Below are positions 1-64,000 of a stretch of DNA of 64,000 nt, in pieces. The notes under the pieces are model-generated. The model was not told the origin of the DNA and did no database searches. It saw nothing but the letters and a program-made list of their open reading frames with translations. Numbering within the stretch: position 1 is the stretch's first letter; each line of letters starts with the position of its first letter. The stretch is from the NCBI GenBank assembly GCA_017617355.1, contig JAFZWI010000002.1, positions 19,640-83,639 of the forward strand. The letters run 5' to 3'. Source of the stretch: Salinivirgaceae bacterium (GTDB lineage: Bacteria; Bacteroidota; Bacteroidia; Bacteroidales; SZUA-534). A program made the translations under genes and the position numbers.

Positions 1-122
1 GTCAGTTTTTCGGCCTGGCGCACAATGGCACCCACCTGACGGATTGACGCGGTTTTTATGTCGTTGATTTCCAAATCTTTCATTATCCCGTCGATAACCG
101 ACGGCTCGATTACTGTCTTCAT
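1..122 (-). CDS. partial CDS (about 40 N-terminal codons; gene continues left of the window), function not assignable
   Basis: ATG at 122..120 on the minus strand, open to the window edge (MKTVIEPSVIDGIMKDLEINDIKTASIRQVGAIVRQAEKL...). It lies directly downstream of purA on the same strand. Confidence 0.35.
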   Translation of the reverse strand, partial: MKTVIEPSVIDGIMKDLEINDIKTASIRQVGAIVRQAEKL

Positions 123-209
123 TTTATTTAGTTATTGGGTATTGGGTGTTAGGTGTTGGTAGAGACGTGCCGTGCGCGTCTCTACAGAACCTTTCACCTT
201 ACACATTAC

Positions 210-1472
210 TTACCTTTCAATCGTCGCCGTGCGGTCGGGACCGACAGAAACGATTTTTACAGGCACACCTGTCTCATTTTCAATGAATTTGATATAGTCG
301 GCAAACTCGCGCGGGAACTGGCTCTCGCTGGTGATTTTGGTCAAATCGGACTTCCAACCTTTGAACTCTTTGTAAACGGGCTCAATCTTCACGCTGTCGA
401 TATCGAACGGAAAATCGGTAGTCGTCTGACCATCAATCTTATAGGCGGTGCAGATTTTGATTGTGTCGAAATCGTCGAGCACGTCGCTCTTCATCATAAT
501 CAACTGCGTAACGCCGTTAATCATAATGCTGTAGCGAAGCGCAACAAGGTCGAGCCAACCGCAGCGGCGTTTGCGGCCCGTGACGGCGCCGTACTCGTGG
601 CCGAGTTGGCAGATTGTTTCGCCCACATTATCAAACAGTTCGGTCGGAAACGGACCTGCGCCAACACGTGTGCAGTATGCTTTGAAAATGCCATAGACGT
701 TGCCAATCTTGTTAGGGCCAATACCCAAACCTGTGCAAGCGCCCGCACATATTGTGTTTGAAGAAGTTACGAACGGATACGAGCCGAAATCGATATCGAG
801 CATTGTGCCCTGCGCGCCTTCGGCTAAAACCGATTTGCCGTCGGCAAGTAGTTTATTTACAACGTGTTCGCTATCCACAAAGGTGAATTTCTTCAGATAC
901 TCGATTCCCGCAAACCAATCGGCCTCGAGCGACTTCAAATCGTACTCGAAATTGAGCGATTTGAGAATCTGTTCGTGACGGGCTACTGCGGCAGCGTATT
1001 TCTCTTTGAAATTCAGCAAAATATCGCCCACGCGCACGCCATTGCGACTCACTTTGTCGGTGTAGGTTGGGCCGATTCCCTTGCCTGTGGTGCCCACTTT
1101 GTTCTTGCCTTTGGCGGCCTCGTAGGCGGCGTCGAGCAAGCGGTGGGTTGGCAGTATCAAGTGCGCCTTTTTCGATATGTAAAGGCGTTTGGTAAGGTCG
1201 TGTCCCGACTGTGCAAGTGCCTCGGCTTCAGCCTTGAACAACGCAGGGTCGAGCACCACGCCGTTGCCAATGATATTCACTTTGTCGCCCTGGAAAATTC
1301 CCGACGGAATCGACCTCAAAACATATTTTTCGCCGTTAAATTCAAGGGTGTGCCCCGCGTTCGGGCCGCCTTGAAAACGAGTTACCACGTCATATTTCGG
1401 GGTGAGCACGTCAACAACCTTGCCTTTACCCTCGTCGCCCCATTGCAATCCTAACAATACGTCAACTTTCAT
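210..1472 (-). CDS. purA: adenylosuccinate synthetase
   Basis: ORF 210..1493 carries QWGDEGKGK (P-loop), GGPNAGHT, TTGKGIGPTY and GAVTGRKRRCGW, which are PurA hallmarks along the whole length. The probable start is MKVDVLL at 1472. Confidence 0.95.
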   Translation of the reverse strand: MKVDVLLGLQWGDEGKGKVVDVLTPKYDVVTRFQGGPNAGHTLEFNGEKYVLRSIPSGIFQGDKVNIIGNGVVLDPALFKAEAEALAQSGHDLTKRLYISKKAHLILPTHRLLDAAYEAAKGKNKVGTTGKGIGPTYTDKVSRNGVRVGDILLNFKEKYAAAVARHEQILKSLNFEYDLKSLEADWFAGIEYLKKFTFVDSEHVVNKLLADGKSVLAEGAQGTMLDIDFGSYPFVTSSNTICAGACTGLGIGPNKIGNVYGIFKAYCTRVGAGPFPTELFDNVGETICQLGHEYGAVTGRKRRCGWLDLVALRYSIMINGVTQLIMMKSDVLDDFDTIKICTAYKIDGQTTTDFPFDIDSVKIEPVYKEFKGWKSDLTKITSESQFPREFADYIKFIENETGVPVKIVSVGPDRTATIER

Positions 1473-1601
1473 CTGTCTGTAATTTTGCGGCATTCACTGC
1501 CGATTTTTCTAATAAATTGTTATTAAACACTTTGCGGTTTTTAGGCCGCAAAAAAAGCGTTCGAAGGTAATAAAAAAGTTGATTGGTTGAGACTGTTTTG
1601 G

Positions 1602-2438
1602 CTATCTCTTTCGCAAAACGGCCATCGCCGCGTAGTGCCGCACCGTGAAACTGTCGGGGGCGATACGGTTGAGCAAGGCGCGATGCTCGGTGTCCCACTG
1701 CGCAAGCTCGTCGAGGCCAAGCGACGCCCCCACTCCACGGCAGGCTCGCATCCGTCCGTGCCACGATTCACGCGTGAACGGTACATCAAGCTCATACTCC
1801 TCGTGATGCTCAAGCTCGAAGAATTTGTAGGCCACATCGGGAATGGCAATCGGGTGCATTGTCTCGCGCGCCCCCGACCACTGCGGACTGTACTTCAACA
1901 CAAGCTCCTCGCTGGCGCCGGCTATCGGGTCGGCAAAAGGCAACCACGCCATATAAAGTATCAGTAAGCGATCATTATCTTTCAGCAATTCAGCCAAATG
2001 CGGCACTACTCGCTCGTGGTCGAAATACCAGAAACACTGGCAAGCGGTTATCACATCGAAACTTGCTAGCGGAAATTCGATTTGCTCCGCTGAAACTGCC
2101 TGAAAATCAATATTCATACCACTATCAGCGGCCATCCGACGAGCCTCGGCAATTTGCTCGGGCGAGATGTCGGTACCTGTCCACTCCGCCCCAAAATGGT
2201 ACATATTCCGCGGCAAAACGCCTGTGCCTGTACCCAAATCGAGAACCCGTTGCCCGGCCACGCAAAGCCCGCGGTCGGCAATCTTTTGGTAGAAGATGTC
2301 GGGATAAATATCGCGGAAACGGGCGTACTCCTTCGAGGTCCTCCCCCAGTCGAAAGCCCGGCCTGCGTCGATACGGTTGTCGGTAATCTGCATAATGTCA
2401 GCTAATTGTTGCGCAAAGATATGGTTATATTCGGTCAA
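1602..2438 (-). CDS. class I SAM-dependent methyltransferase
   Basis: 278-aa ORF with motif I VLDLGTGTGV and the downstream acidic/aromatic pattern of Methyltransf_11/25-type enzymes. The start codon (TTG at 2438) is uncertain. Confidence 0.8.
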   Translation of the reverse strand: MTEYNHIFAQQLADIMQITDNRIDAGRAFDWGRTSKEYARFRDIYPDIFYQKIADRGLCVAGQRVLDLGTGTGVLPRNMYHFGAEWTGTDISPEQIAEARRMAADSGMNIDFQAVSAEQIEFPLASFDVITACQCFWYFDHERVVPHLAELLKDNDRLLILYMAWLPFADPIAGASEELVLKYSPQWSGARETMHPIAIPDVAYKFFELEHHEEYELDVPFTRESWHGRMRACRGVGASLGLDELAQWDTEHRALLNRIAPDSFTVRHYAAMAVLRKR

Positions 2439-2535
2439 TCGGCAGAGATTTTATTTGCCGAAAAAATTTTTCGTTTTGTGTTTGCGAAAGTCAATATTGG
2501 TTGTACCTTTGCACCGCTTTTTCAGGAAAGCTCTT

Positions 2536-2608
2536 GAATCAGTAGCTCAGTAGGTAGAGCACATCCCTTTTAAGGATGGGGTCCTGGGTTCGAACCCCAG
2601 CTGGTTCA
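2536..2608 (+). tRNA. tRNA-Lys: tRNA-Lys (anticodon UUU)
   Basis: Hand-folded 73-nt cloverleaf. Acceptor GAATCAG/CTGGTTC (one G-U pair); D arm GCTC-AGTAGGTA-GAGC; anticodon stem CATCC/GGATG with loop CTTTTAA. Variable loop GGGTC; T arm CTGGG-TTCGAAC-CCCAG; discriminator A; no encoded CCA. Confidence 0.9.
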
Positions 2609-2642
2609 CTTTTTTTGTGTCCATACTTTTCCATACAATTTT

Positions 2643-2993
2643 GTAGCGCGCTAAAAATCAACAATTTGCATTGTAGCAAAAAAAGTTCGTAACCCAATGG
2701 GGGCAGGGTTCGCCATCCCGCCAAATGTTGCATAATTCCACAAAATTCCACTATTTTTGCTACTAAAATGTTAAACTTAATAATTGAAAAACAACTATTT
2801 ACAAAATTTATATGGATAACACATTAAATATCAGCATTTTATTTTTTGCTACCGTGCATAATGTTATAAATCAACGAATTAGATTAGCGCCATTTTTTGC
2901 TACAACCCAAAAATCGGCTTTTTACACTTTTGTAGCAGCTTAAAACGCTGAAAAACAGCATTTTGACACTTTTAGGGTGCGTAGCAAAAAAAA
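2643..2993. promoter_or_regulatory. array of putative arm-type recombinase binding sites (TTTTTGCTAC / GTAGCAAAAA)
   Basis: TTTTTGCTAC at 2754, 2844 and 2894. The inverted form GTAGCAAAAA is at 2673 and 2981, and partial GTAGC at 2643 and 2932. All lie in the A/T-rich gap between the tRNA and int. Confidence 0.5.
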
Positions 2994-3040
2994 CAAAGCT
3001 AAATAGTTATAAAACAATATTTTAATCAAAAATCAACATT

Positions 3041-4267
3041 ATGGGCAGACCGAGAATAAACAAAGATGAGAAGGTCGCGCAAAAGGCGCGTTTTGATTTC
3101 ATTCACTCGCGGCGCGGCGATGACAAGCTGGAGCTGCTAATCAATTTCGGCTATTCGACGCGCCGGTATGTGGCGACCAAAATAGAGATTCCCAAGTCGG
3201 CGTGGAACGCCGAAGAACAGTCGGTGGTTAAACAATACCCGAACAGCGACAAGATTAACCTCTATCTGCTGCAACTCAAAAGCAGATACGAGGCCGTGGA
3301 GCTTGACTGTATGACAAGGGGTATTCCCTTCAACCCCGAAGCGCTCAATATGGGGCTGAAAATCGGGAGCGCCGGCGTTGTGGCGTACTGCCGCGAGAAA
3401 ATCGACATCGACGTAAAGCGAGAGCTTTACGCGCCGGGGACGGTAAAGCACTACACGACATTCTGCAACGTGCTGGAGCGATTTGAAAAGCAGATGGGCG
3501 AGCTGCTGACTTTCGACATTCTCAACAAGGATATGCTGATTCAGCTTGACATATTCTACAAGAGCATATACACCAGCTTTGAAACGGTGCGCAAGCAGTT
3601 TACATATCTGCACAAGTTTTGCAAAACGGCCAAAGAGGACGGGCTTTTGACGCACGACCCTTTCGCCGGATTCAAGATTGAAAGAGGCCGCGAAACAAAG
3701 CAGACAATGCGCGACGCGCTGAAAGCCGACGAACTGCGGCGGCTGGAGCAGATAGCCGCCGACGGCTGGCTCGACGATAACACACAGCTTGTTTTAGACC
3801 GCTTCCTGCTGTCGTGCTACACCGGCTTGCGCATATCGGACAACGCCGACTTGCGGCGTACCGACATCACCTACGACGAGGACGGACATCTTGTAATCGA
3901 CCGTATCACGCTGAAAAACAAGATTAGGGTATTGCTGCCGCTGCACTACCTTTTCGACGGCAAGGGCGAGGCCATTGTCAACAAGTATATGGAGCGATAC
4001 AAGCTGAACCAGTACGTGTTTCCGCAGCTGTCCGACCAAAAGACGAACTCAAAGCTGAAGCTGATTGCGGCGGCGGCGCAGATTCGCAACTTGGGGCTGT
4101 CGTTTCACATCGCGCGGCACACTTGCGCAACAATGCTGGCTGAAAAGACCGGCAACCCATATACCATTATGCAGCTGCTCGGTCATTCCGACATCAAAAT
4201 ATCAATGACCTATATACATAACAGCTACGCGACGGTGGTAAACAGCCTCGCCGGTGTCAAGTGGTAG
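3041..4267 (+). CDS. int: tyrosine site-specific recombinase (phage integrase)
   Basis: 408 aa. The C-terminal catalytic pattern is LRISD..., HIARHTCAT (HxxR) and LLGHSDIKISMTYIH (H...Y). The N-terminal SAM-like/arm-binding region is typical of Bacteroidota integrases. Confidence 0.92.
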   Translation: MGRPRINKDEKVAQKARFDFIHSRRGDDKLELLINFGYSTRRYVATKIEIPKSAWNAEEQSVVKQYPNSDKINLYLLQLKSRYEAVELDCMTRGIPFNPEALNMGLKIGSAGVVAYCREKIDIDVKRELYAPGTVKHYTTFCNVLERFEKQMGELLTFDILNKDMLIQLDIFYKSIYTSFETVRKQFTYLHKFCKTAKEDGLLTHDPFAGFKIERGRETKQTMRDALKADELRRLEQIAADGWLDDNTQLVLDRFLLSCYTGLRISDNADLRRTDITYDEDGHLVIDRITLKNKIRVLLPLHYLFDGKGEAIVNKYMERYKLNQYVFPQLSDQKTNSKLKLIAAAAQIRNLGLSFHIARHTCATMLAEKTGNPYTIMQLLGHSDIKISMTYIHNSYATVVNSLAGVKW

Positions 4268-4276
4268 TTGCCAATC

Positions 4277-4310
4277 CTTGCTAATTCTTACCAAATTAGC
4301 AAGAATTTGG
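4277..4310 (+). terminator. hairpin directly after int (possible terminator)
   Basis: 10-bp perfect stem CTTGCTAATT (4277..4286) / AATTAGCAAG (4294..4303) with a 7-nt loop. The following T tract is weak (AATTTGG). Confidence 0.35.
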
Positions 4311-4390
4311 GAATCAACAGTTGGAACACTTGTTTTGGCAATCGCTTGATTATGTTTTTTCATTAGTTATCCATTGGGACAAACTCCTTT

Positions 4391-4432
4391 CTAAAAAAGG
4401 CCGGCGAAGCACAGTAACCGGCCTTTGTTGTT
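4391..4432. terminator. bidirectional intrinsic terminator between int and the end of the minus-strand late operon
   Basis: GC stem GGCCGG (4399..4404) / CCGGCC (4418..4423). It is flanked by AAAAAA on the plus strand (a T-run for the minus strand) and by TTTGTTGTTT. Confidence 0.55.
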
Positions 4433-4500
4433 TATAAACAAGCAAGCCGCACCATTCCGGCGCGGCCTGCAACACACAAAACAATTATGAAGAAAATCAT

Positions 4501-4770
4501 CTAATCAAACACAAAGTCCTCGGTGGGCTTGTAATCAAGTTCTTCGTGGCCGTTCCACGCTTGGTTGTACGCACGGCTTCCGTTTGCCGTGAAAATTGTT
4601 TGCAGACCGTCGGTTGTCTCAATCTTCTTGATAAGCCACTTTTTGTCGCCGTAGCCCTTGCAGTCGGGCGTGCAGTAGCCGACATACATTAGATTGTCGT
4701 TCTTTGTCTCAACAACTTGCGGGCTTCTGCCCTCGTCGCTGATTGCTAAAATGAATGGTAATGCGTTCAT
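4501..4770 (-). CDS. small conserved protein, paralogue of 13703..14080 (function unknown; fibre-associated?)
   Basis: 89 aa. Roughly 45% identity by eye to the N-terminal 90 aa of the 125-aa ORF at 13703..14080 (SPxVVET...YVGxCxPxCKGYGxKxWLIK...ANGSxAYNQAW). It is the last gene of the late arm. Confidence 0.75.
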   Translation of the reverse strand: MNALPFILAISDEGRSPQVVETKNDNLMYVGYCTPDCKGYGDKKWLIKKIETTDGLQTIFTANGSRAYNQAWNGHEELDYKPTEDFVFD

Positions 4771-4782
4771 AGTTATTTGATT

Positions 4783-5607
4783 TTAAAGGTTTTGATTTTT
4801 GTAAAACTCTTGTATATACGCCTCTTTTTCGGGAGTGCGCTCGTTAATCATAAAGTAATAGTCTATTTTATTTGCAAAGCCATACGACGGACACACGCGC
4901 TCACATTTGTATTTTAGAAACTCTGCCAGCGTCTTGGTCATATAGTGCGCGATGTAATTGCGGTAGCCGTCAAGAACGGCTTGCGGCTCAAGCAGGCGCA
5001 GCGCGTCGTAGCTTCGGCAGCAAAAATCGCTGTCAATCATAGTTGGTATGATATAAGCCGTAACGTCGTGCAGTTTTTCTTGAAAAGAGTGCGGAGTTAC
5101 GGCTCGCGCCTCACAGCTGCAACGCATTGTCGTTTTGTATAGCTGGCTTAACCATAAGTTGTTTTTAATAACGTGCAGGCGCTCGTACACCGGCACCGAT
5201 TCGTCGCCGACAATAATCTCATCGTCGCCAAACAGCCGCCAGTTCAGTATGACAAAATTTATCCAGCTCGGTACGGGCTGCAAAAACGTTTTTATGTTGC
5301 CCGATTCAAGATGGACAAACTCGTCAACATCGATAAACGAACACCAGTCCGTTTCGCCGGCGTGTCGCAACAACCAATCATCATATACTTGAACATTTGG
5401 AATAGCCGGAAACTCGCGTCCGCGCCAATCTTCTATCACAACGCTATCGCGCAGTTGCGGATTTATGGCCTCGGCAAGCAAGGGGTAGTCGGCATCGTTA
5501 TTATCGTAAATGTATATGCGGTCGTAGCCTATTCCCAAGTGGTAGGCTATCCAGTCGTTAATGTATGCGTTTTCGCGCTTCGCCAATGTGCAAATAGATA
5601 CTATCAT
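4783..5607 (-). CDS. GT-A fold glycosyltransferase (GT92/GT2-like)
   Basis: 274 aa. The N-terminus VSICTLAKRENAYINDWIAYHLGIGYDRIYIYDNN and the DxD-type motif FIDVDEF fit the DUF23/Glyco_transf_92-like pattern. The region looks more AT-rich than the neighbouring fibre genes. Confidence 0.65.
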   Translation of the reverse strand: MIVSICTLAKRENAYINDWIAYHLGIGYDRIYIYDNNDADYPLLAEAINPQLRDSVVIEDWRGREFPAIPNVQVYDDWLLRHAGETDWCSFIDVDEFVHLESGNIKTFLQPVPSWINFVILNWRLFGDDEIIVGDESVPVYERLHVIKNNLWLSQLYKTTMRCSCEARAVTPHSFQEKLHDVTAYIIPTMIDSDFCCRSYDALRLLEPQAVLDGYRNYIAHYMTKTLAEFLKYKCERVCPSYGFANKIDYYFMINERTPEKEAYIQEFYKNQNL

Positions 5608-5620
5608 AACTATATTAATT

Positions 5621-6034
5621 TTAATGTCCAGTTATCCCGCCGTCAAATTGCCCCGAATCATAAGGCTCCATACTACCGTCGGCATTTTCTCTATATTCCC
5701 AAGTTGCAAGATGATAGCCAGTACCACCGCTACCCCCTCCGTGGCCGGTATCAACGTTTGGTGTCATATCCAAATTATTTGTCGGGTCGCTATGATTGGT
5801 GTCGCCGGAAAAATTTGTGTTGCTGTTTTTTAAGGCAAAATCGCAAACTGCGACTACTCTTGTTGCAGTGTAGGTAAAGCCACTTGTAATATTTAGCTTC
5901 AAATTGTGAGATAACAGCCACGCAGTAGTACAATCCCCCTTTGTTATGGCCTTATACATTTTGTCGCCGCCAACGGGGGTTGCGCCGTGTTGCACCAGCT
6001 CATATACCGATGATGATAATTTATTTCCAGCCAT
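5621..6034 (-). CDS. hypothetical protein downstream of the fibre genes
   Basis: 137-aa ORF tightly packed in the operon. Gly-rich stretch GHGGGSGGTG; no recognisable domain. Confidence 0.6.
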   Translation of the reverse strand: MAGNKLSSSVYELVQHGATPVGGDKMYKAITKGDCTTAWLLSHNLKLNITSGFTYTATRVVAVCDFALKNSNTNFSGDTNHSDPTNNLDMTPNVDTGHGGGSGGTGYHLATWEYRENADGSMEPYDSGQFDGGITGH

Positions 6035-6046
6035 ATTATCACGCCT

Positions 6047-7777
6047 TTAAAGTCCTACGACTTGCTTTAATCTCTCAATTTCACGTTGTTGGGTTGCGAC
6101 AATTTCGCGTAATTGCTCTATACACGAAAGCGCCACGATTGACAATTTTGAATAGTCAACACTTTTATATCCGTTCTCGTCCTCGCTGACGATTTCGGGC
6201 AGCACCTTTTCCACGGCCTGCGCCGACGTGCCGATGTTGGTTCGTCCGTCGCCGTCGTTTTTATATTCAAAACGTTTAAGCGGAATATCGGCCAGCCGGT
6301 CGAGGCCGAATACAAAATCGCTCAAATATTTTTTCAGCCTATCGTCCGATGATTGGTAAAGCCCGACGGCGGTAATGTTCGATGTGCTTTCAAGTGTGCC
6401 GGTTCTAACCCTGCCGTTCAAAATTGCGGCGTAGCCAGTCGGAACATCAATTTGAAGGCCAACGTTGTCATCGCCGCCCGATATTGAAATCGTGAGGCCG
6501 CGCAATTTTGATTTGTATGTGGTTGTCGCGTCAGTACCGCCGTGCGTGTTTCCCAGCTTTATTTCCGCGCCGGTCATTTCTACGGCTGTTGAAGCACCGT
6601 CGGTTTTGCCGTTAATCGTAAGCGGAGCTTTTTTAATGTTGCCGATGTATTTCCAAGTGCTTGATGTGCCGGATACACTGGTGCAAACAAATACCTTGCC
6701 GCTGCTGACATTGTGGTACATATCGCCGGCTGACGGATTGTAATCATAACGGCTGTTGGTTGTATTTACAACGCTTGATGTTGCTGTTGCGCCAACTGTG
6801 TTTGACGTTGTGGCTACGTCCGTGCCAAAGAACCAACGCCCTGCGGAAGCGTCAGCGCCATTTGTGCCGTTTGTGCCATTCGTTCCGTTTGTGCCGTTAG
6901 AGCCAGTCGCGCCGGTGTCGCCTTTAGCTCCCTTGATGTTGCCGATGTAGCCCCAAGTGTTAGCCGCGCTTGCTTTATAAACATTCCAGCTGCTTGTGTT
7001 CAAATAAAAGTCGCCGGCCTTTGAGTTGGTAACGCTGGCCGAAATGCCCGATGTGTTCGTGCCGGTTACGGTCGCGCCGCTAAACCACGTAGCGCCATTT
7101 GTGCCGTTTGTGCCATTCGTTCCGTTTGTGCCGTTAGAGCCAGTCGCGCCAGTGTCGCCTTTAGCTCCCTTGATGTTGCCGATGTAGCCCCAAGTGTTAG
7201 CCGCACTTGCTTTATAAACATTCCAGCTGCTTGTGTTTAAATAAAAGTCGCCGGCTTTTGAGTTGGCAACGCTTACGGTTTGCGACCCCGACGTGTGTGT
7301 TACGGCTGTGCCGCCAAACCACGTAGCGCCGTCAGTGCCGTTTGTGCCGTTAGAGCCAGTTGCGCCGGTATCACCCTTGTCACCTTTCGCACCTTTTAGG
7401 TTATGGAAGGTGAGGACGGTTTTTGGCGCTCCAGTCTGCGAATCGACTGTATTTTCGGGAGTTACCGACGGCGTTCCAACTTGGTCTATATCTTGACTTG
7501 TGCCAATTTCAATCTGCTGAATGGCTGTTTCGCCATCGCTTACCGCCCAGCTCGCAACGCCAGTGTTGCTGATAGCTGTGCATTTATACATTTTACCATC
7601 GGACTGACAATAAACGCGGCTTCCAACAACTATAATACCGTCATTGTCGCCATACGCACACGGCAAGGCGTTTCTTGCGTTTGTGTCCGCAACCACGCAA
7701 TAGCCGCCCTTAATGTTATCCGCGTCAATCAAATGTTTGCTTGCCAGCGACGAGCCTAATTGAAATCCTACATTCAT
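6047..7777 (-). CDS. tail fibre/spike protein with collagen-like repeats and a C-terminal Peptidase_S74 intramolecular chaperone domain
   Basis: 576 aa. G-X-Y runs (GAKGDTGATGSNGTNGTNGTNGTNG) occur three times inside 79-aa tandem units. The C-terminus SSDDRLKKYLSDF...IGTSAQAVEKVLPEIV...YSKLSIVALSCIEQL matches the SDxRxK autoproteolytic chaperone of endosialidase/L-shaped fibre type. Confidence 0.85.
   Translation of the reverse strand: MNVGFQLGSSLASKHLIDADNIKGGYCVVADTNARNALPCAYGDNDGIIVVGSRVYCQSDGKMYKCTAISNTGVASWAVSDGETAIQQIEIGTSQDIDQVGTPSVTPENTVDSQTGAPKTVLTFHNLKGAKGDKGDTGATGSNGTNGTDGATWFGGTAVTHTSGSQTVSVANSKAGDFYLNTSSWNVYKASAANTWGYIGNIKGAKGDTGATGSNGTNGTNGTNGTNGATWFSGATVTGTNTSGISASVTNSKAGDFYLNTSSWNVYKASAANTWGYIGNIKGAKGDTGATGSNGTNGTNGTNGTNGADASAGRWFFGTDVATTSNTVGATATSSVVNTTNSRYDYNPSAGDMYHNVSSGKVFVCTSVSGTSSTWKYIGNIKKAPLTINGKTDGASTAVEMTGAEIKLGNTHGGTDATTTYKSKLRGLTISISGGDDNVGLQIDVPTGYAAILNGRVRTGTLESTSNITAVGLYQSSDDRLKKYLSDFVFGLDRLADIPLKRFEYKNDGDGRTNIGTSAQAVEKVLPEIVSEDENGYKSVDYSKLSIVALSCIEQLREIVATQQREIERLKQVVGL
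6855..7400. repeat. in-frame tandem repeat, 237-bp period (2 full copies + 1 partial)
   Basis: GCGCCATTTGTGCC... at 6855 recurs at 7092 with near identity over about 180 bp, and a diverged third copy lies at about 7326..7400. It encodes the collagen-like + SKAGDFYLNTSSWNVYKASAANTWGYIGNIK unit. Confidence 0.9.
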
Positions 7778-7789
7778 AACTACTTGTAT

Positions 7790-8884
7790 TTATGCGATTT
7801 TATAATTCTTTATTTCTGCCGTACCTTGTTTGTCCGACATAAGGCAATAGTATGTTGCAACCAGCCCGTTAAGCATTGTGAATTGCACGGTTGTTTTGGT
7901 TGTTCGGGTAATATTCACCCATTGCCCAACGAAAAACTCTTGAATGTTTGCTTTACTGCTGTCAGTGGTTAGGAAGAAAATATAATCATTAACATTGTTG
8001 CTAATTGTAACGCCGTCATTTTCGTTGATTGTTTTTTCTTTGGTCATTGACGCATCGTATTGTGTCGGCGCAGAATTAGATGATTGTGCGCCGCAATAAA
8101 TGTACTTTTTATTAACCACAATAGCCGACGATTGACTTGTGTCGGAAACGGTGTAGTTGGCTTTTGTGGCCTTTACCTTGTATGCACCAGCCGATTGGTT
8201 GTCGCTTACGGTTATCGTCTTTGAGTTTTCGGTTAATTCAGTCCAGTTTGTGCCGCCGTCAACGCTATATTCGGTTATCGCGTCATTTGTGGCCGACTTA
8301 CTAATGATTACGGTGGCCGTGGCCGCGTATTGGTCGCTATTATCTACCGAAAGAGCCGGCTGCGCCACTTTTGGGGTTATGACAATAGTGTATGGCTGTG
8401 TGGCCTCGTCGCTTGAAACGCCGTTCTTTATGGCTTTCACCTTTACATATTTTGTCAGCGCGGAGTTGTCAGCGTCGGTGCTAAAACCGCTGGCTATTGA
8501 AAATTTGCCGTTTGATATTTGTGTGTATTCCACGTTAGCAAGCGCCGCAGCGGTGTCGGCAATCTTGTAGTAGGCGGTTGCACCCGAATCAATGCCCGAT
8601 ACCTCAATTACCGCGCTGCCAGTAACAACGCTTTTTGCTAATTGTGCAGCGGCTATCGTCGGGGTGTTCGGCTTCGTAAGTTTTGTAAGCGCCGCAAAGT
8701 AGCGGTCGTTGCCAGCCGATACAACCAACTGTTTGTTGTCGATGTCGATTGTGTAGGTGTCGGCTGGCTCGATGTTGCCGTTGCTTCCGATTTTAAGAAT
8801 CTTGCCCGGCTCGGCGTTAGCCACTGTTGCGTTCAGCAGCTTGTTGCCATTCAAGTTTATGTCGGTTTTAAAGTCCATATTCAA
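7790..8884 (-). CDS. fibre/receptor-binding-type protein with two Ig-like (chitobiase C-terminal-like) modules
   Basis: 364 aa. The N-terminus MNMDFKTDINLNGNKLLNATVA is fibre-like. Two modules have the pattern ...YYKIAD...VKVKAIKNGVSSD and ...EYSVDGGTNW...YKVKATKANYTVSD. Confidence 0.6.
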   Translation of the reverse strand: MNMDFKTDINLNGNKLLNATVANAEPGKILKIGSNGNIEPADTYTIDIDNKQLVVSAGNDRYFAALTKLTKPNTPTIAAAQLAKSVVTGSAVIEVSGIDSGATAYYKIADTAAALANVEYTQISNGKFSIASGFSTDADNSALTKYVKVKAIKNGVSSDEATQPYTIVITPKVAQPALSVDNSDQYAATATVIISKSATNDAITEYSVDGGTNWTELTENSKTITVSDNQSAGAYKVKATKANYTVSDTSQSSAIVVNKKYIYCGAQSSNSAPTQYDASMTKEKTINENDGVTISNNVNDYIFFLTTDSSKANIQEFFVGQWVNITRTTKTTVQFTMLNGLVATYYCLMSDKQGTAEIKNYKIA

Positions 8885-8889
8885 ATGAT

Positions 8890-11800
8890 TTAAGGTTCAT
8901 CAAAAGGTTCGTCCATTGGCTCGTCCCACGGCTCTTCCCACGGGTCGGGTTCGTCGGGGTTAGGCAGGTCGGGGTCTTCCCAAGTCGGTTCAGTCCAATC
9001 GGGGTTAGGCTCGCCGCAGCGTGAGCAGAATTGTCCATCGCCCCAATCGTGGCCGTAAGCCGCGCACTCATCAAAGTCGGGATTAGGCTCACCACAACGA
9101 CGGCAAAATTCAGTTGTGCTATCCCAATCGTGGCCGTAAGCCGCGCACTCATCAAAGTCGGGATTAGGCTCACCACAACGACGGCAAAATTCAGTTGTGC
9201 TATCCCAATCGTGGCCGTAATCTTCGCACTCGTTATAGCCGGGGTCGCTCGCTCCACAGCTTGTGCATACTCCGTGTTCAAAGCTGTGCGCGTGTTCGTG
9301 GAATATTTGTTCATATTGCGCTGTAAACTCCACATTATTGGCCGGCATTGTGCTTGGAATAGCTGGCGACCAGCCAGTGAAGCGCCATTCAGTATAACCT
9401 TCGGGCGTTGATTCGTCGCCGTCGAAAATATCGTTGAGAGTTGGCGGCGTAATTGCCTCGCCTACGGCTATTTCAATTTCTTCGGGGTCAGCCGGTTCGC
9501 CCGACGAACCGAGATAGTTGAATGTCGCGGTGTAAACTTGTCGCTGTTCTTCGACGGCCACTATTGCCGCACCCATAATACTGATTGTCAGTGGATTTTC
9601 GGGCGTTACAACATTGTTGCCGTTCCAGCTTACGGTTATTTCGCCGTTATTATTCGCGATATTCATACCAACAGCCGCGCCGTTCAAATAACAAACCACA
9701 ATCGGAGCTGTGCCGCACTTATGCGTAGCAGCGGCAATAGTTACGGAGTTACCCGAAAGATAGTTTTTGCAAACGTAGATGTAATGGCCGATGTTGGCGA
9801 GCTTTGTTTTTTCCTCGTTAGTATAGTCGTTTGTTGATAGCCCTTTATTGTCAACTTTGTCAACCTTGTTGCCGATTGCCGTATTCATTGCAGCCGCGCT
9901 ATCCGCGTGTTCAGTTATCCAGTCGGCAATTTCTCTCAGTGTATCAAGGGAAGCCGGAGCGTTTGCCACCACCTCTGCAATAGCGTCGGAAACTGTCTTT
10001 TTTATTGAACCAGCCGAGCCGTCAGTTTTATTTAACAATTCAATAGCGGCTTCGTTAGCGTCGATTTTGCCTTTGTATGTGCTGACATATTCGTCAATAG
10101 CCTCTTTTCGGGTATTTGTAAGGTTGTTGTCGGTGTGAACATACTTATTATCCGATACGAGATTTTGGTCGTTGATAAGCTGGCTGGCGCGGTTAATCAC
10201 AAAGTCAATGTCAGCGCCAGTAAAAGTGCCATCGCCAAGATTCTCAAAGAATGTGCCGCTGACGGCCTCGTACAAGCCAACAACACCGTCGCTCAAACGT
10301 TGTGCAGGAGCAAAGTGCGCTTGTAGTGTTGTGCCGTCATACACTTTGAACGAATAGAGCCTAACCGAAGCAAATTGAGCCACACCGCCGTCGTTGTTGC
10401 TAGCGAATAAAACCAATGTGTTTAGCGTTTCAAAATCGCCAGTATCGGGCATTTCGGCGGTTGTGCCGTCGGTATAGGTAAATATGCGGTTTTGATATTT
10501 CAACACCAATCGTTTGTTAGCTACAAGTTTCGGGTCTATTGCGGTTTTGTTTGTGTTTACTGCAAATTCGCCGCCGGGCTTTGTCGCATATATAGAGATA
10601 GAAAATCTTGCGGCTGCGGAGTTTTTACCACCAGCATTTAAAATGACTGGCTGGCCGTTTGCGGTTTTAGGCGCGTGAGGTGTGCTAAAGTCTATTTCAA
10701 AACCGGTGTTTTGGTTAGGTTTTATGTTGGTGTCAATATACTGGCTATAATCCTTATTGCTTTCAATGTAGGCAAGTTGTTTATAGCCGTTCATTGCTAC
10801 GGGCTTCACCTTTTGCGCATAAAACGCATCATTTTCAAACGCGCTAACTTTCGTCGGCGTGTCGGTTAAATCGTTGTAGCTGCCCGAATTGGCTATCGGG
10901 TTAAGTTTCTTAACTTTGTTAAAGTCCTCATTATTCAAAAGATTGCCGTTTTGGTAGCCGTTGAGCCATTGCCACGCCGAGCCGTTCCATTGAATAAGCG
11001 AACCGGCAGGGTAGATAACTTGCTTGTCAACAAGGCAATCAAGCGACGCTTTAATGCGTCCGTGCGCGTCGAGCAAGGGATTGCGGTTGGGCGAGCCAAG
11101 AATGAACGTATCGACCCACACGTCCGAATGTAAATCTTCAAGCGTATAGCCGTTCCACCCCTTTGCTGTATTTAGTGCTTTTTCTTCATCAAGATAAATA
11201 TTCATTTGTTCCTCGCCGGCAATCGAAAATTGCGACGGAGCAATGCGGAATCGCTTGATAGACGGCTTATATTGAACGTTACCGCTGGCGAAAATCACAT
11301 ATTTATCCTCACCAACCTTAAAAGCGCCCAAATCGTCGGCTTGCGCGTCCCTTACAAAACGAACTGACGATGAGAGAAAAGCCCACCAATCGTCGTGAAA
11401 ATTAACCGAATTAAAATAAACGGTAGCTCCGTTACGGTTTATCTCGGCGTTTCTATAATGATTGTCAACAAATAACAGCCGCCAAACCAGCCGGTAAAAA
11501 TTAGAATATGTATCATCGTCCGTTTCCTCCGTGCCGCGTGGGTTAATATCCATAAACGCATACGCGGTATAAGGCTGCAAAGCAAATGTCGGAGCGCCGC
11601 CTACTTGGTTGTCGTTGTTTGTTCTAACGACCCTATAAGTCGGGCACCACGGCAAAAATATTGCGCCGTTCTGCTCCATAATAGCCCACTCTGCTTCGGT
11701 AAATGTTACAAGGTCGTAATATTCAGCCGACGGCGTAAAAAGTCTATCCGGGTCGGTATCGCTGTATTTCAGCCCCTCTGCGCTCCAGTCCCAGCCGTCC

Positions 11801-12258
11801 GGCAATAACAAAAGGCCACAAACGTTGCCAATCATTGCAAGGCTGTGCAATGTGGCTGCATTTGGTCGTGTGTTGCCCAAATAGTTTCCCTCGGCAAATG
11901 TCAACAGCCGCCAGCCGTCGGGGTTAAAAGCCTTATCTTCGTACTCGCGCACGGTGGCTGTTGTGGCCTCGCGTATGCGGTAAGTATCGCCTTTTTTGGG
12001 GTTAGCTGGCAGTTGCGCAAGTGATTGGATTGTTTCCGCAATTTTGCTTATGCCGCCAGCAAACATTTCATTTATAGTGTGTTGGTCGTATTGCCCTATG
12101 CCGCCCAATTTCTCGGCCAGCTCGGTGCCTTGTTGGGCAATATCCCAAATATTATCGCAATACGCAATCGGGTAATTAGCAGGGTTGCCACTTTCAAATG
12201 TCAAGCCCATACTACTGATTGGACTTTTTGCGGTCGTTGGTTTCTTTGCTTGTGCCAT
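8890..12258 (-). CDS. large tail fibre protein (1122 aa) with a Cys/His-rich repeat tip
   Basis: Contains the phage fibre motif APASLDTLREIADWITEH...GLSTNDYTNEEKTKL and a jelly-roll-like stretch (YIESNKDYSQYIDTNI...VRLYSFKVYDG). It also has a Listeria-Bacteroides-repeat-like segment (EGYTEWRFTGWSP). Four C..YGHDW..FC..CGEPNP units and an acidic Pro/Trp tail close the protein. Confidence 0.8.
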   Translation of the reverse strand: MAQAKKPTTAKSPISSMGLTFESGNPANYPIAYCDNIWDIAQQGTELAEKLGGIGQYDQHTINEMFAGGISKIAETIQSLAQLPANPKKGDTYRIREATTATVREYEDKAFNPDGWRLLTFAEGNYLGNTRPNAATLHSLAMIGNVCGLLLLPDGWDWSAEGLKYSDTDPDRLFTPSAEYYDLVTFTEAEWAIMEQNGAIFLPWCPTYRVVRTNNDNQVGGAPTFALQPYTAYAFMDINPRGTEETDDDTYSNFYRLVWRLLFVDNHYRNAEINRNGATVYFNSVNFHDDWWAFLSSSVRFVRDAQADDLGAFKVGEDKYVIFASGNVQYKPSIKRFRIAPSQFSIAGEEQMNIYLDEEKALNTAKGWNGYTLEDLHSDVWVDTFILGSPNRNPLLDAHGRIKASLDCLVDKQVIYPAGSLIQWNGSAWQWLNGYQNGNLLNNEDFNKVKKLNPIANSGSYNDLTDTPTKVSAFENDAFYAQKVKPVAMNGYKQLAYIESNKDYSQYIDTNIKPNQNTGFEIDFSTPHAPKTANGQPVILNAGGKNSAAARFSISIYATKPGGEFAVNTNKTAIDPKLVANKRLVLKYQNRIFTYTDGTTAEMPDTGDFETLNTLVLFASNNDGGVAQFASVRLYSFKVYDGTTLQAHFAPAQRLSDGVVGLYEAVSGTFFENLGDGTFTGADIDFVINRASQLINDQNLVSDNKYVHTDNNLTNTRKEAIDEYVSTYKGKIDANEAAIELLNKTDGSAGSIKKTVSDAIAEVVANAPASLDTLREIADWITEHADSAAAMNTAIGNKVDKVDNKGLSTNDYTNEEKTKLANIGHYIYVCKNYLSGNSVTIAAATHKCGTAPIVVCYLNGAAVGMNIANNNGEITVSWNGNNVVTPENPLTISIMGAAIVAVEEQRQVYTATFNYLGSSGEPADPEEIEIAVGEAITPPTLNDIFDGDESTPEGYTEWRFTGWSPAIPSTMPANNVEFTAQYEQIFHEHAHSFEHGVCTSCGASDPGYNECEDYGHDWDSTTEFCRRCGEPNPDFDECAAYGHDWDSTTEFCRRCGEPNPDFDECAAYGHDWGDGQFCSRCGEPNPDWTEPTWEDPDLPNPDEPDPWEEPWDEPMDEPFDEP
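9051..9240. repeat. perfect 81-bp tandem repeat (2 identical copies + flanking diverged copies)
   Basis: The unit CCCAATCGTGGCCGTAAGCCGCGCACTCATCAAAGTCGGGATTAGGCTCACCACAACGACGGCAAAATTCAGTTGTGCTAT starts at 9051 and again at 9132, with a third partial copy at 9213. It encodes DFDECAAYGHDWDSTTEFCRRCGEPNP. Confidence 0.95.
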
Positions 12259-12269
12259 ATCGTTTTATT

Positions 12270-13688
12270 TTAAGAAAGTGGAATACTTACTTGGAATTTG
12301 GGCGACGCGCCAGCGGCAAAATCGCCAGTTGTGAAATATAGATTGTAGCCCGTCAGCGTGATACCGATATTCGACGGCGATACAAATGATTGTGAGCCAA
12401 TCTTCGGGTCGATTACTGGGTTGTCCGATTGTTTTACGCTGACCGAAGCGCTCCTTGAAAGCACAAATAAATGAGCTGGCGCTCCAGTGTTATTATTGAC
12501 TGTAATCTCGCCGTTAGGATTGGCCGTAAGGCGCGTAAGTTTATCGTTGTCCCATAATATACTATCAATATTTTTCGCACTCGCCCAGCCGTAGTAAGCG
12601 GTATATTTCTTTGTTATCGTTCTCTTTGCACTCGATTTTGTGCATTTAATGCCGATATATTTTCCGCTGGTTGGTGTGTAGTCAATGCTTTCTGCCTCTA
12701 TTGCGCCACTTGAAGCGGTTAGCGATTTGGTATATACACCAATAGAGGGATTCGTCCAGCCGTTCCCCACAAGGTTAGCGTGATTATCAGGCTGCACTTT
12801 TGTATCGTCGAATTTTACCGTAAGCGTAACGGACAACGTTTTGTTCTCGGCTTGGTCTGCCCAAAAACTTACATTATCATTTGGCGATGTCGATATAGTG
12901 AGCTTGGTTAATGCTTCCTCGCTCAATTCTGCCCTCATTTTATCTTGAACCCAAACAATTTCGGGGCTTTCGTGGCTTATGTCGCCAATATCGCCCTTGT
13001 CGCCCTTGTCGCCCTTGTCGCCCTTGTCGCCCTTGTCGCCCTTTGCACCGAAGCCGCCAGTCGCGCCTTTCTCGCCTCTTGGAAGAACAAAATCGAGCGT
13101 TATATACACATCGCCATTCGGTTGTGTGGTGGTAGTGGCGGTTACGCTGGGAGTTGTACCAGCGGCGGCGGCGCTAATTGTGCCGACTTGAAAGATTGGC
13201 GTTTTACCCGATTCGCCCTTGATAACCGAAGCGTCGGCAAGGTTGCAGAACCAAGCGAAACCGTCGAGGCTCTTGCCGCTGGCCGTGCGGTTGCGGTCGC
13301 GAAGATAGACATCGGCGGTTGGCGGCGTGGTGGTTGTGTCAACCACTGCGACCATTTTGCCGTCGGCCACATCGTTGGCGTGTTGCTGCATTTCGGCGAT
13401 TGTGCCATATACGTTAGAAATAGCAAAGCCCTCGCCACTTGCGCCGTCGCGACCGTTGCGCAGGTCGAATGTTGTTTGAGTGCCGTCGGTAAGAAGCAGG
13501 GTTACACGAATTTTAGCTCCGTCCTCAATGAGTTCGTGGCTCACCGAGCGAACACCAACGCCTTTTTCGCCTCTCAACAGCGACGAATCGAACAACCGTT
13601 CCTTTCCGGCAGAGGTTATGCCTAAAAGCCTCGCGCCCTCAATCAGCGATTGTGCCGCTTGTATTTGGTTTAATACTACTTTATCCAT
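12270..13688 (-). CDS. collagen-like fibre protein
   Basis: 472 aa with GEKGATGGFGAKGDKGDKGDKGDKGDKGDIGD in the middle and a beta-rich C-terminal half. It lies first in the distal fibre cluster. Confidence 0.75.
   Translation of the reverse strand: MDKVVLNQIQAAQSLIEGARLLGITSAGKERLFDSSLLRGEKGVGVRSVSHELIEDGAKIRVTLLLTDGTQTTFDLRNGRDGASGEGFAISNVYGTIAEMQQHANDVADGKMVAVVDTTTTPPTADVYLRDRNRTASGKSLDGFAWFCNLADASVIKGESGKTPIFQVGTISAAAAGTTPSVTATTTTQPNGDVYITLDFVLPRGEKGATGGFGAKGDKGDKGDKGDKGDKGDIGDISHESPEIVWVQDKMRAELSEEALTKLTISTSPNDNVSFWADQAENKTLSVTLTVKFDDTKVQPDNHANLVGNGWTNPSIGVYTKSLTASSGAIEAESIDYTPTSGKYIGIKCTKSSAKRTITKKYTAYYGWASAKNIDSILWDNDKLTRLTANPNGEITVNNNTGAPAHLFVLSRSASVSVKQSDNPVIDPKIGSQSFVSPSNIGITLTGYNLYFTTGDFAAGASPKFQVSIPLS
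12991..13042. repeat. 9-bp microsatellite (TCGCCCTTG)x5 encoding (GDK)n
   Basis: ATCGCCCTTGTCGCCCTTGTCGCCCTTGTCGCCCTTGTCGCCCTTGTCGCCCTTTGC read directly, in frame within 12270..13688. Confidence 0.9.
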
Positions 13689-13702
13689 ATCCGTATATCT
13701 TT

Positions 13703-14080
13703 TTATATCACTACAATAAACTTATTGTCGCTGGTCATAATGTAAGCGCCGTCGGCGGTCATAAGTGCGCCAGCCGGAGCTTCGTCGTTGCCGTCGGCAG
13801 GACGCAAATTGAAATCAAAGTCGGGCGCGATGGTGTATTTGAGTTGCTTTCGCTCACTCCACGCTTGATTATATGCCGTCGAGCCGTTGGCAAACAAAAT
13901 CTGCTGCAAGCCGGTTTCGGGGTCGGTGGTGATGAGCTTGATAAGCCACTGTTTTTGTCCGTAGCCCTTGCAAGTCGGCAGGCAGTCGCCTACATACACG
14001 TTGCCGCCAGCCTCGGTTTCTACCACTTTGGGGCTGCGGCTATTGCGAATGTGCTGGTATATGTAGGGATTGATTAGCAT
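13703..14080 (-). CDS. small conserved protein, paralogue of 4501..4770, with a C-terminal extension
   Basis: 125 aa sharing SPKVVETE...YVGDCLPTCKGYGQKQWLIK...FANGSTAYNQAWS with the 89-aa ORF. It sits immediately upstream of the collagen-like fibre gene. Confidence 0.75.
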   Translation of the reverse strand: MLINPYIYQHIRNSRSPKVVETEAGGNVYVGDCLPTCKGYGQKQWLIKLITTDPETGLQQILFANGSTAYNQAWSERKQLKYTIAPDFDFNLRPADGNDEAPAGALMTADGAYIMTSDNKFIVVI

Positions 14081-14083
14081 AGG

Positions 14084-14650
14084 TCAGTCGATTATATCTA
14101 TTTCGCTAACGCCCACTATTTTAGCGTTAGGGTTGGCGTTACGCACGGCTAACTGGCCGGTGTAACGTTTGAATGTGAAAAACAAAAATTTGCGTTTGCG
14201 CTGATAACGCACAATCGTTAGGCTATCGCGTGTTTCGATGTTTACCGCATTGCCCAGCATTTGAAAATCTATCCACTCGTCGTGATATTCGTATTTCTCA
14301 ACTGGCTCGTTTGTTGCCGAATCGGTTATTATAATCGTATCAACCAAAAATTTATATTCGGTTTTTTGCTCAATCTTCTGCACCGATTGCAGATGTTTGA
14401 GCTTTACGCCAAGCGATTTTACCTCGTCGGCCAACTGGCTATTGTCGGCTTTCAACTCGCTGATTGTAACCGACTGGCGTTTGGTACGTGCAGCCAGCAC
14501 GCTGTCGGCGGTCATATAATACTCAATATCGCCTTTCAACGCGCTGATGTTTCCGCGCAGACGGTCGCTCTCACCGCACTGGTGAAAATTAAACAACACG
14601 CTGATTATTAGCGCAAAAAATGATAATATGGTTAGATAGATTCGTGTCAT
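14084..14650 (-). CDS. N-terminally anchored membrane protein (lysis/spanin-like candidate)
   Basis: I place the start at MTRIYLTILSFFALIISVLF (ATG 14650..14648), which gives an ATGA overlap with the stop of the upstream gene. One TM segment, then a coiled-coil-like segment and a beta-rich C-terminus. Confidence 0.65.
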   Translation of the reverse strand: MTRIYLTILSFFALIISVLFNFHQCGESDRLRGNISALKGDIEYYMTADSVLAARTKRQSVTISELKADNSQLADEVKSLGVKLKHLQSVQKIEQKTEYKFLVDTIIITDSATNEPVEKYEYHDEWIDFQMLGNAVNIETRDSLTIVRYQRKRKFLFFTFKRYTGQLAVRNANPNAKIVGVSEIDIID

Positions 14651-15009
14651 ATTTTGAAAGTTCTTATTAAATTCAAACTTTTGGCTTTTGCCTTTAATTC
14701 CTTGTCCTTCCACGCATATACACCTATGTAGCTGTTCCTTAATTTTTCTTCATCGCTGGGAATATGAACAACGGAAAGCGCATTGGATATGATTTGGTAT
14801 TTGCCATTTTCGGTTTCTGCGTTACGGAATTGTTCCACTATGTCGGGTACTTTTGCTCCGCTGCTTAACGTAATAGACGCAACAACTGCGGCTTCCGATT
14901 CAATCTGCGCCTTTTCCACTTTCTTTCGTTTGTAGATTCGATAACCTACGAAGCCAGCTACGCCCAGCCCTAACACTGAAAGTCCGATTATTAGTCCTTT
15001 GCTTTCCAT
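14647..15009 (-). CDS. small N-terminally anchored membrane protein
   Basis: Start taken at MESKGLIIGLSVLGLGVAGFVGYRIY, because the longer ORF start at 15066 abuts the terminator hairpin. One TM segment. Confidence 0.6.
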   Translation of the reverse strand: MESKGLIIGLSVLGLGVAGFVGYRIYKRKKVEKAQIESEAAVVASITLSSGAKVPDIVEQFRNAETENGKYQIISNALSVVHIPSDEEKLRNSYIGVYAWKDKELKAKAKSLNLIRTFKI

Positions 15010-15067
15010 AACACTATATTTTTCTCTTTCGTTCTCAATCTTTAGTCTTTGACAAGGGCTATGCACA

Positions 15068-15108
15068 ATAAAAAACCGGCAAAGTCCGTGGTTTTGGATT
15101 TTGCCGGT
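15068..15108 (-). terminator. intrinsic terminator after the GNAT module
   Basis: On the minus strand, ACCGGCAAA (15108..15100) pairs with TTTGCCGGT (15083..15075) and is followed by TTTTTTATT. Confidence 0.65.
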
Positions 15109-15133
15109 TTATGGTTGGTTATGTCGAATCGTG

Positions 15134-15655
15134 CTATTTGCTCAATTCGGGGATAATTTTGTGTAGGTCGTAATACATTGGAATAGTATCATTATCTTCA
15201 CTGTTGTCGATATTTTGAAAATCGAACCCCATTTTTGCGTAAAATTTCACTGCGCCCTTGTAAGCGTCAACGGTTATAAACCTTGCCGTTATCAAGTTGT
15301 CGCCAAACGCCAAAGTGCTTTTTATTGTGTCGATAATCTTGCTGCCTATGTGTAAAAGCCGATAATCGTCGCCAATGGCAAACCGCCCGATTTTTACCGC
15401 AGGATAGGTTTTGTAACGCTTTCCGCTTGGTAAATCAACATCTATGTCCTCGATAGGCACTGAATCACACGACAAGGCAAAATATCCGACAAAATTGCCG
15501 TCGGCAAAAATTAAATATGTGGTGGCAATGAGGTGTTTTTGGTGCTTTTTGGCGCGGTTGCGCAAAAACTCTCTCAACTCCTTGTCCGAAATAACGAGGC
15601 TTTTCAAGAAAGACGGCAAGTGGGTGTCGTTCAGTTTTTCAATGGTTATTTCCAT
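15134..15655 (-). CDS. GNAT-family acetyltransferase, TacT/AtaT/KacT-like toxin candidate
   Basis: 173 aa with YPAVKIGRFAIGDDYRLLHIGSKII...ARFITVDAYKGAVKFYAKMGFDF...DTIPMYYDL. This is the pattern of TA-type GNAT toxins. It is a paralogue of 63319..63894. Confidence 0.7.
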   Translation of the reverse strand: MEITIEKLNDTHLPSFLKSLVISDKELREFLRNRAKKHQKHLIATTYLIFADGNFVGYFALSCDSVPIEDIDVDLPSGKRYKTYPAVKIGRFAIGDDYRLLHIGSKIIDTIKSTLAFGDNLITARFITVDAYKGAVKFYAKMGFDFQNIDNSEDNDTIPMYYDLHKIIPELSK

Positions 15656-15801
15656 ATTACCGACTTGGCCGTTTCTTTGATTTGCTTAATGCGTTGCGCC
15701 GATTCGCGCTTAACATTCTCAATTTTCCGCATAAAAACCTTTGCGCTTTCGCCCGTAATGGGTTGCGTTGGTGTAATATCGGTTCTACAATAAGCTGCCA
15801 T
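15646..15801 (-). CDS. small ORF (51 aa) overlapping the GNAT start; antitoxin candidate
   Basis: Not in the ORF track because it is under 60 aa. Hand-translated: MAAYCRTDITPTQPITGESAKVFMRKIENVKRESAQRIKQIKETAKSVIWK. Its stop overlaps the GNAT ATG by 10 nt. It shares TP-x-I-[ST]-G-x-[SD]-A-x-x-F with the small ORF at 63151. Confidence 0.55.
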   Translation of the reverse strand: MAAYCRTDITPTQPITGESAKVFMRKIENVKRESAQRIKQIKETAKSVIWK

Positions 15802-15834
15802 ATCAGTACGTTTTAAAAACGCACAAATATAACA

Positions 15835-15842
15835 CTAAAACC
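15835..15842 (-). promoter_or_regulatory. Bacteroidota -7 promoter box (TAnnTTTG) for the small-ORF/GNAT module
   Basis: Minus-strand TATATTTG lies about 33 nt upstream of the ATG at 15801. Confidence 0.4.
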
Positions 15843-15895
15843 AGCAAAAATCCAAAATGTCAAAGAACGTTTATAATTATTTGTTGGTGAGAGTT

Positions 15896-16489
15896 TTACT
15901 CAACTCCCCATTCTTGCAGTTTGTTGTTAAACCATTTTAAGTTGCTGCCGCTTAATTCGGCACGAATCCAATCCGTCAGCGACATTTTTCTGCCATCAGC
16001 GTTCAGCTTGCCGTTTTTATAGCCCTTTGCACCAAATCTTGCATAAACGAGGTTGTAGTCCTCTTTTGTTTTCAGCTTGTCGATTTCTCGATGGATAGTT
16101 TCTTCGTCAGTTCCCCACTTATTCATTGCCCCTAACAACGCACCCGCCGTTGTCGCAGCTACGCTGTCGGTAATGGTAAGGTTGGCACGATTAATGCTCT
16201 TTTCCACTTCACGCACTGCATCATCGTATTCGCTGTTTTGTTTTGATTCCTTAATTTTGTTCCAAACCTTGCGGCCAATGAGGAAGCACAAACCGCCAGC
16301 AGCTGCGCCAACGGCTATTTTGACAGCTGTCTTGTTGGTCGATACCACCGATTTAACGGCTTCGCCAGCGTCGCCTAAACCTTTTTTGCGACGCGCAAGA
16401 CCACAACCTAATGCCCTTTTAGCGGTTTTCTTCGCTTTCTTTGCGGCTCTCGCCTTGCGACAAGCCGCGTTTTGTTTCGTTGTTCCCAT
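15896..16489 (-). CDS. membrane-anchored protein with a single annexin-like repeat
   Basis: 197 aa: basic N-terminus, TM segment AVKIAVGAAAGGLCFLIG, then ALLGAMNKWGTDEETIHREIDKLKTKEDYNLVYARFG...SLTDWIRAELSGSNL. That stretch resembles the annexin repeat consensus (aM.g.GTDE.tli.il..r......i...Y....g..L...i..E.SG). Confidence 0.45.
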   Translation of the reverse strand: MGTTKQNAACRKARAAKKAKKTAKRALGCGLARRKKGLGDAGEAVKSVVSTNKTAVKIAVGAAAGGLCFLIGRKVWNKIKESKQNSEYDDAVREVEKSINRANLTITDSVAATTAGALLGAMNKWGTDEETIHREIDKLKTKEDYNLVYARFGAKGYKNGKLNADGRKMSLTDWIRAELSGSNLKWFNNKLQEWGVE

Positions 16490-16510
16490 AGTTGTATGAA
16501 TTTTAATTGT

Positions 16511-16756
16511 TTACGCTTTCATTTTGCCGCGCCGTTTGCCAACGAGAAAACCAAACAAAAACAGCCCGACGCAACCTGCCACCCGAAGAACCTTGTTCAT
16601 ATTGTCGCCCTCGTTCAAATAGGCCAGTGCGCGGTTAGCCGCGTCTGCGCCTTTCTGCGCAACCTTTCCGGCTGCGGCTTTGGCTTGTGCTTTAAGCTCG
16701 TTTTTCTGCGCGGCGGTTATCTCGCCCAGCTGTTTTTGTTTGTTTTTCTTTGCCAT
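16511..16756 (-). CDS. small protein with a C-terminal TM segment (holin-like candidate)
   Basis: MAKKNKQKQLGEITAAQKNELKAQAKAAAG...VLRVAGCVGLFLFGFLVGKRRGKMKA. ATG at 16756. Confidence 0.6.
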   Translation of the reverse strand: MAKKNKQKQLGEITAAQKNELKAQAKAAAGKVAQKGADAANRALAYLNEGDNMNKVLRVAGCVGLFLFGFLVGKRRGKMKA

Positions 16757-16758
16757 AA

Positions 16759-16935
16759 TCAAATGAATTTGAGCGCGGTTTTTACTAATTGCGGCTTTTG
16801 CGCGGCGGCGTTCAACAAACGTATCGCGTCATCAGCCGGTACTTTGTTAAGCATACGCTCTAATGCGCTTTCCAATTCAAGGTTGGCTTTATCGCCAGCC
16901 AGTGTCTGCTCGGTAACTTTTACTTTGTAGCTCAT
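16759..16935 (-). CDS. small ORF (58 aa), hypothetical
   Basis: Not in the track. Hand-translated: MSYKVKVTEQTLAGDKANLELESALERMLNKVPADDAIRLLNAAAQKPQLVKTALKFI. It fills the gap between two operon genes. Confidence 0.45.
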   Translation of the reverse strand: MSYKVKVTEQTLAGDKANLELESALERMLNKVPADDAIRLLNAAAQKPQLVKTALKFI

Positions 16936-16967
16936 AACTGTTTTGTGTTTAAAGGTTTGTAAATAAA

Positions 16968-17327
16968 TTATTTATTAGTCGCATTACCTTTCGGTTTGCG
17001 CGACATTTCTCGCTTTTGAAGCTCCATAATAAGCTGTTTGTTCTGCTTGGTTAACAATTCAAGTTTTTGTGTTGTCAACTCTAATTGCTTAACCAGCGCG
17101 GCGTTTTCGCTTTGCAGTTTAAGAATCTGCACGTTGTTATCGTTGACGGTTCGGTACATTTCAGCTAACCGAAGCAACATTTCGTCGTTAACCTTGCGCA
17201 ATTCTTCCACCGCGTCATTGCGGCGCTTGTCGGCCTCATACCTTTCGTTGCGACGCTGGCGGCTGTGGTTTGTCAGCCAGTCGAAGATTAGGCCGATGAT
17301 GTTTAATATTTTTGTTAAAAGGTTCAT
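16968..17327 (-). CDS. coiled-coil protein with a hydrophobic N-terminus
   Basis: Start taken at MNLLTKILNIIGLIFDWL (17327), immediately after the stop of the 992-aa gene. The rest is a long heptad-like helix. Confidence 0.6.
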   Translation of the reverse strand: MNLLTKILNIIGLIFDWLTNHSRQRRNERYEADKRRNDAVEELRKVNDEMLLRLAEMYRTVNDNNVQILKLQSENAALVKQLELTTQKLELLTKQNKQLIMELQKREMSRKPKGNATNK

Positions 17328-17329
17328 AA

Positions 17330-20308
17330 TTATTGAATTATATCGGTTACTTCTCCTCTTCCGTTTATGACTTGATAGGTTATTACCTTGCTCCAATAGT
17401 GAGCATTATGCACGCTGAATTCAAATCCGACCGAAGAAATGTTAATTATTGAGTTTGCATTGCCGGTGTATGTATCGGCTGTATAAAGCCGTATATAATC
17501 AGGCCAATATTCTCTCGATTCTATATTGTGGTATGTTATTATCAATGTATCTCCATCTTCAACTTGAATGCCGTTATCAATAAGAATTTCAGCTGCAAAT
17601 ACATTCCCGGAAATGTTTAAGCGATACGTATTACCTTGAGGTATTTCCGCAACTGGCTCTTGATTAGCTAATGCGTTAGTAATAGCTGCCGAAACATATT
17701 GTTGCACAAAGTCGGCAACCGCTTTTGGCGTAACTGCAATACCAAATTCGGTGTTAACGTTGCCACGGATTTGGTCGGTGAGAATTACGTGTCCGAGAGT
17801 TCCGTCGGTAGCTCTTACTGCCGCGTGTGTGCCATCAGCTTTTAAACAATAGCCCTTTGCTTGAGTTATCTTTTCTTCCAATGCGATGTCGGCAGCTGAA
17901 CGTTTATTTGCCTCTACTTCGTCGGCGGCTTTGCGAGCCGATATTTCGGCCATAAGCCGCCCAGCAACCGTAATCATTTCAAACATTTCGGCAAATGAGG
18001 CAGGATAATTGTATAGACTGCGGTAGATAACTGAAGCACGACGGATAAACGAGCCTTGAGAAATGCGACCAATCGGTTCATCTTTCGCAACATCTATAAA
18101 ATTTATTTTTTCAAAATACTCGACCATATCTAATGCCGTACTGTTGTCGGCAATGCGATAAATAAAATCATTGAGTTTTACAACGTTTAGCGCGTCGAAT
18201 ATGGAGTTTGCTCCAAAATTCTCTGCGACGTTAAGTTGCACAGCATTGGTTGTAAGCCACTCGGTTAGCCGGTCGGGAGTTAAATTCTTACGGATTGTAC
18301 CTTCGTAGTAAGATTCCGTATAGTAAAAATTCCACACACTCCTTAACTCGTCATATATCTTAATTCGTCGATAATAACTATATTCGAAATGAGGGTCATA
18401 GATTGGAGTTTCAATGGAAGTAATATTTGTCGGGTCTAAATTCTTGCCCAGCACATCGTAAACCGTTACATCAGCGGTGATTTGATAATAATTACCAAGC
18501 CATTCAACAATTTCGCCGGCGGCGTAGTTATAATGGCTACCAAATTCAAACGGCGCGACTTTTTGCAATAGAGCAGGCAGGTCAACAGCCAATTTGCAGC
18601 GGTAAAGATTATCGTCATTGACAATACATTCCCCAACGGCATACGACTTTTCAATGTCCGCACTATCGCCGGATTCTTCAAAGTTGGCTTCAAATATGTC
18701 GGGGTCGGCGTAATCGTCAATACAGCGGTATAAATTGCCTTGTCGTGTTACAAGGTCGCCAATGGTGTATGTTGCCGTCGGGTCAAACTCTGCCGCAAGT
18801 GTGGTAATGTTTGATTTAGTGGATACGGCTTTCGGTGTAGCGGCAACGTGGCTGTCTGCGCCAAGTTCGGGCTGATAGTCCGAATCCGACAACATTACGT
18901 GCGCCGATACAGCGCCAGTGGCTTCGTCTGCGGCGTGGCTGTCGATGTTGGTTTGCAACGTAGTGTCGGCGGTCTCCCTTGCCTCGGCTTCGCTGTCGAT
19001 GTTGGTTTGCAACGTAGTGTCGGCGGTCTCCCTTGCCTCGGCTTCGCTGTCGATGTTGGTTTGCAACGTAGTGTCGGCGGTTTCTCGCGCGTAGGCTTCG
19101 TCAGCCAGCGCGCCGGAAAGTGCCTTGTTCAACTCCGCAACGGCTTTCGGAGTTGCGGCTGTGCGTTTGTCAATATCACTATTATCGTCAGCGTAGCTGT
19201 CGGATAGACGGACAAAACCATACCTTTCGGCGTTGGCGGCTAATGAAACAATCTCAACCATTCGGCTGTGGCCGTTGTTTATCAGCCTTAAATAATATGG
19301 CTGTTCAACAACATTTGAGGTAGCTTCCAGTAAGTCGTATTCATACCCCTTGCTATCGCGCACAAAACGAGTTCCTCGTGGCAAGTCGCGGTGCATAAAA
19401 AGCCATTTTTCGGCAAAATCATCGCCAACAGCCACATTGAATTTTATGCCAGTTTCGACGGTATTGCCAGCTTCTCGTTCAACTCTGCTGAAATCCATAA
19501 TGCGCTTAACGCTACAAGGGTGCAGTTGCAACTCCCATTCAGTGTTTTCGTCGGTTTGACCAGTTATTGAATAGACATTCACTTTGCCGTCGGAATATTC
19601 GGTTAATGTGCGGCGATAATTGCCATTACCCATCAAAACAACCTCAAGACCAAAAGCTCCGCTGTTGTCGGGGTAAGCTCCGTGGTAGAAGCCGCTTTGG
19701 GTTAGAGCTTTCATTTTGTTTTTCAGTGCGAGTTTTTTATCGCTGACGCTGGAATTTTGCTCGTTCTCTTCGGCTGTTAAAGTCAATTCTTCAGGGTAGA
19801 AGAATCCACTCTCAACATTCTGCGTTCCGTCAAAAGCGTGGCCTTGTATTAGTTTTGTTTCTTTCAAACGGTCGGCCTCGACAGACGATTCAACCTGCAC
19901 TGCCTGGATAGCATATTTTTTCCACTTGGTGCGCTTCGGAACAATAGGATTTCCGTCGTTGTCGAAATTCGGGTTAGGGTCGGGGTGTTCGCTGTCGGGA
20001 ATGTTCTCGTATGGATTTTCAAGGCGGTCTTTTTGCGGATAAATCAAACCGTTGGATTCTGCTTCGTCGTAAACGTAGAAAGCACGTTCCTTTCTAACCC
20101 AAACAAACATACCGTCATAGGCTACATTGCTGCGTTCTTCGGTTATATCATCGCCACTTATAATAAAAAGGTCGCTTTCCTTGTTAACCACAAGGCGCAC
20201 GTCAATAGGAGCGCGTAACGCCGTTAAATAAAGCGCACCAAAGCCAACCGTAGGCTGGTCTTTAAAAATGGATTTATCTTTCGATGTTTTTTCTACTGTC
20301 TCTGCCAT
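17330..20308 (-). CDS. large fibre protein (992 aa)
   Basis: Three copies of the fibre motif x-L-[ST]-D...[AV]-[AV]-TPKAV (FVRLSDSY...TAATPKAVAEL; HVMLSDSD...VAATPKAVSTK; HVILTDQI...IAVTPKAVADF). There are also three 18-aa tandem repeats, ARETADTTLQTNIDSEAE. Confidence 0.75.
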   Translation of the reverse strand: MAETVEKTSKDKSIFKDQPTVGFGALYLTALRAPIDVRLVVNKESDLFIISGDDITEERSNVAYDGMFVWVRKERAFYVYDEAESNGLIYPQKDRLENPYENIPDSEHPDPNPNFDNDGNPIVPKRTKWKKYAIQAVQVESSVEADRLKETKLIQGHAFDGTQNVESGFFYPEELTLTAEENEQNSSVSDKKLALKNKMKALTQSGFYHGAYPDNSGAFGLEVVLMGNGNYRRTLTEYSDGKVNVYSITGQTDENTEWELQLHPCSVKRIMDFSRVEREAGNTVETGIKFNVAVGDDFAEKWLFMHRDLPRGTRFVRDSKGYEYDLLEATSNVVEQPYYLRLINNGHSRMVEIVSLAANAERYGFVRLSDSYADDNSDIDKRTAATPKAVAELNKALSGALADEAYARETADTTLQTNIDSEAEARETADTTLQTNIDSEAEARETADTTLQTNIDSHAADEATGAVSAHVMLSDSDYQPELGADSHVAATPKAVSTKSNITTLAAEFDPTATYTIGDLVTRQGNLYRCIDDYADPDIFEANFEESGDSADIEKSYAVGECIVNDDNLYRCKLAVDLPALLQKVAPFEFGSHYNYAAGEIVEWLGNYYQITADVTVYDVLGKNLDPTNITSIETPIYDPHFEYSYYRRIKIYDELRSVWNFYYTESYYEGTIRKNLTPDRLTEWLTTNAVQLNVAENFGANSIFDALNVVKLNDFIYRIADNSTALDMVEYFEKINFIDVAKDEPIGRISQGSFIRRASVIYRSLYNYPASFAEMFEMITVAGRLMAEISARKAADEVEANKRSAADIALEEKITQAKGYCLKADGTHAAVRATDGTLGHVILTDQIRGNVNTEFGIAVTPKAVADFVQQYVSAAITNALANQEPVAEIPQGNTYRLNISGNVFAAEILIDNGIQVEDGDTLIITYHNIESREYWPDYIRLYTADTYTGNANSIINISSVGFEFSVHNAHYWSKVITYQVINGRGEVTDIIQ
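18938..19090. repeat. 54-bp in-frame tandem repeat x3
   Basis: GCTGTCGATGTTGGTTTGCAACGTAGTGTCGGCGGTCTCCCTTGCCTCGGCTTC is repeated at 18938 and 18992, with a diverged copy at 19046. Confidence 0.9.
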
Positions 20309-20316
20309 AATTGTAA

Positions 20317-21468
20317 TTATTTGAAGTGCGCCGAAAATGCTTGCCAGCCCGGATTATACCCACTATTAGGAAAGTATAAGTGCCAGCGTGTCAATTCGGA
20401 ATCGGTTATCGGCTCGGACGAATCGTCCAAATAAATACTTATGCTTATTTGTCTCGATATAACTGAAACCGCCTTGCCTAAATCAAAATCTTGTAAATGG
20501 TCGAATGTTTCAACCCACTCATTACCAACTTTTTTTTCTTTTGAAATAATGCACAGCGTTTGACCGGCTGCGGAAAAATTTACGCCCCCCGGATTGTTGG
20601 AGGTTTTTTCAAATAAACCTAAACCAGTCAACGTGTACGAAGCGGTTGCGTCGAAGATTGTTTTTGAATAAAAATCGCTACCATCGGGCATACGCTTGAT
20701 AGACAATTTTTTATTGACGGTATCATACTTTAACGCTATTTTAGTTTTAGACGCTTCAGTATTAAGGCCAGCATAATCGGCTATAATAGCCAGCTTCGGG
20801 AAATAAAAACGTGCCGCCACCGCCACTGAAGCAGTTTCAAGTTTCGTCGGCTCACCCTTGTCCGCGTCGGCGGTATCTTCCGTAATGGTGCAAGTCCAAG
20901 TGTTGTTAGCTTGCACGGCGCGCTGCGGCATTGTTATTGTTAGGGTTGTAACAATTAAATCGCCATCAGCGCCAAATAAGCTGTCAACGGACAAGGCTGT
21001 GTTTCCACTTTTGAAAGAAATATCGCTCAATACGCGATGTCCGTCGCCAGTGGTATCGTCATTGTAACTTTTTGACGCAGCCTCAATGGATAGCGTTTCT
21101 ATTGTATTATTGTCAGCGTCTTTACGGACAATAACTATTTTTTTTATCGGGTACGATTTCTTTGTTATGGTGAACGCAGGGGTGCAATTAGTGTTAACAT
21201 TGACAAACTGGTCGAAACCGCCAGTTGCTTTCAATTCCGCACGTTTCTTTTTAAGAAGAATTTTTTTTAGAATTTCCTTAACGGTCATTGCATTGCCCTC
21301 TGCGCCAAAATCATACGATTGGCCGGAAATGGTAAAACCACCGTGGCTTTCAAACATTTCGCCATCGTTAATCGTCGATTCCAAATCGGCGAGTTCGGCA
21401 AAACGCTCCTCGGACATTCCTACAATATCGAGTTTGCCAGTAAACGGATTGAATTTCATTCCAGCCAT
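20317..21468 (-). CDS. virion protein, fibre/spike-associated candidate
   Basis: 383 aa. The N-terminus MAGMKFNPFTGKLDIVG resembles fibre anchor N-termini and the remainder is beta-rich. Confidence 0.5.
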   Translation of the reverse strand: MAGMKFNPFTGKLDIVGMSEERFAELADLESTINDGEMFESHGGFTISGQSYDFGAEGNAMTVKEILKKILLKKKRAELKATGGFDQFVNVNTNCTPAFTITKKSYPIKKIVIVRKDADNNTIETLSIEAASKSYNDDTTGDGHRVLSDISFKSGNTALSVDSLFGADGDLIVTTLTITMPQRAVQANNTWTCTITEDTADADKGEPTKLETASVAVAARFYFPKLAIIADYAGLNTEASKTKIALKYDTVNKKLSIKRMPDGSDFYSKTIFDATASYTLTGLGLFEKTSNNPGGVNFSAAGQTLCIISKEKKVGNEWVETFDHLQDFDLGKAVSVISRQISISIYLDDSSEPITDSELTRWHLYFPNSGYNPGWQAFSAHFK

Positions 21469-21484
21469 AGTGTCAACAGTTTAA

Positions 21485-22591
21485 TTATTGTTCATCATCG
21501 GACGGCTCTGCCGGTGCGGTTTTGCCGCCGCCTTTAGCCATAGTCAGCACAATGCCGATTGTCTCTTTGTTTGCGTTGAATACGCGCATAAGCTGCCAAA
21601 AATCGTCAAACTCGCTATCGCTCAATGTTTTTAAGAAATCGCGAATCATCTTGTATTGGTCGGCGCGTGGGTCGTTGCTGTCCTCGTCGTTGTCGGCCTC
21701 AATAGGCAGCGTTTGGCTATCGTCAGGTTGTGAGAGTGCGCCTTTCAACGCCTCGCCGTCAATGCCGAACAAACCGCCAATGCCAGCGGCGTGGCGCATA
21801 GCAAAGCCCTCAATGCCCTTTGTCAATATGGCCGTTAGGCTTGTGCCGAACAAACTGGCTTCGGGGTGCAGCTTGCGTGTTTCCTCGCGGCTGCCCTCAA
21901 GCTCATATTCCAAATCTTCAATGCGCTCGTTGGCTTTCTCAATGCGCTTCTCATACTTTTCTATTTCAGCCTTTAGCTGGTCGCGTTCCTGCGTTCTCAC
22001 AGCAAGGTCGGCGGTGAGCTGGGCTATCTTCTCGTTCTTTTTCTCATCATCGTGGCGTTTTTCGTTAAGTCCGTCGCGAATGGTCAATATTTGATTCAAG
22101 CCGCCAGTGCCATCGTCAGTTCCAGCCAAACCGCCGAAGCCCATAAGTGTAAGCACGTTGGTTACTTGCTTAAACGCCTCAAACTGTGCGTTGGGCATTT
22201 GCGGCTGCGGTTGCGCGGTTGCCGGTTGTTCCTGCTGGTGTTGTTCTTCGCGGCGGCTTACTGGGTGGTTCTCATACGGTTCTTTAAGACATATTTCCTC
22301 ATCAAGTTTAACTTCATCGTTGCCGCGCCCTACCACTTTTACGTGAATATTGGCCGTTGTCGAATCTTTTGTTAGAGACAAAAGGTCGTTTTTGAATTTC
22401 TCGGTCAATTTGGCTCTTTCTTCGGGGCGGTCTTTATAGTTGTTGTAATGCTCCGAAAAACGTTGTAACTCCTTGTTAAAGCTGGTGTCAACAGCCCAAA
22501 TTGTGTAGCCGAACACCTTACCTTTAAGGCCATCGACAAAGTTTATGCACTTGTCGATTTTTGCGTTAATGTCTGCTAATGATTGTGCCAT
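21485..22591 (-). CDS. coiled-coil, acidic protein (scaffold-like candidate)
   Basis: 368 aa with a Q/P-rich linker, the long coiled coil KIAQLTADLAVRTQERDQLKAEIEKYEKRIEKANERIEDLEYELE and an acidic C-terminus. Confidence 0.45.
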   Translation of the reverse strand: MAQSLADINAKIDKCINFVDGLKGKVFGYTIWAVDTSFNKELQRFSEHYNNYKDRPEERAKLTEKFKNDLLSLTKDSTTANIHVKVVGRGNDEVKLDEEICLKEPYENHPVSRREEQHQQEQPATAQPQPQMPNAQFEAFKQVTNVLTLMGFGGLAGTDDGTGGLNQILTIRDGLNEKRHDDEKKNEKIAQLTADLAVRTQERDQLKAEIEKYEKRIEKANERIEDLEYELEGSREETRKLHPEASLFGTSLTAILTKGIEGFAMRHAAGIGGLFGIDGEALKGALSQPDDSQTLPIEADNDEDSNDPRADQYKMIRDFLKTLSDSEFDDFWQLMRVFNANKETIGIVLTMAKGGGKTAPAEPSDDEQ

Positions 22592-22616
22592 AATTGTTTG
22601 TTTTGTGTTGTTGTGC

Positions 22617-23045
22617 TTATTTCTTTCTTCGGTTCAGCACAATAGGCTCATCATCATCTTCAAGCCTAATGGGTTTAACCGGCGTAATCTTTATAAATTC
22701 GAGAACGTATCTCGGACAAGGTTCTTCGCGCTTCCAACCGTCAAGGCCGCAAGTCTTGATGGTGATGTTGCGCCGAAATAACTTGTTGATTCCGTTGCCC
22801 ATTGCCGCAATAGTGCGTTGGGTGGCTTCCAAGCAGGCGTTGGGCGATATTAGTTGCACTTTGGTAGCGTCGTCCACAATGTCGATGTCCGACGGACGAA
22901 TACCGCAAAGCACATAGCTGTCGTTGCCGCAAGTGATGTTTGTCAGTGTGTCGCTGACGAATATCTCTACTGGCGTTAGAACGGTGTCGTAGCCGTTGCG
23001 CTGAAACCTCTCTTGTTCCATCTTAATTATTTGTGCGTCAGTCAT
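22617..23045 (-). CDS. hypothetical virion-module protein
   Basis: 142-aa ORF; its start overlaps the upstream gene by 8 nt. Confidence 0.6.
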   Translation of the reverse strand: MTDAQIIKMEQERFQRNGYDTVLTPVEIFVSDTLTNITCGNDSYVLCGIRPSDIDIVDDATKVQLISPNACLEATQRTIAAMGNGINKLFRRNITIKTCGLDGWKREEPCPRYVLEFIKITPVKPIRLEDDDEPIVLNRRKK

Positions 23046-23715
23046 AATTCAAGTAGATTTTAGCGGTGTAATTGTTCGATGGTTTAATAGCGTCGGGGGT
23101 CTCACTGTCGTAATCCTCGTAGTATGATTCGCGGATAACATCGCCAAGCAATCCCCATTCGGCGGCGGTGAGGAACGGACTTAACTGCTGTTCTTCAATA
23201 ATAATTCGCAAGAAAGAGCCGCCCTGCACTTTTTCGGGCTTCGGCAGTGTGATTGTGTTTGGCACAATTCCCTGCTTGTTAAGGTGCTGGCTGACGCAAA
23301 GCGGAGTGCTGTCGGCAATAATCTGCGTGTTGTTAAGACTCAAACTGACAACGCCTATCTGCGACGATATGGGCTGTTTTTCAAGTTTGTCGTTTACTTT
23401 CGGCTCATCGAAAACGGCCATTACAAGACTACCCTCGGCCTCATACGCGGCGCGTTCTTCCTCGGTCGGGTTGACGGCTTGAAAAATCGAGTTGTCAATC
23501 CGCTTGTAGATATAGACGGTCTGCCTTGTCATTTCACCACTATCATTGACATAGCGGTTTGAGTAGCAGCGTTTGAGCCGCGTGTTAGTGCCTAACACTG
23601 CGTTGGTCAAAATACCGTTGATACGGCGTATTTTCGACGGCAATAGCAGTTCAAGGCTGTGGACGCTGCCCCATACCCCCCGATTCGGCACATCTATTTG
23701 AGCTACGTACAACAT
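23038..23715 (-). CDS. hypothetical virion-module protein
   Basis: 225-aa beta-rich ORF, tightly packed in the operon. Confidence 0.6.
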   Translation of the reverse strand: MLYVAQIDVPNRGVWGSVHSLELLLPSKIRRINGILTNAVLGTNTRLKRCYSNRYVNDSGEMTRQTVYIYKRIDNSIFQAVNPTEEERAAYEAEGSLVMAVFDEPKVNDKLEKQPISSQIGVVSLSLNNTQIIADSTPLCVSQHLNKQGIVPNTITLPKPEKVQGGSFLRIIIEEQQLSPFLTAAEWGLLGDVIRESYYEDYDSETPDAIKPSNNYTAKIYLNYD

Positions 23716-23718
23716 TGC

Positions 23719-24087
23719 TTATTCGCTTTCGTTTTCCAAAATGAAATAGAAATTGAACTTTACATCTTTCTCCGAAGAATTGTAAAGCACCAGCTCGGCG
23801 TTTGAGCTTCGTGCCGGTATCTTGTCGGCTTTGAAATCGTAAATGCAGTCCTTTCGTGCGCAGTTGCCGTTGTAGCTAATCAGTACAGCGTCAGTACCGC
23901 TGGGCAGAACCTCTTTTTGCGATATTCGGCACGACAAATTCAAGCCCGATATATCGTCGGATAAATTGTGAGGAACAATCATCACGCCCGTAACGTGTTC
24001 GTAGTCGGCTAACATCTGCTCGCGGAGCGTTTTGTTACCGTGGGCGGCAACGGTTATATCCTCAATTATTTGAAATGTCTTTTTCAT
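23719..24087 (-). CDS. hypothetical small beta-rich virion-module protein
   Basis: 122-aa ORF with 1-3 nt gaps to both neighbours. Confidence 0.6.
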   Translation of the reverse strand: MKKTFQIIEDITVAAHGNKTLREQMLADYEHVTGVMIVPHNLSDDISGLNLSCRISQKEVLPSGTDAVLISYNGNCARKDCIYDFKADKIPARSSNAELVLYNSSEKDVKFNFYFILENESE

Positions 24088-24088
24088 T

Positions 24089-25192
24089 TTATGCTAATTT
24101 TTTGTAAATGAAAATCATAGCCAGCTTCCAGTTGGCAATGCTGACACCGTTGCCAGCTTTCAGCAAGTCCACGTTGCCGCATATTTCAAATGTGGCCTTT
24201 ATGTTCTTGATTGTCTTTTGCTGAAATTCATAAACAGCGTCGGCGTAGGGTATTCGGTTGGTAATCGACACAATGCCTAAATCGAAGCCTTTTGGCAGCT
24301 CTTGATTGTCGCCGGTTTCCATAAGTGCGGCAAGATTGATGTCGCAAATCTGCATAGGCTCAATTTCGCCTCTTGTTTTAGCCCCCTCGGTCAAGATTGG
24401 CGATGTGTAGTTGAAAACCACCATCTTTTCGGGTTCGTGGTCGAGGTTGATATTCTGCTCTTTTTCCAACACGTTGGTATTGAAAGTTATCGCGGCGTTG
24501 TTCAGCACTTTTTTTGTGAGTGCCAAAAGCAGATTCTCTCTTGTTTCATCGGCGGTGTTGCCCCAATCGGCGAATGTCGGAGCTTCAATATCAGCAATAC
24601 CGAGGCTGACAGCCTCTTGCTTTGTAAGGCTAACCGTAACACCATTGAGCCGTCCGTTTTCGTATGTTGCACCCTCAAACAAGGTTGCAACCGGCGCGTC
24701 GGACGCAAGATTAAAATCGGCCAGCTTTTCGCGAATTTCAGCATATTGGCTTGCGATAATATCCAATATGCGTTCCGTCATTTCCTCGGTTGTCGGGGTT
24801 GATTTGAGCGTAAACTCCTTAAACTCCACAAAATCGAAGCCGCCCGATTCGTCAACCGATTCGTCGCTGCAAACAAACACAATGTTGTACTCATTGTTGA
24901 CAGTGCCGCTGATTTTAATCTCACTGTTGTCAACGTTTAGATTCACCTCAAGCGCGCACTTTTGCCAATCGAACCTGCCAGCGCCGTAGGGCGTGGTGGT
25001 GCAAAACGGACAAATGGGCAGCTCTTGTGCTATCTGCTTGCCGTCTATTGCGATTGAAACGGTGTCCAGTTTGCCGCCGTAGTGAAAAATCTTGTCGTTC
25101 TTGTTTTCAAAAAACAAATAGCGGATAGACCTTACATTGTGCGGTGTAACGGTTATCACCTCGTCAGCCGATGATGGAATTGCGTAAAACAT
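24089..25192 (-). CDS. hypothetical virion-module protein (structural candidate)
   Basis: 367-aa ORF, beta-rich at both ends with a helical middle. No motif recognised. Confidence 0.6.
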   Translation of the reverse strand: MFYAIPSSADEVITVTPHNVRSIRYLFFENKNDKIFHYGGKLDTVSIAIDGKQIAQELPICPFCTTTPYGAGRFDWQKCALEVNLNVDNSEIKISGTVNNEYNIVFVCSDESVDESGGFDFVEFKEFTLKSTPTTEEMTERILDIIASQYAEIREKLADFNLASDAPVATLFEGATYENGRLNGVTVSLTKQEAVSLGIADIEAPTFADWGNTADETRENLLLALTKKVLNNAAITFNTNVLEKEQNINLDHEPEKMVVFNYTSPILTEGAKTRGEIEPMQICDINLAALMETGDNQELPKGFDLGIVSITNRIPYADAVYEFQQKTIKNIKATFEICGNVDLLKAGNGVSIANWKLAMIFIYKKLA

Positions 25193-25252
25193 TTTGTTCG
25201 CTTATTTTTTGCTAATTCTTCTCTAATCTTCAAAATCAATTTTTTAAAAGAG

Positions 25253-25291
25253 ACCCAAACCGCAACCACAATATCGGATTGCGGTTCGGGT
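25253..25291 (-). terminator. strong hairpin after the 196-aa gene (terminator/attenuator)
   Basis: 13-bp stem with one G-U pair: ACCCGAACCGCAA (25291..25279) pairs with TTGCGGTTTGGGT (25265..25253). On the minus strand it is followed by CTCTTTTAAAAAATT. Confidence 0.55.
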
Positions 25292-25323
25292 ATCTCGGTA
25301 GGTTTGGTTAGGTTCGCCCTCGC

Positions 25324-25914
25324 TTATGCGCGATGAGTTTTCACACCGTGCAGCACCAACTTAATCATAGTATGGTCGGGGCAAGCGGTCGGAGTGTAAA
25401 TCTTCGCGTCGATATTTGTCAGCGGCACAAGCATTTTTGGGCATTCGAGCTGCCAATCGCCTGCCAGTTTGCCGTTTCCGGCTGGCTGACGGAACACCTC
25501 GTTTGAAACACGCGGAATCAAAACAGTGGCGTTTGATTTGAGCTCAAACTCACCATTGGCAATCAGGTTGGTGATTTGACCGTATGCGGCTGCTTTGAGA
25601 GCGTCATCATCGTGGGCTGTGCCTACGGCGCTCAACAGTTGAATGTGAGTTACCAGCATATAGGTATTGGCCTCAAGCTGGCGTTTGCTGATGTTGGTCA
25701 AGCCAACCTCTTCTGCGTCGCCCGATTTAAACAAGTCAACGGTCGATTCTGCACCCATTGCGCGGGTTACGTAGAGAGCGTAGTCAACGCTCTGCATTTG
25801 TCCTTGCAGCACGGCGTTAGCCACTGTTGCGTTAATCGAGGAAAGACGAGCCTCAAACTCGGCTTTTGCGGTAGCCATTTTTGAACCTACAAAAGCGTTC
25901 TTTGTAATTTCCAT
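25324..25914 (-). CDS. abundant-structural-protein candidate (196 aa)
   Basis: The ORF has its own upstream gap and a downstream hairpin, an arrangement typical of highly expressed major virion proteins. No motif recognised. Confidence 0.45.
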   Translation of the reverse strand: MEITKNAFVGSKMATAKAEFEARLSSINATVANAVLQGQMQSVDYALYVTRAMGAESTVDLFKSGDAEEVGLTNISKRQLEANTYMLVTHIQLLSAVGTAHDDDALKAAAYGQITNLIANGEFELKSNATVLIPRVSNEVFRQPAGNGKLAGDWQLECPKMLVPLTNIDAKIYTPTACPDHTMIKLVLHGVKTHRA

Positions 25915-25969
25915 AATCTAAATTTTTTAAGGTTTTTGAAAAATTGTTTTAGTTTGTTATCGGTGTTGA

Positions 25970-26524
25970 TTACAACAATACTTGCTGTGCAACGGCTGGC
26001 TCACCGGCCATAAAGCCGAGGTCGCCCATCTCGCCCATATTACCCTCGCTGGGTACTGGCTGCGACGCAAAGTCATTCACGTAATCGTTCTCACTTGGCA
26101 GGGCTTGATACTCAACATCGCCCACACCGGGGAGTGATGGTGCGTCGATTCCCGAAATAGGAACGGCCGTATCATCATCGTCCCCGCCGCCGTTAAGTGT
26201 TGACAAGTCTTTTTTGAAAGCCGACTGTACGAGGCTTACACAACCACTGGCCATAACACCGAGAGCAGCGTCTTTAGCCTTTTGGTTCTTCACTACGAGT
26301 GTTGTACCAACACCCACACCGGCAACGACTGCCGGAACAACCCATTTCGACACTTTCGGCGAAAGACCCAGCAGGTCTTCTTCCTCGCCCGATGTGCCAA
26401 CGGTCTTTTTCGACACAAAGTTGTTAATCAGCTTACCGCAGATGCAACCAAGTGCCACGAAACCAGCGCGTACCAAACTGTTGACCGCGATAGTTTTCTT
26501 CTCTTCAAAAGTTTTCTTTGACAT
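25970..26524 (-). CDS. multi-pass membrane protein
   Basis: 184 aa with about three hydrophobic segments (AGFVALGCICGKLI, VVPAVVAGVGVGTTLVV, ALGVMASGCVSLV) and an acidic Gly-rich C-terminus. Confidence 0.6.
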   Translation of the reverse strand: MSKKTFEEKKTIAVNSLVRAGFVALGCICGKLINNFVSKKTVGTSGEEEDLLGLSPKVSKWVVPAVVAGVGVGTTLVVKNQKAKDAALGVMASGCVSLVQSAFKKDLSTLNGGGDDDDTAVPISGIDAPSLPGVGDVEYQALPSENDYVNDFASQPVPSEGNMGEMGDLGFMAGEPAVAQQVLL

Positions 26525-26544
26525 TTTGGTTTGTTTTTAAGTTA

Positions 26545-27873
26545 TTAAAACAGTTCAATTTTCTTGACGGCTGATTTCCTGCGTTTTTTGCGTCCAACAC
26601 CGCTCAACTTTCCAGCAGCCGCGTCAGCAGCCGGTTTCCTTTTGAACAGTTTGTAGCCAACCACGCCAAGAACAACAGCGCCAAGACCTATTCCGCCCCA
26701 AAGCAGAAATTTTTTCTTTTTGTCGCCGGTTTCAGTTGTAACTGCTGGCGACGTAGCGTTTGCGTCCATAGTAGATTGATTTTGAATATTTAAATTTGAA
26801 TTAGCTTGCGTTTGTTGTGAGGCGGCAGGCTGTGATGTTGTGTTATTGACAGCGGCCTTTACCTCGTTTACCGCGTCGGCGGTCTCGGTAACGGTTCTTG
26901 CGCCACCAATCACCTTTTTAGCAATATCTTTTGCCTTGCTGGCTATATTTTTCAGCAAACCGTTCAGTGTCTCCTCATCGTCCAAGCCATCAATGCCGTC
27001 GAAGCCGTTAATGCCTTGCAGAGTAATGCGGAAACCATTGTCGGTGCGCTGAATGTTGATAACCTTGTTAGCTTCATAAACACCTTTCGATGTTACCTTA
27101 ATAGGGTTGCCGGCAGCGCCTTTTGTTGCGGCGGCGTTTTTGGCGGCTTTTAGGATAGCGCTTTTCAGCTTGCCATACAAACCGTCCATTACCTCCGGCT
27201 CATCAATTCCGTCGAAGCCATCAAAGCCGTCAGTACCCTCAAGGGTGATTGACAAACCTTTCGGTGTGCGCTCAACACTCACAATCTTATTAGCCTCATA
27301 GACTTTTGCGGCCTCGGCTTTTGTGAGTTTTTTTGTCGGCTCAACCTTTGCAACCTTAACAGCCGATTTTGCTTTGTCAGCGATTGCTTTTGGATAGCCA
27401 GTCATTTTAAGCTCTTGTGGTTTTGCTTGAACCACAGCTTTAGGCGTGGTTGAAATCTTTGCGACTTTTTGGGCAGCGTTAACAGCGTCTTTCACAGCAG
27501 CGGCTGATTGCGGTGCGGCAACCACTTCTTTGACTGGCGACACTATCGACTTGACTACTACGGTCTTTGCCGGTGCAGCCTTTTTGGTGCTGGTCTTTTT
27601 GCCGGTTACTTTCTTTACGGCTTTAGCCACGGCTTTTGCGGCTTTCACTTTTTTGCCGTCCAAGCCCTCAATGCCGTCAAGAGCCTGCACAAACTTGCCG
27701 TTGATAAAGCCCTCGTCGCCCTCGTAGTTCACGGCGTACCAGCCGTTATCATACGATTGGAGTTCCAATTCCGTGTTCGGCTCAAACACACCAATCATTT
27801 CGCCGTCCTTGCTGGGGAGCTTGCGAAAGGGTGCGCCTTGACCTGCTTCCGTTATGACAATTCCTTTTCCCAT
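26545..27873 (-). CDS. SH3b-domain protein with a K/A-rich linker, a duplicated beta/G-x-D-G module and a C-terminal TM anchor
   Basis: 442 aa. The N-terminus is SH3-like (FRKLPSKDGEMIGVFEPNTELELQSYDNGWYAVNYEGDEGFINGKFV). The internal repeat VYEANK..I.R...G..ITL.G..GFDGIDG occurs twice, and the TM segment is LLWGGIGLGAVVLGVVGYKLF. Confidence 0.65.
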   Translation of the reverse strand: MGKGIVITEAGQGAPFRKLPSKDGEMIGVFEPNTELELQSYDNGWYAVNYEGDEGFINGKFVQALDGIEGLDGKKVKAAKAVAKAVKKVTGKKTSTKKAAPAKTVVVKSIVSPVKEVVAAPQSAAAVKDAVNAAQKVAKISTTPKAVVQAKPQELKMTGYPKAIADKAKSAVKVAKVEPTKKLTKAEAAKVYEANKIVSVERTPKGLSITLEGTDGFDGFDGIDEPEVMDGLYGKLKSAILKAAKNAAATKGAAGNPIKVTSKGVYEANKVINIQRTDNGFRITLQGINGFDGIDGLDDEETLNGLLKNIASKAKDIAKKVIGGARTVTETADAVNEVKAAVNNTTSQPAASQQTQANSNLNIQNQSTMDANATSPAVTTETGDKKKKFLLWGGIGLGAVVLGVVGYKLFKRKPAADAAAGKLSGVGRKKRRKSAVKKIELF

Positions 27874-27876
27874 TTT

Positions 27877-30800
27877 CTAAATGTTTTGATTGTTACTTTG
27901 ATTATTGTTTCTGCTTCTAAAAACAAAGGCTAACAGCCCCAAACCTACCACGGTGGCTCCGCCTATTATGAATGTCTTTTTACTTATGCCGCCTTGCTGC
28001 GATTTCTGCTGCTGCTTTGGTTTGGCGGTCTGCATTTGCGTTTGTTCGCTCGGCGACAAATTCTGCTGTCCGTTGTTGATTATCGGACGCGAATCAATGT
28101 AATCTTGCTGTGGTTGTTGTTGCGGCTGTGCTTGCTCCGTTTGTTGCGGCTGCTGACTGTCGCCGCTGGAAACCGCTTCTTTTAGGTCGTTGTATGTGTT
28201 TACCGCGTCCGCAATATCTTTTGCCGCACTTGTAACATTTTTGAAAAAACCGCCAATGTTGGCACATATTGTGAATATTGAGCCGGACGCTGCGGTTGTC
28301 GCGGCGGCGGCGGTTGCGACCTCTCCTAACCCTTGTATCGAATCATATCCGTTATCGCACAGTCCCGATACAACCGCTACCGGCTGGCCGTCGGGAATGA
28401 ATATTTCGGCAAGCGACGAGATTTTTACATAACCGCTGTTTTTGCCGTCGGTGGTGCTGGCAGCAATCCAAGTGCCGTCGGTGGCGTTCTTGTTGTCAAT
28501 ATCAACATACAGCGCAGTACCTTTCGGGAGTTCCGCAACCTTGTTGGATTGGTCGCTGCCCCCCTCATACATTGTGGTAGCCTCTTTTGTCGTGCGTTGG
28601 TTAGACTCGGTTATTTCAAGCTCTTCTTTGTATTCAGCGCCTTTTTCAGCCGAAGCCTCATCGCTGGCAACAATACCCTTTGCCTCTAATTCGGCCTTAT
28701 CTTCGGCTATATCAGCGTTTAGTTCTTCTATAATCTCATCGTCGGCGTTAATATCCTTACAAAGAGCCTCTATTTCCCCTTTTGATGTGGGATTGTCAGT
28801 TCCCTTCCATTTTTTTGACGCTCCTTTTTTCAGCGCGGCCAATAGCTTTTCCTCTTTACCGAGAAATATTTTGCAGAACATATTGCGTATGAAATCATAC
28901 GATTTTTTCTGCGCCTCATATTCTTCGGGTGTTATACCGTATTGACTGATAGCTTCTTCTTCGGTCATTGAGCCTAAATAGCTGCGACTGGCCATACGGA
29001 ACATATTTAGCCTAAAGGCGATGAGTAAACCGCCCTTGATTAACAGTGTCAGTGGGTTATAAGCCCACACCGCTGTTAATACTTTTTTTGTTAATTTAAG
29101 AGCAACTTTGGTTACTTTCTTTGTCAGCTTCCAAGCAGTAACCGTCGGTTTAACAACGGTTTCTTTAATAATCGTTTTTGCCGGTTCGTAAACCGCGTTT
29201 TTTGCCAAGTCCTTTGTTTCCTTTACGACGGTTTTAATCGGCTCGGAAACCGTGTTCTTATAAGCGTCCGACATTACTTGTGTCGTTGTTTTAACAACGG
29301 ATTTTGTCGGTTCAACGATTGTTTTCTTTACCGTGTCTTTAACTGCGGTTGCGGTAGTCTTTGCAATCTCTTTTGTCGGCTCGACAATCGTATTCTTCAC
29401 CGTATCTTTTACGGCTGTCGCGGTGGTCTTTGCAATTTCTTTTGTCGGTGCGACAATGGTTTTTTGTACGGTATCCTTTACAGCCGTCGCGGTAGTCTTT
29501 GCAATTTCTTTTGTCGGCTCGACAACGGTTTTTTTGACCGCTTCCTTTGTAACGTTTACAGTAGTCTTAATTGGTTGCGTAACCGCCGACTTTGCTTGCG
29601 AAACGGCCTTCTGCAATGATTCTTTTGCGGCCGCTTTATTGCCCGCAGCGACCTGCACACCAGCCTTAACAACATTCGCGGCGGCTTTAGTGGCGTTAAC
29701 GGTGCTTTGTACCGCTGCCTTACCAGTGCTAACGGCGGCTTTTATGCCAGTTTGTGCGGCGTTGGCCGTTGTTTTAGCTACCGTTTTGGCGGCGCTGGCC
29801 GTTGTTTTGGCGGCAATTTTAGCCGCGTCTGCCGTTGTTTTGGCTACTGTTTTGGCGGCGCTGGCCGTTGTGTTTGCGGCTATCTTTGCGGCATTAGTTG
29901 TGGTTTTTGCGACATTTTTTGCTGCCGACGCGGTTGCTTGTGCGCCGGACTTAACCATATTAGCCGTTGTTTTTGCAGCGGTTTTTGTAACGTTTGCCGT
30001 TGTTTTAGCTACTTGTTTTGTCGCGTTCGCTGTTGATTCCGCAACATTTTTAACCGACGAAGCAACGTTGGTTGCCGCTTTGGTTGTTGCTTTGGCGACG
30101 GCTTTAGTGGCTTTTTTAATTGCATTCTTTAATTTTCCGTTGAGTTCTCCCAAGCCATCGAATCCATTGAGTGTCTCGTATTTAGAGACTAAAGCGTTCA
30201 TTGCCGCGTCGTTACCGATAACTGGTATAAGCTGTGCAATCATTTGACGCACGGCGTTAGCCTCGGCCTCGGTGTCGTAGAATGCCAGCGGTTGAGCTGC
30301 TATTGCTCCACTCAATCGGGCAAAATAGCGGCGGCAGTTGTCAATGTTGTCCTGCACTGTCAACCCCTCATCAGCATTGTAGGCAAAATCAACGCCATAC
30401 ATCAAGAATTGTAAATCGTCATCAATTCCCGAAAGGCCGTTAAGTCCTTGCAGTGAGGCGATTGAGATTGTTACAATCGGTACGCGGATAGTCTTGGTGC
30501 GGACATATCCGTTTTTAATCTTCGTTTGGCGAAGATTCTTGGTTGTCGGTTTGCGATTTGCGCCTACATTCTGCCTAATTGTGGCTTTCAGCTTGCGAGT
30601 GAATGTATTGTCGTTCACCAAATCAGCGTCTTTAGAAGCTACATTGGCGAATGTTGTTGTCTTTTTCAGTCGGTTGAAAAGACCGCGCTTGTTGGGCAGG
30701 GTCTCAACAGCCCCATTCTTCAAAACGCGCTGTGTATCGGGGTCGTAGTTTTCGCCCGGCTCAAGAAAATGAGCGTCGCTCTCGTCGTTGGCGAGGCGAA

Positions 30801-31257
30801 TCTTACCCTCGTCGATAAGGCGGCTTTCCTCTCGCGCCATATTGTCGATAGCCTGCTCTCGGTTTGCGCTATCCCAATTGTCGATAACGTAGCCGAGCAT
30901 ATCGCTTAATTGCTGTGGGTTTTGGTAAACGGCAACCGCTTGCGGTGCTGCGTCAACCACTTGCTTTGTGCGCAAGAGGTGGTTGTATATCATTTCGGAA
31001 TCCTCAATCGAGCCGTTGCCTTGATAACCAACGAAATCCAGTCCTTTGGTAAGATAGCCGATATTGCGCACCGTCTTATTGTCGAGGCCGCGAGTGTAAT
31101 ACTGCACGGCAGCTTGACGGCGGCGTATTTTATCGGGCGTTTCCATTGTCCATTTTTGGAAACGGCGACTGCGCGTTTTGCCAGCCATATTGAGCTGCTG
31201 GTTGTAAGCGTTTTCGGCTGGCGCGCCATTCAAAAATTGTATAGGTATTCCGTTCAT
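27877..31257 (-). CDS. giant low-complexity membrane-associated virion protein (tape-measure-like or ejection-protein candidate)
   Basis: Start taken at MNGIPIQFLNG (31257), 4 nt after the upstream stop; 1126 aa. It has A/K/T-rich tandem repeats, an internal hydrophobic segment (NPLTLLIKGGLLIAFRLNMF) and a C-terminal SH3b-like domain. A Q-rich tract and the terminal TM segment FIIGGATVVGLGLLAFVF close the protein. Confidence 0.55.
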   Translation of the reverse strand: MNGIPIQFLNGAPAENAYNQQLNMAGKTRSRRFQKWTMETPDKIRRRQAAVQYYTRGLDNKTVRNIGYLTKGLDFVGYQGNGSIEDSEMIYNHLLRTKQVVDAAPQAVAVYQNPQQLSDMLGYVIDNWDSANREQAIDNMAREESRLIDEGKIRLANDESDAHFLEPGENYDPDTQRVLKNGAVETLPNKRGLFNRLKKTTTFANVASKDADLVNDNTFTRKLKATIRQNVGANRKPTTKNLRQTKIKNGYVRTKTIRVPIVTISIASLQGLNGLSGIDDDLQFLMYGVDFAYNADEGLTVQDNIDNCRRYFARLSGAIAAQPLAFYDTEAEANAVRQMIAQLIPVIGNDAAMNALVSKYETLNGFDGLGELNGKLKNAIKKATKAVAKATTKAATNVASSVKNVAESTANATKQVAKTTANVTKTAAKTTANMVKSGAQATASAAKNVAKTTTNAAKIAANTTASAAKTVAKTTADAAKIAAKTTASAAKTVAKTTANAAQTGIKAAVSTGKAAVQSTVNATKAAANVVKAGVQVAAGNKAAAKESLQKAVSQAKSAVTQPIKTTVNVTKEAVKKTVVEPTKEIAKTTATAVKDTVQKTIVAPTKEIAKTTATAVKDTVKNTIVEPTKEIAKTTATAVKDTVKKTIVEPTKSVVKTTTQVMSDAYKNTVSEPIKTVVKETKDLAKNAVYEPAKTIIKETVVKPTVTAWKLTKKVTKVALKLTKKVLTAVWAYNPLTLLIKGGLLIAFRLNMFRMASRSYLGSMTEEEAISQYGITPEEYEAQKKSYDFIRNMFCKIFLGKEEKLLAALKKGASKKWKGTDNPTSKGEIEALCKDINADDEIIEELNADIAEDKAELEAKGIVASDEASAEKGAEYKEELEITESNQRTTKEATTMYEGGSDQSNKVAELPKGTALYVDIDNKNATDGTWIAASTTDGKNSGYVKISSLAEIFIPDGQPVAVVSGLCDNGYDSIQGLGEVATAAAATTAASGSIFTICANIGGFFKNVTSAAKDIADAVNTYNDLKEAVSSGDSQQPQQTEQAQPQQQPQQDYIDSRPIINNGQQNLSPSEQTQMQTAKPKQQQKSQQGGISKKTFIIGGATVVGLGLLAFVFRSRNNNQSNNQNI
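29290..30130. repeat. in-frame tandem repeats (69-bp x3 and about 66-bp units) encoding A/K/T-rich helices
   Basis: 69-bp units start at 29342, 29411 and 29480 (EPTKEIAKTTATAVKDTVxKTIV). Units of about 66 bp lie around 29766..29900 (AKTVAKTTADAAKIAAKTTASA). Confidence 0.85.
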
Positions 31258-31261
31258 AATA

Positions 31262-32293
31262 CTATCCTTCAAAAGTTCTTGTTGGTTTCTTCTCGGCAAA
31301 GCACTGGTCGAGTACGGGGTCAACGGTGTAATAGCCGTTCTCATACGGCACAATCACGTAAACGTGCTGCCAGCCGCGCTGATAGGCGGCTACGCGGAAT
31401 TTGTATTTAATGCCAAGATTTTCCAGTATCGAGCCGATTAGCGTTGCAAAACAGTCGCAATCGCCCTTTTGGTCATACAATGCGCGAAGCGGACGGCGCA
31501 CTTGTTCTACCATTGGATTGTCTTTCACGTACTGAACGTGTGTATAGACAAAATCAAAGATGTTTTGCAGAGTTTCTTTCAGCGTCGGGCGTTTGAGCCA
31601 TTGAGCCAGTTTTGCGGTGTCCGATTTGTATTTCACGGCCACTTTGCGCATAAGAGCCACGGTGTCGTGTTCGTCGCCGTTTTCAAATAAAATAGGGTCG
31701 GTTTGCTCCAGTGCCTCACGCGGTGGAATGTAAGCTGCATAATCGCTTATAGGCCGAATGTTGCGGACGGTCGAAGCCGTCAGCCCCAAACCGTTCACTC
31801 CCATAAGGCTTAAATTGTAGCTTTGTGTTTGGTTAAGCGGTTGGGCAAACTGCAAGCGGTAGTTGTCAACGCCTATTGTGGCTTTGACTTGCAGGTATTT
31901 AACCAGCTCATCATAGTTGCCTTTTGTAATCCAGTCGGTGATGTTCTGCCCGACAACAGCAACCAATCGGGGAAATGGCACGGCGCATACCATAGATATA
32001 ACGCCGTTTTTGCCCATCTTCCGACTAACACTATTATAAACCACACTTGAGAGGTCGTAGCCGTTGTAGGTAAGCCCTACGCCATCAATCGAAACGTTTG
32101 ATTCTTTAAGCTGATTGATAGTAAACGACAAAGGAATATTGAGCGCGGAATTGCTGAACGACAGCGCGTTATTTATTTGTGCGCGTGCGGAAAAGTTCTC
32201 GCCAGTTGACTTCAAAAGCCCTTTCTTGGTGAGAACTTTGTAAATGCCGAATCCAACGGCAATCGCAATCAATATTTTTGTCCCTTTATTCAT
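31262..32293 (-). CDS. membrane-anchored transglutaminase-like (papain-fold) protein, first gene of the late arm
   Basis: 343 aa with the N-terminal TM segment ILIAIAVGFGIYKVL. The C-terminus GDCDCFATLIGSILENLGIKYKFRVAAYQRGWQHVYVIV...YYTVDP fits the Cys-His-Asp transglutaminase-core pattern. Confidence 0.6.
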   Translation of the reverse strand: MNKGTKILIAIAVGFGIYKVLTKKGLLKSTGENFSARAQINNALSFSNSALNIPLSFTINQLKESNVSIDGVGLTYNGYDLSSVVYNSVSRKMGKNGVISMVCAVPFPRLVAVVGQNITDWITKGNYDELVKYLQVKATIGVDNYRLQFAQPLNQTQSYNLSLMGVNGLGLTASTVRNIRPISDYAAYIPPREALEQTDPILFENGDEHDTVALMRKVAVKYKSDTAKLAQWLKRPTLKETLQNIFDFVYTHVQYVKDNPMVEQVRRPLRALYDQKGDCDCFATLIGSILENLGIKYKFRVAAYQRGWQHVYVIVPYENGYYTVDPVLDQCFAEKKPTRTFEG

Positions 32294-32300
32294 ATCGTTT

Positions 32301-32372
32301 CAAAAAAGGTGGGGGAGTGTTTGAGACCAATTTATAGTGCCGCGTCCGGCGAAAGCTGTGGTAACTCCCCAC
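32301..32372 (-). terminator. hairpin + U-tract in the leader of the late operon (possible regulated terminator)
   Basis: On the minus strand, GTGGGGAGT (32372..32364) pairs with ACTCCCCCAC (32318..32309). CTTTTTTG follows, ending 8 nt before the ATG at 32293. The loop is long (about 45 nt), so confidence is low. Confidence 0.35.
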
Positions 32373-32697
32373 TTAAAACCTTGTGAAACAAATTTATGGT
32401 AGCAGAGAGTGGTTAAAAATTCCACGGAATCCAAAAGGGTGGTTTGAGGCGGTTTTTGTTTGATTGTGTCCGATTATGTCCGTTTAAGGCTGATTGTATG
32501 GAAATCAGCAAAACAAAAGCGATAGTTTTGGTGGTTTTCGCCGAGAGAACAATTCCATAAAATAACAAGGTGGCGACGAATTTTTACAAGGCGGCTACAG
32601 TGGCTGGCAATTTTCAAATCATAAAAGCCGCTTGAAAGCAAAGCCCGGAGTACAAAAAACCGAACTACAACAAACTACAACAACTTACCGTTTCCAT

Positions 32698-32810
32698 CGG
32701 AAAAGTTTTGAAACGGTGTCGGGTTGGGGTCGGAAAAGTTTTGGAACGGTGTCGGGTTGGAAACGGAAAAGTTTTGGGAAAGTTTTGGAAAAGTTTTGGA
32801 AAAGTTTTGG
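32698..32810. repeat. iteron cluster, six copies of GGAAAAGTTTTG (two embedded in a 33-bp direct repeat)
   Basis: Copies at 32699, 32732, 32765, 32777 (one base short), 32788 and 32799. The 33-bp unit CGGAAAAGTTTTGRAACGGTGTCGGGTTGG occurs twice. The cluster lies in the divergent intergenic region. Confidence 0.9.
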
Positions 32811-32910
32811 GTTTCCATAATCAAACTGGCAACTTTTCGGTTTATCGCGGCCTGAAATTGCGGTTTCCGCACTTGAGAGATTGTATTTGCCGACAATGAC
32901 ATTTTTTTTC

Positions 32911-32918
32911 TACCTTTG
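32911..32918 (+). promoter_or_regulatory. Bacteroidota -7 promoter box for the MazF-like module
   Basis: TACCTTTG matches TAnnTTTG, 31 nt upstream of the ATG at 32949. Confidence 0.4.
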
Positions 32919-32948
32919 CATACACAAACACAATAAAACACAAACACT

Positions 32949-33230
32949 ATGGCACAGTACACATTGCAACTCGACCGCCGCACATTGTTCGGTAAAAATA
33001 TGTTCAATTTCCTTGCCGGAATGAATTGCATTGACGCAGACGCGCCAAATGTTGCTGTTGTCGATGAACGCACCGCCGAGGGAAAACGAATTTTTAAAAT
33101 TTTAAATGCTTCGGGGGCTATTAAAAAGGCTGAAATTACCACCACCGATGTAACAAGAGCCGATATTGAAAAGATTAGAGAACTATCACACCGACGGTTG
33201 GCAGAAAAACTTGAATTATATGACCTATAA
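32949..33230 (+). CDS. antitoxin candidate for the MazF-like toxin (no recognised fold)
   Basis: 93-aa ORF whose 3' end overlaps the toxin start by 11 nt. Confidence 0.55.
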   Translation: MAQYTLQLDRRTLFGKNMFNFLAGMNCIDADAPNVAVVDERTAEGKRIFKILNASGAIKKAEITTTDVTRADIEKIRELSHRRLAEKLELYDL

Positions 33231-33561
33231 TCAGCGCGATATTGTTTGGTTGAACTTTCAGTTTAACGATGGCCAGTTTAAGCCGCATTTGGCTATTATT
33301 GTTTCCGATAACTCCCTTCACGAAACAACTGGCGATTACTATATTGTGCTTATATCATCGAAACAAATATATCCCGAAAACACAATCGAAATAACCGATG
33401 ATATGGTTAGCGGCTGGTCTTTCGACAAAAAGAGCTATGTTATCTGCCATATTATTGAAAGCGATTTGAGCCGCGATTTTCAACGCAAAGTTGGTATTGT
33501 GAAAAAAGAGTATTTCAATCTGATTTTAGATAAAATCCTGCGTGTTATTTTTAACCGATAA
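33220..33561 (+). CDS. PemK/MazF-family toxin-like protein
   Basis: Start at MTYNQRDIVWLNFQFNDGQFKPHLAIIVSDN...YYIVLISSK...KKSYVICHII, matching the MazF pattern (GDIv.v.F....g.E..k.RPalvvS ... v.piTs ... S.v....i.ti). AT-rich. Confidence 0.7.
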   Translation: MTYNQRDIVWLNFQFNDGQFKPHLAIIVSDNSLHETTGDYYIVLISSKQIYPENTIEITDDMVSGWSFDKKSYVICHIIESDLSRDFQRKVGIVKKEYFNLILDKILRVIFNR

Positions 33562-33649
33562 CAATTCAAGATTCTTCAGTACGCCAATCTTTATCTGCAA
33601 TAACACTTTTGCCTTGTTACGCGCTCTATTTCTTTTTTGCTAAAATTGC

Positions 33650-34321
33650 TCATTTTGATTTTTCGTTACTATCTTCTTGGGGATAATCATCTTTTCCGAG
33701 AATCATTGCATCTGCGAGCGCAAATATAAAATCTCGGCTTTCGTTCTTGCCTTTTGAGAATGCTGTAAGTCTTTCTAACACTTGCTTTTTGTTTCCAAAA
33801 GTAGGAACTAACTCGTTTATGATTTTATTTAATTGGTATCCTCCTTCTTTTATAATCAAGCTAACCTCAAATCGCATATACTTTACATTATCACTGCTAT
33901 TGAGTTTTATATCTATCATATCGTCATTGGTTTTGCTGACTTTCCCTTCTAACACGCTTATTCTGCTTTCCAACTCCTTTTTATGTTCATCTGCTTTTCT
34001 TTCAATATCTTTTACTTGCGCGTAATTACTTACCACCACAAATGTTGCCAGTATTCCTACAAACGTTAAGACAACATTTTCGTTTTTAATAACGCAACTT
34101 GAAATATGACAACAAATAGATACGCCTAATAAAACAATTATAAGTGTGGTAATGATTATCCATAAAAACCAATATTTATGCGACCGTTCCTTGTTGTTTT
34201 CGATTTTTGATTGTCGTTTTTCCAATTTACGTTGAATTGTTAATGTAGAGGCCACACCCAATATCACACCTGCGGCAAAAATAACCACAGCTAATACCAC
34301 AGTTTGCAAACAACAACACAT
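33650..34321 (-). CDS. 3-TM membrane protein co-transcribed with the repressor (superinfection-exclusion/abortive-infection candidate)
   Basis: 223 aa with three hydrophobic segments and then a soluble domain of about 120 aa. It starts 4 nt after the repressor stop. The region looks markedly AT-rich. Confidence 0.6.
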   Translation of the reverse strand: MCCCLQTVVLAVVIFAAGVILGVASTLTIQRKLEKRQSKIENNKERSHKYWFLWIIITTLIIVLLGVSICCHISSCVIKNENVVLTFVGILATFVVVSNYAQVKDIERKADEHKKELESRISVLEGKVSKTNDDMIDIKLNSSDNVKYMRFEVSLIIKEGGYQLNKIINELVPTFGNKKQVLERLTAFSKGKNESRDFIFALADAMILGKDDYPQEDSNEKSK

Positions 34322-34325
34322 AATC

Positions 34326-34640
34326 TTATTGTTTCTTTTTTAAGCTGCTTTCCAGCACCTCAATATATTTATTAAGGTTTTGAATTGTCTTATCCTTTTC
34401 AATGCAGTCGGCGCAGACACTTTTTGCCTTTTGGTACACTTCGGGGTATGTTATAATATCTATAACTGGCACTTGCAAAGCCTCTGCTATTTTCTCCAAT
34501 AGTGAAAACCTCATATCACTATCCCGTGTTACGTAGTTGGAATAGGCGGTTTGACCAACCCCCAACCTATCCGCAATAACCGACTGTTTTATGCCTTTGC
34601 TTTTGCGGATTTCCTCAATGTTTCGCTGAATATCAATCAT
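34326..34640 (-). CDS. XRE-family HTH repressor (CI-like)
   Basis: 104 aa. IRKSKGIKQSVIADRLGVGQTAYSNYVT is a classic HTH_3 motif. It is divergent from a Cro-like gene, with inverted repeats between them. Confidence 0.85.
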   Translation of the reverse strand: MIDIQRNIEEIRKSKGIKQSVIADRLGVGQTAYSNYVTRDSDMRFSLLEKIAEALQVPVIDIITYPEVYQKAKSVCADCIEKDKTIQNLNKYIEVLESSLKKKQ

Positions 34641-34671
34641 ATCACAATTTAAATTATTGAAAATAAGAACC

Positions 34672-34736
34672 TTGTGGTAATATCAAAAAAAATACCACAA
34701 TTTTCTTGCACATATCACAAATCAGTGGTATGTTTG
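34672..34736. promoter_or_regulatory. operator/promoter region of the lysis-lysogeny switch
   Basis: Inverted repeat TTGTGGTA (34672..34679) / TACCACAA (34693..34700), a third half-site GTGGTA at 34725, and the -7 box TATGTTTG at 34729..34736. Confidence 0.55.
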
Positions 34737-34758
34737 CCTCGTCTTAAACATTAAGAAT

Positions 34759-34938
34759 ATGGAAACAACGAGAATCAATCCAGTACAGCCGAAGCGCGGA
34801 ACGCTGCAACGAATGGCAAAGGCGTTTTGCCGCTCAACGGCCTCAATCAGCCAGCATTTAAGCGGCATAACAAATAACGATTTGAGCCAGCGGATTCGCA
34901 AAATGGCATTGGAGCTGGGTGGACGAGAAACAAAGTAA
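34759..34938 (+). CDS. Cro-like small HTH protein
   Basis: Not in the track (59 aa). Hand-translated: METTRINPVQPKRGTLQRMAKAFCRSTASISQHLSGITNNDLSQRIRKMALELGGRETK, which includes an HTH pattern. Confidence 0.6.
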   Translation: METTRINPVQPKRGTLQRMAKAFCRSTASISQHLSGITNNDLSQRIRKMALELGGRETK

Positions 34939-34961
34939 CACACTATTTAAACTATACAACT

Positions 34962-35090
34962 ATGGACGCAATCACATTAACATTCGTAGGCACTTGGACG
35001 GCAATATTCGCCGGTTGTGCGCTGGTGGCATACTGTTGCCAGCAACTTGAAAACTACATTAAAAAATGTATAACCAAACACGATGAGTAA
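34962..35090 (+). CDS. small (42 aa) hydrophobic ORF
   Basis: Hand-translated: MDAITLTFVGTWTAIFAGCALVAYCCQQLENYIKKCITKHDE. It is preceded by the conserved ACAACTATG start context. Confidence 0.4.
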   Translation: MDAITLTFVGTWTAIFAGCALVAYCCQQLENYIKKCITKHDE

Positions 35091-35094
35091 ATCT

Positions 35095-35206
35095 AAAGTG
35101 GCGCGGCTTCTTTTGTCAGTTAAAACGTTAATTGCGAATTGCTTTCTCGTTTTAAAAAGTTAATTAAAAATCATATTTCAAACCTTCACACGCCGCGCCA
35201 CTTTTT
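35095..35206 (+). promoter_or_regulatory. nested inverted repeat (structured RNA / terminator-like element) before the early operon
   Basis: Perfect 13-bp outer stem AAAGTGGCGCGGC (35095..35107) / GCCGCGCCACTTT (35192..35204), then TT. The inner stem is TTAAAACG (35120..35127) / CGTTTTAA (35148..35155). Confidence 0.5.
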
Positions 35207-35220
35207 AATCGCTTACAGCT

Positions 35221-35457
35221 ATGATTAAAGCTTACCAAACACACGCAATTTTTCCAACACGCGAACCCGACGCGATATTCGTTGGCGCGGCTATGGGTAA
35301 CTCATCAAAGAATGAAATCGGCTGCGGCGGTTTAATACTCGACAAGGCTACCTATCAATCTTTAAGGGAAAAGCTGGATAGTGCGTTTAACGCCTATATG
35401 GACGCTTTAGACCAAATTCTAAAAACACATAACACAACCACAAAAGAATCAATTTAA
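35221..35457 (+). CDS. hypothetical early protein
   Basis: 78-aa ORF, first in the plus-strand early array. Confidence 0.55.
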   Translation: MIKAYQTHAIFPTREPDAIFVGAAMGNSSKNEIGCGGLILDKATYQSLREKLDSAFNAYMDALDQILKTHNTTTKESI

Positions 35458-35469
35458 AACATTACAACT

Positions 35470-35916
35470 ATGGAAAGCGCAAAAGAATTACAAGACAAAA
35501 TTATGCAACTGATTGACGCAGGACAGCGGTTGCGCAAAGTTGTTGCGAACAATGACAAATATGTTTACAAGGCTTTCGGTCAGCTTCAAGGCAAGTGTTT
35601 TGTTTGCAAAACACACGGAGATATAATTGTGGCAAAAGTCTTAAAAATACACACCAATCACACATTTACCGGCTCGGAGGTTATTATCGGAATAGATGAA
35701 TCCGATAACGAAATGCCTTTTTTGCGCCTTTGGTACAATACACGCAACTACTTACACCCAAGCGATATTAAGGCACTGACTGTAATCAGTGAAGATGATT
35801 TTACGCGCGTTTATACCGCTGCGGCGAGGCTGCAAGACGATTTTACAAAACAAATGGACGAACTAAAGGCTATTGTCGGTTGTGTTACTGGCGAGATTAA
35901 CCCCGATAAAAAATAA
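35470..35916 (+). CDS. hypothetical early protein
   Basis: 148-aa ORF with the ACAACTATG start context. Confidence 0.6.
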   Translation: MESAKELQDKIMQLIDAGQRLRKVVANNDKYVYKAFGQLQGKCFVCKTHGDIIVAKVLKIHTNHTFTGSEVIIGIDESDNEMPFLRLWYNTRNYLHPSDIKALTVISEDDFTRVYTAAARLQDDFTKQMDELKAIVGCVTGEINPDKK

Positions 35917-35921
35917 AAACT

Positions 35922-36110
35922 ATGGCACAAATAATAGTAGTCAGCGACGCGCAAAAGGAAATACTGGAAAAGGTATGTACCGCGCTATTGAATGAGCCTA
36001 TGCAGCAAGGGGAACGCAAGGTTATCAATTTTGATATGCGCCCCTACACTATTTCTCAATTAAGGGGACTTGTAAAGCAAGTGTTTAACTCAATGGATAT
36101 ACCACGATGA
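35922..36110 (+). CDS. hypothetical early protein
   Basis: 62-aa ORF with the AAAACTATG start context. Its stop overlaps the next start. Confidence 0.5.
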   Translation: MAQIIVVSDAQKEILEKVCTALLNEPMQQGERKVINFDMRPYTISQLRGLVKQVFNSMDIPR

Positions 36111-36391
36111 AAGATTTAACAAACGCGCCAAGTATCAACCAAGAGGCAACACCGGCGGTAGCTGTCGAGGCGTACCACTGGTATATGTACCACGAATGGA
36201 CGTTGCACGAATGTCGCTACCTATTCGGACGCGACGCTGAACACCTTTTCGCGCTCTACGAAAAATATGTTGAACAAAGCCGCACAACACAATGGGGCGC
36301 GGACGATTTATTCTTCACTATCCTCAAAGACGATGAAAAGGATTGTCTTGTGAAGCAGGCTATCACTTGCTGGCTGCAACGGAAAAAGTAA
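36107..36391 (+). CDS. hypothetical early protein
   Basis: 94-aa ORF with an ATGA overlap to the upstream gene. Confidence 0.55.
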   Translation: MKDLTNAPSINQEATPAVAVEAYHWYMYHEWTLHECRYLFGRDAEHLFALYEKYVEQSRTTQWGADDLFFTILKDDEKDCLVKQAITCWLQRKK

Positions 36392-36410
36392 CGTTTTAAC
36401 ATTTGAAGGT

Positions 36411-36788
36411 ATGCGAAACAACATAACATTCAACGATGTGCCGTCGGTTTTGGGCGAAATGCAGACCGAAATGAGAGATTTGAAATATCTTATGAAACAA
36501 GTATTGCAGAATCAAGAAAACGGGCGCACGTTCAACGACGATACGCTTGTTTTCGGAATCTTTCGTCGCAAGGAGCTTATTAGAATGAACGACAAACGGC
36601 TCTACTCCGAACCAACATCACCTTTTAAAAACTACAAGCAGGTTTTCAACGCAAAGGAGCGCGGCTGTCCGTTTACTCGCCCGGCTGGTATGCGGAGCTG
36701 GTTTATTAAGGCAACCGACCTTGAAAAGTGGTTTTCGGAATGGGGCAAAACCGAAATCCCGAAAGAACCAATAAACATAAATCTATGA
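36411..36788 (+). CDS. hypothetical protein, paralogue of the next gene (possible DNA-binding/excisionase-like)
   Basis: 125 aa. LVFGIF...DKRLYSE...FKNYKQVFNAKERGCPFTRPAGMRSWFIKATDLEKW aligns with LILGVF...DPRLLTE...FKNHRAVLTAAHNKSYGFFRANGVRCLMIMPEDLERAL. Confidence 0.55.
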   Translation: MRNNITFNDVPSVLGEMQTEMRDLKYLMKQVLQNQENGRTFNDDTLVFGIFRRKELIRMNDKRLYSEPTSPFKNYKQVFNAKERGCPFTRPAGMRSWFIKATDLEKWFSEWGKTEIPKEPININL

Positions 36789-37042
36789 ATACCGAAACAA
36801 CAACCAATAGCGAACTGATTTTGGGCGTTTTCACGCCTAACAGTCCTATCCTATCAACTGACCCTCGGTTGCTGACCGAAAACGGCGGCTGGTTTAAGAA
36901 TCATCGTGCAGTGCTTACCGCCGCGCATAATAAGAGTTACGGCTTTTTTCGCGCCAATGGAGTGCGCTGCTTGATGATTATGCCCGAAGATTTGGAAAGG
37001 GCGCTGGTAGGCAATAAAGCAAAGTTTGAACCTTTAAGATAA
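36785..37042 (+). CDS. hypothetical protein, paralogue of 36411..36788
   Basis: Start at MNTETTTN (ATGA overlap with the upstream stop); 85 aa. Confidence 0.55.
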   Translation: MNTETTTNSELILGVFTPNSPILSTDPRLLTENGGWFKNHRAVLTAAHNKSYGFFRANGVRCLMIMPEDLERALVGNKAKFEPLR

Positions 37043-37049
37043 TTTGATT

Positions 37050-37538
37050 ATGAGAAACAAGATGAACGAATCGGACTGCCTTTGTCCGCGCTGCGGCGAG
37101 AGTTGGCACGGAATGACGCTTTATAGTATCTTCTTTAAAACAAACAAAAAGGCTTACCCAAACAAAACCAACGCTGAAATTAACAAGTTTGTCGAACAAC
37201 AGCTCAAAGAGAACGGTAAGACTGGCCAAGAACACGTTACGGCCTTGATTGGTGTTGGCGGTATATGGTGCTGTCCTAAATGCGGCCTTTCGGTAGCCGA
37301 AAAAGACGTTTTCCGACTGGTTGACAACAAGGAACACCGCGTACTATCATATTGGATTGGGGTGCAGATTAGGCTAAAAGCCTATTTCCGGCTGAAACAC
37401 CACGCAAACGAGTGGTTGGTGCGCCGTTATATGGTGCTGAACCAAAATCCCAACAAACACCTATGCGGCCTGCGCAAATGGGTGCTTTTCTCTTTCATTT
37501 ACTTGTTAGATAAAAATGTACGTACCCCTAAAGCCTAA
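37050..37538 (+). CDS. zinc-ribbon protein
   Basis: CLCPRCGESW ... WCCPKCGLS is a CxxC...CxxC pair. The extent of the C-terminal part is uncertain. Confidence 0.5.
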   Translation: MRNKMNESDCLCPRCGESWHGMTLYSIFFKTNKKAYPNKTNAEINKFVEQQLKENGKTGQEHVTALIGVGGIWCCPKCGLSVAEKDVFRLVDNKEHRVLSYWIGVQIRLKAYFRLKHHANEWLVRRYMVLNQNPNKHLCGLRKWVLFSFIYLLDKNVRTPKA

Positions 37539-37542
37539 CACT

Positions 37543-37761
37543 ATGACAACTGCGGAATATATATCAAAGCCAATGGCTATTTATAAAAATGAGCTTGCAA
37601 GAATGTTGGGCTATTCGCGTTGGCGTAACATACAGCAGATTATATCGCGCCACCCCGAACTGGCTGACAAGCTAAAAGAAAACGACTACAACAAAGTAGC
37701 AAAATTTCTCACACCGGCGCAAGGCTTGATAATCGCCACCTATTTATACACGGCACAATAA
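37543..37761 (+). CDS. small HTH-like protein
   Basis: Start at MTTAEYISK with the AACACTATG context. ELARMLGYSRWRNIQQIISRH is HTH-like. Confidence 0.5.
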   Translation: MTTAEYISKPMAIYKNELARMLGYSRWRNIQQIISRHPELADKLKENDYNKVAKFLTPAQGLIIATYLYTAQ

Positions 37762-37772
37762 ATTCTACCCCT

Positions 37773-38105
37773 ATGTATTTCGACAACTGCACAACGATTG
37801 AAGAATTAAAGAGCGTCCGCAATGAATTGCTGCGTCAGTACCACCCCGACGCAAACGGCAATGTTGACAACGACGAGATACGCGAAATCAATGCCGAGTA
37901 CACGAAGCGAAGCGCTGAATTTGCCCTGCAAGAAGAAGCAGAGCAAAACACCGATGCTGTTGCGATGTTTCTAAAGGGGGCTGTGGTTGCTGGTGTTGAA
38001 GCACTTTACAAAAAACAGCCAAAAGTGGTTAAGACTATCAACGATGTGTTGAGCAAAAGCGTTGGCGAGAATATTGCCGATTTAATCAACAATTTCAAAA
38101 AATAG
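37773..38105 (+). CDS. J-domain protein (DnaJ-like co-chaperone fragment)
   Basis: TIEELKSVRNELLRQYHPDANGN carries the HPD tripeptide in J-domain helix II/III context; 110 aa. Confidence 0.7.
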   Translation: MYFDNCTTIEELKSVRNELLRQYHPDANGNVDNDEIREINAEYTKRSAEFALQEEAEQNTDAVAMFLKGAVVAGVEALYKKQPKVVKTINDVLSKSVGENIADLINNFKK

Positions 38106-38108
38106 ACT

Positions 38109-38255
38109 ATGAAAACAAAACGAATCCATAACCGCCAATGGCTTAAACCGCTTCGCCGGTTGATTAAAATGCAGCTGCTTGCCACAATCATTTTGGGTAT
38201 GCTGACAGTGGCGGCGTGGATAACCTTTTTTCTCTTGGTTTTTAAACACTTTTAA
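38109..38255 (+). CDS. small (48 aa) membrane ORF
   Basis: Hand-translated: MKTKRIHNRQWLKPLRRLIKMQLLATIILGMLTVAAWITFFLLVFKHF. Confidence 0.4.
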   Translation: MKTKRIHNRQWLKPLRRLIKMQLLATIILGMLTVAAWITFFLLVFKHF

Positions 38256-38266
38256 AACATAACACT

Positions 38267-38521
38267 ATGAGAGTTAATAAGCTAACAAAATCACAAAGCG
38301 ACAAAGGCAAAGATGTTCGCGAGTGGCTAATCAAAGGCAAGCCGCTGACACAATTAGAGGCTTCGCAAAAATTCGATGTCCTGCACCTTGCTGGCGTAAT
38401 AAGCAAAATGCGCAAGAAAGGCTACGGCTTCAAAGTAGATAAGGTTGTGAAGCCCGACGGCTACACTTACGCACGTTACCAAGTTATCAGTTTACCAACC
38501 GACAAAACAAACAAGCTATGA
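38267..38521 (+). CDS. winged-helix/HTH_39-like DNA-binding protein (tandem paralogue 1)
   Basis: VREWLIKGKPLTQLEASQKFDVLHLAGVISKMRKKGYGFKV aligns with the next ORF. Confidence 0.55.
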   Translation: MRVNKLTKSQSDKGKDVREWLIKGKPLTQLEASQKFDVLHLAGVISKMRKKGYGFKVDKVVKPDGYTYARYQVISLPTDKTNKL

Positions 38522-38733
38522 GAACAATAGAATCAAAAAGCGCGGCTATCCGCAAGTGGTTAATGAAAGGTTTGCCACTGACGCAAAGGGAATGTACCCG
38601 ACTATTCAAGTTTATGAGGCTGGCTTCTCTTATCCACGATATGAAACGCCACGGCGCAAATATCAAAGTGGATATGGTAAGAGAGCAGTACGGCAGCAGA
38701 CCTTGTGCAAGATATTGGCTGATTACAGCCTAA
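38518..38733 (+). CDS. winged-helix/HTH_39-like DNA-binding protein (tandem paralogue 2)
   Basis: IRKWLMKGLPLTQRECTRLFKFMRLASLIHDMKRHGANIKV; ATGA overlap with paralogue 1. Confidence 0.55.
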   Translation: MRTIESKSAAIRKWLMKGLPLTQRECTRLFKFMRLASLIHDMKRHGANIKVDMVREQYGSRPCARYWLITA

Positions 38734-38753
38734 ACGATTAAAACAAAGATGTT

Positions 38754-39737
38754 ATGACACGCGACAGCTTCATATTCTATGCGAGTTTTTACGAGGGAAT
38801 GAAATACCTCGATGATACTAACTACATTGCATTGAGCAAGGCGGTTATCGAGTACGCTTTATATGGTATCGAGCCTAAATTAAGCGGTATTGCAAGCGGT
38901 TTTTATCAGTTGATTAAGCCACAAATCGACGCAAACAATAAAAAGTACGCAAACGGCCTAAAGGGTGCGGAGTATGGTAAAATGGGGGGCAGACCAAGAA
39001 AGGGAAACCCCGAAAAAACCCCAAGCACGGATTTTGAAAAACCCCAAGAAAACCCCAAAAAAACCCCAAGCACGGATTTTGAAAAACCCCAAGAAAACCC
39101 CAAAGAAACCCCTAACGGTTTTTTAAATATGGATTTTGAAAAACCCCAAGAAAACCCCAAAGAAACCCCTAACGGTTTTTTAAATATGGATTTTGAAAAC
39201 CCCGAAAAAACCCCCAATGAAAATGTAAATGAAAATGTAAATGAAAATGTAAATGAAAATGTAAATGAAAATGTAAATGAAAATGTAAATGAAAATGAAT
39301 TAGAGTGCGAAAAAACAAATTTTGCCGTCGCTGACGCGACTACTACATCGGAAAATGATTTTTTAAAACCTATTGAAAAACCGGCTTCGCCGGAAGAAAA
39401 AGAAAAAGGTTGCGCGGAAAAAGAAAAAAAGCCGACAAAGACCGTTGGGGAGCGTTCAATCGAGTTTTGGGAACAACTGCAAGCCTACAAAGGCAAGTAT
39501 AGCTGCGAAATGCTGCAAGCCTTCTACAACTACTGGAGCGAACACAACGAGGGCGGCAAGAAAATGCGCTGGGAAATGCAGAAAACGTGGAATTTGTCGG
39601 GACGCTTGGCAACGTGGCAAAAAAGAGGCGAGGAATTTGCGGCCAGCCGCCGTCCGGCCTACACACAACCAACAGCGCCGTCGAACATTAACACACCCGA
39701 CTACTATCCGCAACAAGATGATTCCGACCAATTCTAA
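38754..39737 (+). CDS. replication organiser/initiator-like protein with an internal iteron region
   Basis: The N-terminus DSFIFYASFYEGMKYLDDTNYIALSKAVIEYALYG resembles the phage replisome-organiser N-domain. The C-terminus is FWEQLQAYKGKY...YNYWSE...MRWEMQKTWNLSGRLATWQKR. The central third is pure tandem repeat. Confidence 0.6.
   Translation: MTRDSFIFYASFYEGMKYLDDTNYIALSKAVIEYALYGIEPKLSGIASGFYQLIKPQIDANNKKYANGLKGAEYGKMGGRPRKGNPEKTPSTDFEKPQENPKKTPSTDFEKPQENPKETPNGFLNMDFEKPQENPKETPNGFLNMDFENPEKTPNENVNENVNENVNENVNENVNENVNENELECEKTNFAVADATTTSENDFLKPIEKPASPEEKEKGCAEKEKKPTKTVGERSIEFWEQLQAYKGKYSCEMLQAFYNYWSEHNEGGKKMRWEMQKTWNLSGRLATWQKRGEEFAASRRPAYTQPTAPSNINTPDYYPQQDDSDQF
39005..39297. repeat. iteron-like tandem repeats inside the replication gene (candidate ori)
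   Basis: Two units of about 45 bp (AAAACCCCAAGCACGGATTTTGAAAAACCCCAAGAAAACCCCAAA) and two of about 57 bp (...CCCCTAACGGTTTTTTAAATATGGATTTTGAAAAACCCCAAG...). Then (AATGAAAATGTA)x7 at 39215..39297. Confidence 0.9.
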
Positions 39738-39756
39738 CACTAAAAACATAAAGGCT

Positions 39757-40005
39757 ATGACCACACAAAACACACAACTGCAAATTTTCGATACTGACGA
39801 TTTTATCTACGAGCGTATCCGTCAGCAGATGTTGAATAAAACGTGCCGCACCTGCGCACACCGCTACCAAAACCCCGAAACGCTGAAGCGCAGCTATGTA
39901 TGCGACGCTATTGCCAATGGCCGCACCACAACCGGCTGCTTGAAAGTACGCAACGAACAACCGGCTTGTATTCGATACACTGCAAAACAACCTAAAAATC
40001 AATAA
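39757..40005 (+). CDS. small Cys-rich protein (family with 46110 and 46344)
   Basis: 82 aa with NKTCRTCAHRY...VCDAI...GCLKV...PACIRYTAKQPKNQ. It is the 3' part of track ORF 39373..40005. Confidence 0.6.
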   Translation: MTTQNTQLQIFDTDDFIYERIRQQMLNKTCRTCAHRYQNPETLKRSYVCDAIANGRTTTGCLKVRNEQPACIRYTAKQPKNQ

Positions 40006-40008
40006 ACT

Positions 40009-40344
40009 ATGACAGCAGAACAAGTGATAGCGAAAACCGAGCAAGTGATAGTCAAGGTAAAGCAGATTCTTGATTTGGAGAACCTTGCCAGCGTTAATAA
40101 TCGTTACTATGTGGATAGCGACCACACGCAATGTGTATCGAACTACGTGGCCGAAATTTTCCGCAACGCGCTCAAAGCCGAAGCCGACCGGCTGCGTAAG
40201 GAGTTTGCGGACGAAGCCCTCGCCGGAATGAAAGAGCGCCACGCCGATTGCTGCGCCGCTTGCAGCCGTTGGAACATACCCGAATATTGCGCTCATTGCC
40301 GCGCTTGCACCGACAGCGAGCATTGCCTATTTAGCAAAGAATAA
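40009..40344 (+). CDS. hypothetical protein with a Cys-rich C-terminus
   Basis: 111 aa with HADCCAACSRWNIPEYCAHCRACTDSEHC. Confidence 0.55.
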   Translation: MTAEQVIAKTEQVIVKVKQILDLENLASVNNRYYVDSDHTQCVSNYVAEIFRNALKAEADRLRKEFADEALAGMKERHADCCAACSRWNIPEYCAHCRACTDSEHCLFSKE

Positions 40345-40363
40345 ACCTTTAAATCATTGAGAT

Positions 40364-40651
40364 ATGGAAACAAACAAAAACTTTGGAGAGGCTTTAGAAG
40401 CCTTGAAAGCAGGGAAAAGAGTATGCCGTAATGGTTGGAACGGAAAAGGAATGTTCCTTTGGCTAAAGTACCCAACAACCGTCAAATCGGAGTGGTGCAA
40501 AGATATTACGCTGAAGCTCATTGCCGAGGGAAACGGCGGCGAGGTTATGGCGTTGGGAACAATTTGTATGAAAACCGCCGACAATAAAGTGCTGACCGGC
40601 TGGCTGGCCTCACAAACCGATATGTTGTCTAACGACTGGATAATTCTTTGA
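40364..40651 (+). CDS. DUF2829-family protein (Tad2-like anti-Thoeris sponge candidate)
   Basis: NFGEALEALKAGKRVCRNGWNGKGMFLWL matches the DUF2829 N-terminal signature (FgeAl.alk.Gkkv.R.gWngkg); 95 aa. Confidence 0.7.
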   Translation: METNKNFGEALEALKAGKRVCRNGWNGKGMFLWLKYPTTVKSEWCKDITLKLIAEGNGGEVMALGTICMKTADNKVLTGWLASQTDMLSNDWIIL

Positions 40652-40653
40652 TT

Positions 40654-40965
40654 ATGTTCAACCGATTAAGAAACTGGCTAAACAGCCGCAAGAATCAAGG
40701 CAACAATCAATCAGCCGTTGTCCGCACCGACGCGCAAGGCCGCGTTACCGCCGTTAGGATAACTCAAGAGCAAGCTGACGCTATTGAGGCTTTGATGAAC
40801 CCCGACGGAATATATTTCGTGGTTGTGAAAAGCCGAGGCCAAATACTTACGCTGACACACAATATGGACTACCGAACTATTTTGAACGAATTGTACTCAA
40901 TCGCCAGCGAGGACAAGATGTTTAAAGATGAGTTGACCAATATGATAATCGACCTTAACCGATAA
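40654..40965 (+). CDS. hypothetical early protein
   Basis: ATG at 40654 within track ORF 40648..40965. Confidence 0.55.
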   Translation: MFNRLRNWLNSRKNQGNNQSAVVRTDAQGRVTAVRITQEQADAIEALMNPDGIYFVVVKSRGQILTLTHNMDYRTILNELYSIASEDKMFKDELTNMIIDLNR

Positions 40966-40969
40966 CACT

Positions 40970-41440
40970 ATGGACACCAAGCAGAAACACGCTGCCGCAA
41001 TGCGTAAGGCGAGAGCCGCAAAGCTGGCCAAACAAGCCGAGCGAGAGGCTGAAAAAGCACAAAAAAAAGCCTACATCGATAACTTGAAAGCTATTGTTAA
41101 AGCCGAGCGAGAAATCGCCGCCCAAGCCGAGCGAGAAAAGCGTAAGGCCGAGCGCGAAGCTGAAAAAGCCGCCCGTGCGTTAGAGGCCGCAAAGGAAGCA
41201 GCCAAGCGCAACGAGCCGACGCTACTGGAACGCTGGCAACAAGAGTGCGACGCGATTCTTGACGAACTGCAAGGTTGTCCGAAAAATGCCGACAAACTTA
41301 TGCGCCGTTACAGCGAGTTACAATATCGGATTGAAACCGAGCAGAATATGCAGGACAGCCACGCCGCAGTTGAACGCAGCCGAGCCAGCCGCGAGGTGCA
41401 AGTCGTTCACAACCGACCAAGCGGATTGTTAAGTAAATAA
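40970..41440 (+). CDS. K/A/E-rich coiled-coil protein
   Basis: 156 aa with repeated AEREAEKA / AEREKRKAEREAEKAA. Confidence 0.55.
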   Translation: MDTKQKHAAAMRKARAAKLAKQAEREAEKAQKKAYIDNLKAIVKAEREIAAQAEREKRKAEREAEKAARALEAAKEAAKRNEPTLLERWQQECDAILDELQGCPKNADKLMRRYSELQYRIETEQNMQDSHAAVERSRASREVQVVHNRPSGLLSK

Positions 41441-41457
41441 CTAAAACACACAAGATT

Positions 41458-41553
41458 ATGGAAGAAAATTTATTGTTCGTGGTTTCGGTTTTAGCCGTGT
41501 TGTGGGGAATGATTGGAATAGCAATATTAGACATTCTTGATAAAAAAAAATAA
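41458..41553 (+). CDS. small (31 aa) membrane ORF
   Basis: Hand-translated: MEENLLFVVSVLAVLWGMIGIAILDILDKKK. Confidence 0.35.
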   Translation: MEENLLFVVSVLAVLWGMIGIAILDILDKKK

Positions 41554-41585
41554 ATAACACATAACACATTAACACACACTTGACA

Positions 41586-42392
41586 ATGGAAAAGAAAGTT
41601 ATCATTGAACCGACAGCCTTCCAACAAACAGCTGTCAACACCAAGCCTGCCGCAACCAAGCAAAAGGCAGAAACAACATTCAGTATCGGGCAGATTATGG
41701 AGCGCGAACCGTCGGCCACGCGGAACGCACCAGCGCCAGTCAAGGCAAGTATTCGCAGAAAATTACTGGAAATAGGCTACGACGAGCCACACCTTTACGA
41801 CGCACTCTTAATCAAATACCGCAACATTATGGCGGAGCGATGGGGCGACACATTCACCATAAGCGCGAATGTGAGCCGGACAATCAATGTTGTGGCACGT
41901 TGGTTTACCAGCGAAGCGGCTATTAAGCCTAACTTGTATGTTGTCGGCGCAGTTGGCACTGGCAAGACAACACTTGCAAGGGCAATAGCAGGAACAATAG
42001 GCACAATCAGCGCGGCACAGTTGCAAACTCTGCGAATCAGCGGCTCTTACATTGCCGCCACACAGTTGCGCGAATACCACGCTGACGGACGGCTGGACGA
42101 GTTTAAATATCGCGACCTTATGGTGCTTGACGATATGGGCAGCGAGGAAATGGCAATAATCAAGGATTATGGCAACGACATCAACCTATTCGCCGACATC
42201 ATATTCACGCGCTACGACCGAGCCTTGCCCACAATCATAACCAGCAACTTGTCAATGCCCGACCTTGCCGCCCGATACGGCACAACCGAGGCTGGCCGCG
42301 ACCGCCTTGCCGACCGTCTGCGCGAAACGTGCTATCTGCTGGCGATGAATGAGGCTTTCCGCACCGAAAATGCAAAAGTAAAAATAGTATAA
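41586..42392 (+). CDS. DnaC/IstB-like AAA+ helicase loader
   Basis: Walker A VGAVGTGKTTLARAIAG, Walker B LMVLDDMGSE and sensor IITSNLS. Confidence 0.8.
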   Translation: MEKKVIIEPTAFQQTAVNTKPAATKQKAETTFSIGQIMEREPSATRNAPAPVKASIRRKLLEIGYDEPHLYDALLIKYRNIMAERWGDTFTISANVSRTINVVARWFTSEAAIKPNLYVVGAVGTGKTTLARAIAGTIGTISAAQLQTLRISGSYIAATQLREYHADGRLDEFKYRDLMVLDDMGSEEMAIIKDYGNDINLFADIIFTRYDRALPTIITSNLSMPDLAARYGTTEAGRDRLADRLRETCYLLAMNEAFRTENAKVKIV

Positions 42393-42411
42393 CACATTAA
42401 CACATAAGATT

Positions 42412-43053
42412 ATGAACACTATTATTGACACACTGAAATTATTTTCCGACCCCGACGCAATGCGTCCGTTTGAACGGAAGCCGTTTCTCTACAAGATGAA
42501 GAACGGCGCAATGGCCGCTGTCGCCACTGACGGCCACCGGCTCTGCCTATTCAACGCAAATCAAATGTTTGACGCTGAAAAACTTGAAGAAATTAGCGAG
42601 CCGAACATTGAGAATGTTCTTATTACTGGCAATTATGTTACCACGCTTTCGGCTGATAGGCTGCACAAGGCTATTGCACAAGTGCCAATCATAACAACCG
42701 AAAAGTGCTGCGACTGCTACGGCCTCGGCTATGTTGACTATGTTTTTGAGGCGCACGACGGCGAACATTATTGGGAAAAACACGAATGTCCCGTCTGCGG
42801 CGGTTCGGGTTATGTTGGCGTAGAGGACGGCGAGGAAGATTTTGATTACACCTACGGCGTAAGAATCAACGGCGGCATATTTCTACCCAAGCACTTGAAG
42901 CCGGTTGCTGACGCGCTTACGGCAATGCAGATACCCGAATTACTATTCAAACACGACCACCACCGCATACAGCTTGAAAGCGAGCAATTTGTTATGGTTG
43001 TTATGGAAAATATGCTTGAATTCCAATATGGAAAGAGTAAAAAACATTGTTGA
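42412..43053 (+). CDS. protein with a beta-clamp-like N-terminal segment and a DnaJ-type CxxCxGxG zinc finger
   Basis: AAVATDGHRLCLF resembles the DnaN signature ATDGHRL. CCDCYGLGYV and CPVCGGSGYV are two CxxCxGxG units. Confidence 0.45.
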   Translation: MNTIIDTLKLFSDPDAMRPFERKPFLYKMKNGAMAAVATDGHRLCLFNANQMFDAEKLEEISEPNIENVLITGNYVTTLSADRLHKAIAQVPIITTEKCCDCYGLGYVDYVFEAHDGEHYWEKHECPVCGGSGYVGVEDGEEDFDYTYGVRINGGIFLPKHLKPVADALTAMQIPELLFKHDHHRIQLESEQFVMVVMENMLEFQYGKSKKHC

Positions 43054-43103
43054 TACCGCTGATGAGATTGCCGACGAATACAAACACTATAAAAATTGAC
43101 ACT

Positions 43104-43691
43104 ATGAAACGATTGATTACACCGAAAGAGCGCCGGTCATACGACGAGGTGCTGGAGTTCGTCCAAGCGTTTGTTGACTACTACTACGACGATGAGCCGG
43201 TTGAACCCACCGAAGAAACCGACGCGCACCGGCTGGCAAGGTTTTTACCCGACTTAAAAGGGTTGTTTGAGAAAATGCAGAAGCGGCTGAATCTGGTGAT
43301 TTTCGAAGAACGCGAAAAGGCATTAGCCGAGGGCTGCCAGTTGAGCCAAACCGAATTGAAGGACAAAATCTTTATGGCGGCTAAAGAAGCGCGAGAATCA
43401 GTCAACCCCAACTACAAGTACGCCGTTGTTGACATCGGTTTAGAAAGAGAGTGCTGGCTTACCGACGATATTGACGCGGCTATGCGTAAGGCTCACACAC
43501 TGGCCATTGTTTATGACGGTTTCTACTACGTGCTTAAAATCTTCAAGGCAAAAGACAACTCCTATCAAACTATGATTGAGGGTTGCTATGAAAGAAACGG
43601 CGGCTATATGGATAGGCACGGCGACAATTATCTGCACTTTGATTTTATAGCCCGAAAACTTGGCGATGAGAACATACACAAAATTCAATAA
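43104..43691 (+). CDS. hypothetical early protein
   Basis: Start at MKRLITPKE with the GACACTATG context. Confidence 0.55.
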   Translation: MKRLITPKERRSYDEVLEFVQAFVDYYYDDEPVEPTEETDAHRLARFLPDLKGLFEKMQKRLNLVIFEEREKALAEGCQLSQTELKDKIFMAAKEARESVNPNYKYAVVDIGLERECWLTDDIDAAMRKAHTLAIVYDGFYYVLKIFKAKDNSYQTMIEGCYERNGGYMDRHGDNYLHFDFIARKLGDENIHKIQ

Positions 43692-43714
43692 CGCATTAAA
43701 ACACAAGACAATTT

Positions 43715-43957
43715 ATGGAAGCGCAAATGTTTTTATTGAAGATAATTGCCCGGCTGGGATTCTTCACAACAGTTTATGAAAGCGGCAAAAAAATGTCAAT
43801 CATATCAAGCGGCAAGTTGTTTGAGCTTGAGTTTGATGAAGATGGGCAATTTGCCGAAGGCCGCATATATGTAGAAAAGCGCGGCAAAGAACATCTTGAT
43901 AGGACTATAACCGACCCTTTTGAAATGGTCGATGAAATCGCTTACAGCAAAAAATAA
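43715..43957 (+). CDS. hypothetical early protein
   Basis: 80-aa ORF in the array. Confidence 0.5.
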   Translation: MEAQMFLLKIIARLGFFTTVYESGKKMSIISSGKLFELEFDEDGQFAEGRIYVEKRGKEHLDRTITDPFEMVDEIAYSKK

Positions 43958-43962
43958 AAGCT

Positions 43963-44166
43963 ATGGACACACAACAATTTATCAGTAAAGTATGCGCTAT
44001 GCGGAAATACCAAAAGGAGTTTTTCAAAACGCACGACGCAACGGCGCTTCGCCAGTCGAAAGCGCTGGAAAAAGAGGTTGACGATATGATTGCCCAAAAC
44101 GCGGCCACCCTGCGCCAGCAGCCACGCCAGCCCAAACAACAATCGCTTTTTCATTGGGAATGTTAA
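43963..44166 (+). CDS. hypothetical early protein
   Basis: 67-aa ORF with the AAAGCTATG context. Confidence 0.5.
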   Translation: MDTQQFISKVCAMRKYQKEFFKTHDATALRQSKALEKEVDDMIAQNAATLRQQPRQPKQQSLFHWEC

Positions 44167-44178
44167 AATCACAAGGTT

Positions 44179-44583
44179 ATGAAATGTAAAAAGACACACC
44201 AACAATGCCCGTATGCGCTGCCTATTTGTGCGCAAGACGGCTGGCGATTCATTGGCTGCACCTTTCCACCATACAAAGGCAAGCCCGTTGACGAGATTGG
44301 CGAATGTCCGAAGCTGCTGGAGCAGAAGATGAGCAACACGGATATTGACAAGTATATGGCCGATTTATACCATTTGGCGCGAAACGGCAAAGATATAAGC
44401 AAGTCTTTGAGCGATTTGTTCTGCCGCGCCATAAAAGCCAGCAGAGTAAATCTTGCCGACGGAACACACAAAATAAGCATTGAGCTGTCGGGTACGATAA
44501 GCATTGAAATTACCGCCAAAGACGAGGACATTGACGTTAAGATAACTGACGATACAACTCAATTCAAAATTTTAAACCACTAA
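44179..44583 (+). CDS. hypothetical protein with a Cys-rich N-terminus
   Basis: 134 aa with MKCKKTHQQCPYALPICAQDGWRFIGC...ECPKL. Confidence 0.55.
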   Translation: MKCKKTHQQCPYALPICAQDGWRFIGCTFPPYKGKPVDEIGECPKLLEQKMSNTDIDKYMADLYHLARNGKDISKSLSDLFCRAIKASRVNLADGTHKISIELSGTISIEITAKDEDIDVKITDDTTQFKILNH

Positions 44584-44596
44584 AATACAAAGAATT

Positions 44597-44986
44597 ATGA
44601 AAACAAAAGATTTAATGATTGGTAATTATGTAACCGACCAAAAAGGCAAGCCGGTAAGGGTTGCCAGCATAAACAGCAAAGGAATAACCTACGGAAACGG
44701 CAATATGATGCACTTTCTTTCCGACAAGGAAATGGGCGAATTGCCGTTGACAACCACAATCGTAGAGAAGAACGGCGACATTTTCCTGCGCTCGGACAAT
44801 GGCTCTTATGTGATTGACGGCGTGGCCGATTTGAGGCTGCAAATAAGCGGCCAAATGTGGCATATTGGCTTGATAACCTTTGAAAGCGGAACACAACACT
44901 TTCTGCCGTTTTACAGCTTTACATCAGTCCACCAGTTGCAGAACGCGCTGGGGCTGTTGAACATCGACAAAGAAATTGAATTATAA
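44597..44986 (+). CDS. hypothetical early protein
   Basis: 129-aa ORF. Confidence 0.55.
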   Translation: MKTKDLMIGNYVTDQKGKPVRVASINSKGITYGNGNMMHFLSDKEMGELPLTTTIVEKNGDIFLRSDNGSYVIDGVADLRLQISGQMWHIGLITFESGTQHFLPFYSFTSVHQLQNALGLLNIDKEIEL

Positions 44987-45005
44987 ATACTTAACACACA
45001 AAACA

Positions 45006-45527
45006 ATGATTGATAAATTACGCAAAATCAAAGAATTGGCCGAGCGCGGAGTAGGCGGCGAAGCCGAAGCCGCAAAACGGATATTAGCCTCACTGCAAAG
45101 CAAGTATAGCATATCGGACGAAGAACTGACCGGCAAGGAGCTGCCCGACATATTCTTTTTTGCCGCTGGCGATTACGGACAGCTGTTTGTGCAGATTGCT
45201 TTATCAGTGTGCACCGCACCGATTTACAATGTTTCAAAAATGCCGAAGAGAGAAAAAAAACTTAGAGGCTGCGAAAACGCGAATGTGGCGGTTAAATGTC
45301 TGCCGTCGGAGTTTAAGCTGATTAAGGCAATGTTTGAGGTGTATTCGGACGAATACCGCAAGCAATTCGCGAATTGGGAATATGCATTTTACAGCGTCAA
45401 CGGGTTGTTGGTGAAAGCCGCCGAGGGTAAAAAATCGAAAGACAGCGACCTATTGAACGCCGAGCAAATCGCCAAATTTGAGTATGGAATCAACAAAACG
45501 AACTTTCACAAAATGCTTCAAGAATGA
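45006..45527 (+). CDS. DUF2786-like protein
   Basis: MIDKLRKIKELAERGVGGEAEAAKRILASLQSKYSISDEEL resembles the DUF2786 N-terminal helix pair. Confidence 0.45.
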   Translation: MIDKLRKIKELAERGVGGEAEAAKRILASLQSKYSISDEELTGKELPDIFFFAAGDYGQLFVQIALSVCTAPIYNVSKMPKREKKLRGCENANVAVKCLPSEFKLIKAMFEVYSDEYRKQFANWEYAFYSVNGLLVKAAEGKKSKDSDLLNAEQIAKFEYGINKTNFHKMLQE

Positions 45528-46102
45528 AAAAGATAATGTTCAATGACCGCTACGGCCTAACTGAAGCTGTGCTGCAAGGCCGCAAGACAATGACGCGGCG
45601 AGTAATAGACGGCGCGAAGTTGCACTGGTTGCAAATGCAGTATGGAAACAATACGTTAGACTGGCTTCGGCACGTACCATACATACCGAATACAAACGTT
45701 GCTGTTGCACAGTCGTACAAGACCATATACTGTTTTGAGCCGTACCAAAGGTTGACCGAAGAATATAGTCAGTGGTTTCTTCGGCAAAAAGGGCTTACCG
45801 GCTCAAAAGGCTGGAAAAACAAAATGTTTGTCAAGGCCGAATTTATGCCGCACCAAATTCGCATAACCGACGCGAGAGTAGAACGCTTGCAGGATATTAG
45901 CGACGAAGATTGTATGAATGAAGGAATAGAAGAACATTTGAAGGGCGTGCAGTACGGCTACCCTGCGGTTGTATGGTGCGGACAATTTCCCTTTTCAACA
46001 CCAAAAGCCGCCTACGCCGCCCTTATCGACAAGATAAGCGGCAAAGGCACTTGGGAGCGCAACGATTATGTTTGGGTGTATGATTTTGAACTGATTAAAT
46101 GA
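45524..46102 (+). CDS. ASCH/PUA-like domain protein
   Basis: MFNDRYGLTEAVLQGRKTMTRRVI fits the pattern (l...ai..G.KT.TRR) common in phage ASCH-type proteins. Confidence 0.4.
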   Translation: MKKIMFNDRYGLTEAVLQGRKTMTRRVIDGAKLHWLQMQYGNNTLDWLRHVPYIPNTNVAVAQSYKTIYCFEPYQRLTEEYSQWFLRQKGLTGSKGWKNKMFVKAEFMPHQIRITDARVERLQDISDEDCMNEGIEEHLKGVQYGYPAVVWCGQFPFSTPKAAYAALIDKISGKGTWERNDYVWVYDFELIK

Positions 46103-46109
46103 TTGAGTT

Positions 46110-46340
46110 ATGATAAATTTCTTTGGCGGCTATCCGCTTTTTATACCCTCTCCGCGCTACACGCCTAAACCAGACTTTCATCGGGCATCGCGCGAGCCGG
46201 TATTATGGAAGCGCAAAACGTGTAAAACGTGCGAGTGTTTATATCATAATCACTGTCCGCATTGCAAAGATGTGTTTGGCCTCTACATAATCAAGCCCAA
46301 ACACGCTGCTTGCAGATATTATCAACCTAAAAACAAATAA
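46110..46340 (+). CDS. small Cys-rich protein (paralogue family)
   Basis: REPVLWKRKTCKTCECLYHNHCPHCKD...AACRYYQPKNK. Confidence 0.6.
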   Translation: MINFFGGYPLFIPSPRYTPKPDFHRASREPVLWKRKTCKTCECLYHNHCPHCKDVFGLYIIKPKHAACRYYQPKNK

Positions 46341-46343
46341 GTT

Positions 46344-46577
46344 ATGAGTATGAAAGATTTTTTAGGCACAATAGCCTCGTCGCTTTTCGGGTCAGCGGTC
46401 AACCGCGAACCAGTGCTTTATGGCGTACCACCGCGCCGTCCAGTCGAACCGCAGCCGGTATGGACGCGCAAAAAGTGTAAGAGCTGCCGATTGTTCGGGG
46501 AATTTTGCAGCGAATCCAACCCTCAAGCAGCCGCTTGCTGTGAGTATAAGTCCAAAAACAAGTCTAAAAACAAGTAA
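46344..46577 (+). CDS. small Cys-rich protein (paralogue family)
   Basis: REPVLYG...WTRKKCKSCRLFGEFC...AAACCEYKSKNKSKNK. Confidence 0.6.
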   Translation: MSMKDFLGTIASSLFGSAVNREPVLYGVPPRRPVEPQPVWTRKKCKSCRLFGEFCSESNPQAAACCEYKSKNKSKNK

Positions 46578-46580
46578 GTT

Positions 46581-46919
46581 ATGCAAACTATTGAACAAGC
46601 GGCGCAACAATACGCCGACAACATTTGTAAATATGATTCAAGCAACATTTTCAGCAAGTATGCCCGAAATGAGTGCTACACTGCTTTTTTGGCCGGTGCG
46701 GAATGGCAATCGCGGCAAGCACAGCCGAAAAAGCAGGACGAGCGAAAGACAATCAAGTTTTCCGTAAACTGCAAAGTGTATAGTTATGGTATGGGCTGTT
46801 ATCGCGAACAAGTTTTGATCAGCTTTAGCGAAGAACCAACAATCGAAGAAATTGTTGCAGAATCGGAACGAAAATTGGAACACCGTAATTCCGCGATAGA
46901 ATCAATCACAAGAATCTAA
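46581..46919 (+). CDS. hypothetical protein (F-x-x-G-A-E-W family)
   Basis: IEQAAQQYADN...YTAFLAGAEWQSRQ. Related N-terminal patterns occur in 47306, 47572 and 47831. Confidence 0.55.
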   Translation: MQTIEQAAQQYADNICKYDSSNIFSKYARNECYTAFLAGAEWQSRQAQPKKQDERKTIKFSVNCKVYSYGMGCYREQVLISFSEEPTIEEIVAESERKLEHRNSAIESITRI

Positions 46920-46932
46920 CCCCGAATCAGTT

Positions 46933-47199
46933 ATGGGAAAGACAAGTTATATACGAGGAATGGCCGAAGTGGTTTTCGGCGGCTCAATACGAATTAGCGG
47001 CGCGACAATGAACGGTAGGCAGGTGCTATGCTTTACCGAGATGGAGCAACAACTGGAGTGTGGGACGGAAATACCGCAAGCCGAATTTGATAAACCACCG
47101 CGTCCGCAAGTTGTGTTGGCGTTTGACAGCATCAAGTCAGTCAACGTACTACGTACCGCGCTGGATATGGTAGAAGAACATTTGAACCACAAGAGCTGA
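46933..47199 (+). CDS. hypothetical early protein
   Basis: 88-aa ORF. Confidence 0.5.
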   Translation: MGKTSYIRGMAEVVFGGSIRISGATMNGRQVLCFTEMEQQLECGTEIPQAEFDKPPRPQVVLAFDSIKSVNVLRTALDMVEEHLNHKS

Positions 47200-47202
47200 A
47201 TT

Positions 47203-47301
47203 ATGGATATTATCTATGTTATTCTTGCGGCAAAAATCATCATCGCGCTTATCGCTATGTGTTTCATACACTTGATAAATAACAAAGAACAAAAGGAGTA
47301 A
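47203..47301 (+). CDS. small (32 aa) membrane ORF
   Basis: Hand-translated: MDIIYVILAAKIIIALIAMCFIHLINNKEQKE. Confidence 0.35.
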   Translation: MDIIYVILAAKIIIALIAMCFIHLINNKEQKE

Positions 47302-47305
47302 GACT

Positions 47306-47560
47306 ATGACACTACAACAAAAAGCAGAGGCAGAAGCAAGAAAATACCACAAGGAAAAATACAACTGTGATGGTGTTTGCCCCGACTTTATAAAAGGAAC
47401 GGAATGGGCAAAAGAACAATACGAAAAGAAATTCGACGAGGCCATAAAATTGGCGCACGAAGCCCTAAAGGGGACAAACGGCAACCATCACACAACCGAT
47501 TGTCTAAACGGCAACGATTGGGCTGAAAAAATATTTGATTTTTTTTATCACGAATTTTAA
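47306..47560 (+). CDS. hypothetical early protein
   Basis: 84 aa with DFIKGTEWAKEQ. Confidence 0.5.
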   Translation: MTLQQKAEAEARKYHKEKYNCDGVCPDFIKGTEWAKEQYEKKFDEAIKLAHEALKGTNGNHHTTDCLNGNDWAEKIFDFFYHEF

Positions 47561-47571
47561 TGCAAGGAGTT

Positions 47572-47850
47572 ATGGAAACAAAAATATCAAACGAAGAAAA
47601 AGCAAGGGAAATAATGATTGAAACAGAGTGTTCCGACTATATGTGTGCATCTGCAATGACTGAATGTGCATTAAAAGCAATGCAATGGAAAGACGAGCAA
47701 TCGGCGATAAAACAAGACACCGCAATAGCGTGTATTTTTTCATTTTTCAAATTGCAGGGTAATACTGATGAGCAGATAAACAACTTTATTGCGGCAATAG
47801 AAACACAAATCGAAAAAAATATGGAGAAATATGAAAACACAAACAAATGA
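47572..47850 (+). CDS. hypothetical early protein
   Basis: Start at METKISNEEKA, with ECALKAMQWKDEQ. Confidence 0.5.
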   Translation: METKISNEEKAREIMIETECSDYMCASAMTECALKAMQWKDEQSAIKQDTAIACIFSFFKLQGNTDEQINNFIAAIETQIEKNMEKYENTNK

Positions 47851-48061
47851 GCAGGAAGCAAAAAACATTGCGTCAATACTTTCGATTGATATAGAAACAC
47901 TACACGAAAAAAGTTGCTATCTCGGTGCAAGAGAAATGGGAAAACGGAAAAACAAACAGTTTGTGCAATTTCTTAACAAGCTGAAATTGCAAAGCACCAT
48001 ATACCGCGTTTTTGAATTGATTGAGAGCAAAATAAACGAATTGAGCAATGAAGAAGATTAA
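47831..48061 (+). CDS. hypothetical early protein
   Basis: 76-aa ORF overlapping the upstream gene by 20 nt. Confidence 0.45.
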   Translation: MKTQTNEQEAKNIASILSIDIETLHEKSCYLGAREMGKRKNKQFVQFLNKLKLQSTIYRVFELIESKINELSNEED

Positions 48062-48404
48062 ACTACCGCGTAGGCTGAAAAAAGGCAGATACCGAATTGC
48101 CAACTGGCAGAAGCCCACAAAAGCGCAACTGCGATTGAGGAACGACAATTCAAAAGCGAACAAGACGCTCCGTTGGCTGAAAATGGAGTATTTGAGCAAG
48201 AGTTGTAACGAATCGCCATACCGGGTGTATGAATCGCTTGGCGGCTGTGTAACGCTTGAAGATTTGGCCGGCTGGGAAGAAATGAACGCGCTTCTGCCGC
48301 TGGAACGCCGCCGCTGGAAGATTATTGAGGGATATACTGCCGCGCTGTTTAACGGCCACACTGTCGAGGAATTGCCCGGAGTTATCGGCGCTTATGATAT
48401 GTGA
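48048..48404 (+). CDS. hypothetical basic protein
   Basis: 118-aa ORF with the basic N-terminus KKIKLPRRLKKGRYR. Confidence 0.5.
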   Translation: MKKIKLPRRLKKGRYRIANWQKPTKAQLRLRNDNSKANKTLRWLKMEYLSKSCNESPYRVYESLGGCVTLEDLAGWEEMNALLPLERRRWKIIEGYTAALFNGHTVEELPGVIGAYDM

Positions 48405-48440
48405 TTTTTTGATATATTTGCGGAGAAATATTAAACGTGT

Positions 48441-48773
48441 ATGGGGAATATTGCTTTGTTGATTTTGGGCTATCTAATTGCCACATTACCCGAAGATATA
48501 AGGGATAATCGGCTACACGTTCATATTTATCGAATAACCAAACGAAGCAAAAAGGGCAAAGGCGATTGTGTCTGCAAAATTTGGATAGAGAAAAACGGAG
48601 AGAAGGATTTTGAAGTGGCTTATAATAGAGGAATCAAAAGCCAAGATTTGAATGAGATAATATTGTTTTTAGATAGAAATTACCAAACAGTGAAAAATGA
48701 GATTAAAAAATCATTGTCGGGTCAAAAAACAACTTTAATACAAGACGAATTATGTGTAAAAATCCGAAAGTAA
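48441..48773 (+). CDS. DUF4160-like protein
   Basis: 110 aa with RLHVHIY...KIWIEKNGE, paired with a DUF2442-like ORF. AT-rich. Confidence 0.5.
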   Translation: MGNIALLILGYLIATLPEDIRDNRLHVHIYRITKRSKKGKGDCVCKIWIEKNGEKDFEVAYNRGIKSQDLNEIILFLDRNYQTVKNEIKKSLSGQKTTLIQDELCVKIRK

Positions 48774-48988
48774 AAGCAGCGATTGATAAAATTGCATTTG
48801 AGAAAAGAGGCTATATGTCAATTTATCTTGAAGATGGACGCTATCTTGCTGTGCCAATTAAAAACTACCCCGATTTGAAAGAGATACCATATCGGCTGCG
48901 TGATAATTGGACTATTCTTGACGGGCAATACTTTACATTTTTAGGGCAATCCCAAATATTTAGCATAACAGAATTTTTAAACGCATAA
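48752..48988 (+). CDS. DUF2442-like protein
   Basis: 78 aa with MSIYLEDGRYLAVPIKNYPDLKEIPYRLRDNWTILDGQY, matching the DUF2442 pattern (l.v.l.DGr...vpl..yP.L......r..w.i.g.G). Confidence 0.5.
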   Translation: MCKNPKVKAAIDKIAFEKRGYMSIYLEDGRYLAVPIKNYPDLKEIPYRLRDNWTILDGQYFTFLGQSQIFSITEFLNA

Positions 48989-49116
48989 TCCCGAAAAGGC
49001 ACTTTAATTTAGGACAGAGCCGCCGTTAGGCCACGCGCCCAAGCCCGACGGCAAGCCGCAAGGCAAGGCAGACGGCGCACTTGATTATGCTGGTGTGTTC
49101 AGCCGTCCAGCAATAA

Positions 49117-49150
49117 CCGTCCGAAACGAACACGCAGGACGGTTTTTTTT
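49117..49150 (+). terminator. intrinsic terminator closing the early array
   Basis: Stem CCGTCC (49117..49122) / GGACGG (49137..49142), followed by TTTTTTTT. Confidence 0.7.
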
Positions 49151-49178
49151 ATTTTGTAGTGAACGTTCACTACAAAAT
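49151..49178. promoter_or_regulatory. perfect 28-bp palindrome (operator-like)
   Basis: ATTTTGTAGTGAAC|GTTCACTACAAAAT read directly. It abuts the terminator T-run. Confidence 0.6.
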
Positions 49179-49213
49179 CGCATATAAACGCAACTACCTA
49201 ATAATCAGCCAGT

Positions 49214-49266
49214 CCCCAAAATTCCCCAAATTTTCCCAAACCGTACCCCAAAATTCCCCAATTTGT
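49214..49266. repeat. CCCCAAAATT-type direct repeats upstream of the 49.5-kb operon
   Basis: CCCCAAAATTCCCCAAATTTTCCCAAA, then CCCCAAAATTCCCCAATTTG. GTAACGGTTAC and two copies of GGTTACA follow. Confidence 0.8.
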
Positions 49267-49503
49267 AACGGTTACAGCACTGGTTACACGCACGATTTTT
49301 TTATTCCAGTTTGTATCATTCCAAAAAACATTTACATTGTAACCGCGTAATGTTCTGAAAATCAGTTGTTTGTTGTTGTAATTTGTTGCGGTTTCCCGTA
49401 CTTTGTTGCGGTTTGTTGTAGCATAAAACACCACCGCCAATTTTCAGTTTTTACGCCCAGCGCGGCAAAATCCGCGTTTTGGAACGGATTTAAATGTTTT
49501 TTG

Positions 49504-51303
49504 ATGATGGAAAACGGACAATTAGGCGGCAACTACGATACTTTTTTCGACGAGAAAGACCCTCAATGGAATTTGACCGCCGATGATATAAAACTTATCG
49601 ACGCGCTGCAACAACAATACAATGAGGCTATCCCCAACAACGATTCGCAACGCAACCGCCGCAACGCGCAGTTAGCCTATTTCTATGTCAAATTTTTGAA
49701 TGGCCAGCCCGACGCGGTAACAAAAGCGTTTTTTTCAAGTATTCGCCGCCACGCCGGAAATGGGGAAAAGATAAAAATGTATATCGTTCCCGAATACGCG
49801 ACTTACGACCGCATTGCAGAGTATTTATATCACAACCCGATAACCAAGAACATTGTCCGCAAATATGTACCCGATTTAAAAGGGTTGCCATCGTCAATCA
49901 AAGCAATGTTTAAATTTTTGATTGAGCTGTATAAGCAGCGCAAAACCGCCGCAGCCGACCCAACCCAGCCAGCCGAAGCCGCCCCCGAAAAAACGACCCT
50001 CGATTTTGCGAAGCATTTGGCCAAGCTCTACGCCGACGGCCAAAAGCTCGATTTTGTGAAAGCAAAATCAATCAGCAAACAAGGCGGCTACAATTTCACC
50101 GACAACGACCTTATGCAAGCCTGCGAGTTGGGCGTGGTGCTGGCGGCGCGTTCCATTGCGCAAGACGGCGACGGCAGAATACAAGACCGTTTCCCCCGAC
50201 TTGTTGACCTTTACGCCCGACAAACAAGGATAACAACGAAAGACCAAATCGGCGAATCGTTGCAGCAATACTCAACACCCTGCCCGATAGCCTATTTGCT
50301 TGATATGTGGGTGCGCCAAACAATGATTGGCCAAACACGGCATTTCTACGAACCAACCGCCGGAAATGGTTTGCTCACAATCGGACTGCCACTCGACGCG
50401 ACCGAGGTTAACGAAATCGACCCACCGCGTTATAAGAACCTTTTGCAGCAGGGCTTTTGCCGAGTAACCAACTACGACGCGGCTGCTGGCAAGATAACCA
50501 CCGCCGACCCGAAGAATTGCCCGATTAGCGGCGTGGTTATGAATCCACCGTTTGCACCGCTTGAAAACCGCAAAGACTGGCTTGTGCGTAAAGGCGAGAT
50601 TGACGGACGCGGCGAATTGTCGTATGAGATAACACGCCTCGACCACAAGATAGCTATCCTCGCGCTTGAAACAATGGTAGCCAAAGGCCGTGCGGCAATC
50701 ATTGTTGGCGGCAAAATGGCCGCGAAATACGCCGAGTATAAAGATGTGTATTGGAAAAACGGCTCGATTTTCGGCGCGTGGCGCACGTTCATCAGCTATC
50801 TGCACCGCCAGTACAACATTGTCGATGTAATCTACATTAACGGCGACCTTTACGCTAAACAAGGCACAACATTCCCGATTGTGGTAATCTTGATTGACGG
50901 ACGCACCCGATGGAACAGTGAGCTTACCCACCAGTGGCACAAATACGATGCGGCAAAGGACGCGCAAATCAGCACTTTCAACGAGTTCTACTTGCGTATG
51001 CTCCAGCACCTTGAAATGGGCGAACCGAAAACCGACCCCGACCGAGAGAAACGGCTGGCAGAGGCAAAGAAAAAAGCCAGTTGGCTTCTGCACTATGTAA
51101 GTTTCAATATGCCGTGCAGATACGACAAGGGCGACAAGTTTTTGTTCAAATCGCCAGCCGTGCCAAAGGGCGAAGTGCTTGAGGTTGAATTTGGTTGGCA
51201 CGGCGAATCGGGCAATGGCGCTATTGTTTACCACTGCAAGACGAAAAAAGGCACATCAACCGCCTCGGAAGAAACATTGGACGCTTGCGAGAAATTGAAT
51301 TGA
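49504..51303 (+). CDS. N6-adenine DNA methyltransferase module with an N-terminal unknown domain and a C-terminal small beta domain
   Basis: The motif order QQYSTP (X), FYEPTAGNG (I), VVMNPPFAP (IV) is gamma-class. First ATG at 49504 (the track ORF starts at a non-ATG codon at 49366). The C-terminus carries REKRLAEAKKKASWLLHY plus an SH3-like tail. Confidence 0.8.
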   Translation: MMENGQLGGNYDTFFDEKDPQWNLTADDIKLIDALQQQYNEAIPNNDSQRNRRNAQLAYFYVKFLNGQPDAVTKAFFSSIRRHAGNGEKIKMYIVPEYATYDRIAEYLYHNPITKNIVRKYVPDLKGLPSSIKAMFKFLIELYKQRKTAAADPTQPAEAAPEKTTLDFAKHLAKLYADGQKLDFVKAKSISKQGGYNFTDNDLMQACELGVVLAARSIAQDGDGRIQDRFPRLVDLYARQTRITTKDQIGESLQQYSTPCPIAYLLDMWVRQTMIGQTRHFYEPTAGNGLLTIGLPLDATEVNEIDPPRYKNLLQQGFCRVTNYDAAAGKITTADPKNCPISGVVMNPPFAPLENRKDWLVRKGEIDGRGELSYEITRLDHKIAILALETMVAKGRAAIIVGGKMAAKYAEYKDVYWKNGSIFGAWRTFISYLHRQYNIVDVIYINGDLYAKQGTTFPIVVILIDGRTRWNSELTHQWHKYDAAKDAQISTFNEFYLRMLQHLEMGEPKTDPDREKRLAEAKKKASWLLHYVSFNMPCRYDKGDKFLFKSPAVPKGEVLEVEFGWHGESGNGAIVYHCKTKKGTSTASEETLDACEKLN

Positions 51304-51325
51304 CAACAATCTAAAAATCAACAAT

Positions 51326-53554
51326 ATGGACTTATTTGAAGAAAACAACAACGATTTAGGAGCTATCATCAACTACTCCAGCTATTTCAAAGAGAAAAAG
51401 CCGTGCTTTTCGTTTGAGAGCAACTACGACAACAAGCACATCAACAACCTTGCGCCCGACAGCAACATTCCCGACAGCTTGATTGAAACAATCAACAAGG
51501 GCATTACGTTGGAGCAACTGAACGAGGTTAGCCACTTGCCGGTGTGCCACTACAAAACGCAGATAACTATCCACGGCATTTGCCCCACGCTGAAATCAAA
51601 CAAGGTTTACGGATATTCGGCGCTGGTTATCAACAACAACAAATCGCTTGGTGTGCGCTGGTTGGCCATCGACCGCAAAAAGAAAAACCGCATTGCCGAT
51701 TACGTTGGCGAATACGGCTGGCGAACATTTGAGGATTCGCAGGTCTATTGCTATTCCAAAGAATTTGAATATGACAAAGACGAGAAACAAGAGGTTTACA
51801 ACAAGTTGGTTAACAAACTGAATAAGATAGACCGTTCACTGTTCTACGGCTACATTGATATTTTGGACTACGACTATTCGCGTAGCAGCTGGGTAATATC
51901 CAACTCAAAAAGCAACTTTGAGGTGGTTATTTATCTGCAAGGCATTTACGAGCAAAACATACAAGCGTTTTTGGAAAGCGTTTGCGACGATAGCTGGGCA
52001 AACATCGAGGCCAAATACGAAGAATTTAAGCAGCGTATGGAGCAACGCCGCGCCGAAGCCGAACAAGAGAAAAAGGAGCGCGAGAAACGCCGCCAAGAGG
52101 CCGACGCTGCCTACAAACAATGGTGCGCCGACAATCCGTTCCCCGAAAAGTTTGTGAAAATGGACTTTAGCGAGTTGCAGGCTGGCGATATTATCGGCTA
52201 CTACCGACAAATGTCCGAGGGTGGCATTAAAATCTACCTTGAACTGTTTTTGAACTGGAAACGGCTTTGCTACCGCAGCTACAATTACGAAAAAGGCGAA
52301 TACACAATCAAAAGCGGCCACGTTCTTGAACGCAAAGATTTGCCCGAAGAATTTTGGGTATGGCGGCGCGAAGCCGCAACGCCGTCGGCAACCGCCACAG
52401 CTTCGGCGCGGCCATCACACGGCGACGCTGTTGAGATTGTGGACTACGGCGACAACGAGGTGGCCGTTTTGGGCTACACCAAGCACAAATATTTGGAGTT
52501 GAAGAATTTGGGCGGTGGCCGCTGGAACAAATACATTAGAATCGACGGACGGCCAATGGCGCAGGGTTGGTGCTTTCCGCGCCACAAACGCGCCGAGCTT
52601 GAAAAAATGTTCGGCATTGAGGCCAACAGCCAACCGGCAGAGCCGCAACCGGCCAAAGAAGAACCGCAGCCCCAACCGGCAACCGATGAGCCGAAATTCA
52701 AAAACGGCGAGCGTGTTTGGTATTATGGCGACGGCGCAGACGGCAGGGCAAACGGCTGGCAAGTATCAATTCTTTTCTACCGTAACGGCAAGTATATGGT
52801 GCATTGGGAATCGCTACGCGGCGGCAAAGCACAATTCTACGCCGATGAGAGCGAATTGAGCCGAGAGCCGCGCAACCAAGACGAACCCGACCGCACAAAC
52901 CGCCTTAAAGCCGCAAAAGCAAAAGCACACGAACTCTATTTGTATGCCCAACACAACATTCCTGCGCCGAAAGAATCGGGCATTGACGGATTGGACGATG
53001 ATTTAATAGAAATGAAAAAGCGCGTTGCCAACTGGCTTTCCGAGGAAACTCTATCGCAAGCGAGAGGAAAATCGAAAGACGAAATATACAAGATATTCGA
53101 CAACACCCCACTACCAATAGCATACATACCCAAACGGTTTGCGGACTTGATTGACAGCGAATTAACCGACTTGTATGTTTATTCGGGAAAGGCTTATTTT
53201 GTTGACCACGCCGTAAACCATCACGGTAACATTTCCTCGGATAAATATTTATTGATTCAAGACATACTAAACGAACCCGATGAGATAAGGAAAACCCTTA
53301 TTGATGGCCGGGATTCATACGTGTTTACCAAAAGATTTACACGATACAATGCTGTTGTAATCACTATTGAGGTTACTGAAAACGGCAAGATGATATTACA
53401 TAAATCATTCTTTGACCAAAAGAAAAGGCCGTATGCGAATAAAGGCATACGGCTTTATAGCTTACCGTCGGGGGGCGGCGACCTTCCACACCTACAAGGG
53501 TGTTCCCCCATCATTCGTGCCAAAAGCACACGGCAGCAGCCTTCCTGCTCTTGA
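51326..53554 (+). CDS. multidomain protein; the C-terminal domain resembles phage PBECR/RelE-barnase-type nucleases
   Basis: 742 aa. The parts in order are an AT-rich N-domain, a charged coiled coil, a small domain (AVEIVDYGDNEVAVLGYTKHKYLELKNLGGGRWN...GWCF), an SH3-like module and the helix motif RLKAAKAKAHELYLYAQH. The C-terminus is YFVDHAVNHHGN...ILNEPDEI...YNAVVITIEV...MILHKSFF. Confidence 0.55.
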   Translation: MDLFEENNNDLGAIINYSSYFKEKKPCFSFESNYDNKHINNLAPDSNIPDSLIETINKGITLEQLNEVSHLPVCHYKTQITIHGICPTLKSNKVYGYSALVINNNKSLGVRWLAIDRKKKNRIADYVGEYGWRTFEDSQVYCYSKEFEYDKDEKQEVYNKLVNKLNKIDRSLFYGYIDILDYDYSRSSWVISNSKSNFEVVIYLQGIYEQNIQAFLESVCDDSWANIEAKYEEFKQRMEQRRAEAEQEKKEREKRRQEADAAYKQWCADNPFPEKFVKMDFSELQAGDIIGYYRQMSEGGIKIYLELFLNWKRLCYRSYNYEKGEYTIKSGHVLERKDLPEEFWVWRREAATPSATATASARPSHGDAVEIVDYGDNEVAVLGYTKHKYLELKNLGGGRWNKYIRIDGRPMAQGWCFPRHKRAELEKMFGIEANSQPAEPQPAKEEPQPQPATDEPKFKNGERVWYYGDGADGRANGWQVSILFYRNGKYMVHWESLRGGKAQFYADESELSREPRNQDEPDRTNRLKAAKAKAHELYLYAQHNIPAPKESGIDGLDDDLIEMKKRVANWLSEETLSQARGKSKDEIYKIFDNTPLPIAYIPKRFADLIDSELTDLYVYSGKAYFVDHAVNHHGNISSDKYLLIQDILNEPDEIRKTLIDGRDSYVFTKRFTRYNAVVITIEVTENGKMILHKSFFDQKKRPYANKGIRLYSLPSGGGDLPHLQGCSPIIRAKSTRQQPSCS

Positions 53555-53610
53555 CGGCATTGCAAACATAGCAAATAATTCAATATGAAATCATTAAATA
53601 TCAATAAAAA

Positions 53611-56600
53611 ATGAAACTAATTGAAATTCAAGAACAATTCTTTAGGTTGAAAAACCGCAACGGCGTGTTTTTCTGCACCGAGGCCGAAACCGACGCTTGC
53701 CTAAACGTTAAGGCGGTTCACTACATTCAAGCCGACAGCAAAATGCGCTTGCCGCAAGACTGGCAAAACGCACGGACAATGACCCTGCGCGGCGACGATT
53801 TGCAAAACATTGTGCCGATGGGCGGCGGTTTGGGTATGGCCTACCAGCCAGCCTCAAAAATCCGCAAACTCGACACACAAACGCCCGACAGTATGGGCAA
53901 CGACATTCACAGCGCCCTTGCCAAGCTGACAAAGGCCGTGGGCGGCGATGTTACCGATTTTGTTTGTGAGCGTCTGCAATGGAGCAGAGAGGAAATTGAG
54001 GAACGATTGTTTGCCGAGCAAGTTGACGCGGTGGCGCTCATCATCTACAACTTTGAGGCGCGAGGCCAAGCTATGATTGTCGGCGACCAAACCGGCATTG
54101 GCAAAGGCCGTGTTGCTTCCAGCATTATACGCTACGCCATTGTTCACAACCTTATTCCAGTCTATTGCACCGAGAACGCCGGACTTTTCAGCGACAACTA
54201 CCGCGACTTGTGCGATATTGGCTGCGCCGACCTAAACCCGTTCATCATCAACAGCAGCACAAGCGGAACAACCAACGCCTGCATAACCACATTGGACGAA
54301 AACGATGAAAACGTTGTTGTTCACCGGCCAATCACTAACAAAAAGGCTAAAGAGGCTATTTTTAGGTCGGGCAAACTGCCAGCCGGTTACGACTACGTGC
54401 TGACAACCTACTCCCAGCTCAAAAACGCCTACAAAAAGACCAAAGACGGCACGGAAGAAGGCAGCGACATCAGCAAATACTACTTTTTGCTCGACCTTGC
54501 GCCTAACGCCGTGTTCATTTTCGACGAGAGCCACAATATTAGCGGCTCGAAAGCTGTGTCGGAAGAATGGTGGAATCCCGACGCGCCTATGACGATGGGC
54601 GGCTCAAACCAGTTCTATTGCTTCAATGAGCTTTGCAAAAAATCGAAATACGCCGTGTTCCTTTCGGCCACATTCGCCAAACGCCCCGAAAACCTTGTGG
54701 TTTACGCCGGACGCACTTGTATTATCGAGGCCGGACTGAAAGATGTAGAGCTGATTCAAGCCATTAGCGACGGCGGCGAGGCTTTGCAGGAAATCATATC
54801 AAGCGATATTGTTGGCGAGGGGCAGATGATTCGCCGCGAGAGTATCTACAAGAATATCAAGGTCAACTACATATATCTTGACAAAACCGGCGAAAAAGAG
54901 TTCGGCACACCCGACTTGGAAAAGCAGCACCGCAGTATGAGCGACTACGTTACCGACATTATCAACGAGATTAACAAGTTTGAGCAAGACTATGTGCAGC
55001 CGATTATCGACAATATGAACAGTAACGATTGGGGCGACCGCACAAGAAAAACCAGCGAAAAAACCGGCGCAAAACACACGCCGTTGTTCTCAAAGCTGTT
55101 TAACATTGTCAACCAGTTGCTTTTCTCAATCAAGGCCGAGGCGGTTGCCGACCACGCCATACGCCGTTTGAACGAGGGCAAAAAGGTTGTTATCGGCCTT
55201 TCATCGACAATGGAAGCGTTTGTAAAAACGCTGCTTGACGAGGACGATGATGATGATAAGGACGGACTGAAAGGATTGTTGGGCATTGACTACGAAAAAG
55301 GCGAGATTTCGTGCGATTTCGCGCTTGTTTTGGATAAGGCGCTCGACAACACACTGAAATACACCACCGACGGCGAGGGCGGCTACCACGTTAAAGACGC
55401 TATTGATGTCAGCGAATTGTCGCCCGACGGCCAAGATGAGTATTTGCGGCTGAAAAACCGCATTGCCGCCGCTTCGTCGGGCATTAGCATTTCGCCCATT
55501 GATATAATCGTGCAGAAGATTGAGGCCGCTGTCAACCCCGAAACCGGCGAACACTGGCGCGTTACCGAGGTAACTGGCCGCAAGCACTATATCCGCTTTA
55601 CTAACAAACAAGGCACACGCGGCGTTATTGAGCCGCGCAAGAAACTGACGCGCAACATTGCTTTCTCTCAATTCCAAAACAATCAAAGCGATGTGCTGAT
55701 TATCAACGCCAGCGGCGCAACCGGCGCGTCGGCTCACGCCACCACCAAAAACACCAATTTGAGGCCGGAGCAAGTGAAACCGCGAGTGATGATTATTGCA
55801 CAAACCGAACTTGATGTGAACAAAGAGGTGCAGAAGCGAGGCCGCATTAACCGCACCGGCCAAATCAAGACTTTGCCGCCGTCGTATGACTACCTTATTT
55901 CGGCAATTCCGGCAGAGAAGCGACTGATGATGATGTTGCAGAAGAAACTCAAATCGCTGGACGCTAACTCCACCTCAAACCAAAAACAATCGACCACGGT
56001 TATTGATGTGCCGGACTTTTTCAACAAATACGGCAACCGTATCGCTTACGACTATTTGATTGAAAACCCCTTAATCAACGCCAAACTGAACGACGCGGCT
56101 AAAGCGCCGGAAAAGGAAGATGGCAAGGCTGATGTTCCGGGCGATTTTCTAAAGAAAGTGTCGGGCTACGTGCCGTTGCTCACCTGCGAGGAACAAGAGG
56201 ACTTTTACAACACCATTCTCGACAACTACTTGAAATACATTGACAACCTAAAGAAAAAAGGCGAATACGACTTGGAAGTGGAAGCAATGGACTTGGACGC
56301 GGAGCTGATTGGTGAGCTGAAGCCGCTTGTTGGCGCTTCGGCTGGCGAGAGCAAATTCGCCGACGCTGCCTATCAAGGCACTTACCGCTGCAAGGTTCTG
56401 CGTAAGCCCTACTCACAAGGCGAGGTTACAGCAATGTTGCGAAACTACTGCGGCAACTCCGACGGCAAGACAATAGCCAAAACGCTGGCCGACGATTTCC
56501 GCAAATACTACACCGATGAGCTTGAAGCCGACCGACTGGCAATGAAAGAGGCCGGACTGAAAGCCATTGAGGACGCACGTAAATCGATAGCCAAAAAAGG

Positions 56601-57717
56601 CGGCAGCGAAGCTGACAAAAACGAGGCCGAGGCTCTTGTAAAGGAAAACTACCGCCAAATGTGGGCTGACGCAGAGGCCAAAATCGAGCGAAAGCGAAGC
56701 AAGGCGCGGTTTATTGAGTTCTTCTATGCAGGACGCGCTTGCATTGTCGATGGCGACACCAACACAAGGGCGATTTGTTTGGGTGCGGAGATTGGCAACA
56801 AGGCCAAAAACAAATACGCTCCATCAAATATTTCAATATCGTTTGCCGTGGCAAGCAGCGTTAAATCGCTGGAGTACAACATTGCCGACAAAGACACACG
56901 CGAGCTGGAAGCCATTATGGGCTTGTCGGCTGGCATTAGCGGCGGCTACTACGACACCACCGACTACGGCCAAAAGTATCTTGAAAACTGGCCGCAATAC
57001 TGCAAAGAGGCAACCAGCGACACCGAGCTTCGGGTAATCATTGTGGGCAACATTCTGCGCGGCTACAAGAGCGCACCCGAACACTCAAAACTCATTTCGT
57101 TCACCACTCACGACGGCAACGTGCTGAAAGGTCTGCTTGTGCCGAAACAAGCCTTTGACGACGATAAAGGCAACAGCACAACAACCAAGCTGCTTATGAC
57201 AAAATACTCCGTGCTGAAATTCAAACCGGTTATGGAGCGAATGTTCGGCAATTACGGTGAGAAGCAAACAGTCAACCTCACACGCGGTATGAAGCTGGAT
57301 ATTGAGGGCGGCTCATTCACTCTGCGCTGTACGGTGCAAGCCACATTCAAAAAGCTGGAAAAACTGCAAGACTGGCTCGACATCAGCCCCGACGGACGCG
57401 GTTTTGTTTCAAAGAGCGACAACTGGCAAATCCGTTTCTACGACCGCGACCGATTCGACGCTGTTTGTGAATTGCTTGAAAAATACCAATTCCAAGTTGA
57501 ATTGCAGCCTATTGAGGCCGAGCGCTATTTCGGAAAGCAGACGCACACGCTCAAACAAGGCAACTGGAAACCGCTGAAAACCGACCCAGCCAACATTCCG
57601 GCCACCGGCGAGAACGGCAGCGCCCAATACAACAACGGCAAACGGACATTGCAGCTTGCCAAAGCAAAGGAAAAGGCGCGACAACTGTTGAAATACGCAC
57701 AGCGATACACACGATAA
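53611..57717 (+). CDS. strawberry-notch-type SF2 helicase (DarB helicase-like)
   Basis: 1368 aa with GDQTGIGKGR (motif I, Sno-type), IFDESHNISG (DExH), INASGATGASAHA and RGRINRTGQ (motif VI). The C-terminus ends with KRTLQLAKAKEKARQLLKYAQRY. Confidence 0.8.
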   Translation: MKLIEIQEQFFRLKNRNGVFFCTEAETDACLNVKAVHYIQADSKMRLPQDWQNARTMTLRGDDLQNIVPMGGGLGMAYQPASKIRKLDTQTPDSMGNDIHSALAKLTKAVGGDVTDFVCERLQWSREEIEERLFAEQVDAVALIIYNFEARGQAMIVGDQTGIGKGRVASSIIRYAIVHNLIPVYCTENAGLFSDNYRDLCDIGCADLNPFIINSSTSGTTNACITTLDENDENVVVHRPITNKKAKEAIFRSGKLPAGYDYVLTTYSQLKNAYKKTKDGTEEGSDISKYYFLLDLAPNAVFIFDESHNISGSKAVSEEWWNPDAPMTMGGSNQFYCFNELCKKSKYAVFLSATFAKRPENLVVYAGRTCIIEAGLKDVELIQAISDGGEALQEIISSDIVGEGQMIRRESIYKNIKVNYIYLDKTGEKEFGTPDLEKQHRSMSDYVTDIINEINKFEQDYVQPIIDNMNSNDWGDRTRKTSEKTGAKHTPLFSKLFNIVNQLLFSIKAEAVADHAIRRLNEGKKVVIGLSSTMEAFVKTLLDEDDDDDKDGLKGLLGIDYEKGEISCDFALVLDKALDNTLKYTTDGEGGYHVKDAIDVSELSPDGQDEYLRLKNRIAAASSGISISPIDIIVQKIEAAVNPETGEHWRVTEVTGRKHYIRFTNKQGTRGVIEPRKKLTRNIAFSQFQNNQSDVLIINASGATGASAHATTKNTNLRPEQVKPRVMIIAQTELDVNKEVQKRGRINRTGQIKTLPPSYDYLISAIPAEKRLMMMLQKKLKSLDANSTSNQKQSTTVIDVPDFFNKYGNRIAYDYLIENPLINAKLNDAAKAPEKEDGKADVPGDFLKKVSGYVPLLTCEEQEDFYNTILDNYLKYIDNLKKKGEYDLEVEAMDLDAELIGELKPLVGASAGESKFADAAYQGTYRCKVLRKPYSQGEVTAMLRNYCGNSDGKTIAKTLADDFRKYYTDELEADRLAMKEAGLKAIEDARKSIAKKGGSEADKNEAEALVKENYRQMWADAEAKIERKRSKARFIEFFYAGRACIVDGDTNTRAICLGAEIGNKAKNKYAPSNISISFAVASSVKSLEYNIADKDTRELEAIMGLSAGISGGYYDTTDYGQKYLENWPQYCKEATSDTELRVIIVGNILRGYKSAPEHSKLISFTTHDGNVLKGLLVPKQAFDDDKGNSTTTKLLMTKYSVLKFKPVMERMFGNYGEKQTVNLTRGMKLDIEGGSFTLRCTVQATFKKLEKLQDWLDISPDGRGFVSKSDNWQIRFYDRDRFDAVCELLEKYQFQVELQPIEAERYFGKQTHTLKQGNWKPLKTDPANIPATGENGSAQYNNGKRTLQLAKAKEKARQLLKYAQRYTR

Positions 57718-57739
57718 TCGAACCTAAATACTTAATACA

Positions 57740-59602
57740 ATGATTACAAAACAAAATCTAAAAAGCGAATTTGAAAACTACAAACAGTTTTTAAAGAACG
57801 ATGAAATGCGCCAAAAGGTGCAGGAAGCTATCGAGATAAGCGAGTTCTACGGCGAGGACACCGACATAACACGCGCCGTTGACGCTATTTGCGAAATGGT
57901 GAACCGCTTTATCGACAAGGCCGACAAGTTTAAGCCCACAACGGCGAAAACACCGGCTGCAAAAAAGACCGAAAAGCGCAAGACGCTGGCCGACTATAAG
58001 TTTGCAAACAAATTTATGTGCGAGAGGCAGAAGCCGGTTGTGCGCGAGGGCTGGAGCGAATTGGAAAGCACCATTGCGCGGCTCGACAAGCAGCTGGCCG
58101 AAATGCCGAAGCTCTACAAACAAGAAAAGTTGGGCAAAAAGGCTATTGTGTACGCTCACTATTTCTTTGGCTCGACCGACATTTTTGTTACCGAGGCCGA
58201 CGATGAGCTGATGTTCGGTTACACAATTTTGAACGGCGACTGTCAAAGCAGCGAGTACGGCAACCAGTCGATTGAGGAAATAACCAACAGCAAGTATTGT
58301 GAGCTTGATTTCTATTGGGATAACAAGACACTGGAGCAAGCCCTATACGACTGCCACCCCGACTATTTCCCCGAACCTAAAACCGATGAACCGACCGAAA
58401 CCGACGAGGCCAAAGCGCGGCGCATACGTATTGCCGAGGCCGAGGCCGAAGCCGCCCTTGCCCTGCTGGAGCTTGTCAACCTTTCGGGCGTTGATGTGGC
58501 CGAAAGACCGCGAACAACCGACCTATTCGGCAATGAGCTGGAGCGCGACCGCTGGCAGAAACGCTGGGACGCACGGCGCAAAAAATACATTTACACCGAC
58601 AACGACGGCGAAGAATGGTACAAGAACGAGCGCGGCCACTATTGCCTGCTTAATGGCAACGATAGCGAGGATATACGCGACCACGCCGTAAACATTTTGC
58701 GCAACGAATTTCCGCAAGCGAAATACCGCGACGAGATTGAAGAATTTGTCGAAACAAGAGATGAGGACGAATTAAATGAGGACGATATAATTGACGATTT
58801 TATCGGCTGGCTTGGCGACGATATTGTTTATTTCCTTTGGGATAGATTTCCCGACTATCAAGACGAAGCCGACGAGTTCATTAACTCCGGCCATTGGGAC
58901 GATAACGTGAGCCGTTACGAAAACTTAAAAGCCTTTAAAAAGTGGCTCGATGACGAAATAGGCGAAACCGTAGGACACGGAAAGTTGTTTGATATTGAGG
59001 AACTGACCGACACCACTGGCCGCGTTACCCCTCTTTATAATATCGACAATAAAAATGATTATTTCAACCGCGAGGACTTGTCGTTTGTTATGAGGGAGCT
59101 GGGAGATTATCTGCCCAAACACAGCAAACACCTTGAGCGCGTTTGGATAGACGAAAACGACACCTACCGATTTGAGTTTGGCGAGGGTGCTTATACGGAA
59201 AACGCACCTGCCGACAAAAAGTGGTATATAAACGCCTTTAGAGCTATACAAGAGCGATTCCCAAGCGTATCGGACAGCTTTATTGAGGAATTTGTAGCCG
59301 ACGGCTGGGATAACACCGCCGAACTCTACGACAATTTGAAAGCCTTTAAAGAGTGGCTTGATGATAAAACCGGCAACACCGACGGCGGCGAGCTGTTTGA
59401 AGTTGGCTGGGAAGATTACGGCGCACAAGAGCGTGGCGTGTTAAGGCCGCTTTACACTATTAACGACCAATGGGGTGAGGACTACTCATTTGCAGAGCAA
59501 TGGCTGCGCGACACACTGGCCGTTGACAACCTTGCAATCGACCGTATGTGGATAAATGAAACCGACGGAACTTACGGATTCTTAACAAAATATGCGAAAT
59601 AA
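57740..59602 (+). CDS. DUF2958-like N-domain protein with a triplicated acidic module
   Basis: AIVYAHYFFGSTDIFVTEADDELMFGYTILNG...EYGNQSIEEI is DUF2958-like. It also has the linker RIRIAEAEAEAALALLEL and three copies of FP...EF[VI]...W[DG]...Y[ED]NLKAFK.WLDD. Confidence 0.6.
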   Translation: MITKQNLKSEFENYKQFLKNDEMRQKVQEAIEISEFYGEDTDITRAVDAICEMVNRFIDKADKFKPTTAKTPAAKKTEKRKTLADYKFANKFMCERQKPVVREGWSELESTIARLDKQLAEMPKLYKQEKLGKKAIVYAHYFFGSTDIFVTEADDELMFGYTILNGDCQSSEYGNQSIEEITNSKYCELDFYWDNKTLEQALYDCHPDYFPEPKTDEPTETDEAKARRIRIAEAEAEAALALLELVNLSGVDVAERPRTTDLFGNELERDRWQKRWDARRKKYIYTDNDGEEWYKNERGHYCLLNGNDSEDIRDHAVNILRNEFPQAKYRDEIEEFVETRDEDELNEDDIIDDFIGWLGDDIVYFLWDRFPDYQDEADEFINSGHWDDNVSRYENLKAFKKWLDDEIGETVGHGKLFDIEELTDTTGRVTPLYNIDNKNDYFNREDLSFVMRELGDYLPKHSKHLERVWIDENDTYRFEFGEGAYTENAPADKKWYINAFRAIQERFPSVSDSFIEEFVADGWDNTAELYDNLKAFKEWLDDKTGNTDGGELFEVGWEDYGAQERGVLRPLYTINDQWGEDYSFAEQWLRDTLAVDNLAIDRMWINETDGTYGFLTKYAK

Positions 59603-59633
59603 CTTATTTACAAACCTTTAAATTAAATTTAAA

Positions 59634-60725
59634 ATGAAACTACAAGGAAAAACATTGGCAGAGGACATCAAGAAAGTGCAACTGCCAGCCGAACTGCAAA
59701 ACTTTTACAACGACCACATTGCAAAGAATGTGGACTTGTACGGCGAAGCGCCGACCGTTACCAAACTGATTGACGCTTGGCTTGAAAAGGCCAACGCCTA
59801 TCTTGAAGCAAACGCCCCGAAAGCCGAGCCGAAGAAAGAAGAACCAAAGGCCGAGCCAAAAAAGGACACCGAACACGTAAAGGTGGTAGCTCCCAAAAAG
59901 CCGCAACCAAAGGCCGAGCCTAAAAAAGAAGAGCCGAAAGCAGAGCCAAAGGCAGAGCCGAAAGCAGAGCCTAAAAAGGCCGGAAAAAAATCGGGTAAGA
60001 AAGTGCCTGCCGCTTTATTCAAGACCGGCGCGTGGGTGATTGACAACAACAGCGAAAAGGCTGGCGTTATCAGCGAGAAACTGCGCTACGACGATGAGCG
60101 CGGCTGCTGGCTCTATCATATCGAATATGTCGGCTCAAAGGAGCAATCGCTTGTAGCCGAGTGCGACCTTGCACGAACACGCGCACCGCGCACCGTAGCC
60201 ACCACTGGCGAACTTGTGCCGGAGCTGTCGGCTGAAATCAAGATTATCAAGCGTTACATCGCATTGGACGGCAAAAAGTTGAGCAAGTTGGGCAACGAGC
60301 CGCGCCTTGCGCTTGCAGCCTTGCAGAAGATGATTATCAACAAGCAGATTCGCAAGACCAGCAAGTATGCCAAGTATATCAACGATATGCAGGACAGCCT
60401 CATTAAGCTTGTCAACAGCCGTGCAAAGGACGCTGAAATAACAATCAACCACATCGACGAACTCCGCAAGATTGTCGCCAAGCAGAACATCAGCGAAATC
60501 TCAAACATATCGCGAGCTTTCGTCGCCCTTATCGGCAAAGACAACAAGCAGAAAGAGGCCAAATCGCTCTACGAAAAGTTGTTAAAGTACAATTTCAAAG
60601 GCGACGATTCAGCCGAGGCCGCAACGATGAAAAAGGCGCTGAAAGCCTACATCGACGGCGAGAACGAAACCGTTTACGCCACAGCGCGTGAGCTGCAAGG
60701 TATTTTCGGCCTTGCCGGTATTTAG
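59634..60725 (+). CDS. K/E/P-rich protein with an SH3-like module
   Basis: 363 aa with PKAEPKKEEPKAEPKK repeats. FKTGAWVIDNNSEKAGVISEKLRYDDERGCWLYHIEYVG; the C-terminus is ARELQGIFGLAGI. Confidence 0.6.
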   Translation: MKLQGKTLAEDIKKVQLPAELQNFYNDHIAKNVDLYGEAPTVTKLIDAWLEKANAYLEANAPKAEPKKEEPKAEPKKDTEHVKVVAPKKPQPKAEPKKEEPKAEPKAEPKAEPKKAGKKSGKKVPAALFKTGAWVIDNNSEKAGVISEKLRYDDERGCWLYHIEYVGSKEQSLVAECDLARTRAPRTVATTGELVPELSAEIKIIKRYIALDGKKLSKLGNEPRLALAALQKMIINKQIRKTSKYAKYINDMQDSLIKLVNSRAKDAEITINHIDELRKIVAKQNISEISNISRAFVALIGKDNKQKEAKSLYEKLLKYNFKGDDSAEAATMKKALKAYIDGENETVYATARELQGIFGLAGI

Positions 60726-60781
60726 TTAATAACCGAGTGCAGGGGGCGTTTCGGCGCTCTCTGCATTTTTTAAAACAACGA

Positions 60782-62173
60782 ATGATGAACAACAAACAAA
60801 CGGCCTTGTTTGGCATTGACGACCGTCCGCAACCGAAATACAAGGTCGGGCAAATGGTTCGCGTATCGTCGTGGGGGCAATACGATTTTGCTTACATAAA
60901 GTCGGTTAAATGGTGGAATTTGTTTGATACCTACAAATACGAACTGACAGCCTTTCACGGCGGCGATTACCACGAAAAGAAAGAATACGACATTAGGCCA
61001 ATTGGTAGTTTTGATTTGAAATACGATGAAGAAAAGGCATATACAATCAACCCGCCCGAATGTGAGGTGGGCGACAAAATTTTCGCAAAGAAAGTTAATC
61101 GGACATACACGGTAAGAGACATTAACCTTTATGGCGTTGACCACAAATACAAGTACAACAAACGCGGACTACGTGTTGTGTCAAAATCAACAGCGTCCTA
61201 CATATACCGTTTGGAAGAAACTGATTCGCCGGTATGGAGTGGTGAATTTAAAGTGCTTCCCAAAGAATCTCCCGACAGCGACAAATCCAAACGCATACGC
61301 ATTGCCGAGGCCGAAGCAGAGGCCGCGCTTGCGCTGCTGGAGTTAGTGAAGATTGGTAATGAGCCGAAGCGCGGTGATGTTTACACGCTGCCCAAAAAGT
61401 TTGAAAAACCCGACGCTTGGTTAAGCGCAAGCGACAAGGATAGATACGATTTTTATTCAGTCGCCGATGTTGTCAGCAACGGCAATATCATTGTTATTGA
61501 TGAGCAAACATATAAAAGCGAATGGTATTCTGCTGACGAATTTAAACGCGCTGGCTTCAAATTTCACCACCACCAACCCGATTACGGAAAGGTTGGCGGC
61601 ATAAGCGGAATCGAAAGAAAAAATGTCGAAATTCACCGCCGGAGCAAACACGGACAAATGGGCGAGATTGACAACTTTGAAGAACGGCACGCGCTGTATC
61701 TTAAACTGCTGAACGACAGCAACTATTATGATGTGATGTTCAAACCCGAAAACGGCGGTTTGAAAGCTGTGCATTATGGGCATAACTTTGACAAAGAAAA
61801 AGGTCATTACGAAAAAGAAGTGATGAGATATGCTTATCAAAATGGTTATTGCGTCATATTAGAAAATGAGCAAGGAAAAAATATCGGCGAGAACTACACG
61901 GAAGGGCTTTGGAATGAAGATGTATTTGAGTTAGCTACTTGCGAAAACGCAAATAGTAACAACAATAACATTGTCAATGGTCTAAAGCATTGCGCGTCAA
62001 AAGACGATACAAAAACAGCAATTTTATATTTCTATAAAGGCGTTTTTATCGAAGCCGATGTTGATAGAGCAATAAGGCGTTATAATGGGCTAAAAAACAC
62101 GCTAACCTATTATAAGGCGTTTACTGCCATTTATATAGTTGATAAGTGGGGTAATATTTATAAGATGAGATAA
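60782..62173 (+). CDS. two SH3-like modules + AEAEA linker + AT-rich C-terminal domain of unknown function (effector candidate)
   Basis: Start at MMNNKQTALFG. It has YKVGQMVRVSSWGQYDFAYIKSV and CEVGDKIFAKKVNRTYTVRDI, then RIRIAEAEAEAALALLEL. The C-terminal region of about 270 aa has no recognised motif. Confidence 0.6.
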   Translation: MMNNKQTALFGIDDRPQPKYKVGQMVRVSSWGQYDFAYIKSVKWWNLFDTYKYELTAFHGGDYHEKKEYDIRPIGSFDLKYDEEKAYTINPPECEVGDKIFAKKVNRTYTVRDINLYGVDHKYKYNKRGLRVVSKSTASYIYRLEETDSPVWSGEFKVLPKESPDSDKSKRIRIAEAEAEAALALLELVKIGNEPKRGDVYTLPKKFEKPDAWLSASDKDRYDFYSVADVVSNGNIIVIDEQTYKSEWYSADEFKRAGFKFHHHQPDYGKVGGISGIERKNVEIHRRSKHGQMGEIDNFEERHALYLKLLNDSNYYDVMFKPENGGLKAVHYGHNFDKEKGHYEKEVMRYAYQNGYCVILENEQGKNIGENYTEGLWNEDVFELATCENANSNNNNIVNGLKHCASKDDTKTAILYFYKGVFIEADVDRAIRRYNGLKNTLTYYKAFTAIYIVDKWGNIYKMR

Positions 62174-62225
62174 AAAAAGGTATGGGAGGCTCCACCGAAA
62201 GTGGTACACCCCCCACAACGCAAAT

Positions 62226-63095
62226 ATGAAAATAATATTTGAAACCGCAAAACAAAATCGGAAAAAAATGATACTCGACAAATTCAACCCCAAATTCAAC
62301 CCGACACCGGCGCAGAAACGCGCATATCGGGCGGAAATGAACAAATACATTCGCACCGCGCACCCAATTCAGCCAATCAACGGCTTGGACGGTTTTGAGC
62401 CGCGCCACAACGAGCCAGCCGAGCCGCAGCCAGTCAAGCGCAAGTTGCAGAAAAGCGACCAAATGAATAGTATGGACTTTATGCAGGAAAAGTTTGAAAT
62501 CATACCGCTTACTGGCCGGTGGAAGAAGCTAATCGGCTATCCTCAATCGGACAGCAAGATTATGTTTTATGGCAAGCCCGGAAACGGGAAAAGCACGCTG
62601 GCGCTCCAGTTTGCCGGTTACACCTCGCGGACGCTGGGCAGCAAAACGCTCTACGTTACCAGTGAGGAACCGTTCTCGTACACGTTGCAAGAGAAATTAA
62701 AGAGGCTGGGCGTAGCTAACCCTAATTTGACAATTACCGGCGAATTTCCTGCCGATGTCAGCAAATACAAGTATATCTTCATTGATTCGGTTAATAATTG
62801 CGGAATGAAACCCGAAGATGTAAGGAATTTGCCGCCCGACCATTTTTACGTGTATGTTTTTCAAACCACCAAAAGCGGTGCGTTCCGTGGCTCACAAGAG
62901 TATTTGCACGATGTTGACGCGGAAATAAAAGTCGAGGCAATGAGAGCCGTGGCTGGCAAGAATCGTTTTGGCGGCTACGAGGAAATTGAGGTGTTGCCGC
63001 AGCGCAACGAGCCGTCAGCCGCGAAGCCGAAGCCAAAATCGAAACGCGCCAAAGGCCGCGAACTACTGGCGCAGACGCTGGCAGGGTTGAAATAA
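62226..63095 (+). CDS. RecA/KaiC-superfamily ATPase
   Basis: Walker A YGKPGNGKSTLALQFAG and Walker B-like YIFIDSVN. The N-terminal extension is basic and contains PINGLDGFEP. Confidence 0.65.
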   Translation: MKIIFETAKQNRKKMILDKFNPKFNPTPAQKRAYRAEMNKYIRTAHPIQPINGLDGFEPRHNEPAEPQPVKRKLQKSDQMNSMDFMQEKFEIIPLTGRWKKLIGYPQSDSKIMFYGKPGNGKSTLALQFAGYTSRTLGSKTLYVTSEEPFSYTLQEKLKRLGVANPNLTITGEFPADVSKYKYIFIDSVNNCGMKPEDVRNLPPDHFYVYVFQTTKSGAFRGSQEYLHDVDAEIKVEAMRAVAGKNRFGGYEEIEVLPQRNEPSAAKPKPKSKRAKGRELLAQTLAGLK

Positions 63096-63150
63096 GAAGC
63101 GGCAATTAAATTTTTATTACCTTTGCCGCTGAATTTTAAAACACTACACT

Positions 63151-63315
63151 ATGATAACCGCAGATTTTTTTAGCGACACGCCTGCAATATCGGGCAAGGA
63201 CGCAGAAAGGTTTTTAAAGGCAATGGAAGCCCCCAAGCCGCTACCGAAAGAGCAACTGGCGGAAATGCGTCGTGCGTACCAAAATTTTTTATCGAGAAGA
63301 GTTGTAAAAAAGTGA
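63151..63315 (+). CDS. small ORF (54 aa), antitoxin candidate for the second GNAT
   Basis: Not in the track. Hand-translated: MITADFFSDTPAISGKDAERFLKAMEAPKPLPKEQLAEMRRAYQNFLSRRVVKK. It ends 3 nt before the GNAT ATG and resembles the small ORF at 15646..15801. Confidence 0.55.
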   Translation: MITADFFSDTPAISGKDAERFLKAMEAPKPLPKEQLAEMRRAYQNFLSRRVVKK

Positions 63316-63318
63316 TTT

Positions 63319-63894
63319 ATGGTAGGGTCTATTGACGATTTCGATTGGCGTTGGGATATTTTGAATGAGAATATTTCAGTTGATGATTTTGTGTGTGAAA
63401 AACACCACGAATTTGAAGATTTCCTCAAAAATGCGGCTCTACTATACCAAGAAGAACGATTGGCTATTACGTATGTGATTCTTGTTGGCAACAAACTGAT
63501 AGCGTACTACTCGCTTGCAACCGACAAGGTTGTGATGAATGACAGCGATAAAAATCTTTGGAAGCGGCTATCGAAGAAAATACCTTTTGACAAAAGGCGC
63601 AGAGGGTACCCTGCATTAAAGCTATGCCAATTAGCGGTTGATGATAATTATGCACATAATGGTTTTGGAAAGCAAATAATAACACAAGTTATGCTTTCCG
63701 CTTCGGACTTTAAAGTAGGTTGTCGATTTATAACTGTTGACGCATTACCCGAAGCCGAAGATTTTTATAAGAAAATGGGCTTTACGCGGCTATCCGGCAC
63801 ACCTAATCCGAAAAACGACACTATCCCAATGTATTTTGATTTGGGCAGAATTGAGGCGCAGCCCGAAAACCAAAACGAGGAAACCAATCAATGA
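63319..63894 (+). CDS. GNAT-family acetyltransferase, TacT/AtaT-like toxin candidate (paralogue of 15134..15655)
   Basis: 191 aa with YPALKLCQLAVDDNYAHNGFGKQII...CRFITVDALPEAEDFYKKMGFTRL...DTIPMYFDL. Confidence 0.7.
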   Translation: MVGSIDDFDWRWDILNENISVDDFVCEKHHEFEDFLKNAALLYQEERLAITYVILVGNKLIAYYSLATDKVVMNDSDKNLWKRLSKKIPFDKRRRGYPALKLCQLAVDDNYAHNGFGKQIITQVMLSASDFKVGCRFITVDALPEAEDFYKKMGFTRLSGTPNPKNDTIPMYFDLGRIEAQPENQNEETNQ

Positions 63895-64000
63895 TTTCCT
63901 CACTTTGTTTACTTTCTCTTTCGGTTATTCTTTCGTTTCTTCCTGCGTTTGTCGGCTGCTTTGCTTTTGGCGTTTGCCCGACCACCAAACATTTTGCCGA

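Follow-up and report, generated by a model that had tools for sequence, protein, structure and literature searches.

The window, a 64,000-nucleotide stretch of a Salinivirgaceae contig, carries a temperate, integrated element with a genome of at least 61 kb. This element is not a tailed phage. Its candidate capsid protein models as a double jelly-roll with Foldseek matches to iridovirus, PBCV-1, PM2, phiCjT23 and STIV capsid proteins and to a tectivirus GC1 protein. The element showed no HK97-type head, terminase, portal or prohead-protease family, and no FtsK/HerA packaging ATPase was detected. The virus probably has an inner membrane. Collagen-like fibre genes and an operon for polyvalent proteins are also present. 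The genes of main concern are as follows:

24089–25192, minus strand: candidate major capsid protein, double jelly-roll-like (AF2 pLDDT 83.8 and Foldseek)
31262–32293, minus strand: first gene of the late operon; its product is a membrane-anchored transglutaminase-like Cys-His-Asp protein (Pfam Transglut_core) and the candidate enzyme if the motif described below is cleaved
59634–60725, plus strand: N-terminal helical domain, partner of the ATPase and joined to it in most homologs
62226–63095, plus strand: RadA/DnaB-like RecA-fold ATPase, the SMS/RadA module of polyvalent proteins (Pfam KaiC/AAA_24, PHROG ATPase)

The operon encodes an N6-methylase (NPPF), a Strawberry-notch helicase, a PBECR3 nuclease and the SMS/RadA-like ATPase, and orthologous operons additionally carry ART-PolyVal, Kinase-PolyVal, LPD3 and MuF_C; "polyvalent-protein array" describes it better than the "DarB-like" label of the original prediction. 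The 62226 sequence contains a Walker A motif (GKPGNGKS) and KNRFG. In the window, 59634 and the ATPase gene are separated by an inserted gene, 60737.

A short peptide recurs in the upstream late proteins and in this operon, with the core L-x-G-[LI]-x-G-[LIF]-x-G-[IV]-[D/E]. It is selectively maintained, and its copies use different codons, indicating a signal at the protein level rather than a DNA repeat. The sites and related segments are:

31225–31242, minus strand: IQFLNG, a half-motif at what is probably the true N-terminus of the 27877 protein (Q7, L9 and G11 invariant in alignment A11)
30412–30456, minus strand: 27877 site 1, SLQGLNGLSGIDDDL, the window's highest-scoring match to the junction motif of the database proteins
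30130–30174, minus strand: 27877 site 2, TLNGFDGLGELNGKL, directly ahead of an Ala/Lys-rich basic helix
27640–27684, minus strand: 26545 site 1, ALDGIEGLDGKKVKA, at the boundary of the SH3 domain and an Ala/Lys-rich segment (8.0 bits)
27193–27237, minus strand: 26545 site 2, GTDGFDGFDGIDEPE, within an internal duplicate of a YEANK...ITL.G module
26980–27024, minus strand: 26545 site 3, TLQGINGFDGIDGLD, ahead of EETLNGLLKN and a basic helix
26575–26610, minus strand: 26545 C-terminal L-S-G-V and basic tail, KLSGVGRKKRRK (L423 and G425 invariant in 7/7 orthologs)
22106–22150, minus strand: 21485 site A, TLMGFGGLAGTDDGT, ahead of the central coiled coil (no change at L147, G154, L155 and G157 in 7 orthologs, the most distant at 22% identity)
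21749–21826, minus strand: 21485 site B, GIEGFAMRHAAGIGGLFGIDGEA, past the coiled coil (conservation limited to close orthologs)
52970–53014, plus strand: 51326 site, KESGIDGLDDDLIEM, with a basic helix tag on one side and the PBECR3 nuclease domain on the other; weak member
55255–55299, plus strand: 53611 site, DKDGLKGLLGIDYEK, in an acidic loop between helicase lobes; weak member
60690–60725, plus strand: extreme C-terminus of 59634, ELQGIFGLAGI followed by the stop, equal to the motif found at the junction in fused N-domain/ATPase proteins
62373–62417, plus strand: N-terminal extension of 62226, PINGLDGFEPRHNEP, a degenerate second copy of the junction motif by alignment to fused homologs

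The motif had been proposed as [LI]-x-G-[ILF]-x-G-[ILF]-[DG]. Every peptide quoted in its favour is present in the ORF named, and the strict pattern occurs at 7 positions in 4 proteins (21485, 26545, 27877 and 53611) compared to 0.04 expected from within-protein shuffles, but the quoted peptides of 51326, 59634, 62226 and 25970 do not match it. The looser G-[ILF]-x-G-[ILF] is found 20 times versus 2.5 expected (approximately 8-fold) and in 8 proteins versus 2.4 expected, again relative to within-protein shuffles. Counted as separate sites, there are 8 in the upstream late proteins (0.46 expected) and 5 in seven operon proteins (0.55 expected, p = 0.0003). The looser pattern is confined to these two gene sets, with no site in the approximately 10,100 remaining residues of the window.

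Taken one by one, 27877, 26545 and 59634 are robust carriers, as is 62226 by alignment; 21485 holds a conserved, looser variant, and 51326, 53611 and the peptide quoted from 25970 are weak or unconserved instances. The late-arm sites are conserved in orthologous prophages and a Persicobacter plasmid. At 27877 site 2, L-x-G-x-L and the subsequent KK are invariant in 7 orthologs (33–92% identity), and the distant relative pPP10 has LLGIDD...ELDGLGFF then a basic helix in the same place; the N-terminal half-motif is doubled in distant orthologs as IQYLDGIDIQYLDG. In 26545, which has an SH3_3 domain at residues 17–63, site 1 scores 12.3 and 10.0 bits in two orthologs (L003 and L005) and is conserved down to 40% identity. 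Sites 2 and 3 are an internal duplication; L008, L001 and L003 conserve site 3, L005 has a degenerate form and L006 and L007 have lost it; from these two distant orthologs the motif copies of the SH3 protein have largely disappeared. Both 27877 and 26545 end in transmembrane helices.

In the operon, the motif belongs to a family in which 59634- and 62226-type proteins are fused in over 100 database clusters. The fused proteins carry L-x-G-L-x-G-[LI]-A-G-[IV] in the linker, approximately 53 residues before Walker A (48–65 in most). Among 40 fused homologs with a mean identity of 26%, G257 never varies and conservation reaches at least 90% at L252, G254 and L255, a level equal to that of the catalytic P-loop. 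Of 150 representative clusters, at least 100 have the motif, and it is conserved in 59634/62226-type proteins at 80 Bacteroidota loci. At the C-terminus of 59634 it is identical in orthologs at 67–68% identity, and in stand-alone 59634-type proteins of several lineages the chain ends 0–3 residues past the strictly conserved motif (some have an LNGL...KKK end resembling the 26545 tail). In 62226, G53, L54 and G56 align with the invariant G-L-x-G of the fused homologs; the corresponding site reads GLNGIFEPKH in P0057, and LDGIEP alone is retained in the L009 ortholog. These alignments indicate that the 59634 C-terminus and the 62226 N-terminus are two copies of one ancestral element. In an AF2 model of a fused homolog, the motif forms a short helix (residues 249–258, pLDDT ~79) preceded by a non-helical stretch and followed by a lower-confidence linker. 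The closest folds to this model are Streptococcus pneumoniae RadA, full-length DnaB and T7 gp4; RecA was also matched.

The link between the two gene sets was examined with an independent matrix trained on 74 database junction motifs, none of which was taken from the window. Its top window matches are in the late proteins 27877 and 26545: 22.9 bits at 27877 residue 299, 15.2 at 26545 residue 283 (site 3) and 10.2 at 27877 residue 393 (site 2). These 3 sites of at least 9 bits compare to 0.04 expected, and there is none in 10,324 residues of other proteins or in 49366, 51326, 53611, 57740 or 60737. Orthologs of 27877 site 1 score 21.4 (L003) and 22.6 bits (L008), a late membrane protein of pPP10 scores 14.9, and 21485 site A scores 12.8 in the L008 ortholog versus 1.9 in the window. 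As background, 333,020 residues of neighbouring proteins contain 6 matches of at least 11 bits (1.25 expected), 5 of them within polyvalent-operon proteins. When the 27877 and ATPase families were compared using hhalign, the motif alone aligned, with 27877 site 1 placed on the ATPase-family linker, and no domain homology was detected.

The earlier claim that one peptide links both operons is thus upheld for 27877 and 26545 versus 59634 and 62226, by both the matrix and the profile–profile alignment, but not for 51326 and 53611, which the independent matrix does not match and which are poorly conserved. The 51326 site scores 18.4 bits with a matrix trained on the late arm, and just 2 of 21 members of its family have the motif. 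Close homologs of 53611 keep L-x-G-L-F-G alone (LQGLFG or MNGLFG), and a 60%-identical homolog (L011) lacks the loop. The other polyvalent proteins of L009, a locus in the genome that contains L001, are without the motif, so it is not a general cargo tag.

We tentatively favour, with a probability of about 0.35, a reading in which the motif is a shared protein–protein docking or linker peptide rather than a cutting site. Its home is the linker joining the N-terminal helical domain to the RecA-fold ATPase; in the window, the two halves are separate genes that each retain one copy. Membrane-anchored inner virion proteins 27877 and 26545 bear the same peptide at module boundaries, usually beside basic Ala/Lys-rich helices, and could bind in trans to the presumed groove for the ATPase's own linker, much as BRC repeats copy the FxxA polymerisation motif of Rad51. 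With the 62226 ATPase core as the putative partner and hub, the ATPase/polyvalent-protein module would be tethered to membrane proteins of the inner virion while particles assemble or DNA is delivered. Retention of the motif at the C-termini of stand-alone N-domains is expected of a peptide that still binds in trans. The late-arm arrays (GFDGFDGID) are too Gly/Asp-rich for a helix and the minimal motif is helical in the AF2 model, so binding modes may differ. In L022, L032 and pPP10 there is physical linkage between the ATPase module and the structural genes. The family often occurs in loci without virus structural genes within 10 kb, implying that most of its evolution took place without late-protein partners.

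A prohead-protease site, also suggested originally, is disfavoured by the double jelly-roll capsid, the failure to find a prohead-protease family in the element, conservation across 80 loci and, above all, retention of the motif at the extreme C-terminus of stand-alone proteins; given its position before the RadA/DnaB-like core, the common docking element proposed alongside appears to fit better. Another reading is cleavage or transpeptidation by the transglutaminase-like protein, which would free inner-virion and polyvalent modules during maturation. Late-arm sites lie at module boundaries (SH3 and Ala/Lys-rich, both coiled-coil flanks, before basic helices), and the gene is first in its operon in 7/7 relatives. 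Its C279, H310 and D325 are invariant in 7 orthologs, as are L169, G170 and L171 within its own motif-like SLMGVNGLGLT (31778–31810). The pPP10 enzyme is fused to a 27877-like protein, with SGIDFDD right behind the catalytic domain. Gly-containing sites are cut by adenain and ASFV pS273R, cysteine proteases of other double jelly-roll viruses, and a short motif in LapA is the target of LapG, a transglutaminase-like protease. Polyvalent proteins can also be processed before packaging, as is P1 DdrB (PMC5512222). We nevertheless consider processing unlikely: a cut at the C-terminus of stand-alone 59634-type proteins would remove only 0–3 residues, yet the motif is strictly conserved there. A transglutaminase-like gene lies within 10 kb at just 1 of the 80 loci with motif-bearing 59634/62226-type proteins (L022), 1 of 6 such loci sampled has conjugative-transposon genes (TraM, DUF4138), and L006 and L007 retain the enzyme with most SH3-protein sites gone. 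The sites misfit the adenain consensus, and a role as a cell-wall hydrolase would suit the enzyme just as well.

The motif could instead be a convergent structural boundary element (G-hydrophobic helix caps, hinges or membrane-interfacial Gly-rich segments) with no common partner or enzyme, its likeness arising from similar structural needs. All sites are at domain ends or between helices, the modelled motif is a terminal helix then a break, and look-alikes occur at other junctions (EGLLGLEGL at the RadC C-terminus, MLGFNGLGAP after an ALAL helix). GLxG strings crowd the 25970 and pPP10 membrane proteins beside transmembrane helices, and the 51326 and 53611 sites turn over fast. This reading is doubtful in that a generic cap would be expected in the other ~10,000 window residues, where none occurs, and in that the match, at 15–23 bits, spans 11–14 residues and takes in polar positions (Q/N after L, terminal D), with P-loop-like conservation in the ATPase family. 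Ca2+ binding or fusion-peptide-like membrane insertion at entry by the acidic arrays (G-F-D-G-F-D-G-I-D-E) would suit carriers that end in transmembrane helices in a virus with a probable inner membrane, and GIGGLFGIDGE resembles, as a resemblance only, the Gly-rich stretches of fusion peptides. This is quite improbable: the acidity of the arrays is too high for a classical fusion peptide, they fit none of the known Ca2+ motifs (EF-hand, RTX, dockerin), and the copy of the motif in the linker of a soluble helicase-like ATPase would go unexplained. Chance, through post-hoc pattern picking among low-complexity, internally duplicated proteins, gains from the quoted peptides that fail their own pattern and from the duplication of 26545 sites 2 and 3 and the shared ancestry of the 59634 and 62226 sites, which leave fewer independent events than listed. 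It is very unlikely, given p < 0.005 for the independent matrix within the window and positional conservation in pPP10 and in relatives down to 22–40% identity.

As in PRD1 (Tectiviridae), PM2 (Corticoviridae) and FLiP/phiCjT23, the double jelly-roll-like capsid gene adjoins small membrane-protein genes, and the element is temperate and integrated like PM2-type prophages. It differs from prokaryotic membrane-containing double jelly-roll phages in its genome of at least 61 kb versus the 7–18 kb reported (PMC5894146), in the undetected FtsK/HerA ATPase, and in its collagen-like fibre genes and polyvalent-protein operon. The contents of that operon resemble the P1 DarB-type methylase–helicase dyad and the Bacteroidetes SMS/RadA module (Iyer et al. 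2017, PMC5512222), although here the array is split into separate genes and resides in a double jelly-roll capsid virus rather than in tailed phages or conjugative elements; a term search of that study's full text turned up no description of the G-hydrophobic junction motif or of the basic helix tag.

The adenain sites (M/L/I)XGG|X and (M/L/I)XGX|G and the ASFV site GG|X likewise have a hydrophobic residue and a Gly two positions apart, and here, in a double jelly-roll-type virus, the motif is carried by basic, core-like inner proteins and by a coiled-coil protein that resembles a scaffold. However, only one site here fits the adenain consensus (LMGF|G), the candidate enzyme has a transglutaminase rather than an Ulp1/adenain-like fold, and C-terminal conservation of the motif speaks against cleavage.

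The docking peptide proposed here is most readily compared to the linker of DnaB and T7 gp4, a helix that packs onto the neighbouring subunit. Both are short conserved peptides that connect an N-terminal domain to a RecA-fold core, approximately 40–55 residues before Walker A, and the model of the fused homolog matches the folds of DnaB, T7 gp4 and RadA. The sequence L-x-G-L-x-G-L-A-G-I is unlike both the DnaB linker and G-F-x-T-A, and contact of the motif with a neighbouring subunit is putative. We know of no precedent for in-trans copies on virion membrane proteins; formally, copies on other proteins would correspond to the mimicry of Rad51/RadA FxxA by the BRC repeats of BRCA2.

The late-arm virion-type genes (minus strand) and the 49366-63095 plus-strand genes, previously named the DarB-like operon, have one linear motif in common, an L-x-G-L-x-G-L-x-G-I-D-like peptide. 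ORFs are named here by their lower window coordinate.

Proteins of the two gene sets
25970, minus strand, small membrane protein
26545, minus strand, SH3 domain, Ala/Lys-rich segments and a C-terminal transmembrane helix
27877, minus strand, C-terminal transmembrane helix and Ala/Lys-rich repeats
31262, minus strand, transglutaminase-like protein with an N-terminal transmembrane anchor
49366, plus strand, N6-methylase (NPPF in the sequence)
51326, plus strand, PBECR3 nuclease at the C-terminal end (Pfam)
53611, plus strand, Strawberry-notch-type helicase (AAA_34 and Helicase_C_4 by Pfam)

All peptides quoted in the original prediction are found in the translated main ORFs. The pattern given with them, [LI]-x-G-[ILF]-x-G-[ILF]-[DG], matches seven positions in four proteins, but not the listed peptides of 51326, 59634, 62226 and 25970. 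Enrichment over shuffled controls is confirmed for G[ILF].G[ILF], with 20 matches versus 2.5 expected and eight proteins versus 2.4 (within-protein shuffles). Counted as separate sites, this string occurs eight times in the upstream late proteins, five times among the seven 49366-63095 operon proteins and nowhere in the remaining ~10,100 window residues. A DNA-level repeat was ruled out as the source of the copies, as codon usage varies among them.

An independent matrix of 14 columns was derived from 74 database junction motifs, with the window's closest relatives left out, and scanned over the whole window proteome.

Window sites scored with the independent matrix
27877, residue 299, ASLQGLNGLSGIDD, 22.9 bits
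26545, residue 283, ITLQGINGFDGIDG, 15.2 bits
59634, C-terminus, cut off by the stop, ATARELQGIFGLAG, 10.7 bits
27877, residue 393, ETLNGFDGLGELNG, 10.2 bits

The upstream late proteins thus hold three sites of at least 9 bits versus 0.04 expected; no site at this threshold was found in 10,324 other window residues or in 49366, 51326, 53611, 57740 and 60737. Orthologs at the related loci L003 and L008 score 21-22 bits at the position of 27877 residue 299. In 333,020 residues of unrelated ATPase-family neighbours, six matches of at least 11 bits were observed versus 1.25 expected, five of them in polyvalent-operon proteins. No domain homology between 27877 and the ATPase families was detected by hhalign, the motif being the sole alignment; homology of the 27877 N-terminal region to the 59634 domain was likewise rejected (probability 5%, motif alone aligned). 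A homolog search with the N-terminal 420 residues of 27877 gave no matches.

The proposal that one peptide links both gene sets therefore stands as a single linear motif confirmed by a non-circular matrix, but its instances in 51326, 53611 and the quoted 25970 peptide are weak. Of 21 members of the 51326 family, just two have the motif after the helix tag. The 53611 site lies in an acidic loop that carries LQGLFG or MNGLFG in close homologs and is missing in a 60%-identical homolog, and the quoted 25970 peptide overlaps another conserved string, LPG[IV]GD. Homologous operons at L009, L010 and L011 show no enrichment besides the 59634-type site; a universal capsid-targeting tag of polyvalent proteins was rejected on this absence outside the 59634 family.

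The likely home of the motif is seen in database homologs of 59634 (N-domain) and 62226 (RadA/DnaB-like ATPase). A full HMMER search with 59634 returned 256 clusters, most with a 59634-type domain fused to a 62226-type ATPase. These fused proteins carry L-x-G-L-x-G-[LI]-A-G-[IV] at the junction, with Walker A 48-65 residues downstream in most. Across 40 of them, which share 26% identity on average, G257 never varies and L252, G254 and L255 are conserved to at least 90%, a level comparable to the P-loop. Residues G53, L54 and G56 of the window's 62226 align with the conserved junction columns (GLDGFEPRH, versus GLNGIFEPKH in the homolog P0057). Because the fused homologs carry the motif at the junction and 62226 aligns there, one ancestral junction motif has left two copies, at the C-terminus of 59634 and in the N-terminal extension of 62226, split by insertion of gene 60737. 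Stand-alone N-domain proteins of several lineages end 0-3 residues past an unchanged motif.

In an AF2 model of a fused homolog (pLDDT 91), the motif forms a short helix (residues 249-258, pLDDT about 79) preceded by a non-helical stretch and followed by a lower-confidence linker. The top Foldseek matches of this model, all with probability 1.00, are RadA from S. pneumoniae (8rxc), full-length DnaB (4esv) and gp4 of T7 (1cr0); RecA and Rad51 paralogs are also fold neighbours. The 62226 protein, 289 residues long and ending about 40 residues past KNRFG, contains GKPGNGKS and this RadA signature and is a KaiC-type ATPase by Pfam; tblastn from the ATPase reaches annotated RadA at 26-28% identity. 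Walker motifs, KNRFG and a modelled core closest to RadA, DnaB and gp4 place the 62226 type in the RadA/Sms-DnaB branch. An FtsK/HerA-type packaging ATPase was considered for 62226 and rejected, its fold neighbours being RadA, DnaB and RecA instead.

Six syntenic loci were recovered for the late arm. Conservation in homologous prophages is borne out: motif sites are positionally kept in the 27877, 26545 and 21485 families, with invariant columns down to 22-33% identity (LMGFGGLAG in 21485; [E/T]-L-N-G-[K/R]-L preceding the 27877 basic helix). Sites in the SH3 (26545-type) protein have decayed in the most distant pair, L006 and L007. Still more distant is the Persicobacter plasmid pPP10, in which methylase, helicase, N-domain, ATPase and amidase come immediately after a compact version of this late module. 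Here the transglutaminase-like domain is fused to a 27877-like protein, with motif-like strings after the catalytic domain (SGIDFDD) and ahead of the basic helix (LLGIDD...ELDGLGFF), and a 197-residue membrane protein scores 14.9 bits with the independent matrix.

pPP10 (P. psychrovividus, NZ_AP025302.1; L096/L097) is a 53-kb ParAB/Rep plasmid and may be a plasmid-prophage. Its fusion is a 771-residue ORF spanning the record origin, and its 197-residue membrane protein is motif-rich. It also encodes a 25324 homolog, a 401-residue capsid candidate, and its helicase is of the Strawberry-notch type. The genome scan for ATPase loci used a 9-sequence alignment, as the 40-sequence alignment was too divergent. 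On one Bacteroidales MAG contig (L022), polyvalent genes come first, then the N-domain/ATPase fusion, the integrase, the early genes and finally the transglutaminase-like gene; on another (L032), a 21485-like gene and a DUF6549 lysis gene immediately precede the N-domain and ATPase genes. From these two orders, the ATPase module is a stable part of the virus group, and gene order is circularly permuted among relatives.

By its domain content, the DarB-like operon is a polyvalent-protein array sensu Iyer et al. 2017 (PMC5512222), here split into separate genes. The 51326 family combines a conserved N-terminal part with exchangeable C-terminal domains (PBECR3, MuF_C or MutS_I), orthologous operons additionally have ART-PolyVal, Kinase-PolyVal, LPD3 and MuF_C, and methylase and helicase are fused in 33 relatives. 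Proteins of this class are packaged and delivered with DNA (PMC5512222), and class membership by itself suggests that those of the window may be as well. A term search through the full text of that paper revealed no description of the motif.

A basic helix tag (RLxLAKAKAKA..L type) closes many polyvalent modules. In the window this basic/alternating amphipathic tag (RIRIAEAEAEAALALLEL, or RLxxAKAKA..L.YAQ) lies at the C-terminus or domain junctions of 49366, 51326, 53611, 57740 and 60737.

Copies of the helix tag (approximate coordinates)
51037-51102, plus strand
52895-52960, plus strand
57637-57705, plus strand
58421-58483, plus strand
61292-61345, plus strand

The tag ends most polyvalent modules in relatives and is commoner among polyvalent proteins than the G-hydrophobic motif. 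The segments 58401-58479 and 61272-61350 share 77% DNA identity. At its N-terminus, 57740 has ~60 residues (MITKQNLKSEFENYKQFLKNDEMRQKV..., 57740-57920, plus strand) with homology to the beginning of many 59634-family proteins, so different modules have a leader domain in common.

We place the probability at roughly one in three that the motif is a docking peptide at home in the ATPase linker and copied on inner virion proteins, which could mimic the linker in trans; binding, a partner groove and any packaging role are inferred. The docking reading is favoured because cleavage is disfavoured and because a boundary element of purely structural nature would hardly account for a match over 11-14 residues or for the lack of the motif in the remaining proteome. 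The suggested prohead-protease site found no support, as scanning every large late ORF against Pfam and PHROG revealed no prohead-protease, portal, terminase, HK97 capsid or tail tube family, and in place of a tailed-phage prohead context (T4 L/I-x-E, HK97 and phiKZ types) the capsid candidate has a predicted double jelly-roll fold. Cleavage or processing by the transglutaminase-like protein would accord with its invariant Cys-His-Asp triad, its place at the operon head in every relative and its fusion to a motif carrier in pPP10. It is nevertheless disfavoured because the motif is kept at the C-terminus of stand-alone proteins and in many loci with no transglutaminase-like gene nearby (one of six sampled loci has TraM and DUF4138), and because it fits known Gly-directed viral proteases poorly. 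Only TLMGF↓G among 13 sites fits the adenain consensus, (M/L/I)-X-G-G↓X or (M/L/I)-X-G-X↓G; the general L-x-G-hydrophobic-x-G form has its second Gly one position too far.

Two further candidates were rejected. A transglutaminase Gln-donor tag (LQG) was dismissed because the Q is not conserved, N, R, Q, A, S and E all being found there in the family. Motif arrays comprise only 3-4 triplets with hydrophobic X, unlike a collagen-like Gly-X-Y triple helix; true collagen repeats are located in fibre genes 6047 and 12270. A docking element would explain how injected polyvalent proteins, a poorly understood class, and their RadA-like ATPase are coupled to a virion; a processing site would give a bacterial member of the PRD1-adenovirus lineage its first described maturation-protease specificity. 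Simple and highly conserved, the motif could serve as a signature for finding the module and its partners across Bacteroidota.

The window holds a prophage adjoining purA, with late genes on the minus strand (34640 to 4501) and early and DarB-like genes on the plus strand.

Further features of the element
2536-2609, plus strand, tRNA-Lys(TTT), directly 5' of the integrase, marking the left attachment side
3041-4267, plus strand, Bacteroidetes-type integrase
24089-25192, minus strand, capsid-protein candidate 24089 (AF2 pLDDT 83.8)

There is no second copy of the tRNA 3' end within the window, so attR and the right end lie beyond position 64000. The 24089 family is very rare (21 relatives in 5.8 billion sequences). 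Foldseek matches the 24089 model to an iridovirus capsid protein with probability 0.99 and to capsid proteins of PBCV-1, PM2 (P2), phiCjT23, STIV and Fadolivirus with 0.75-0.97; a tectivirus GC1 protein is also among its neighbours. TM-scores are just 0.3-0.36. Because the TM-scores are modest, 24089 is held to be a likely, not a certain, double jelly-roll capsid protein. No matches were obtained by tblastn of 24089 against phages, by searching PDB sequences and PHROGs with profiles of the capsid-protein and 25324 families, by megablast of both arms against cultured phages, or in 57740 protein scans of viral and metagenome contigs.

An inner-membrane virus fits the element, because 31262, 27877, 26545 and 25970 have membrane features. 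Apparently a temperate Bacteroidales virus of the double jelly-roll type, it spans at least 61 kb (~2500 to beyond 64000), far more than the 7-18 kb reported for prokaryotic double jelly-roll viruses (PMC5894146). A literature search combining double jelly-roll and Bacteroidales found nothing relevant. No FtsK/HerA-type packaging ATPase was detected within the window, which ends before attR, so that such a gene may lie past position 64000. Convincing Walker A proteins are limited to DnaC-like 41580 and RadA-like 62226: a match in 14084 at a doubtful GTG-start N-terminus was dismissed, and for the helicase 53611 a P-loop NTPase domain is indicated solely by Pfam. We consider it improbable that this is a temperate membrane-containing double jelly-roll virus several times the size of any described prokaryotic member, lacking a canonical FtsK/HerA packaging ATPase and using instead a RadA/DnaB-like ring ATPase tethered to inner membrane proteins via L-x-G-L-x-G-L-x-G-I-D, with the same peptide and machine loading or delivering polyvalent anti-defence proteins with the DNA. 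The surrounding virus is probably more surprising than the motif: apparently a rare, undescribed lineage, it would broaden the range known for bacterial members of the PRD1-adenovirus lineage.

Several repeats and accessory genes were also observed. In 27877, 33-nt and 69-nt tandem DNA repeats (29216-30035, minus strand) encode Ala/Lys/Thr-rich 11- and 23-residue repeats (AKTTANxxKxA), similar to amphipathic repeats that bind lipid or DNA. A 12-nt unit, AATGAAAATGTA, present in seven copies, and 45/57-nt repeats (39005-39311, plus strand) lie within a DUF6291-containing ORF (38754-39737) and are possibly iterons or an origin inside a replication-initiator-like gene. The AT-rich gap upstream of the late operon contains 33-nt tandem repeats (CGGAAAAGTTTTGG..., 32698-32810); the 156-residue ORF that overlaps them (32675-33145) is unlikely to be a gene. 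An 81-nt unit occurs in two perfect copies and a diverged one (9042-9284, minus strand) where a fibre or spike protein of 1122 residues (8890-12258) has its zinc-ribbon-like C-terminal part. Two GNAT acetyltransferase genes and, at the related locus L001 (973-2459), a HipA/HipB-like toxin pair that separates the early arm from the late one are probably accessory cargo.

GNAT acetyltransferase genes
15134-15655, minus strand
63319-63894, plus strand

Among known systems, P1 DarB would compare with the operon in the methyltransferase-helicase domain dyad only, and the helicase here is of the Strawberry-notch type. Compared with canonical RadA, 62226 has no C4 motif and no Lon domain (Pfam and sequence), and the N-domain is modelled as a different helical domain. 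In DnaB and gp4, a linker helix at the corresponding position docks onto the neighbouring subunit. The likeness to this helix and to the Rad51 polymerisation motif lies in a conserved peptide linking the N-terminal domain to the RecA core, tens of residues before Walker A. The motif is best classed as newly recognised but of a known type, a linker between domains or for oligomerisation that may also be mimicked in trans.

Follow-up and report, generated by a model that had tools for sequence, protein, structure and literature searches.

A split polyvalent-type gene module in a temperate phage of a Salinivirgaceae bacterium, with a probable role in counter-defence or takeover

An operon of seven co-directional ORFs, found on the plus strand in a temperate phage that is integrated at tRNA-Lys in a Salinivirgaceae (Bacteroidales) bacterium, is a split version of the polyvalent-protein type described in 2017 and no new kind of system. 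We are rather confident in placing the operon in this class, and consider a role in counter-defence or takeover probable. That its products are packaged in the virion, as gene context may indirectly suggest, is a more tentative proposal for which the odds are slightly below even. The explanation preferred as a whole, namely a split polyvalent-type conflict module for counter-defence or takeover that is most likely loaded into the capsid, is given a probability of roughly 45%.

The operon spans positions 49504-63095 of the window, by which we mean the complete 64,000-nt stretch of DNA that was analysed (Table 1). Phage characteristics in the window are a tRNA-Lys followed by an integrase, tail-fibre-like genes, and relatives among phages that have a holin and an endolysin; capsid, portal or terminase genes were not recognised anywhere in the 64 kb. 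The operon is located in the right-hand part of the prophage. As had been noticed from the letters alone, its same-strand ORFs follow a terminator, a 28-bp palindrome and a repeat array, and all of these could be found in the window. Gene calls and the N-termini of homologues favour starts of ORF6 and ORF7 that are further downstream than first called. Gaps of 11-56 nt had been reported; with the revised starts the gaps are 22, 56, 22, 31, 59 and 94 nt. Three independent contigs, and divergent relatives as well, have the genes divided at identical boundaries, and thus the split into seven genes is not an assembly artefact. The ORF3 protein is 100% identical to one from a Salinivirgaceae MAG. 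Two possible accessory genes follow the operon, and a GNAT gene together with a 55-aa ORF also adjoins the related operon at locus L018.

Table 1. Coordinates of the operon genes and of associated features in the 64,000-nt window.
Feature	Position	Strand	Size	Remarks
Intrinsic-terminator-like hairpin, then U8	49101..49152	+		fold -15.2 kcal/mol, z -2.5
Perfect palindrome, halves ATTTTGTAGTGAAC and GTTCACTACAAAAT	49151..49178		28 bp	100% complementary, no spacer
Direct-repeat arrays	49214..49413	+		CCCCAAAATTCCCCAA three times at 49214-49264; TTTGTTGCGGTT-type repeats at 49380-49413
ORF1	49504..51303	+	599 aa	predicted N6-adenine methylase; gene callers start at 49507
ORF2	51326..53554	+	742 aa	multidomain protein
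ORF2, PBECR3-like RNase domain (weak match)	53132-53425	+	residues 603-700
ORF3	53611..57717	+	1368 aa	predicted strawberry-notch SWI2/SNF2 ATPase
ORF4	57740..59602	+	620 aa	pI 4.5, net charge -58
ORF4, tandem acidic domain	58667-59599	+		repeat E 9e-17
ORF5	59634..60725	+	363 aa	K/E/P-rich
ORF6	60785..62173	+	462 aa	from ATG; first called 60737-62173 (478 aa from GTG)
ORF6, AT-rich C-terminal domain	61643-62170	+		predicted CdiA-CT-like toxin nuclease
ORF7	62268..63095	+	275 aa	from ATG; first called 62226-63095 (289 aa); predicted RadA/Sms-type ATPase core
Possible accessory ORF	63151-63315	+	54 aa
Possible accessory gene, GNAT acetyltransferase	63319-63894	+		Acetyltransf_10 E 6e-10; phrog_1758 E 2e-35

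The ORF1 protein is predicted to be an EcoKI/HsdM-like N6-adenine methylase. Its N-terminal region is helical; the gamma-class N6-adenine methylase domain comes next, followed by a linker helix and, at the C-terminus, a small beta module. The motifs LQQYSTP (the TP motif), EPTAGNG and NPPF are present, the family profile matches the HsdM subunit of EcoR124 (E 2e-5), and the protein shows 37% identity to the methylase of gp3 from Bacteroides phage BS-TP4 and matches phrog_14770, a profile of 3427 positions. A strawberry-notch (Sno) SWI2/SNF2 ATPase is predicted for ORF3, with both Pfam domains exceeding their gathering scores (AAA_34, 58.2 bits, cut-off 27; Helicase_C_4, 66.6 bits, cut-off 30.5). 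It contains the motifs GDQTGIGKGR, DESH (the DExH box) and RGRINRTGQ, carries a linker helix at the very C-terminal end (residues 1341-1365), and is 30% identical to the Sno helicase of BS-TP4 gp3. Both proteins had been named in the sequence-only reading, as methyltransferase and strawberry-notch helicase, and both assignments are borne out; every motif that it quoted is present in the translations of ORF1, ORF3 and ORF5. Methylase and Sno ATPase are encoded by separate genes with ORF2 between them. At the related locus L006, the methylase gene is found on the opposite strand and outside the operon.

Related phages have a common core, variously fused or split, which consists of the N-terminal region of ORF2 (ORF2N, residues 1-465), the EcoKI-type methylase, the strawberry-notch translocase, the C-terminal helical region of ORF5 (ORF5C, residues 195-363) and the RadA/Sms-like ATPase. 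ORF2N is joined to the methylase in a 927-aa protein of L008 and to MutS_I in a 1314-aa protein of L009. ORF5C and the ORF7 ATPase are united in proteins of 607 aa (L007) and 682 aa (L008), the latter also containing the N-terminal module of ORF4 and ORF5. According to sequence reading and a match to AAA_24, this arrangement extends in P0283 to a single protein with an ORF4/ORF5-type N-module, a K/P-rich stretch, an ORF5C-like domain and an ORF7-type ATPase. Bacteroidota proteins of 1555 aa, which are annotated in the sources as 'predicted RNA methylase', are probably methylase-Sno fusions. In BS-TP4, ddrB-ParB, InPase, methylase, Sno helicase and LPD38 all reside in gp3 (PQ571277, 5391 aa). 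To this core, swappable effectors are attached: the PBECR3-like tail of ORF2 and the CdiA-CT-like nuclease of ORF6 in our phage, and ART-PolyVal, Kinase-PolyVal and MutS_I in relatives, where homologues and orthologous operons also carry LPD3, LPD11, RadC and MuF_C. In both L006 and L018, the genes have retained the order Sno, ORF4-like, ORF5-like, variable effectors, toxin, ATPase. The initial proposal of a split polyvalent protein is thus supported, since the domain set is typical of the class, BS-TP4 gp3 represents a fused counterpart, and fission and fusion are seen among the relatives.

Two of the proteins carry predicted nuclease domains of toxin type. In ORF2, the ORF2N region leads into a P/E-rich linker, after which come a beta module, a linker helix (residues 519-543) and the C-terminal tail. 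ORF2 had been described as a multidomain protein with a nuclease-like tail; the multidomain character holds, and the tail amounts to a match to PBECR3 (PF18812) with an E-value of 3.7e-6 and 27.3 bits, which is under the Pfam cut-off of 30. We regard it as a possible RNase-like domain with weak PBECR3 similarity. The L006 orthologue likewise matches PBECR3 weakly; a search for a PDB relative of ORF2 found none.

ORF6 contains beta modules, a linker helix, a middle domain and a C-terminal domain with a GC content of only 36.9%, compared to about 50% for core genes. This domain had been called AT-rich and unknown, of which the first is correct while the second no longer applies. Its AF2 model (pLDDT 84) matches 4g6v_A (E 1.6e-5, probability 1.0), and its matches in BFVD are CDI toxin, tRNA nuclease and MuF proteins. 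The toxin family comprises 373 clusters, with Phage_Mu_F present in 25 of the 56 long members; its members are mostly C-terminal to Phage_Mu_F or Portal_Mu, and sit beside Portal_Mu. The invariant H/H/E/E/E/H/K set of the family is complete in ORF6. Judged by the structural model, the domain is a CdiA-CT(Bp1026b)-like PD-(D/E)xK toxin nuclease, the likeness being one of fold and not of residue-by-residue catalytic mapping. One of the two effector domains considered unknown therefore belongs to an established MuF toxin type: the CdiA-CT Bp1026b tRNase type has been listed among MuF toxins (Jamet et al. 2017, PMC5576092), and MuF polymorphic toxins of temperate phages include Bxa and Apk2 (PMC11699363). 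ORF6 has in common with other polymorphic toxin families its C-terminal toxin domain. It differs from MuF toxins in that neither the whole protein nor its N-terminal segment has any Pfam match, MuF included, beta modules and the helix tag being found instead. It is encoded in an effector operon and not in a head-morphogenesis block, and no ORF of immunity size follows it; the next gene, here as well as in L006 and L018, is that of the RadA-like ATPase.

The very acidic ORF4 begins with a helical module common with ORF5, followed by an inserted mobile-element domain (residues 75-215), a linker helix (residues 222-248), a small WDA..YTD.DG..WYKN domain and the tandem acidic domain. Its N-terminus resembles that of ORF5 (E 3e-4) and its helix that of ORF6 (E 3e-7). 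The mid-domain is also found within plasmid proteins of 836 to 2904 aa; otherwise, residues 75-215 match only phrog_5203, a family of unknown function. The structural model is confident and has no PDB match. ORF4 had been considered to be DUF2958-like, which is not supported: PF11171 is not matched by the whole protein, and residues 75-215 give no Pfam match of any kind, even at E<=5. In ORF5, the N-terminal module is followed by the K/E/P-rich repeats (KAEPKK) for which the protein was correctly singled out, a beta module and ORF5C.

ORF7 is, from its sequence, most probably the RecA-fold ATPase core of a RadA/Sms-type protein, in line with its earlier description as RecA/KaiC-like. It matches the KaiC-family Pfam model 'ATPase' (30 bits) and TIGR00416 sms (E 2.5e-8), and its family profile matches RadA (5lkm/8rxc, E 6e-16) over RadA residues 39-262 only. 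With bacterial RadA/Sms it shares the RecA fold, Walker A (GKPGNGKST) and the RadA-specific KNRFG motif. It differs in being the core only, with no C4 zinc finger, Lon domain or CxxC pairs in its sequence, and in being fused to ORF5C in relatives.

Five of the seven proteins have in common an amphipathic helix of the type 'RLRLAKAKAKA..LEL', often at the extreme C-terminus. When a model of this helix was compared to 710 six-frame ORFs, all matches with E<0.01 were operon proteins, including nine that had not been used to build the model. The common linker which had been postulated is therefore both real and specific; the tag is absent from BS-TP4 gp3. The postulated common beta modules lack statistical support: only a K-x-G-D/E-x-V start is common to them, and an HMM from outside copies supported ORF2 alone, and that marginally (i-E 0.003).

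Much of this had already been described by Iyer et al. (2017, PMC5512222). Polyvalent proteins combine 2-15 effector domains per polypeptide and have a methylase fused to an SF2 helicase; the methylase/SWI2-SNF2 dyad (among its forms, some of Sno type and some in which the two are merely neighbouring genes), small neighbouring ORFs with polyvalent domains, and PBECR as well as a SMS/RadA domain of Bacteroidetes among the polyvalent modules have all been covered there. The claim of an undescribed composition was thus overstated. Like polyvalent proteins, the operon is phage-borne and combines an EcoKI/TaqI-type methylase with a Sno-type SWI2/SNF2 ATPase, a weakly matching PBECR3-like domain and SMS/RadA, and its relatives have LPD, ART, kinase, MutS_I and RadC modules. 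Unlike them, it distributes the toolkit over seven genes with methylase and helicase apart, joins an effector to other modules only in ORF2 and ORF6, has no MPTase or other processing peptidase, and fills one slot with a CdiA-CT-like toxin that normally occurs on MuF proteins. The helix tag, in turn, is a clade-specific feature that distinguishes the operon from BS-TP4 gp3.

DarB of phage P1 is a single fused protein, the packaging of which needs DarA, Hdf and DdrA/B. The operon resembles the Dar system in having an N6-adenine methylase and an SF2 ATPase from the same broad clades, with a presumed protection from type I restriction. It differs in being unfused, in the Sno type of its helicase, in a packaging that is only putative, and in the additional RadA-like ATPase and nuclease effectors. 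That the RadA-like ATPase is not part of Dar had been stated correctly, but RadA/Sms is already on the list of Iyer et al. (2017, PMC5512222).

The region upstream of ORF1 bears on the timing of expression. The hairpin with its U8 tract ends the upstream early-gene block. The palindrome, a candidate operator or activator site, is single-copy in the window, with none expected in shuffled sequences; with up to 3 mismatches allowed, CCCCAAAATTCCCCAA matches eight times across the window, compared to 0.83 expected. A Bacteroidetes TAnnTTT(G) -7 element does not occur anywhere in 48989-49510, while consensus promoters do exist at the lysogeny switch of the same window. The operon proteins may thus be made under phage-specific control that is not immediate-early.

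According to the mechanism which we propose, the proteins would most likely be packed into the capsid and leave it together with the DNA, the common helix serving as a putative assembly or loading tag. In a DarB-like step, the Sno translocase would move the methylase along the phage DNA, which, once methylated, would escape restriction. The RadA-like ATPase may, together with ORF5C, act on the ends of the incoming genome or on its recombination intermediates. The two nucleases may cut host RNAs (tRNA or other), by which the host is shut down or RNA-dependent defences are disarmed, and ORF4 could be a decoy or adaptor.

The same toolkit might also act unpackaged, as a delayed-early or middle unit expressed from an incoming or induced genome, with the methylase-Sno pair modifying replicating and progeny DNA in the manner of phage Dam or Mom, and with the nucleases and the ATPase acting within the infected cell. 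The operon is directly downstream of the early/replication block and co-directional with it, and relatives of ORF7 that stand alone belong to the early genes, beside MuA/MuB, in Mu-like Bacteroidota phages (Hankyphage, Winogradskyella phage Peternella). Pfam searches, repeated with parts of ORF1-6, detected no DarA, ddrB-ParB or other Dar-specific domain in the seven ORFs, and no MuF, portal or prohead-protease-related (MPTase) domain, so that a capsid-targeting domain is not apparent. The external position of the L006 methylase gene also fits such an arrangement, and a methylase made late could protect progeny DNA without being packaged. However, proteins made after entry would come too late for the first incoming genome, and most of the ORF6 toxin family is attached to head proteins of the MuF or portal kind. 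Moreover, the module is found beside tail, lysis or portal genes in relatives: in L016, tail-fibre genes are followed on the same strand by a MuF_C protein and then Sno-Kinase-PolyVal; in L007 and L008 the operon continues into holin and endolysin genes; and the BS-TP4 gp3 gene is directly upstream of the portal gene. In pPP10, genes homologous to those on the minus strand of the window are located upstream and an amidase downstream. With a terminator upstream of ORF1 and no host-type promoter there, we consider expression without packaging somewhat unlikely.

A prophage defence or superinfection exclusion system, in which the methylase marks self, Sno scans DNA, and nucleases and ATPase are abortive-infection effectors that guard the lysogen, is improbable. 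Its location in a prophage, towards the right-hand part, the predicted toxin-type nucleases, and a combination of methylase, SF2 ATPase and nuclease that follows the logic of type I/III R-M, BREX and DISARM would be in accordance with this. However, PADLOC identified no defence system in the operon, its sole match being ORF7 to mad8 at the P-loop level (E 0.006), and the methylase has neither a linked specificity subunit nor a linked restriction endonuclease. Homologous domains typically occur on the invader side, in polyvalent proteins, and in MuF toxins, the fused version lies beside a phage portal gene, and a host-type promoter for expression in the lysogen is missing. An ordinary replication/recombination module, with helicase and RadA-like ATPase as replisome or recombinase and a Dam-like housekeeping methylase, is highly improbable in spite of the RadA profile match of ORF7, its weak PHROG matches to primase/helicase, Sak4 and DnaA-like families and the SF2 nature of ORF3, as there is a separate replication module at 38.7-42.4 kb (a DUF6291 initiator-like protein and a DnaC/IstB-like loader), Sno-type SWI2/SNF2 proteins are translocases and not replicative helicases (Iyer et al. 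2017, PMC5512222), and two predicted toxin-type nuclease domains with swappable ART and kinase effectors fit badly.

In a more far-reaching scenario, this Bacteroidales phage clade may have replaced a giant polyvalent protein by a non-covalent kit. Core and interchangeable effectors would share the helix for mutual assembly or for docking to capsid or portal, the helix would be a new cargo-loading tag in place of MuF fusion or covalent linkage, and AT-rich toxins gained by horizontal transfer would use the site ahead of the ATPase gene as a cassette slot. This extended scenario is speculative and, in our estimate, unlikely.

To our knowledge, polyvalent proteins are known almost solely from comparative genomics, their size making them hard to study. 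The natural split gives access, gene by gene, to the methylase, the Sno translocase, the RadA-like ATPase and both predicted toxin nucleases, which permits direct tests of the protection of incoming DNA, of the role of the Bacteroidetes-specific RadA module, and of a MuF-less effector route to the capsid, if there is one. The CdiA-CT-like toxin family now reaches beyond its usual MuF carrier, and the helix tag together with the variable effector slot suggests a general rule by which phages may swap effectors.

All seven plus-strand ORFs that the sequence-only reading had placed between 49504 and 63095 were recovered upon translation of the window, as were the motifs quoted for the methylase ORF1 (LQQYSTP, EPTAGNG, NPPF) and for ORF3 (GDQTGIGKGR, DESH, RGRINRTGQ). 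The co-directional layout holds, but the gaps are 22-94 nt rather than 11-56 nt when the later starts of ORF6 (ATG 60785) and ORF7 (ATG 62268) are used, which are favoured both by homologue N-termini and by gene prediction on three independent contigs. Identical gene boundaries reappear in divergent relatives and thus the split does not stem from a frameshift. Many long minus-strand ORFs overlap the operon (49688-63105), for example at 50272-51234 (320 aa) and 55201-55863 (220 aa). Their matches to antisense ORFs of relatives reflect no more than the conservation of the sense strand, and they are most likely not genes.

The upstream terminator, palindrome and repeat array are all real. A hairpin with U8 has a fold energy of -15.2 kcal/mol (z -2.5). 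The 28-bp palindrome (49151-49178) is perfect, with 0 expected by chance; as a sign of co-regulated operons it was looked for throughout the window, where it has no further copy. The array upstream of ORF1 consists of three copies of CCCCAAAATTCCCCAA plus TTTGTTGCGGTT-type repeats. A conserved operator was sought in the upstream regions of related operons, and none is shared.

No match to the operon turned up by megablast among 50,697 phage records, ORF1-4 and ORF6 are without NCBIfam match, and single-sequence searches of ORF1, ORF2, ORF4 and ORF6 against PDB sequences returned no credible match. A Pfam search with ten isolated sub-domains (E<=5), including the methylase core and the segment of ORF4 that had been called DUF2958-like, gave nothing useful. 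Complete ORF1 is also without Pfam match. With the methylase segment of gp3, a polyvalent protein from Bacteroides phage BS-TP4 (PQ571277), it shares 37% identity, and its family profile (n=7 sequences) matches the EcoR124 HsdM subunit (E 2e-5). Based on this match and on the TP, FxGxG-like and NPPF motifs, ORF1 is an EcoKI/TaqI-type gamma N6-adenine methylase, as described in DarB-like proteins (Iyer et al. 2017, PMC5512222). ORF3 is a strawberry-notch (Sno) ATPase which exceeds both Pfam cut-offs; no relative was found when IMG/VR was scanned with it. The nuclease-like tail claimed for ORF2 corresponds to a PBECR3-like C-terminus (E 3.7e-6), but the score is just under the Pfam cut-off. For the N-terminal 465 residues (ORF2N), neither the Pfam sub-domain search nor a family profile against PDB detected a relative of known fold, and tblastn against phages found nothing. 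ORF7 could be confirmed as a RecA/KaiC-like ATPase: Walker A and the RadA-specific KNRFG are present, the family profile matches RadA structures (E 6e-16), and NCBIfam assigns RadA/Sms and KaiC-type P-loop models. A zinc finger and a Lon domain are lacking.

With a pI of 4.5 and a net charge of -58, ORF4 is very acidic. Its C-terminus carries a domain in tandem duplicate (E 9e-17). The designation of ORF4 as DUF2958-like found no support, as residues 75-215 are without Pfam match at E<=5; counterparts of this segment occur inside plasmid proteins of 836 to 2904 aa which are annotated as JAB, ATP-binding or DEAD/DEAH helicase. A word-index search with ORF4 was dominated by low-complexity words and returned 7 proteins. 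The acidic tandem domain was considered as an Ocr/ArdA-like DNA mimic, which found no structural support: with a confident AF2 model, Foldseek found no neighbour in PDB (best E 0.57), leaving only the charge argument. A role of ORF4 as DNA mimic or decoy is only a guess. ORF4 and ORF5 have an N-terminal module in common (E 3e-4), which in ORF5 is followed by K/E/P repeats and a C-terminal helical domain (ORF5C, residues 195-363). The only NCBIfam match of ORF5 is to PRK14950 (DNA polymerase III gamma/tau), with a score far under the cut-off.

A linker common to the operon proteins had been proposed, and an HMM of the 'RLRLAKAKAKA..LEL' helix proved to be specific to them. Among 710 six-frame ORFs from the window, five loci and gp3, all matches at E<0.01 are operon proteins, 9 of them outside the model-building set; gp3 has no copy. 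In six proteins (ORF3 of the window, the Sno proteins of the related loci L006 and L008, the 927-aa protein of L008, and the 476-aa and 511-aa proteins of L006) the helix lies in the last ~30 residues, so that gene boundaries fall directly after it. Such a placement would be expected from fission at linkers as well as from a functional tag; that the helix serves as a cargo-loading or assembly tag in place of covalent fusion seems rather unlikely. Common (SH3-like) beta modules found no statistical support, the HMM built from outside copies being marginal and this for ORF2 alone.

The AT-rich C-domain of ORF6 (36.9% GC) had been called an unknown effector. It can be identified as a CdiA-CT-like toxin nuclease. 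The sole significant PDB neighbour of its confident AF2 model (pLDDT 84) is the CdiA-CT tRNase of Burkholderia pseudomallei 1026b (4g6v_A, E 1.6e-5, probability 1.0), a toxin of the PD-(D/E)xK family (PMC9086364), and the BFVD neighbours are CDI-toxin-like, tRNA-nuclease, MuF or minor-capsid proteins. A full HMMER search yielded 373 clusters in which the domain is almost always C-terminal. Phage_Mu_F is present in 25 and Portal_Mu in 4 of the 56 long members; some others carry PT-HINT and one has a CdiA_C match. In a Mu-like phage, a toxin gene of this family directly follows Portal_Mu. As all family-invariant residues (H346, H349, E359, E378, E398, H418, K422) are retained, the domain is probably active. 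An attempt to place the CdiA-CT catalytic residues E187/D214/D223/K242 on ORF6 by spacing was dropped, since this spacing does not fit the residues that are invariant family-wide.

Related loci, gathered via ORF3 homologues with 44-75% identity, contain the same modules in other fusions. In L008, ORF2N and the methylase form the 927-aa protein, while the N-module of ORF4/5, ORF5C and the ORF7 ATPase form a 682-aa protein. ORF5C is joined to the ATPase in a 607-aa protein of L007, ORF5 and ORF7 are a single protein in the homologue P0283, as read from its sequence, and ORF2N is combined with MutS_I in a 1314-aa protein of L009. The order Sno, ORF4-like, ORF5-like, variable effectors (ART-PolyVal, LPD3), toxin and ATPase is kept in L006 and L018, and the slot before the ATPase gene holds interchangeable effectors. 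A minimal set (methylase, Sno, an ORF5C-like protein, ATPase) occurs on the circular 53 kb plasmid pPP10 of Persicobacter psychrovividus (NZ_AP025302.1), which codes for ParA/ParB and Rep, for homologues of the minus-strand genes of the window and for an amidase, and looks like a phage-plasmid related to the prophage. On the single 5391-aa chain of gp3, ddrB-ParB, InPase, methylase, Sno and LPD38 are combined. From the recurrence of modules across related loci, the conserved core consists of ORF2N, methylase, Sno, ORF5C and the RadA-like ATPase.

A GNAT acetyltransferase and a 54-aa ORF adjoin the operon (63151-63894), and a GNAT with a 55-aa ORF adjoins the related operon of L018 (14554-15272), there on the opposite strand. 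They could be an optional eighth operon member or an immunity-like pair.

The operon belongs to a prophage (see table); ORF3 is 100% identical to a Salinivirgaceae MAG protein from a 185 kb scaffold.

Features of the prophage and its flank (window coordinates)
Feature	Position	Strand	Remarks
purA	210-1493	minus	host side of host/prophage junction
tRNA-Lys	2536-2609		consensus Bacteroidetes promoter at 2481-2511
Tyrosine integrase	3041-4267		after tRNA-Lys
27-kb block, ~25 genes	4783-32293	minus	tail-fibre or collagen-like, CBM_5_12, SH3_3, transglutaminase-like matches only
Likely lysogeny switch region	32300-35400		divergent consensus promoters 32886 (+), 34276 (-)
DUF6291 initiator-like protein	38754-39737	plus-strand block	phage replication module
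IstB/DnaC-like ATPase	41580-42392	plus-strand block	phage replication module

Capsid (including major capsid protein), portal and terminase genes were sought with PHROGs, Pfam and tblastn, and none was recognised in the window, where these searches picked up tail-fibre-like proteins only; nearly all of the virion module in this phage lineage is without annotation. A 1158-aa ORF of the minus-strand block (27877-31353) has no match at all. As, in addition, attR (a repeat of the tRNA-Lys 3' end) was not found up to window-equivalent 67.7 kb, the prophage must have at least about 65 kb. Near phage genes, no consensus Bacteroidetes promoters exist besides the two of the switch region. This region also codes for a four-helix membrane-like protein with a weak tetraspanin match (33650-34321, minus strand). 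Next comes a block of small plus-strand genes, including the two of the replication module, and the terminator separates this block from the operon. Two CCC(G/A)AAAAAACCCCAA repeats within the DUF6291 gene (39009-39069) might be origin iterons. Convergent with the operon, L003 has minus-strand genes (20299-24107, window-equivalent 63.9-67.7 kb) for proteins of 128, 161, 98, 730 and >780 aa, with counterparts of 161, 101 and 694 aa also beside the operon in L018. For the 730-aa protein, a weak dynamin-like match is all that was obtained, with none in PADLOC.

We infer that the operon products may be expressed late or packaged into the virion. Tail genes, a MuF_C protein and a Sno-kinase follow each other in L016, holin and endolysin are directly downstream in L007 and L008, and a portal gene adjoins gp3. 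The toxin family of ORF6 is borne on MuF or portal proteins, and no small immunity gene follows ORF6. A terminator is present, and the TAnnTTT(G) element is absent from the 520 bp upstream of ORF1. On the other hand, Pfam detects MuF, DarA and peptidase domains in none of the seven proteins, the operon is placed after early genes, and stand-alone ORF7 relatives are early genes adjoining MuA/MuB. That the ORFs have ordinary replication/recombination functions is argued against by the separate replication module with its DUF6291 and DnaC/IstB-like proteins (38754-42392). A defence system is disfavoured, as PADLOC finds none in the operon.

The proposal of a split polyvalent module is supported with respect to its domain kit, but its composition cannot be called undescribed, as this kind of system is already known. 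The methylase-SWI2/SNF2 dyad, with Sno-type and neighbourhood-only versions included, PBECR domains among polyvalent modules, a SMS/RadA domain particular to polyvalent proteins of Bacteroidetes, and small adjacent ORFs bearing polyvalent domains have been described (Iyer et al. 2017, PMC5512222), and the CdiA-2 Bp1026b toxin type is listed among MuF toxins (Jamet et al. 2017, PMC5576092). What is new are the acidic ORF4 and the ORF2N domain, neither of which matches a known fold, a helix tag that is specific to this clade, a MuF-type toxin without MuF carrier, and the full split into separate genes with a conserved five-part core.

Follow-up and report, generated by a model that had tools for sequence, protein, structure and literature searches.

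Five proteins encoded in a Salinivirgaceae prophage carry copies of one small module, a flexible linker rich in P, D, E and T followed by a helix of about 20 residues. The motif is most likely a docking or oligomerisation helix that holds separately encoded protein modules together, a reading to which we give a probability of roughly 0.4. It is based on the specificity of the motif, its prediction as a tethered helix, its conservation across the helicase family, a genome scan and a rule that holds in elements where the methylase and helicase genes are split. It also draws on selection for the peptide, co-variation within elements, gene fusion and fission at the helix and the precedent of the Type I specificity subunit HsdS.

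Helix copies in a disaggregated polyvalent-protein module

The window, which is the whole 64-kb stretch of DNA that we analyzed, is a prophage of Salinivirgaceae (Bacteroidales). Its genes include an integrase, tail-fibre, collagen-like and endosialidase-chaperone genes, which indicates a phage or conjugative-element origin. The region of interest is a polyvalent-protein module that is broken up into separate genes (Table 1). Pfam detects AAA_34, Helicase_C_4, PBECR3, KaiC-type ATPase and GNAT domains in the window, and the PBECR3 match in p742 (aa 603-700) scores 27.3 bits, which is under its 30-bit gathering cut-off. The p363 and p620 proteins have a 60-aa head domain in common, and p478 runs from a leader (MNNKQTALFGI) through a variable N-terminal cassette and the motif to a C-terminal domain. 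In all related elements examined, a homologue of the RadA/KaiC-like ATPase is found downstream of the methylase-helicase pair. Endolysin genes adjoin the module in the elements L001 and L130, and a related phage, L003, carries ART-PolyVal, LPD3 and MuF_C domains.

PADLOC matched none of the components, so the module is not among the catalogued defence systems. A megablast search with the region found no match in GenBank phages, the window helicase alone found no relative in IMG/VR, a metagenome scan with the helicase alignment found nothing, and neither did PDB sequence searches with p478 and with P0124, a fused relative of 1555 aa.

Table 1. Genes of the module and copies of the helix motif, in window coordinates
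Feature	Position	Strand	Residues	Basis and remarks
N6-adenine DNA methyltransferase gene	49507..51303	+		NPPF motif read directly; matches database protein P0128 (598 aa)
Class A copy, methylase, REKRLAEAKKKASWLLHY	51043..51096	+	560-577	In-frame translation, motif HMM
p742 gene	51326..53554	+		N-terminal module with SH3-like segment, then motif, then PBECR3-like domain
Class A copy, p742, RTNRLKAAKAKAHELYLYAQH	52892..52954	+	523-543	In-frame translation, motif HMM
Strawberry-notch-type SF2 helicase gene	53611..57717	+		Pfam AAA_34 and Helicase_C_4
Class A copy, helicase, KRTLQLAKAKEKARQLLKYAQRY	57640..57708	+	1344-1366	C-terminal tail
p620 gene	57740..59602	+		60-aa head domain, PHROG 5203 region, motif, duplicated C-terminal region
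Class B copy, p620, ARRIRIAEAEAEAALALLELV	58415..58477	+	226-246	Motif HMM, pairwise comparison
p363 gene	59634..60725	+		Same module, without motif; KAEPK repeat linker
p478 gene	60785..62173	+		Database protein P0130 (462 aa)
Class B copy, p478, SKRIRIAEAEAEAALALLELV	61286..61348	+	184-204	Right-hand joint of cassette slot
RadA/KaiC-like ATPase gene	62226..63095	+		KaiC-type ATPase (Pfam)

The five peptides reported by the sequence-only reading all exist, in frame and within a few bases of where it placed them; two of its five ranges were exact and three were off by 2-5 nt, with two of those out of frame. It described them as lying in five consecutive proteins, and we find them in five of six consecutive genes. 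It also called p620 DUF2958-like, a label that we drop given that Pfam gives no DUF2958 match for this protein even at E<=5. The copies are of two classes, a K-rich class A and an E-rich class B, and two further class B proteins (780 aa and 730 aa) are encoded just past the end of the window. As had been noted, the motif sits at module ends. The methylase copy has the linker GEPKTDPD before it and a C-terminal domain of ~65 aa after it, the p742 copy separates the N-terminal region from the PBECR3 nuclease-like domain, and the helicase copy is followed by TR and the stop, two residues from the end of the protein (...QRYTR). The p620 copy is preceded by the linker PKTDEPTETDEAK and the p478 copy by the linker PKESPDSDK. 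The flanks of these last two copies are indeed unrelated, and the original estimate of about 85% DNA identity between them was slightly generous, as we measured 77% over 79 nt and 80% over a 60-nt core.

Specificity, predicted structure and distribution

With a motif HMM the five copies reach 37-44 bits, while the next-best segment in the window scores 5.3 and reversed decoys score at most 6.9. The same HMM, run on related phages as had been suggested, found instances outside the training set at 13-31 bits. When 1.84 billion representative proteins were searched exhaustively with the profile, only 9 matched at E<=1e-3, seven of them from the phage lineage of the window and two of them spurious repeat proteins, and a back-translated RIRIAEAEAEA pattern had 0 matches in IMG/VR. 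The concern raised with the original observation, that this might be a generic low-complexity A/E/K helix, therefore does not hold: comparable segments are absent from the rest of the window and from the decoys, and the strict profile is almost unique among the representative proteins. The kinship of the two classes is weak and not significant when judged on the window sequences alone. In leave-one-out searches the omitted copy was always the best non-training match, yet it scored only 5.6-10.4 bits against 7-9 for decoys, and an HMM built from class B only scores the class A copies at 3-5 bits. The link between the classes rests on the tails of orthologous helicases, which are A-like, B-like or intermediate.

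Structure models predict the motif to be an alpha-helix tethered by a flexible linker. For the C-terminal region of the helicase, AlphaFold2 (55 sequences, mean pLDDT 84.7) gives a globular part up to aa ~1307, then a linker of low confidence (aa 1308-1340) and finally a helix (aa 1342-1367, pLDDT 73-94). The p478 model, made from 3 sequences, places a helix at aa 165-189, a weak indication at a mean pLDDT of only 29. Foldseek found nothing in PDB at E<0.07 for the helicase C-terminal model. At 100 degrees the hydrophobic moment is low, its maximum is at 150-160 degrees, and the helical wheel has two hydrophobic and two charged stripes. A peak in this position would point to two opposite hydrophobic stripes rather than a classical single-seam coiled coil.

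Throughout the Bacteroidota, the methylase has a copy behind it and the Strawberry-notch helicase has one at its end, both in fused proteins and in split gene pairs, and every element examined has at least two copies. These are matching copies that have been kept through gene fusion and fission. Most of the 120 helicase homologues end in a tail with a period-2 pattern of A/L/M plus E/K, and in fused proteins of ~1555 aa another copy lies near aa 330, where methylase and helicase join. When genomes were scanned with the pattern LELEA.AL.LELEL, nearly all of the in-frame matches (103/114) were 1-5 residues before the stop of proteins of 1200-1870 aa, and another 9/114 were at the junction. In the split elements examined (L006, L064, L073, L086, L108, L127, L026 and L130), the ORF directly upstream of the helicase always bears the same tail at its own end. 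The protein P0011 (2036 aa) has the order helicase, helix, p742-like module, helix.

The motif is also found, at the same positions, in compact integrase-bearing integrative islands that have neither capsid nor type IV secretion genes within 10 kb, and the E-type pattern has more than 120 matches in genomes vs 2 in 2.9 million viral contigs. In L003 a MuF_C-containing head protein bears a class B copy, and the domain after the motif resembles the C-terminus of P0007 when the two are compared by eye. Many E-type and K-type tails finish in LAA, FAA or KAA, and the copy in the 780-aa protein has one additional EA unit. We considered whether the motif is a general punctuation of all polyvalent proteins and rejected this, as only 4/102 ART-PolyVal homologues have it, all four from the phage lineage of the window.

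Selection, mosaic joints and competing explanations

Paralogous copies in one genome are 80-90% identical in DNA, with silent changes in 5-11 of 20-25 codons and 0-1 replacements. The p620 and p478 copies agree at 19/20 residues with 8 silent codon differences, the p620 and P0007 copies at 20/20 residues with 6 silent differences, and the methylase and helicase tails of L006 at 24/25 residues with 11 silent differences. Because silent changes are plentiful and replacements are nearly absent, selection acts on the protein. The tail is also better conserved than the body of the protein. Copies match within one element and differ between elements, including complete Glu/Lys swaps. The body of P0139 has only 33% identity to the ART-PolyVal protein of a related phage, yet P0139 and P0136, which is 98% identical to that ART-PolyVal protein, have identical tails. 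Comparing junction and C-terminal copies, we counted 64 acidic and 7 basic pairs that agree in charge, which are raw counts that ignore kinship. This purifying selection and the specificity described above support the original view of the motif as a shared, selected functional peptide.

Up to the joints of the p478 cassette slot, two closely related phages, L128 and L129, share 92-99.7% identity with the window. L128 is 99.7% identical up to nt 60822 and unrelated beyond, except for an isolated island (window positions 61292-61368, 77 nt, 96% identity), which corresponds exactly to the motif plus KIGNEPK and after which the sequences are unrelated again. In L129, identity returns at window position 61268, 18 nt ahead of the motif. 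The three alternative N-terminal cassettes have the leader and the motif in common. The suggestion that the motif serves as a recombination handle is therefore right in that the joints of cassette swaps coincide with it, although this is not its primary selected property, as the DNA of paralogues has drifted while the peptide was kept. It is improbable that the conserved DNA is primarily a homology patch for exchanging effector cassettes and the peptide merely a tolerated linker, even with an island that covers exactly the motif and KIGNEPK. Copies at the extreme C-terminus have no downstream cassette to swap, and joints within linkers would be expected anyway because only such chimeras fold.

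The helix is ancestrally part of the Bacteroidota pair of methyltransferase and Strawberry-notch helicase, a DarB-like dyad of polyvalent proteins, and in the prophage lineage of the window the module was additionally attached to p742, p620, p478 and the 780-aa and 730-aa proteins. The helices of one element would, we infer, most likely bind one another as a small helical bundle, and so gather modules from separate genes into one complex or clasp a fused protein. Between variable cassettes the helix is the sole constant sequence, so the joints of new cassette combinations that arise, or that survive, fall at the helix. Among the three functions that the sequence-only reading had offered (capsid targeting, a protease site and oligomerisation), an oligomerisation helix is the best fit. 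Fused proteins keep both helices and need no tether, so docking of methylase to helicase is not the whole function, and the same charge on all copies of one element makes a simple homotypic bundle electrostatically unfavourable. Pairing by complementary E and K charges was rejected, since L003 has K-type copies only and fused proteins carry two E-type copies; the latter proteins, with their two copies, also led us to reject a rule of one tag per polypeptide.

A common third partner accounts for the identity of copies within an element equally well, and the main rival to docking is built on this: the helix would be a shared address tag that binds one common receptor and not other copies, for example a phage component of virion assembly or ejection or the downstream RadA/KaiC-like ATPase. 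With one common receptor, each separately made module needs its own copy, and copies that are alike within and unlike between elements fit co-evolution with a single receptor. A RadA-like ATPase adjoins the pair everywhere examined, a class B copy is on the head protein of L003, and P1 packages the archetype, DarB, into its head in dependence on other Dar proteins (PMC5512222; PMC12810830). We consider an address tag possible but on balance unlikely, as one tag would do for a fused protein that in fact retains two, and as the motif occurs in islands where capsid and type IV secretion genes are absent from the surrounding 10 kb and its E-type pattern is rare in viral contigs. The islands and the rarity in viral contigs also weaken capsid targeting as a general function. 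A capsid-targeting signal would be expected in virion-forming elements only; the motif is not confined to them, and its presence in compact islands that lack capsid genes makes capsid targeting an unlikely function on its own.

A proteolytic signal that marks where polyvalent proteins are cut into active modules would agree with a motif that stands after each module of the fused proteins, and cleavage of polyvalent proteins has already been proposed (PMC5512222). A protease site is nevertheless a poor fit and very unlikely: the motif is kept 1-6 residues before the stop in more than 100 proteins, where a cut would free nothing, wholesale Glu/Lys swaps between elements are hard to square with a single protease specificity, and no peptidase gene is conserved beside the motif in the window or in the islands. 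A T4-type prohead protease site (L-x-E) was rejected, as K-type tails have no Glu. A sliding-clamp-binding motif was considered too and set aside. We give just as little credence to a passive spacer, a stiff Ala/Glu/Lys helix expanded by hexanucleotide slippage that has no specific partner. Simple composition, the extra EA unit of the 780-aa protein and the weak link between the classes on sequence alone speak for such a spacer, but the motif is unlike any other segment in the window or decoys, purifying selection on it is strong, its conservation exceeds that of the protein body, and C-terminal tails have nothing to space. Finally, -LAA and -FAA tails mimic the C-terminus of ssrA, and the LAA, FAA or KAA endings of many E-type and K-type tails could suggest a degradation tag that limits enzyme lifetime. 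This is hardly credible as the function of the motif, since the window helicase ends in ...AQRYTR, the other four window copies are internal and junction copies of fused proteins cannot serve as C-terminal degrons. A free LAA-like C-terminus, the feature of an ssrA-like degron, is absent from the window copies and is found only in many distant homologues.

Relation to known systems and meaning

The closest precedent for a docking helix is HsdS, which has the layout S1-D1~S2-D2, in which the helices zip antiparallel, crossovers map to the helix-encoding DNA, and half-proteins of one domain and one helix function when made separately (PMC3874165). As with the D1 and D2 helices of Type I HsdS (its central and distal conserved regions), the order here is domain, helix, domain, C-terminal helix with copies that resemble each other, the system is adenine-methylase/translocase machinery, and domain-shuffling joints fall at the helix DNA. 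The comparison is one of layout and makes no claim of sequence similarity. The dimerisation helices of HsdS are ~40-50 residues long, unlike those of the window, which have ~20 residues behind long disordered linkers, follow enzymatic modules and not DNA-recognition domains, and have two hydrophobic stripes and a uniform charge; pairing, established for HsdS, is only inferred here.

The domain content is that of the polyvalent proteins of Iyer et al. 2017 (PMC5512222), with an NPPF adenine methylase and an SF2 Strawberry-notch helicase, PBECR, SMS/RadA-like ATPase and GNAT domains in the window and ART-PolyVal, LPD3 and MuF_C domains in relatives. Unlike those proteins, the window has its domains on separate ORFs, and since fused relatives such as P0011 and P0124 are known, the window is a disaggregated version. 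The words linker, coiled and low-complexity, which would be expected in a description of an inter-module helix, are absent from the full text of PMC5512222, and a literature search on polyvalent proteins with an amphipathic helix found no paper. Only by analogy with DarB, the methylase-helicase dyad may be packaged into the virion and protect injected DNA from restriction.

Short tags are also known from other assemblies. In polyketide and non-ribosomal peptide synthases, docking peptides are short helical end tags that re-associate modules which are covalently joined elsewhere. The helices described here are similar to these and to designed E/K coiled-coil pairs in being end tags whose sequence classes could give partner specificity. 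In those systems a C-terminal tag meets an N-terminal tag or opposite charges meet, whereas the window copies are all C-terminal to a module and have like charge within an element. The T4 CTS, the P1 Dar packaging hierarchy and the cargo peptides of encapsulins are likewise short peptides common to unrelated cargo proteins of one particle; unlike these capsid-targeting and cargo-loading peptides, the motif occurs as well in capsid-free islands and at the internal junctions of fused proteins.

A wider version of the docking reading, which we offer as tentative and rather doubtful, is that the helices are orthogonal docking codes with which mobile elements of Bacteroidota take polyvalent anti-defence proteins apart, shuffle the parts and put them together again. 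Through class A, one antirestriction machine would be built from the methylase, p742 (the PBECR-like nuclease protein) and the helicase; through class B, a second group of effectors would be anchored to a MuF-type head protein so as to be delivered along with the DNA; and the code would co-evolve inside each element and so keep the modules of competing elements from mixing.

The motif marks a conserved trio, made up of a tailed methylase, a tailed helicase and a RadA-like ATPase, that recurs widely among compact integrative islands. Should the helices be docking tags, this would account for the way in which giant polyvalent proteins can be divided among genes and reshuffled while their joint function is retained. 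Their sequence would then be a simple means of finding early effectors that act together in the phages and islands of Bacteroidota, proteins that are mostly unannotated. The tags would also be a natural set of short, mutually specific association peptides.

Recurrent helices in the prophage early genes

The window is an integrated prophage within a Bacteroidales genome, and p620 matches a Salinivirgaceae MAG protein at 100% identity. The domain repertoire of the early-gene block, including the methylase-helicase dyad, is that of the polyvalent proteins (Iyer et al. 2017), with the difference that the window distributes the domains over separate genes. The archetype of the dyad is DarB, a virion protein of phage P1 (PMC5512222).

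Features of the prophage, its continuation in contig L001, and compact islands carrying the motif
Feature	Location	Strand or remark
Host purA gene	210-1493
Integrase	3041-4267
Tail-fibre and other structural genes	up to ~34 kb	minus
Early-gene block	~35 kb to window end	plus; holds all five motif carriers
Adenine methyltransferase	49507-51303	early block, plus; NPPF motif
p742	early block	PBECR3-like domain, 27.3 bits (below Pfam cut-off, 30 bits)
Strawberry-notch-type helicase	early block	1368 aa
p620, p363, p478	early block
RadA/KaiC-like ATPase	early block
GNAT acetyltransferase	early block
Head domain, p620 and p363	57740-57940; 59634-59840
p620 internal duplication	58916-58970; 59327-59381
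p363 low-complexity linker	59834-59980
p478 leader	60785-60822
SH3/Tudor-looking segments	about 51120-51300, 52690-52860, 59990-60160, 60840-61010, 61060-61270	by eye and low-confidence AlphaFold2 strands
Two class B carriers, 780 and 730 aa	L001 1664-6195	just past window end; opposite strand; flanked by endolysin-like genes
Motif copy of 780-aa protein	L001 about 3900-3990	C-terminus
Compact islands	L007 10001-18613; L134 and L135 9030-18505	Cyclobacteriaceae and relatives

All five peptides reported by the sequence-only reading, in the methylase, p742, the helicase, p620 and p478, were found within a few bases of where it had placed them, but the carriers are not the five consecutive proteins of its heading, since the motif is missing from p363, whose gene separates those of p620 and p478, and its DUF2958-like label for p620 finds no support in Pfam. 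Pro, Asp, Glu and Thr are abundant just ahead of each copy (PKTDPD, NQDEPD, KTDPANIP..., PKTDEPTETDE and PKESPDSD). In an ungapped alignment, the first position is basic (Arg in four of five copies, Lys in p478), one position is Leu or Ile in all five, two Ala are invariant and the C-terminal end is hydrophobic. The methylase, p742 and helicase copies are Lys-rich (class A) and those of p620 and p478 are Glu-rich (class B); on the window sequences alone, the two classes are not significantly linked.

In a six-frame translation of the window, a motif profile scores the five copies at 37-44 bits and nothing else above 5.3 bits, with reversed decoys reaching 6.9. Searched exhaustively with the profile, 1.84 billion representative proteins gave nine matches, seven from this phage lineage and two in spurious repeat proteins. 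The motif is therefore not a generic A/E/K helix found at similar frequency elsewhere, the outcome that the sequence-only reading had named as refuting it.

Modelled with AlphaFold2 (55 sequences, mean pLDDT 84.7), the helicase segment 1041-1368 is globular to about residue 1307, followed by a low-confidence linker (1308-1340) and a single confident helix (1342-1367). The AlphaFold2 model of p478 is poor (mean pLDDT 29) but likewise shows the motif as one long helix. The hydrophobic moment, low at 100 degrees, is maximal at 150-160 degrees, and the helical wheel has two opposite hydrophobic stripes with two charged stripes between them, which does not look like a classical single-seam amphipathic helix. 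The predicted geometry suggests contacts on two faces.

Other repeats were noted in the same genes. The N-terminal "head" domains of p620 and p363 (~60 aa) are homologous (BLASTP E=6e-7), and in the database protein P0006 a Pro/Lys linker connects the same head with a p363-like region and a RadA/KaiC ATPase; the head is a second module that recurs in the block. The p363 linker is a tandem KAEPK/KEEPK array built of 12-nt repeats, the C-terminal region of p620 is internally duplicated (YENLKAFKKWLDDE..., 80% DNA identity), and next to the motif there are recurring small beta-rich, SH3/Tudor-looking segments, one each in p742, p363 and the C-terminus of the methylase and two in p478.

Copies in related phages and across Bacteroidota

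The same prophage is also represented by a public contig, L001, which runs on beyond the window end and adds two class B carriers: a 780-aa protein has the motif at its end, and P0007 (730 aa) has it mid-protein. In the 780-aa protein the motif is longer by one Glu-Ala unit (AEAEAEAEAALALLEL), and therefore the hexanucleotide repeat can change length by slippage. The related phage L003/L004, whose helicase is 72-74% identical to that of the window, has eight carriers, none used in profile training. Four correspond to carriers of the window (methylase, helicase and the homologues of p742 and p620); the others are a protein with LPD3 and ART-PolyVal domains, a MuF_C-containing protein and two of unknown function. 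On direct comparison of the sequences, the post-motif domain of the L003 MuF_C protein appears to resemble the C-terminal domain of the 730-aa protein. Class A is alike in both phages. For class B, the window phage has RIRIAEAEAEAALALLELV, L003 has RRLKLLKLKAKAIKMKLEL and a third relative (P0005) has, at the orthologous position, RIRIAKAKAKAAMAMLEL.

A tail of this sort closes most of the best 120 helicase homologues, in Lys-type (RKLRLAKAKAKALLLYAYAQKNK, KRAKALMLKMKMAKAKL, LKLKARALKLKLELLKFAA) and Glu-type (LLELEAEALALELELLAA, ELELEAMALELELELLNFAA) forms, and forms intermediate between window classes A and B also occur at the orthologous position. Fused methylase-helicase proteins (~1555 aa) have a second copy near residue 330, at the junction, and P0011, a helicase fused to the p742 N-terminal module, has the layout helicase, helix, p742-like module, helix. 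Scanning one genome per species for LELEA.AL.LELEL gave at least 120 stretches, almost all in Bacteroidota; among the matches listed, 114 are in frame, 103 sit 1-5 residues ahead of the stop in proteins of 1200-1870 aa, and 9 sit at the methylase-helicase junction. The split elements examined (L006, L064, L073, L086, L108, L127, L026 and L130) all have an ORF ending in the same tail immediately ahead of the helicase gene, so with the fused junction copies there are at least two copies in every element examined, fused or split.

Many tails in the homologues (P0055-P0127, loci L009-L127) end in -LAA, -FAA or -KAA, resembling the C-terminus of the ssrA tag, and may add a turnover signal in their lineages; the window copies lack this ending. 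The motif also occurs in compact integrative islands of ~9 kb (L007, L134 and L135). They are built from genes for a RadA-like ATPase (~520-540 aa), a GTA_holin_3TM protein and either an integrase or a serine recombinase alongside a fused Glu-type methylase-helicase, have neither capsid nor secretion genes within 10 kb and give no PADLOC match.

Selection on the peptide and mosaic joints

Among copies of one element the peptide is kept and the DNA has diverged. The p620 and p478 motifs share 19/20 residues with 8 silent codon differences, p620 and P0007 share 20/20 with 6, and the methylase and helicase tails of L006 share 24/25 with 11, the signature of purifying selection on the peptide and not of recent gene conversion. 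Between elements the motif differs, up to complete Glu/Lys swaps, and within one protein or element the copies shift in step; junction and C-terminal copies agree in charge flavour in 64 acidic and 7 basic pairs (a raw count that ignores phylogeny). The tail can be far more conserved than the protein body: the body of P0139 is only 33% identical to the L003 ART-PolyVal protein, yet its tail is identical to that of P0136, which is 98% identical to the same L003 protein.

Contigs L128 and L129 come from closely related phages. As far as the p478 leader MNNKQTALFGI they are 92-99.7% identical to the window, and the N-terminal cassettes that follow are unrelated. Identity returns 18 nt ahead of the motif in L129, and in L128 only as a 77-nt island (96%) spanning the motif and KIGNEPK; thus the motif is a fixed joint of the slot that these cassettes occupy. 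Over its first 11-13 residues, p478 is constant among P0130 (a 462-aa match to p478), P0131 and P0132, whose N-terminal cassettes differ. The leader is the left joint of the slot and the motif the right.

A possible docking helix or address tag

The sequence-only reading had proposed a shared functional signal, and this holds in that the helix, which closes each module, is an interaction element on a tether and under selection; of the functions it offered, an oligomerisation helix is the one we favour, as putative mutual docking of the helices (probability about 0.4). Mutual docking would explain why a matching pair is retained through fusion and fission, why copies within one element are identical, why the motif spread to further modules in one phage lineage, and why mosaic joints fall at the motif. 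A close precedent is HsdS of Type I restriction systems, in which a helix follows each variable domain and the two helices zip together, separately produced half-proteins are functional, and crossovers fall in the helix-encoding DNA (PMC3874165). The module-then-helix layout is shared, and helix pairing here is putative. The like charge of the copies and the retention of both helices in fused proteins weigh against docking.

The main rival is an address tag, in which one common receptor recognises the helix. The P1 precedent and the L003 copy linked to MuF favour virion delivery in phages, but the same motif occurs in the compact islands, which have no capsid or secretion genes nearby, and the E-type pattern is nearly absent from viral contigs, so capsid targeting, one of the functions proposed by the sequence-only reading, cannot be ancestral. 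At least one observation conflicts with each of four other readings, namely proteolytic processing, a passive linker, a degron and a handle acting purely at the DNA level.

In the carrier proteins, no Pfam, PHROGs or PADLOC family matches the motif itself. The full text of Iyer et al. (2017) does not use the words linker, coiled or low-complexity, and we found no paper pairing "polyvalent protein" with "amphipathic helix". Short helical docking or tag peptides are a known kind of element; what appears not to have been described is a motif tied to the methylase-helicase dyad and to split polyvalent modules, with its pair rule and within-element co-variation.
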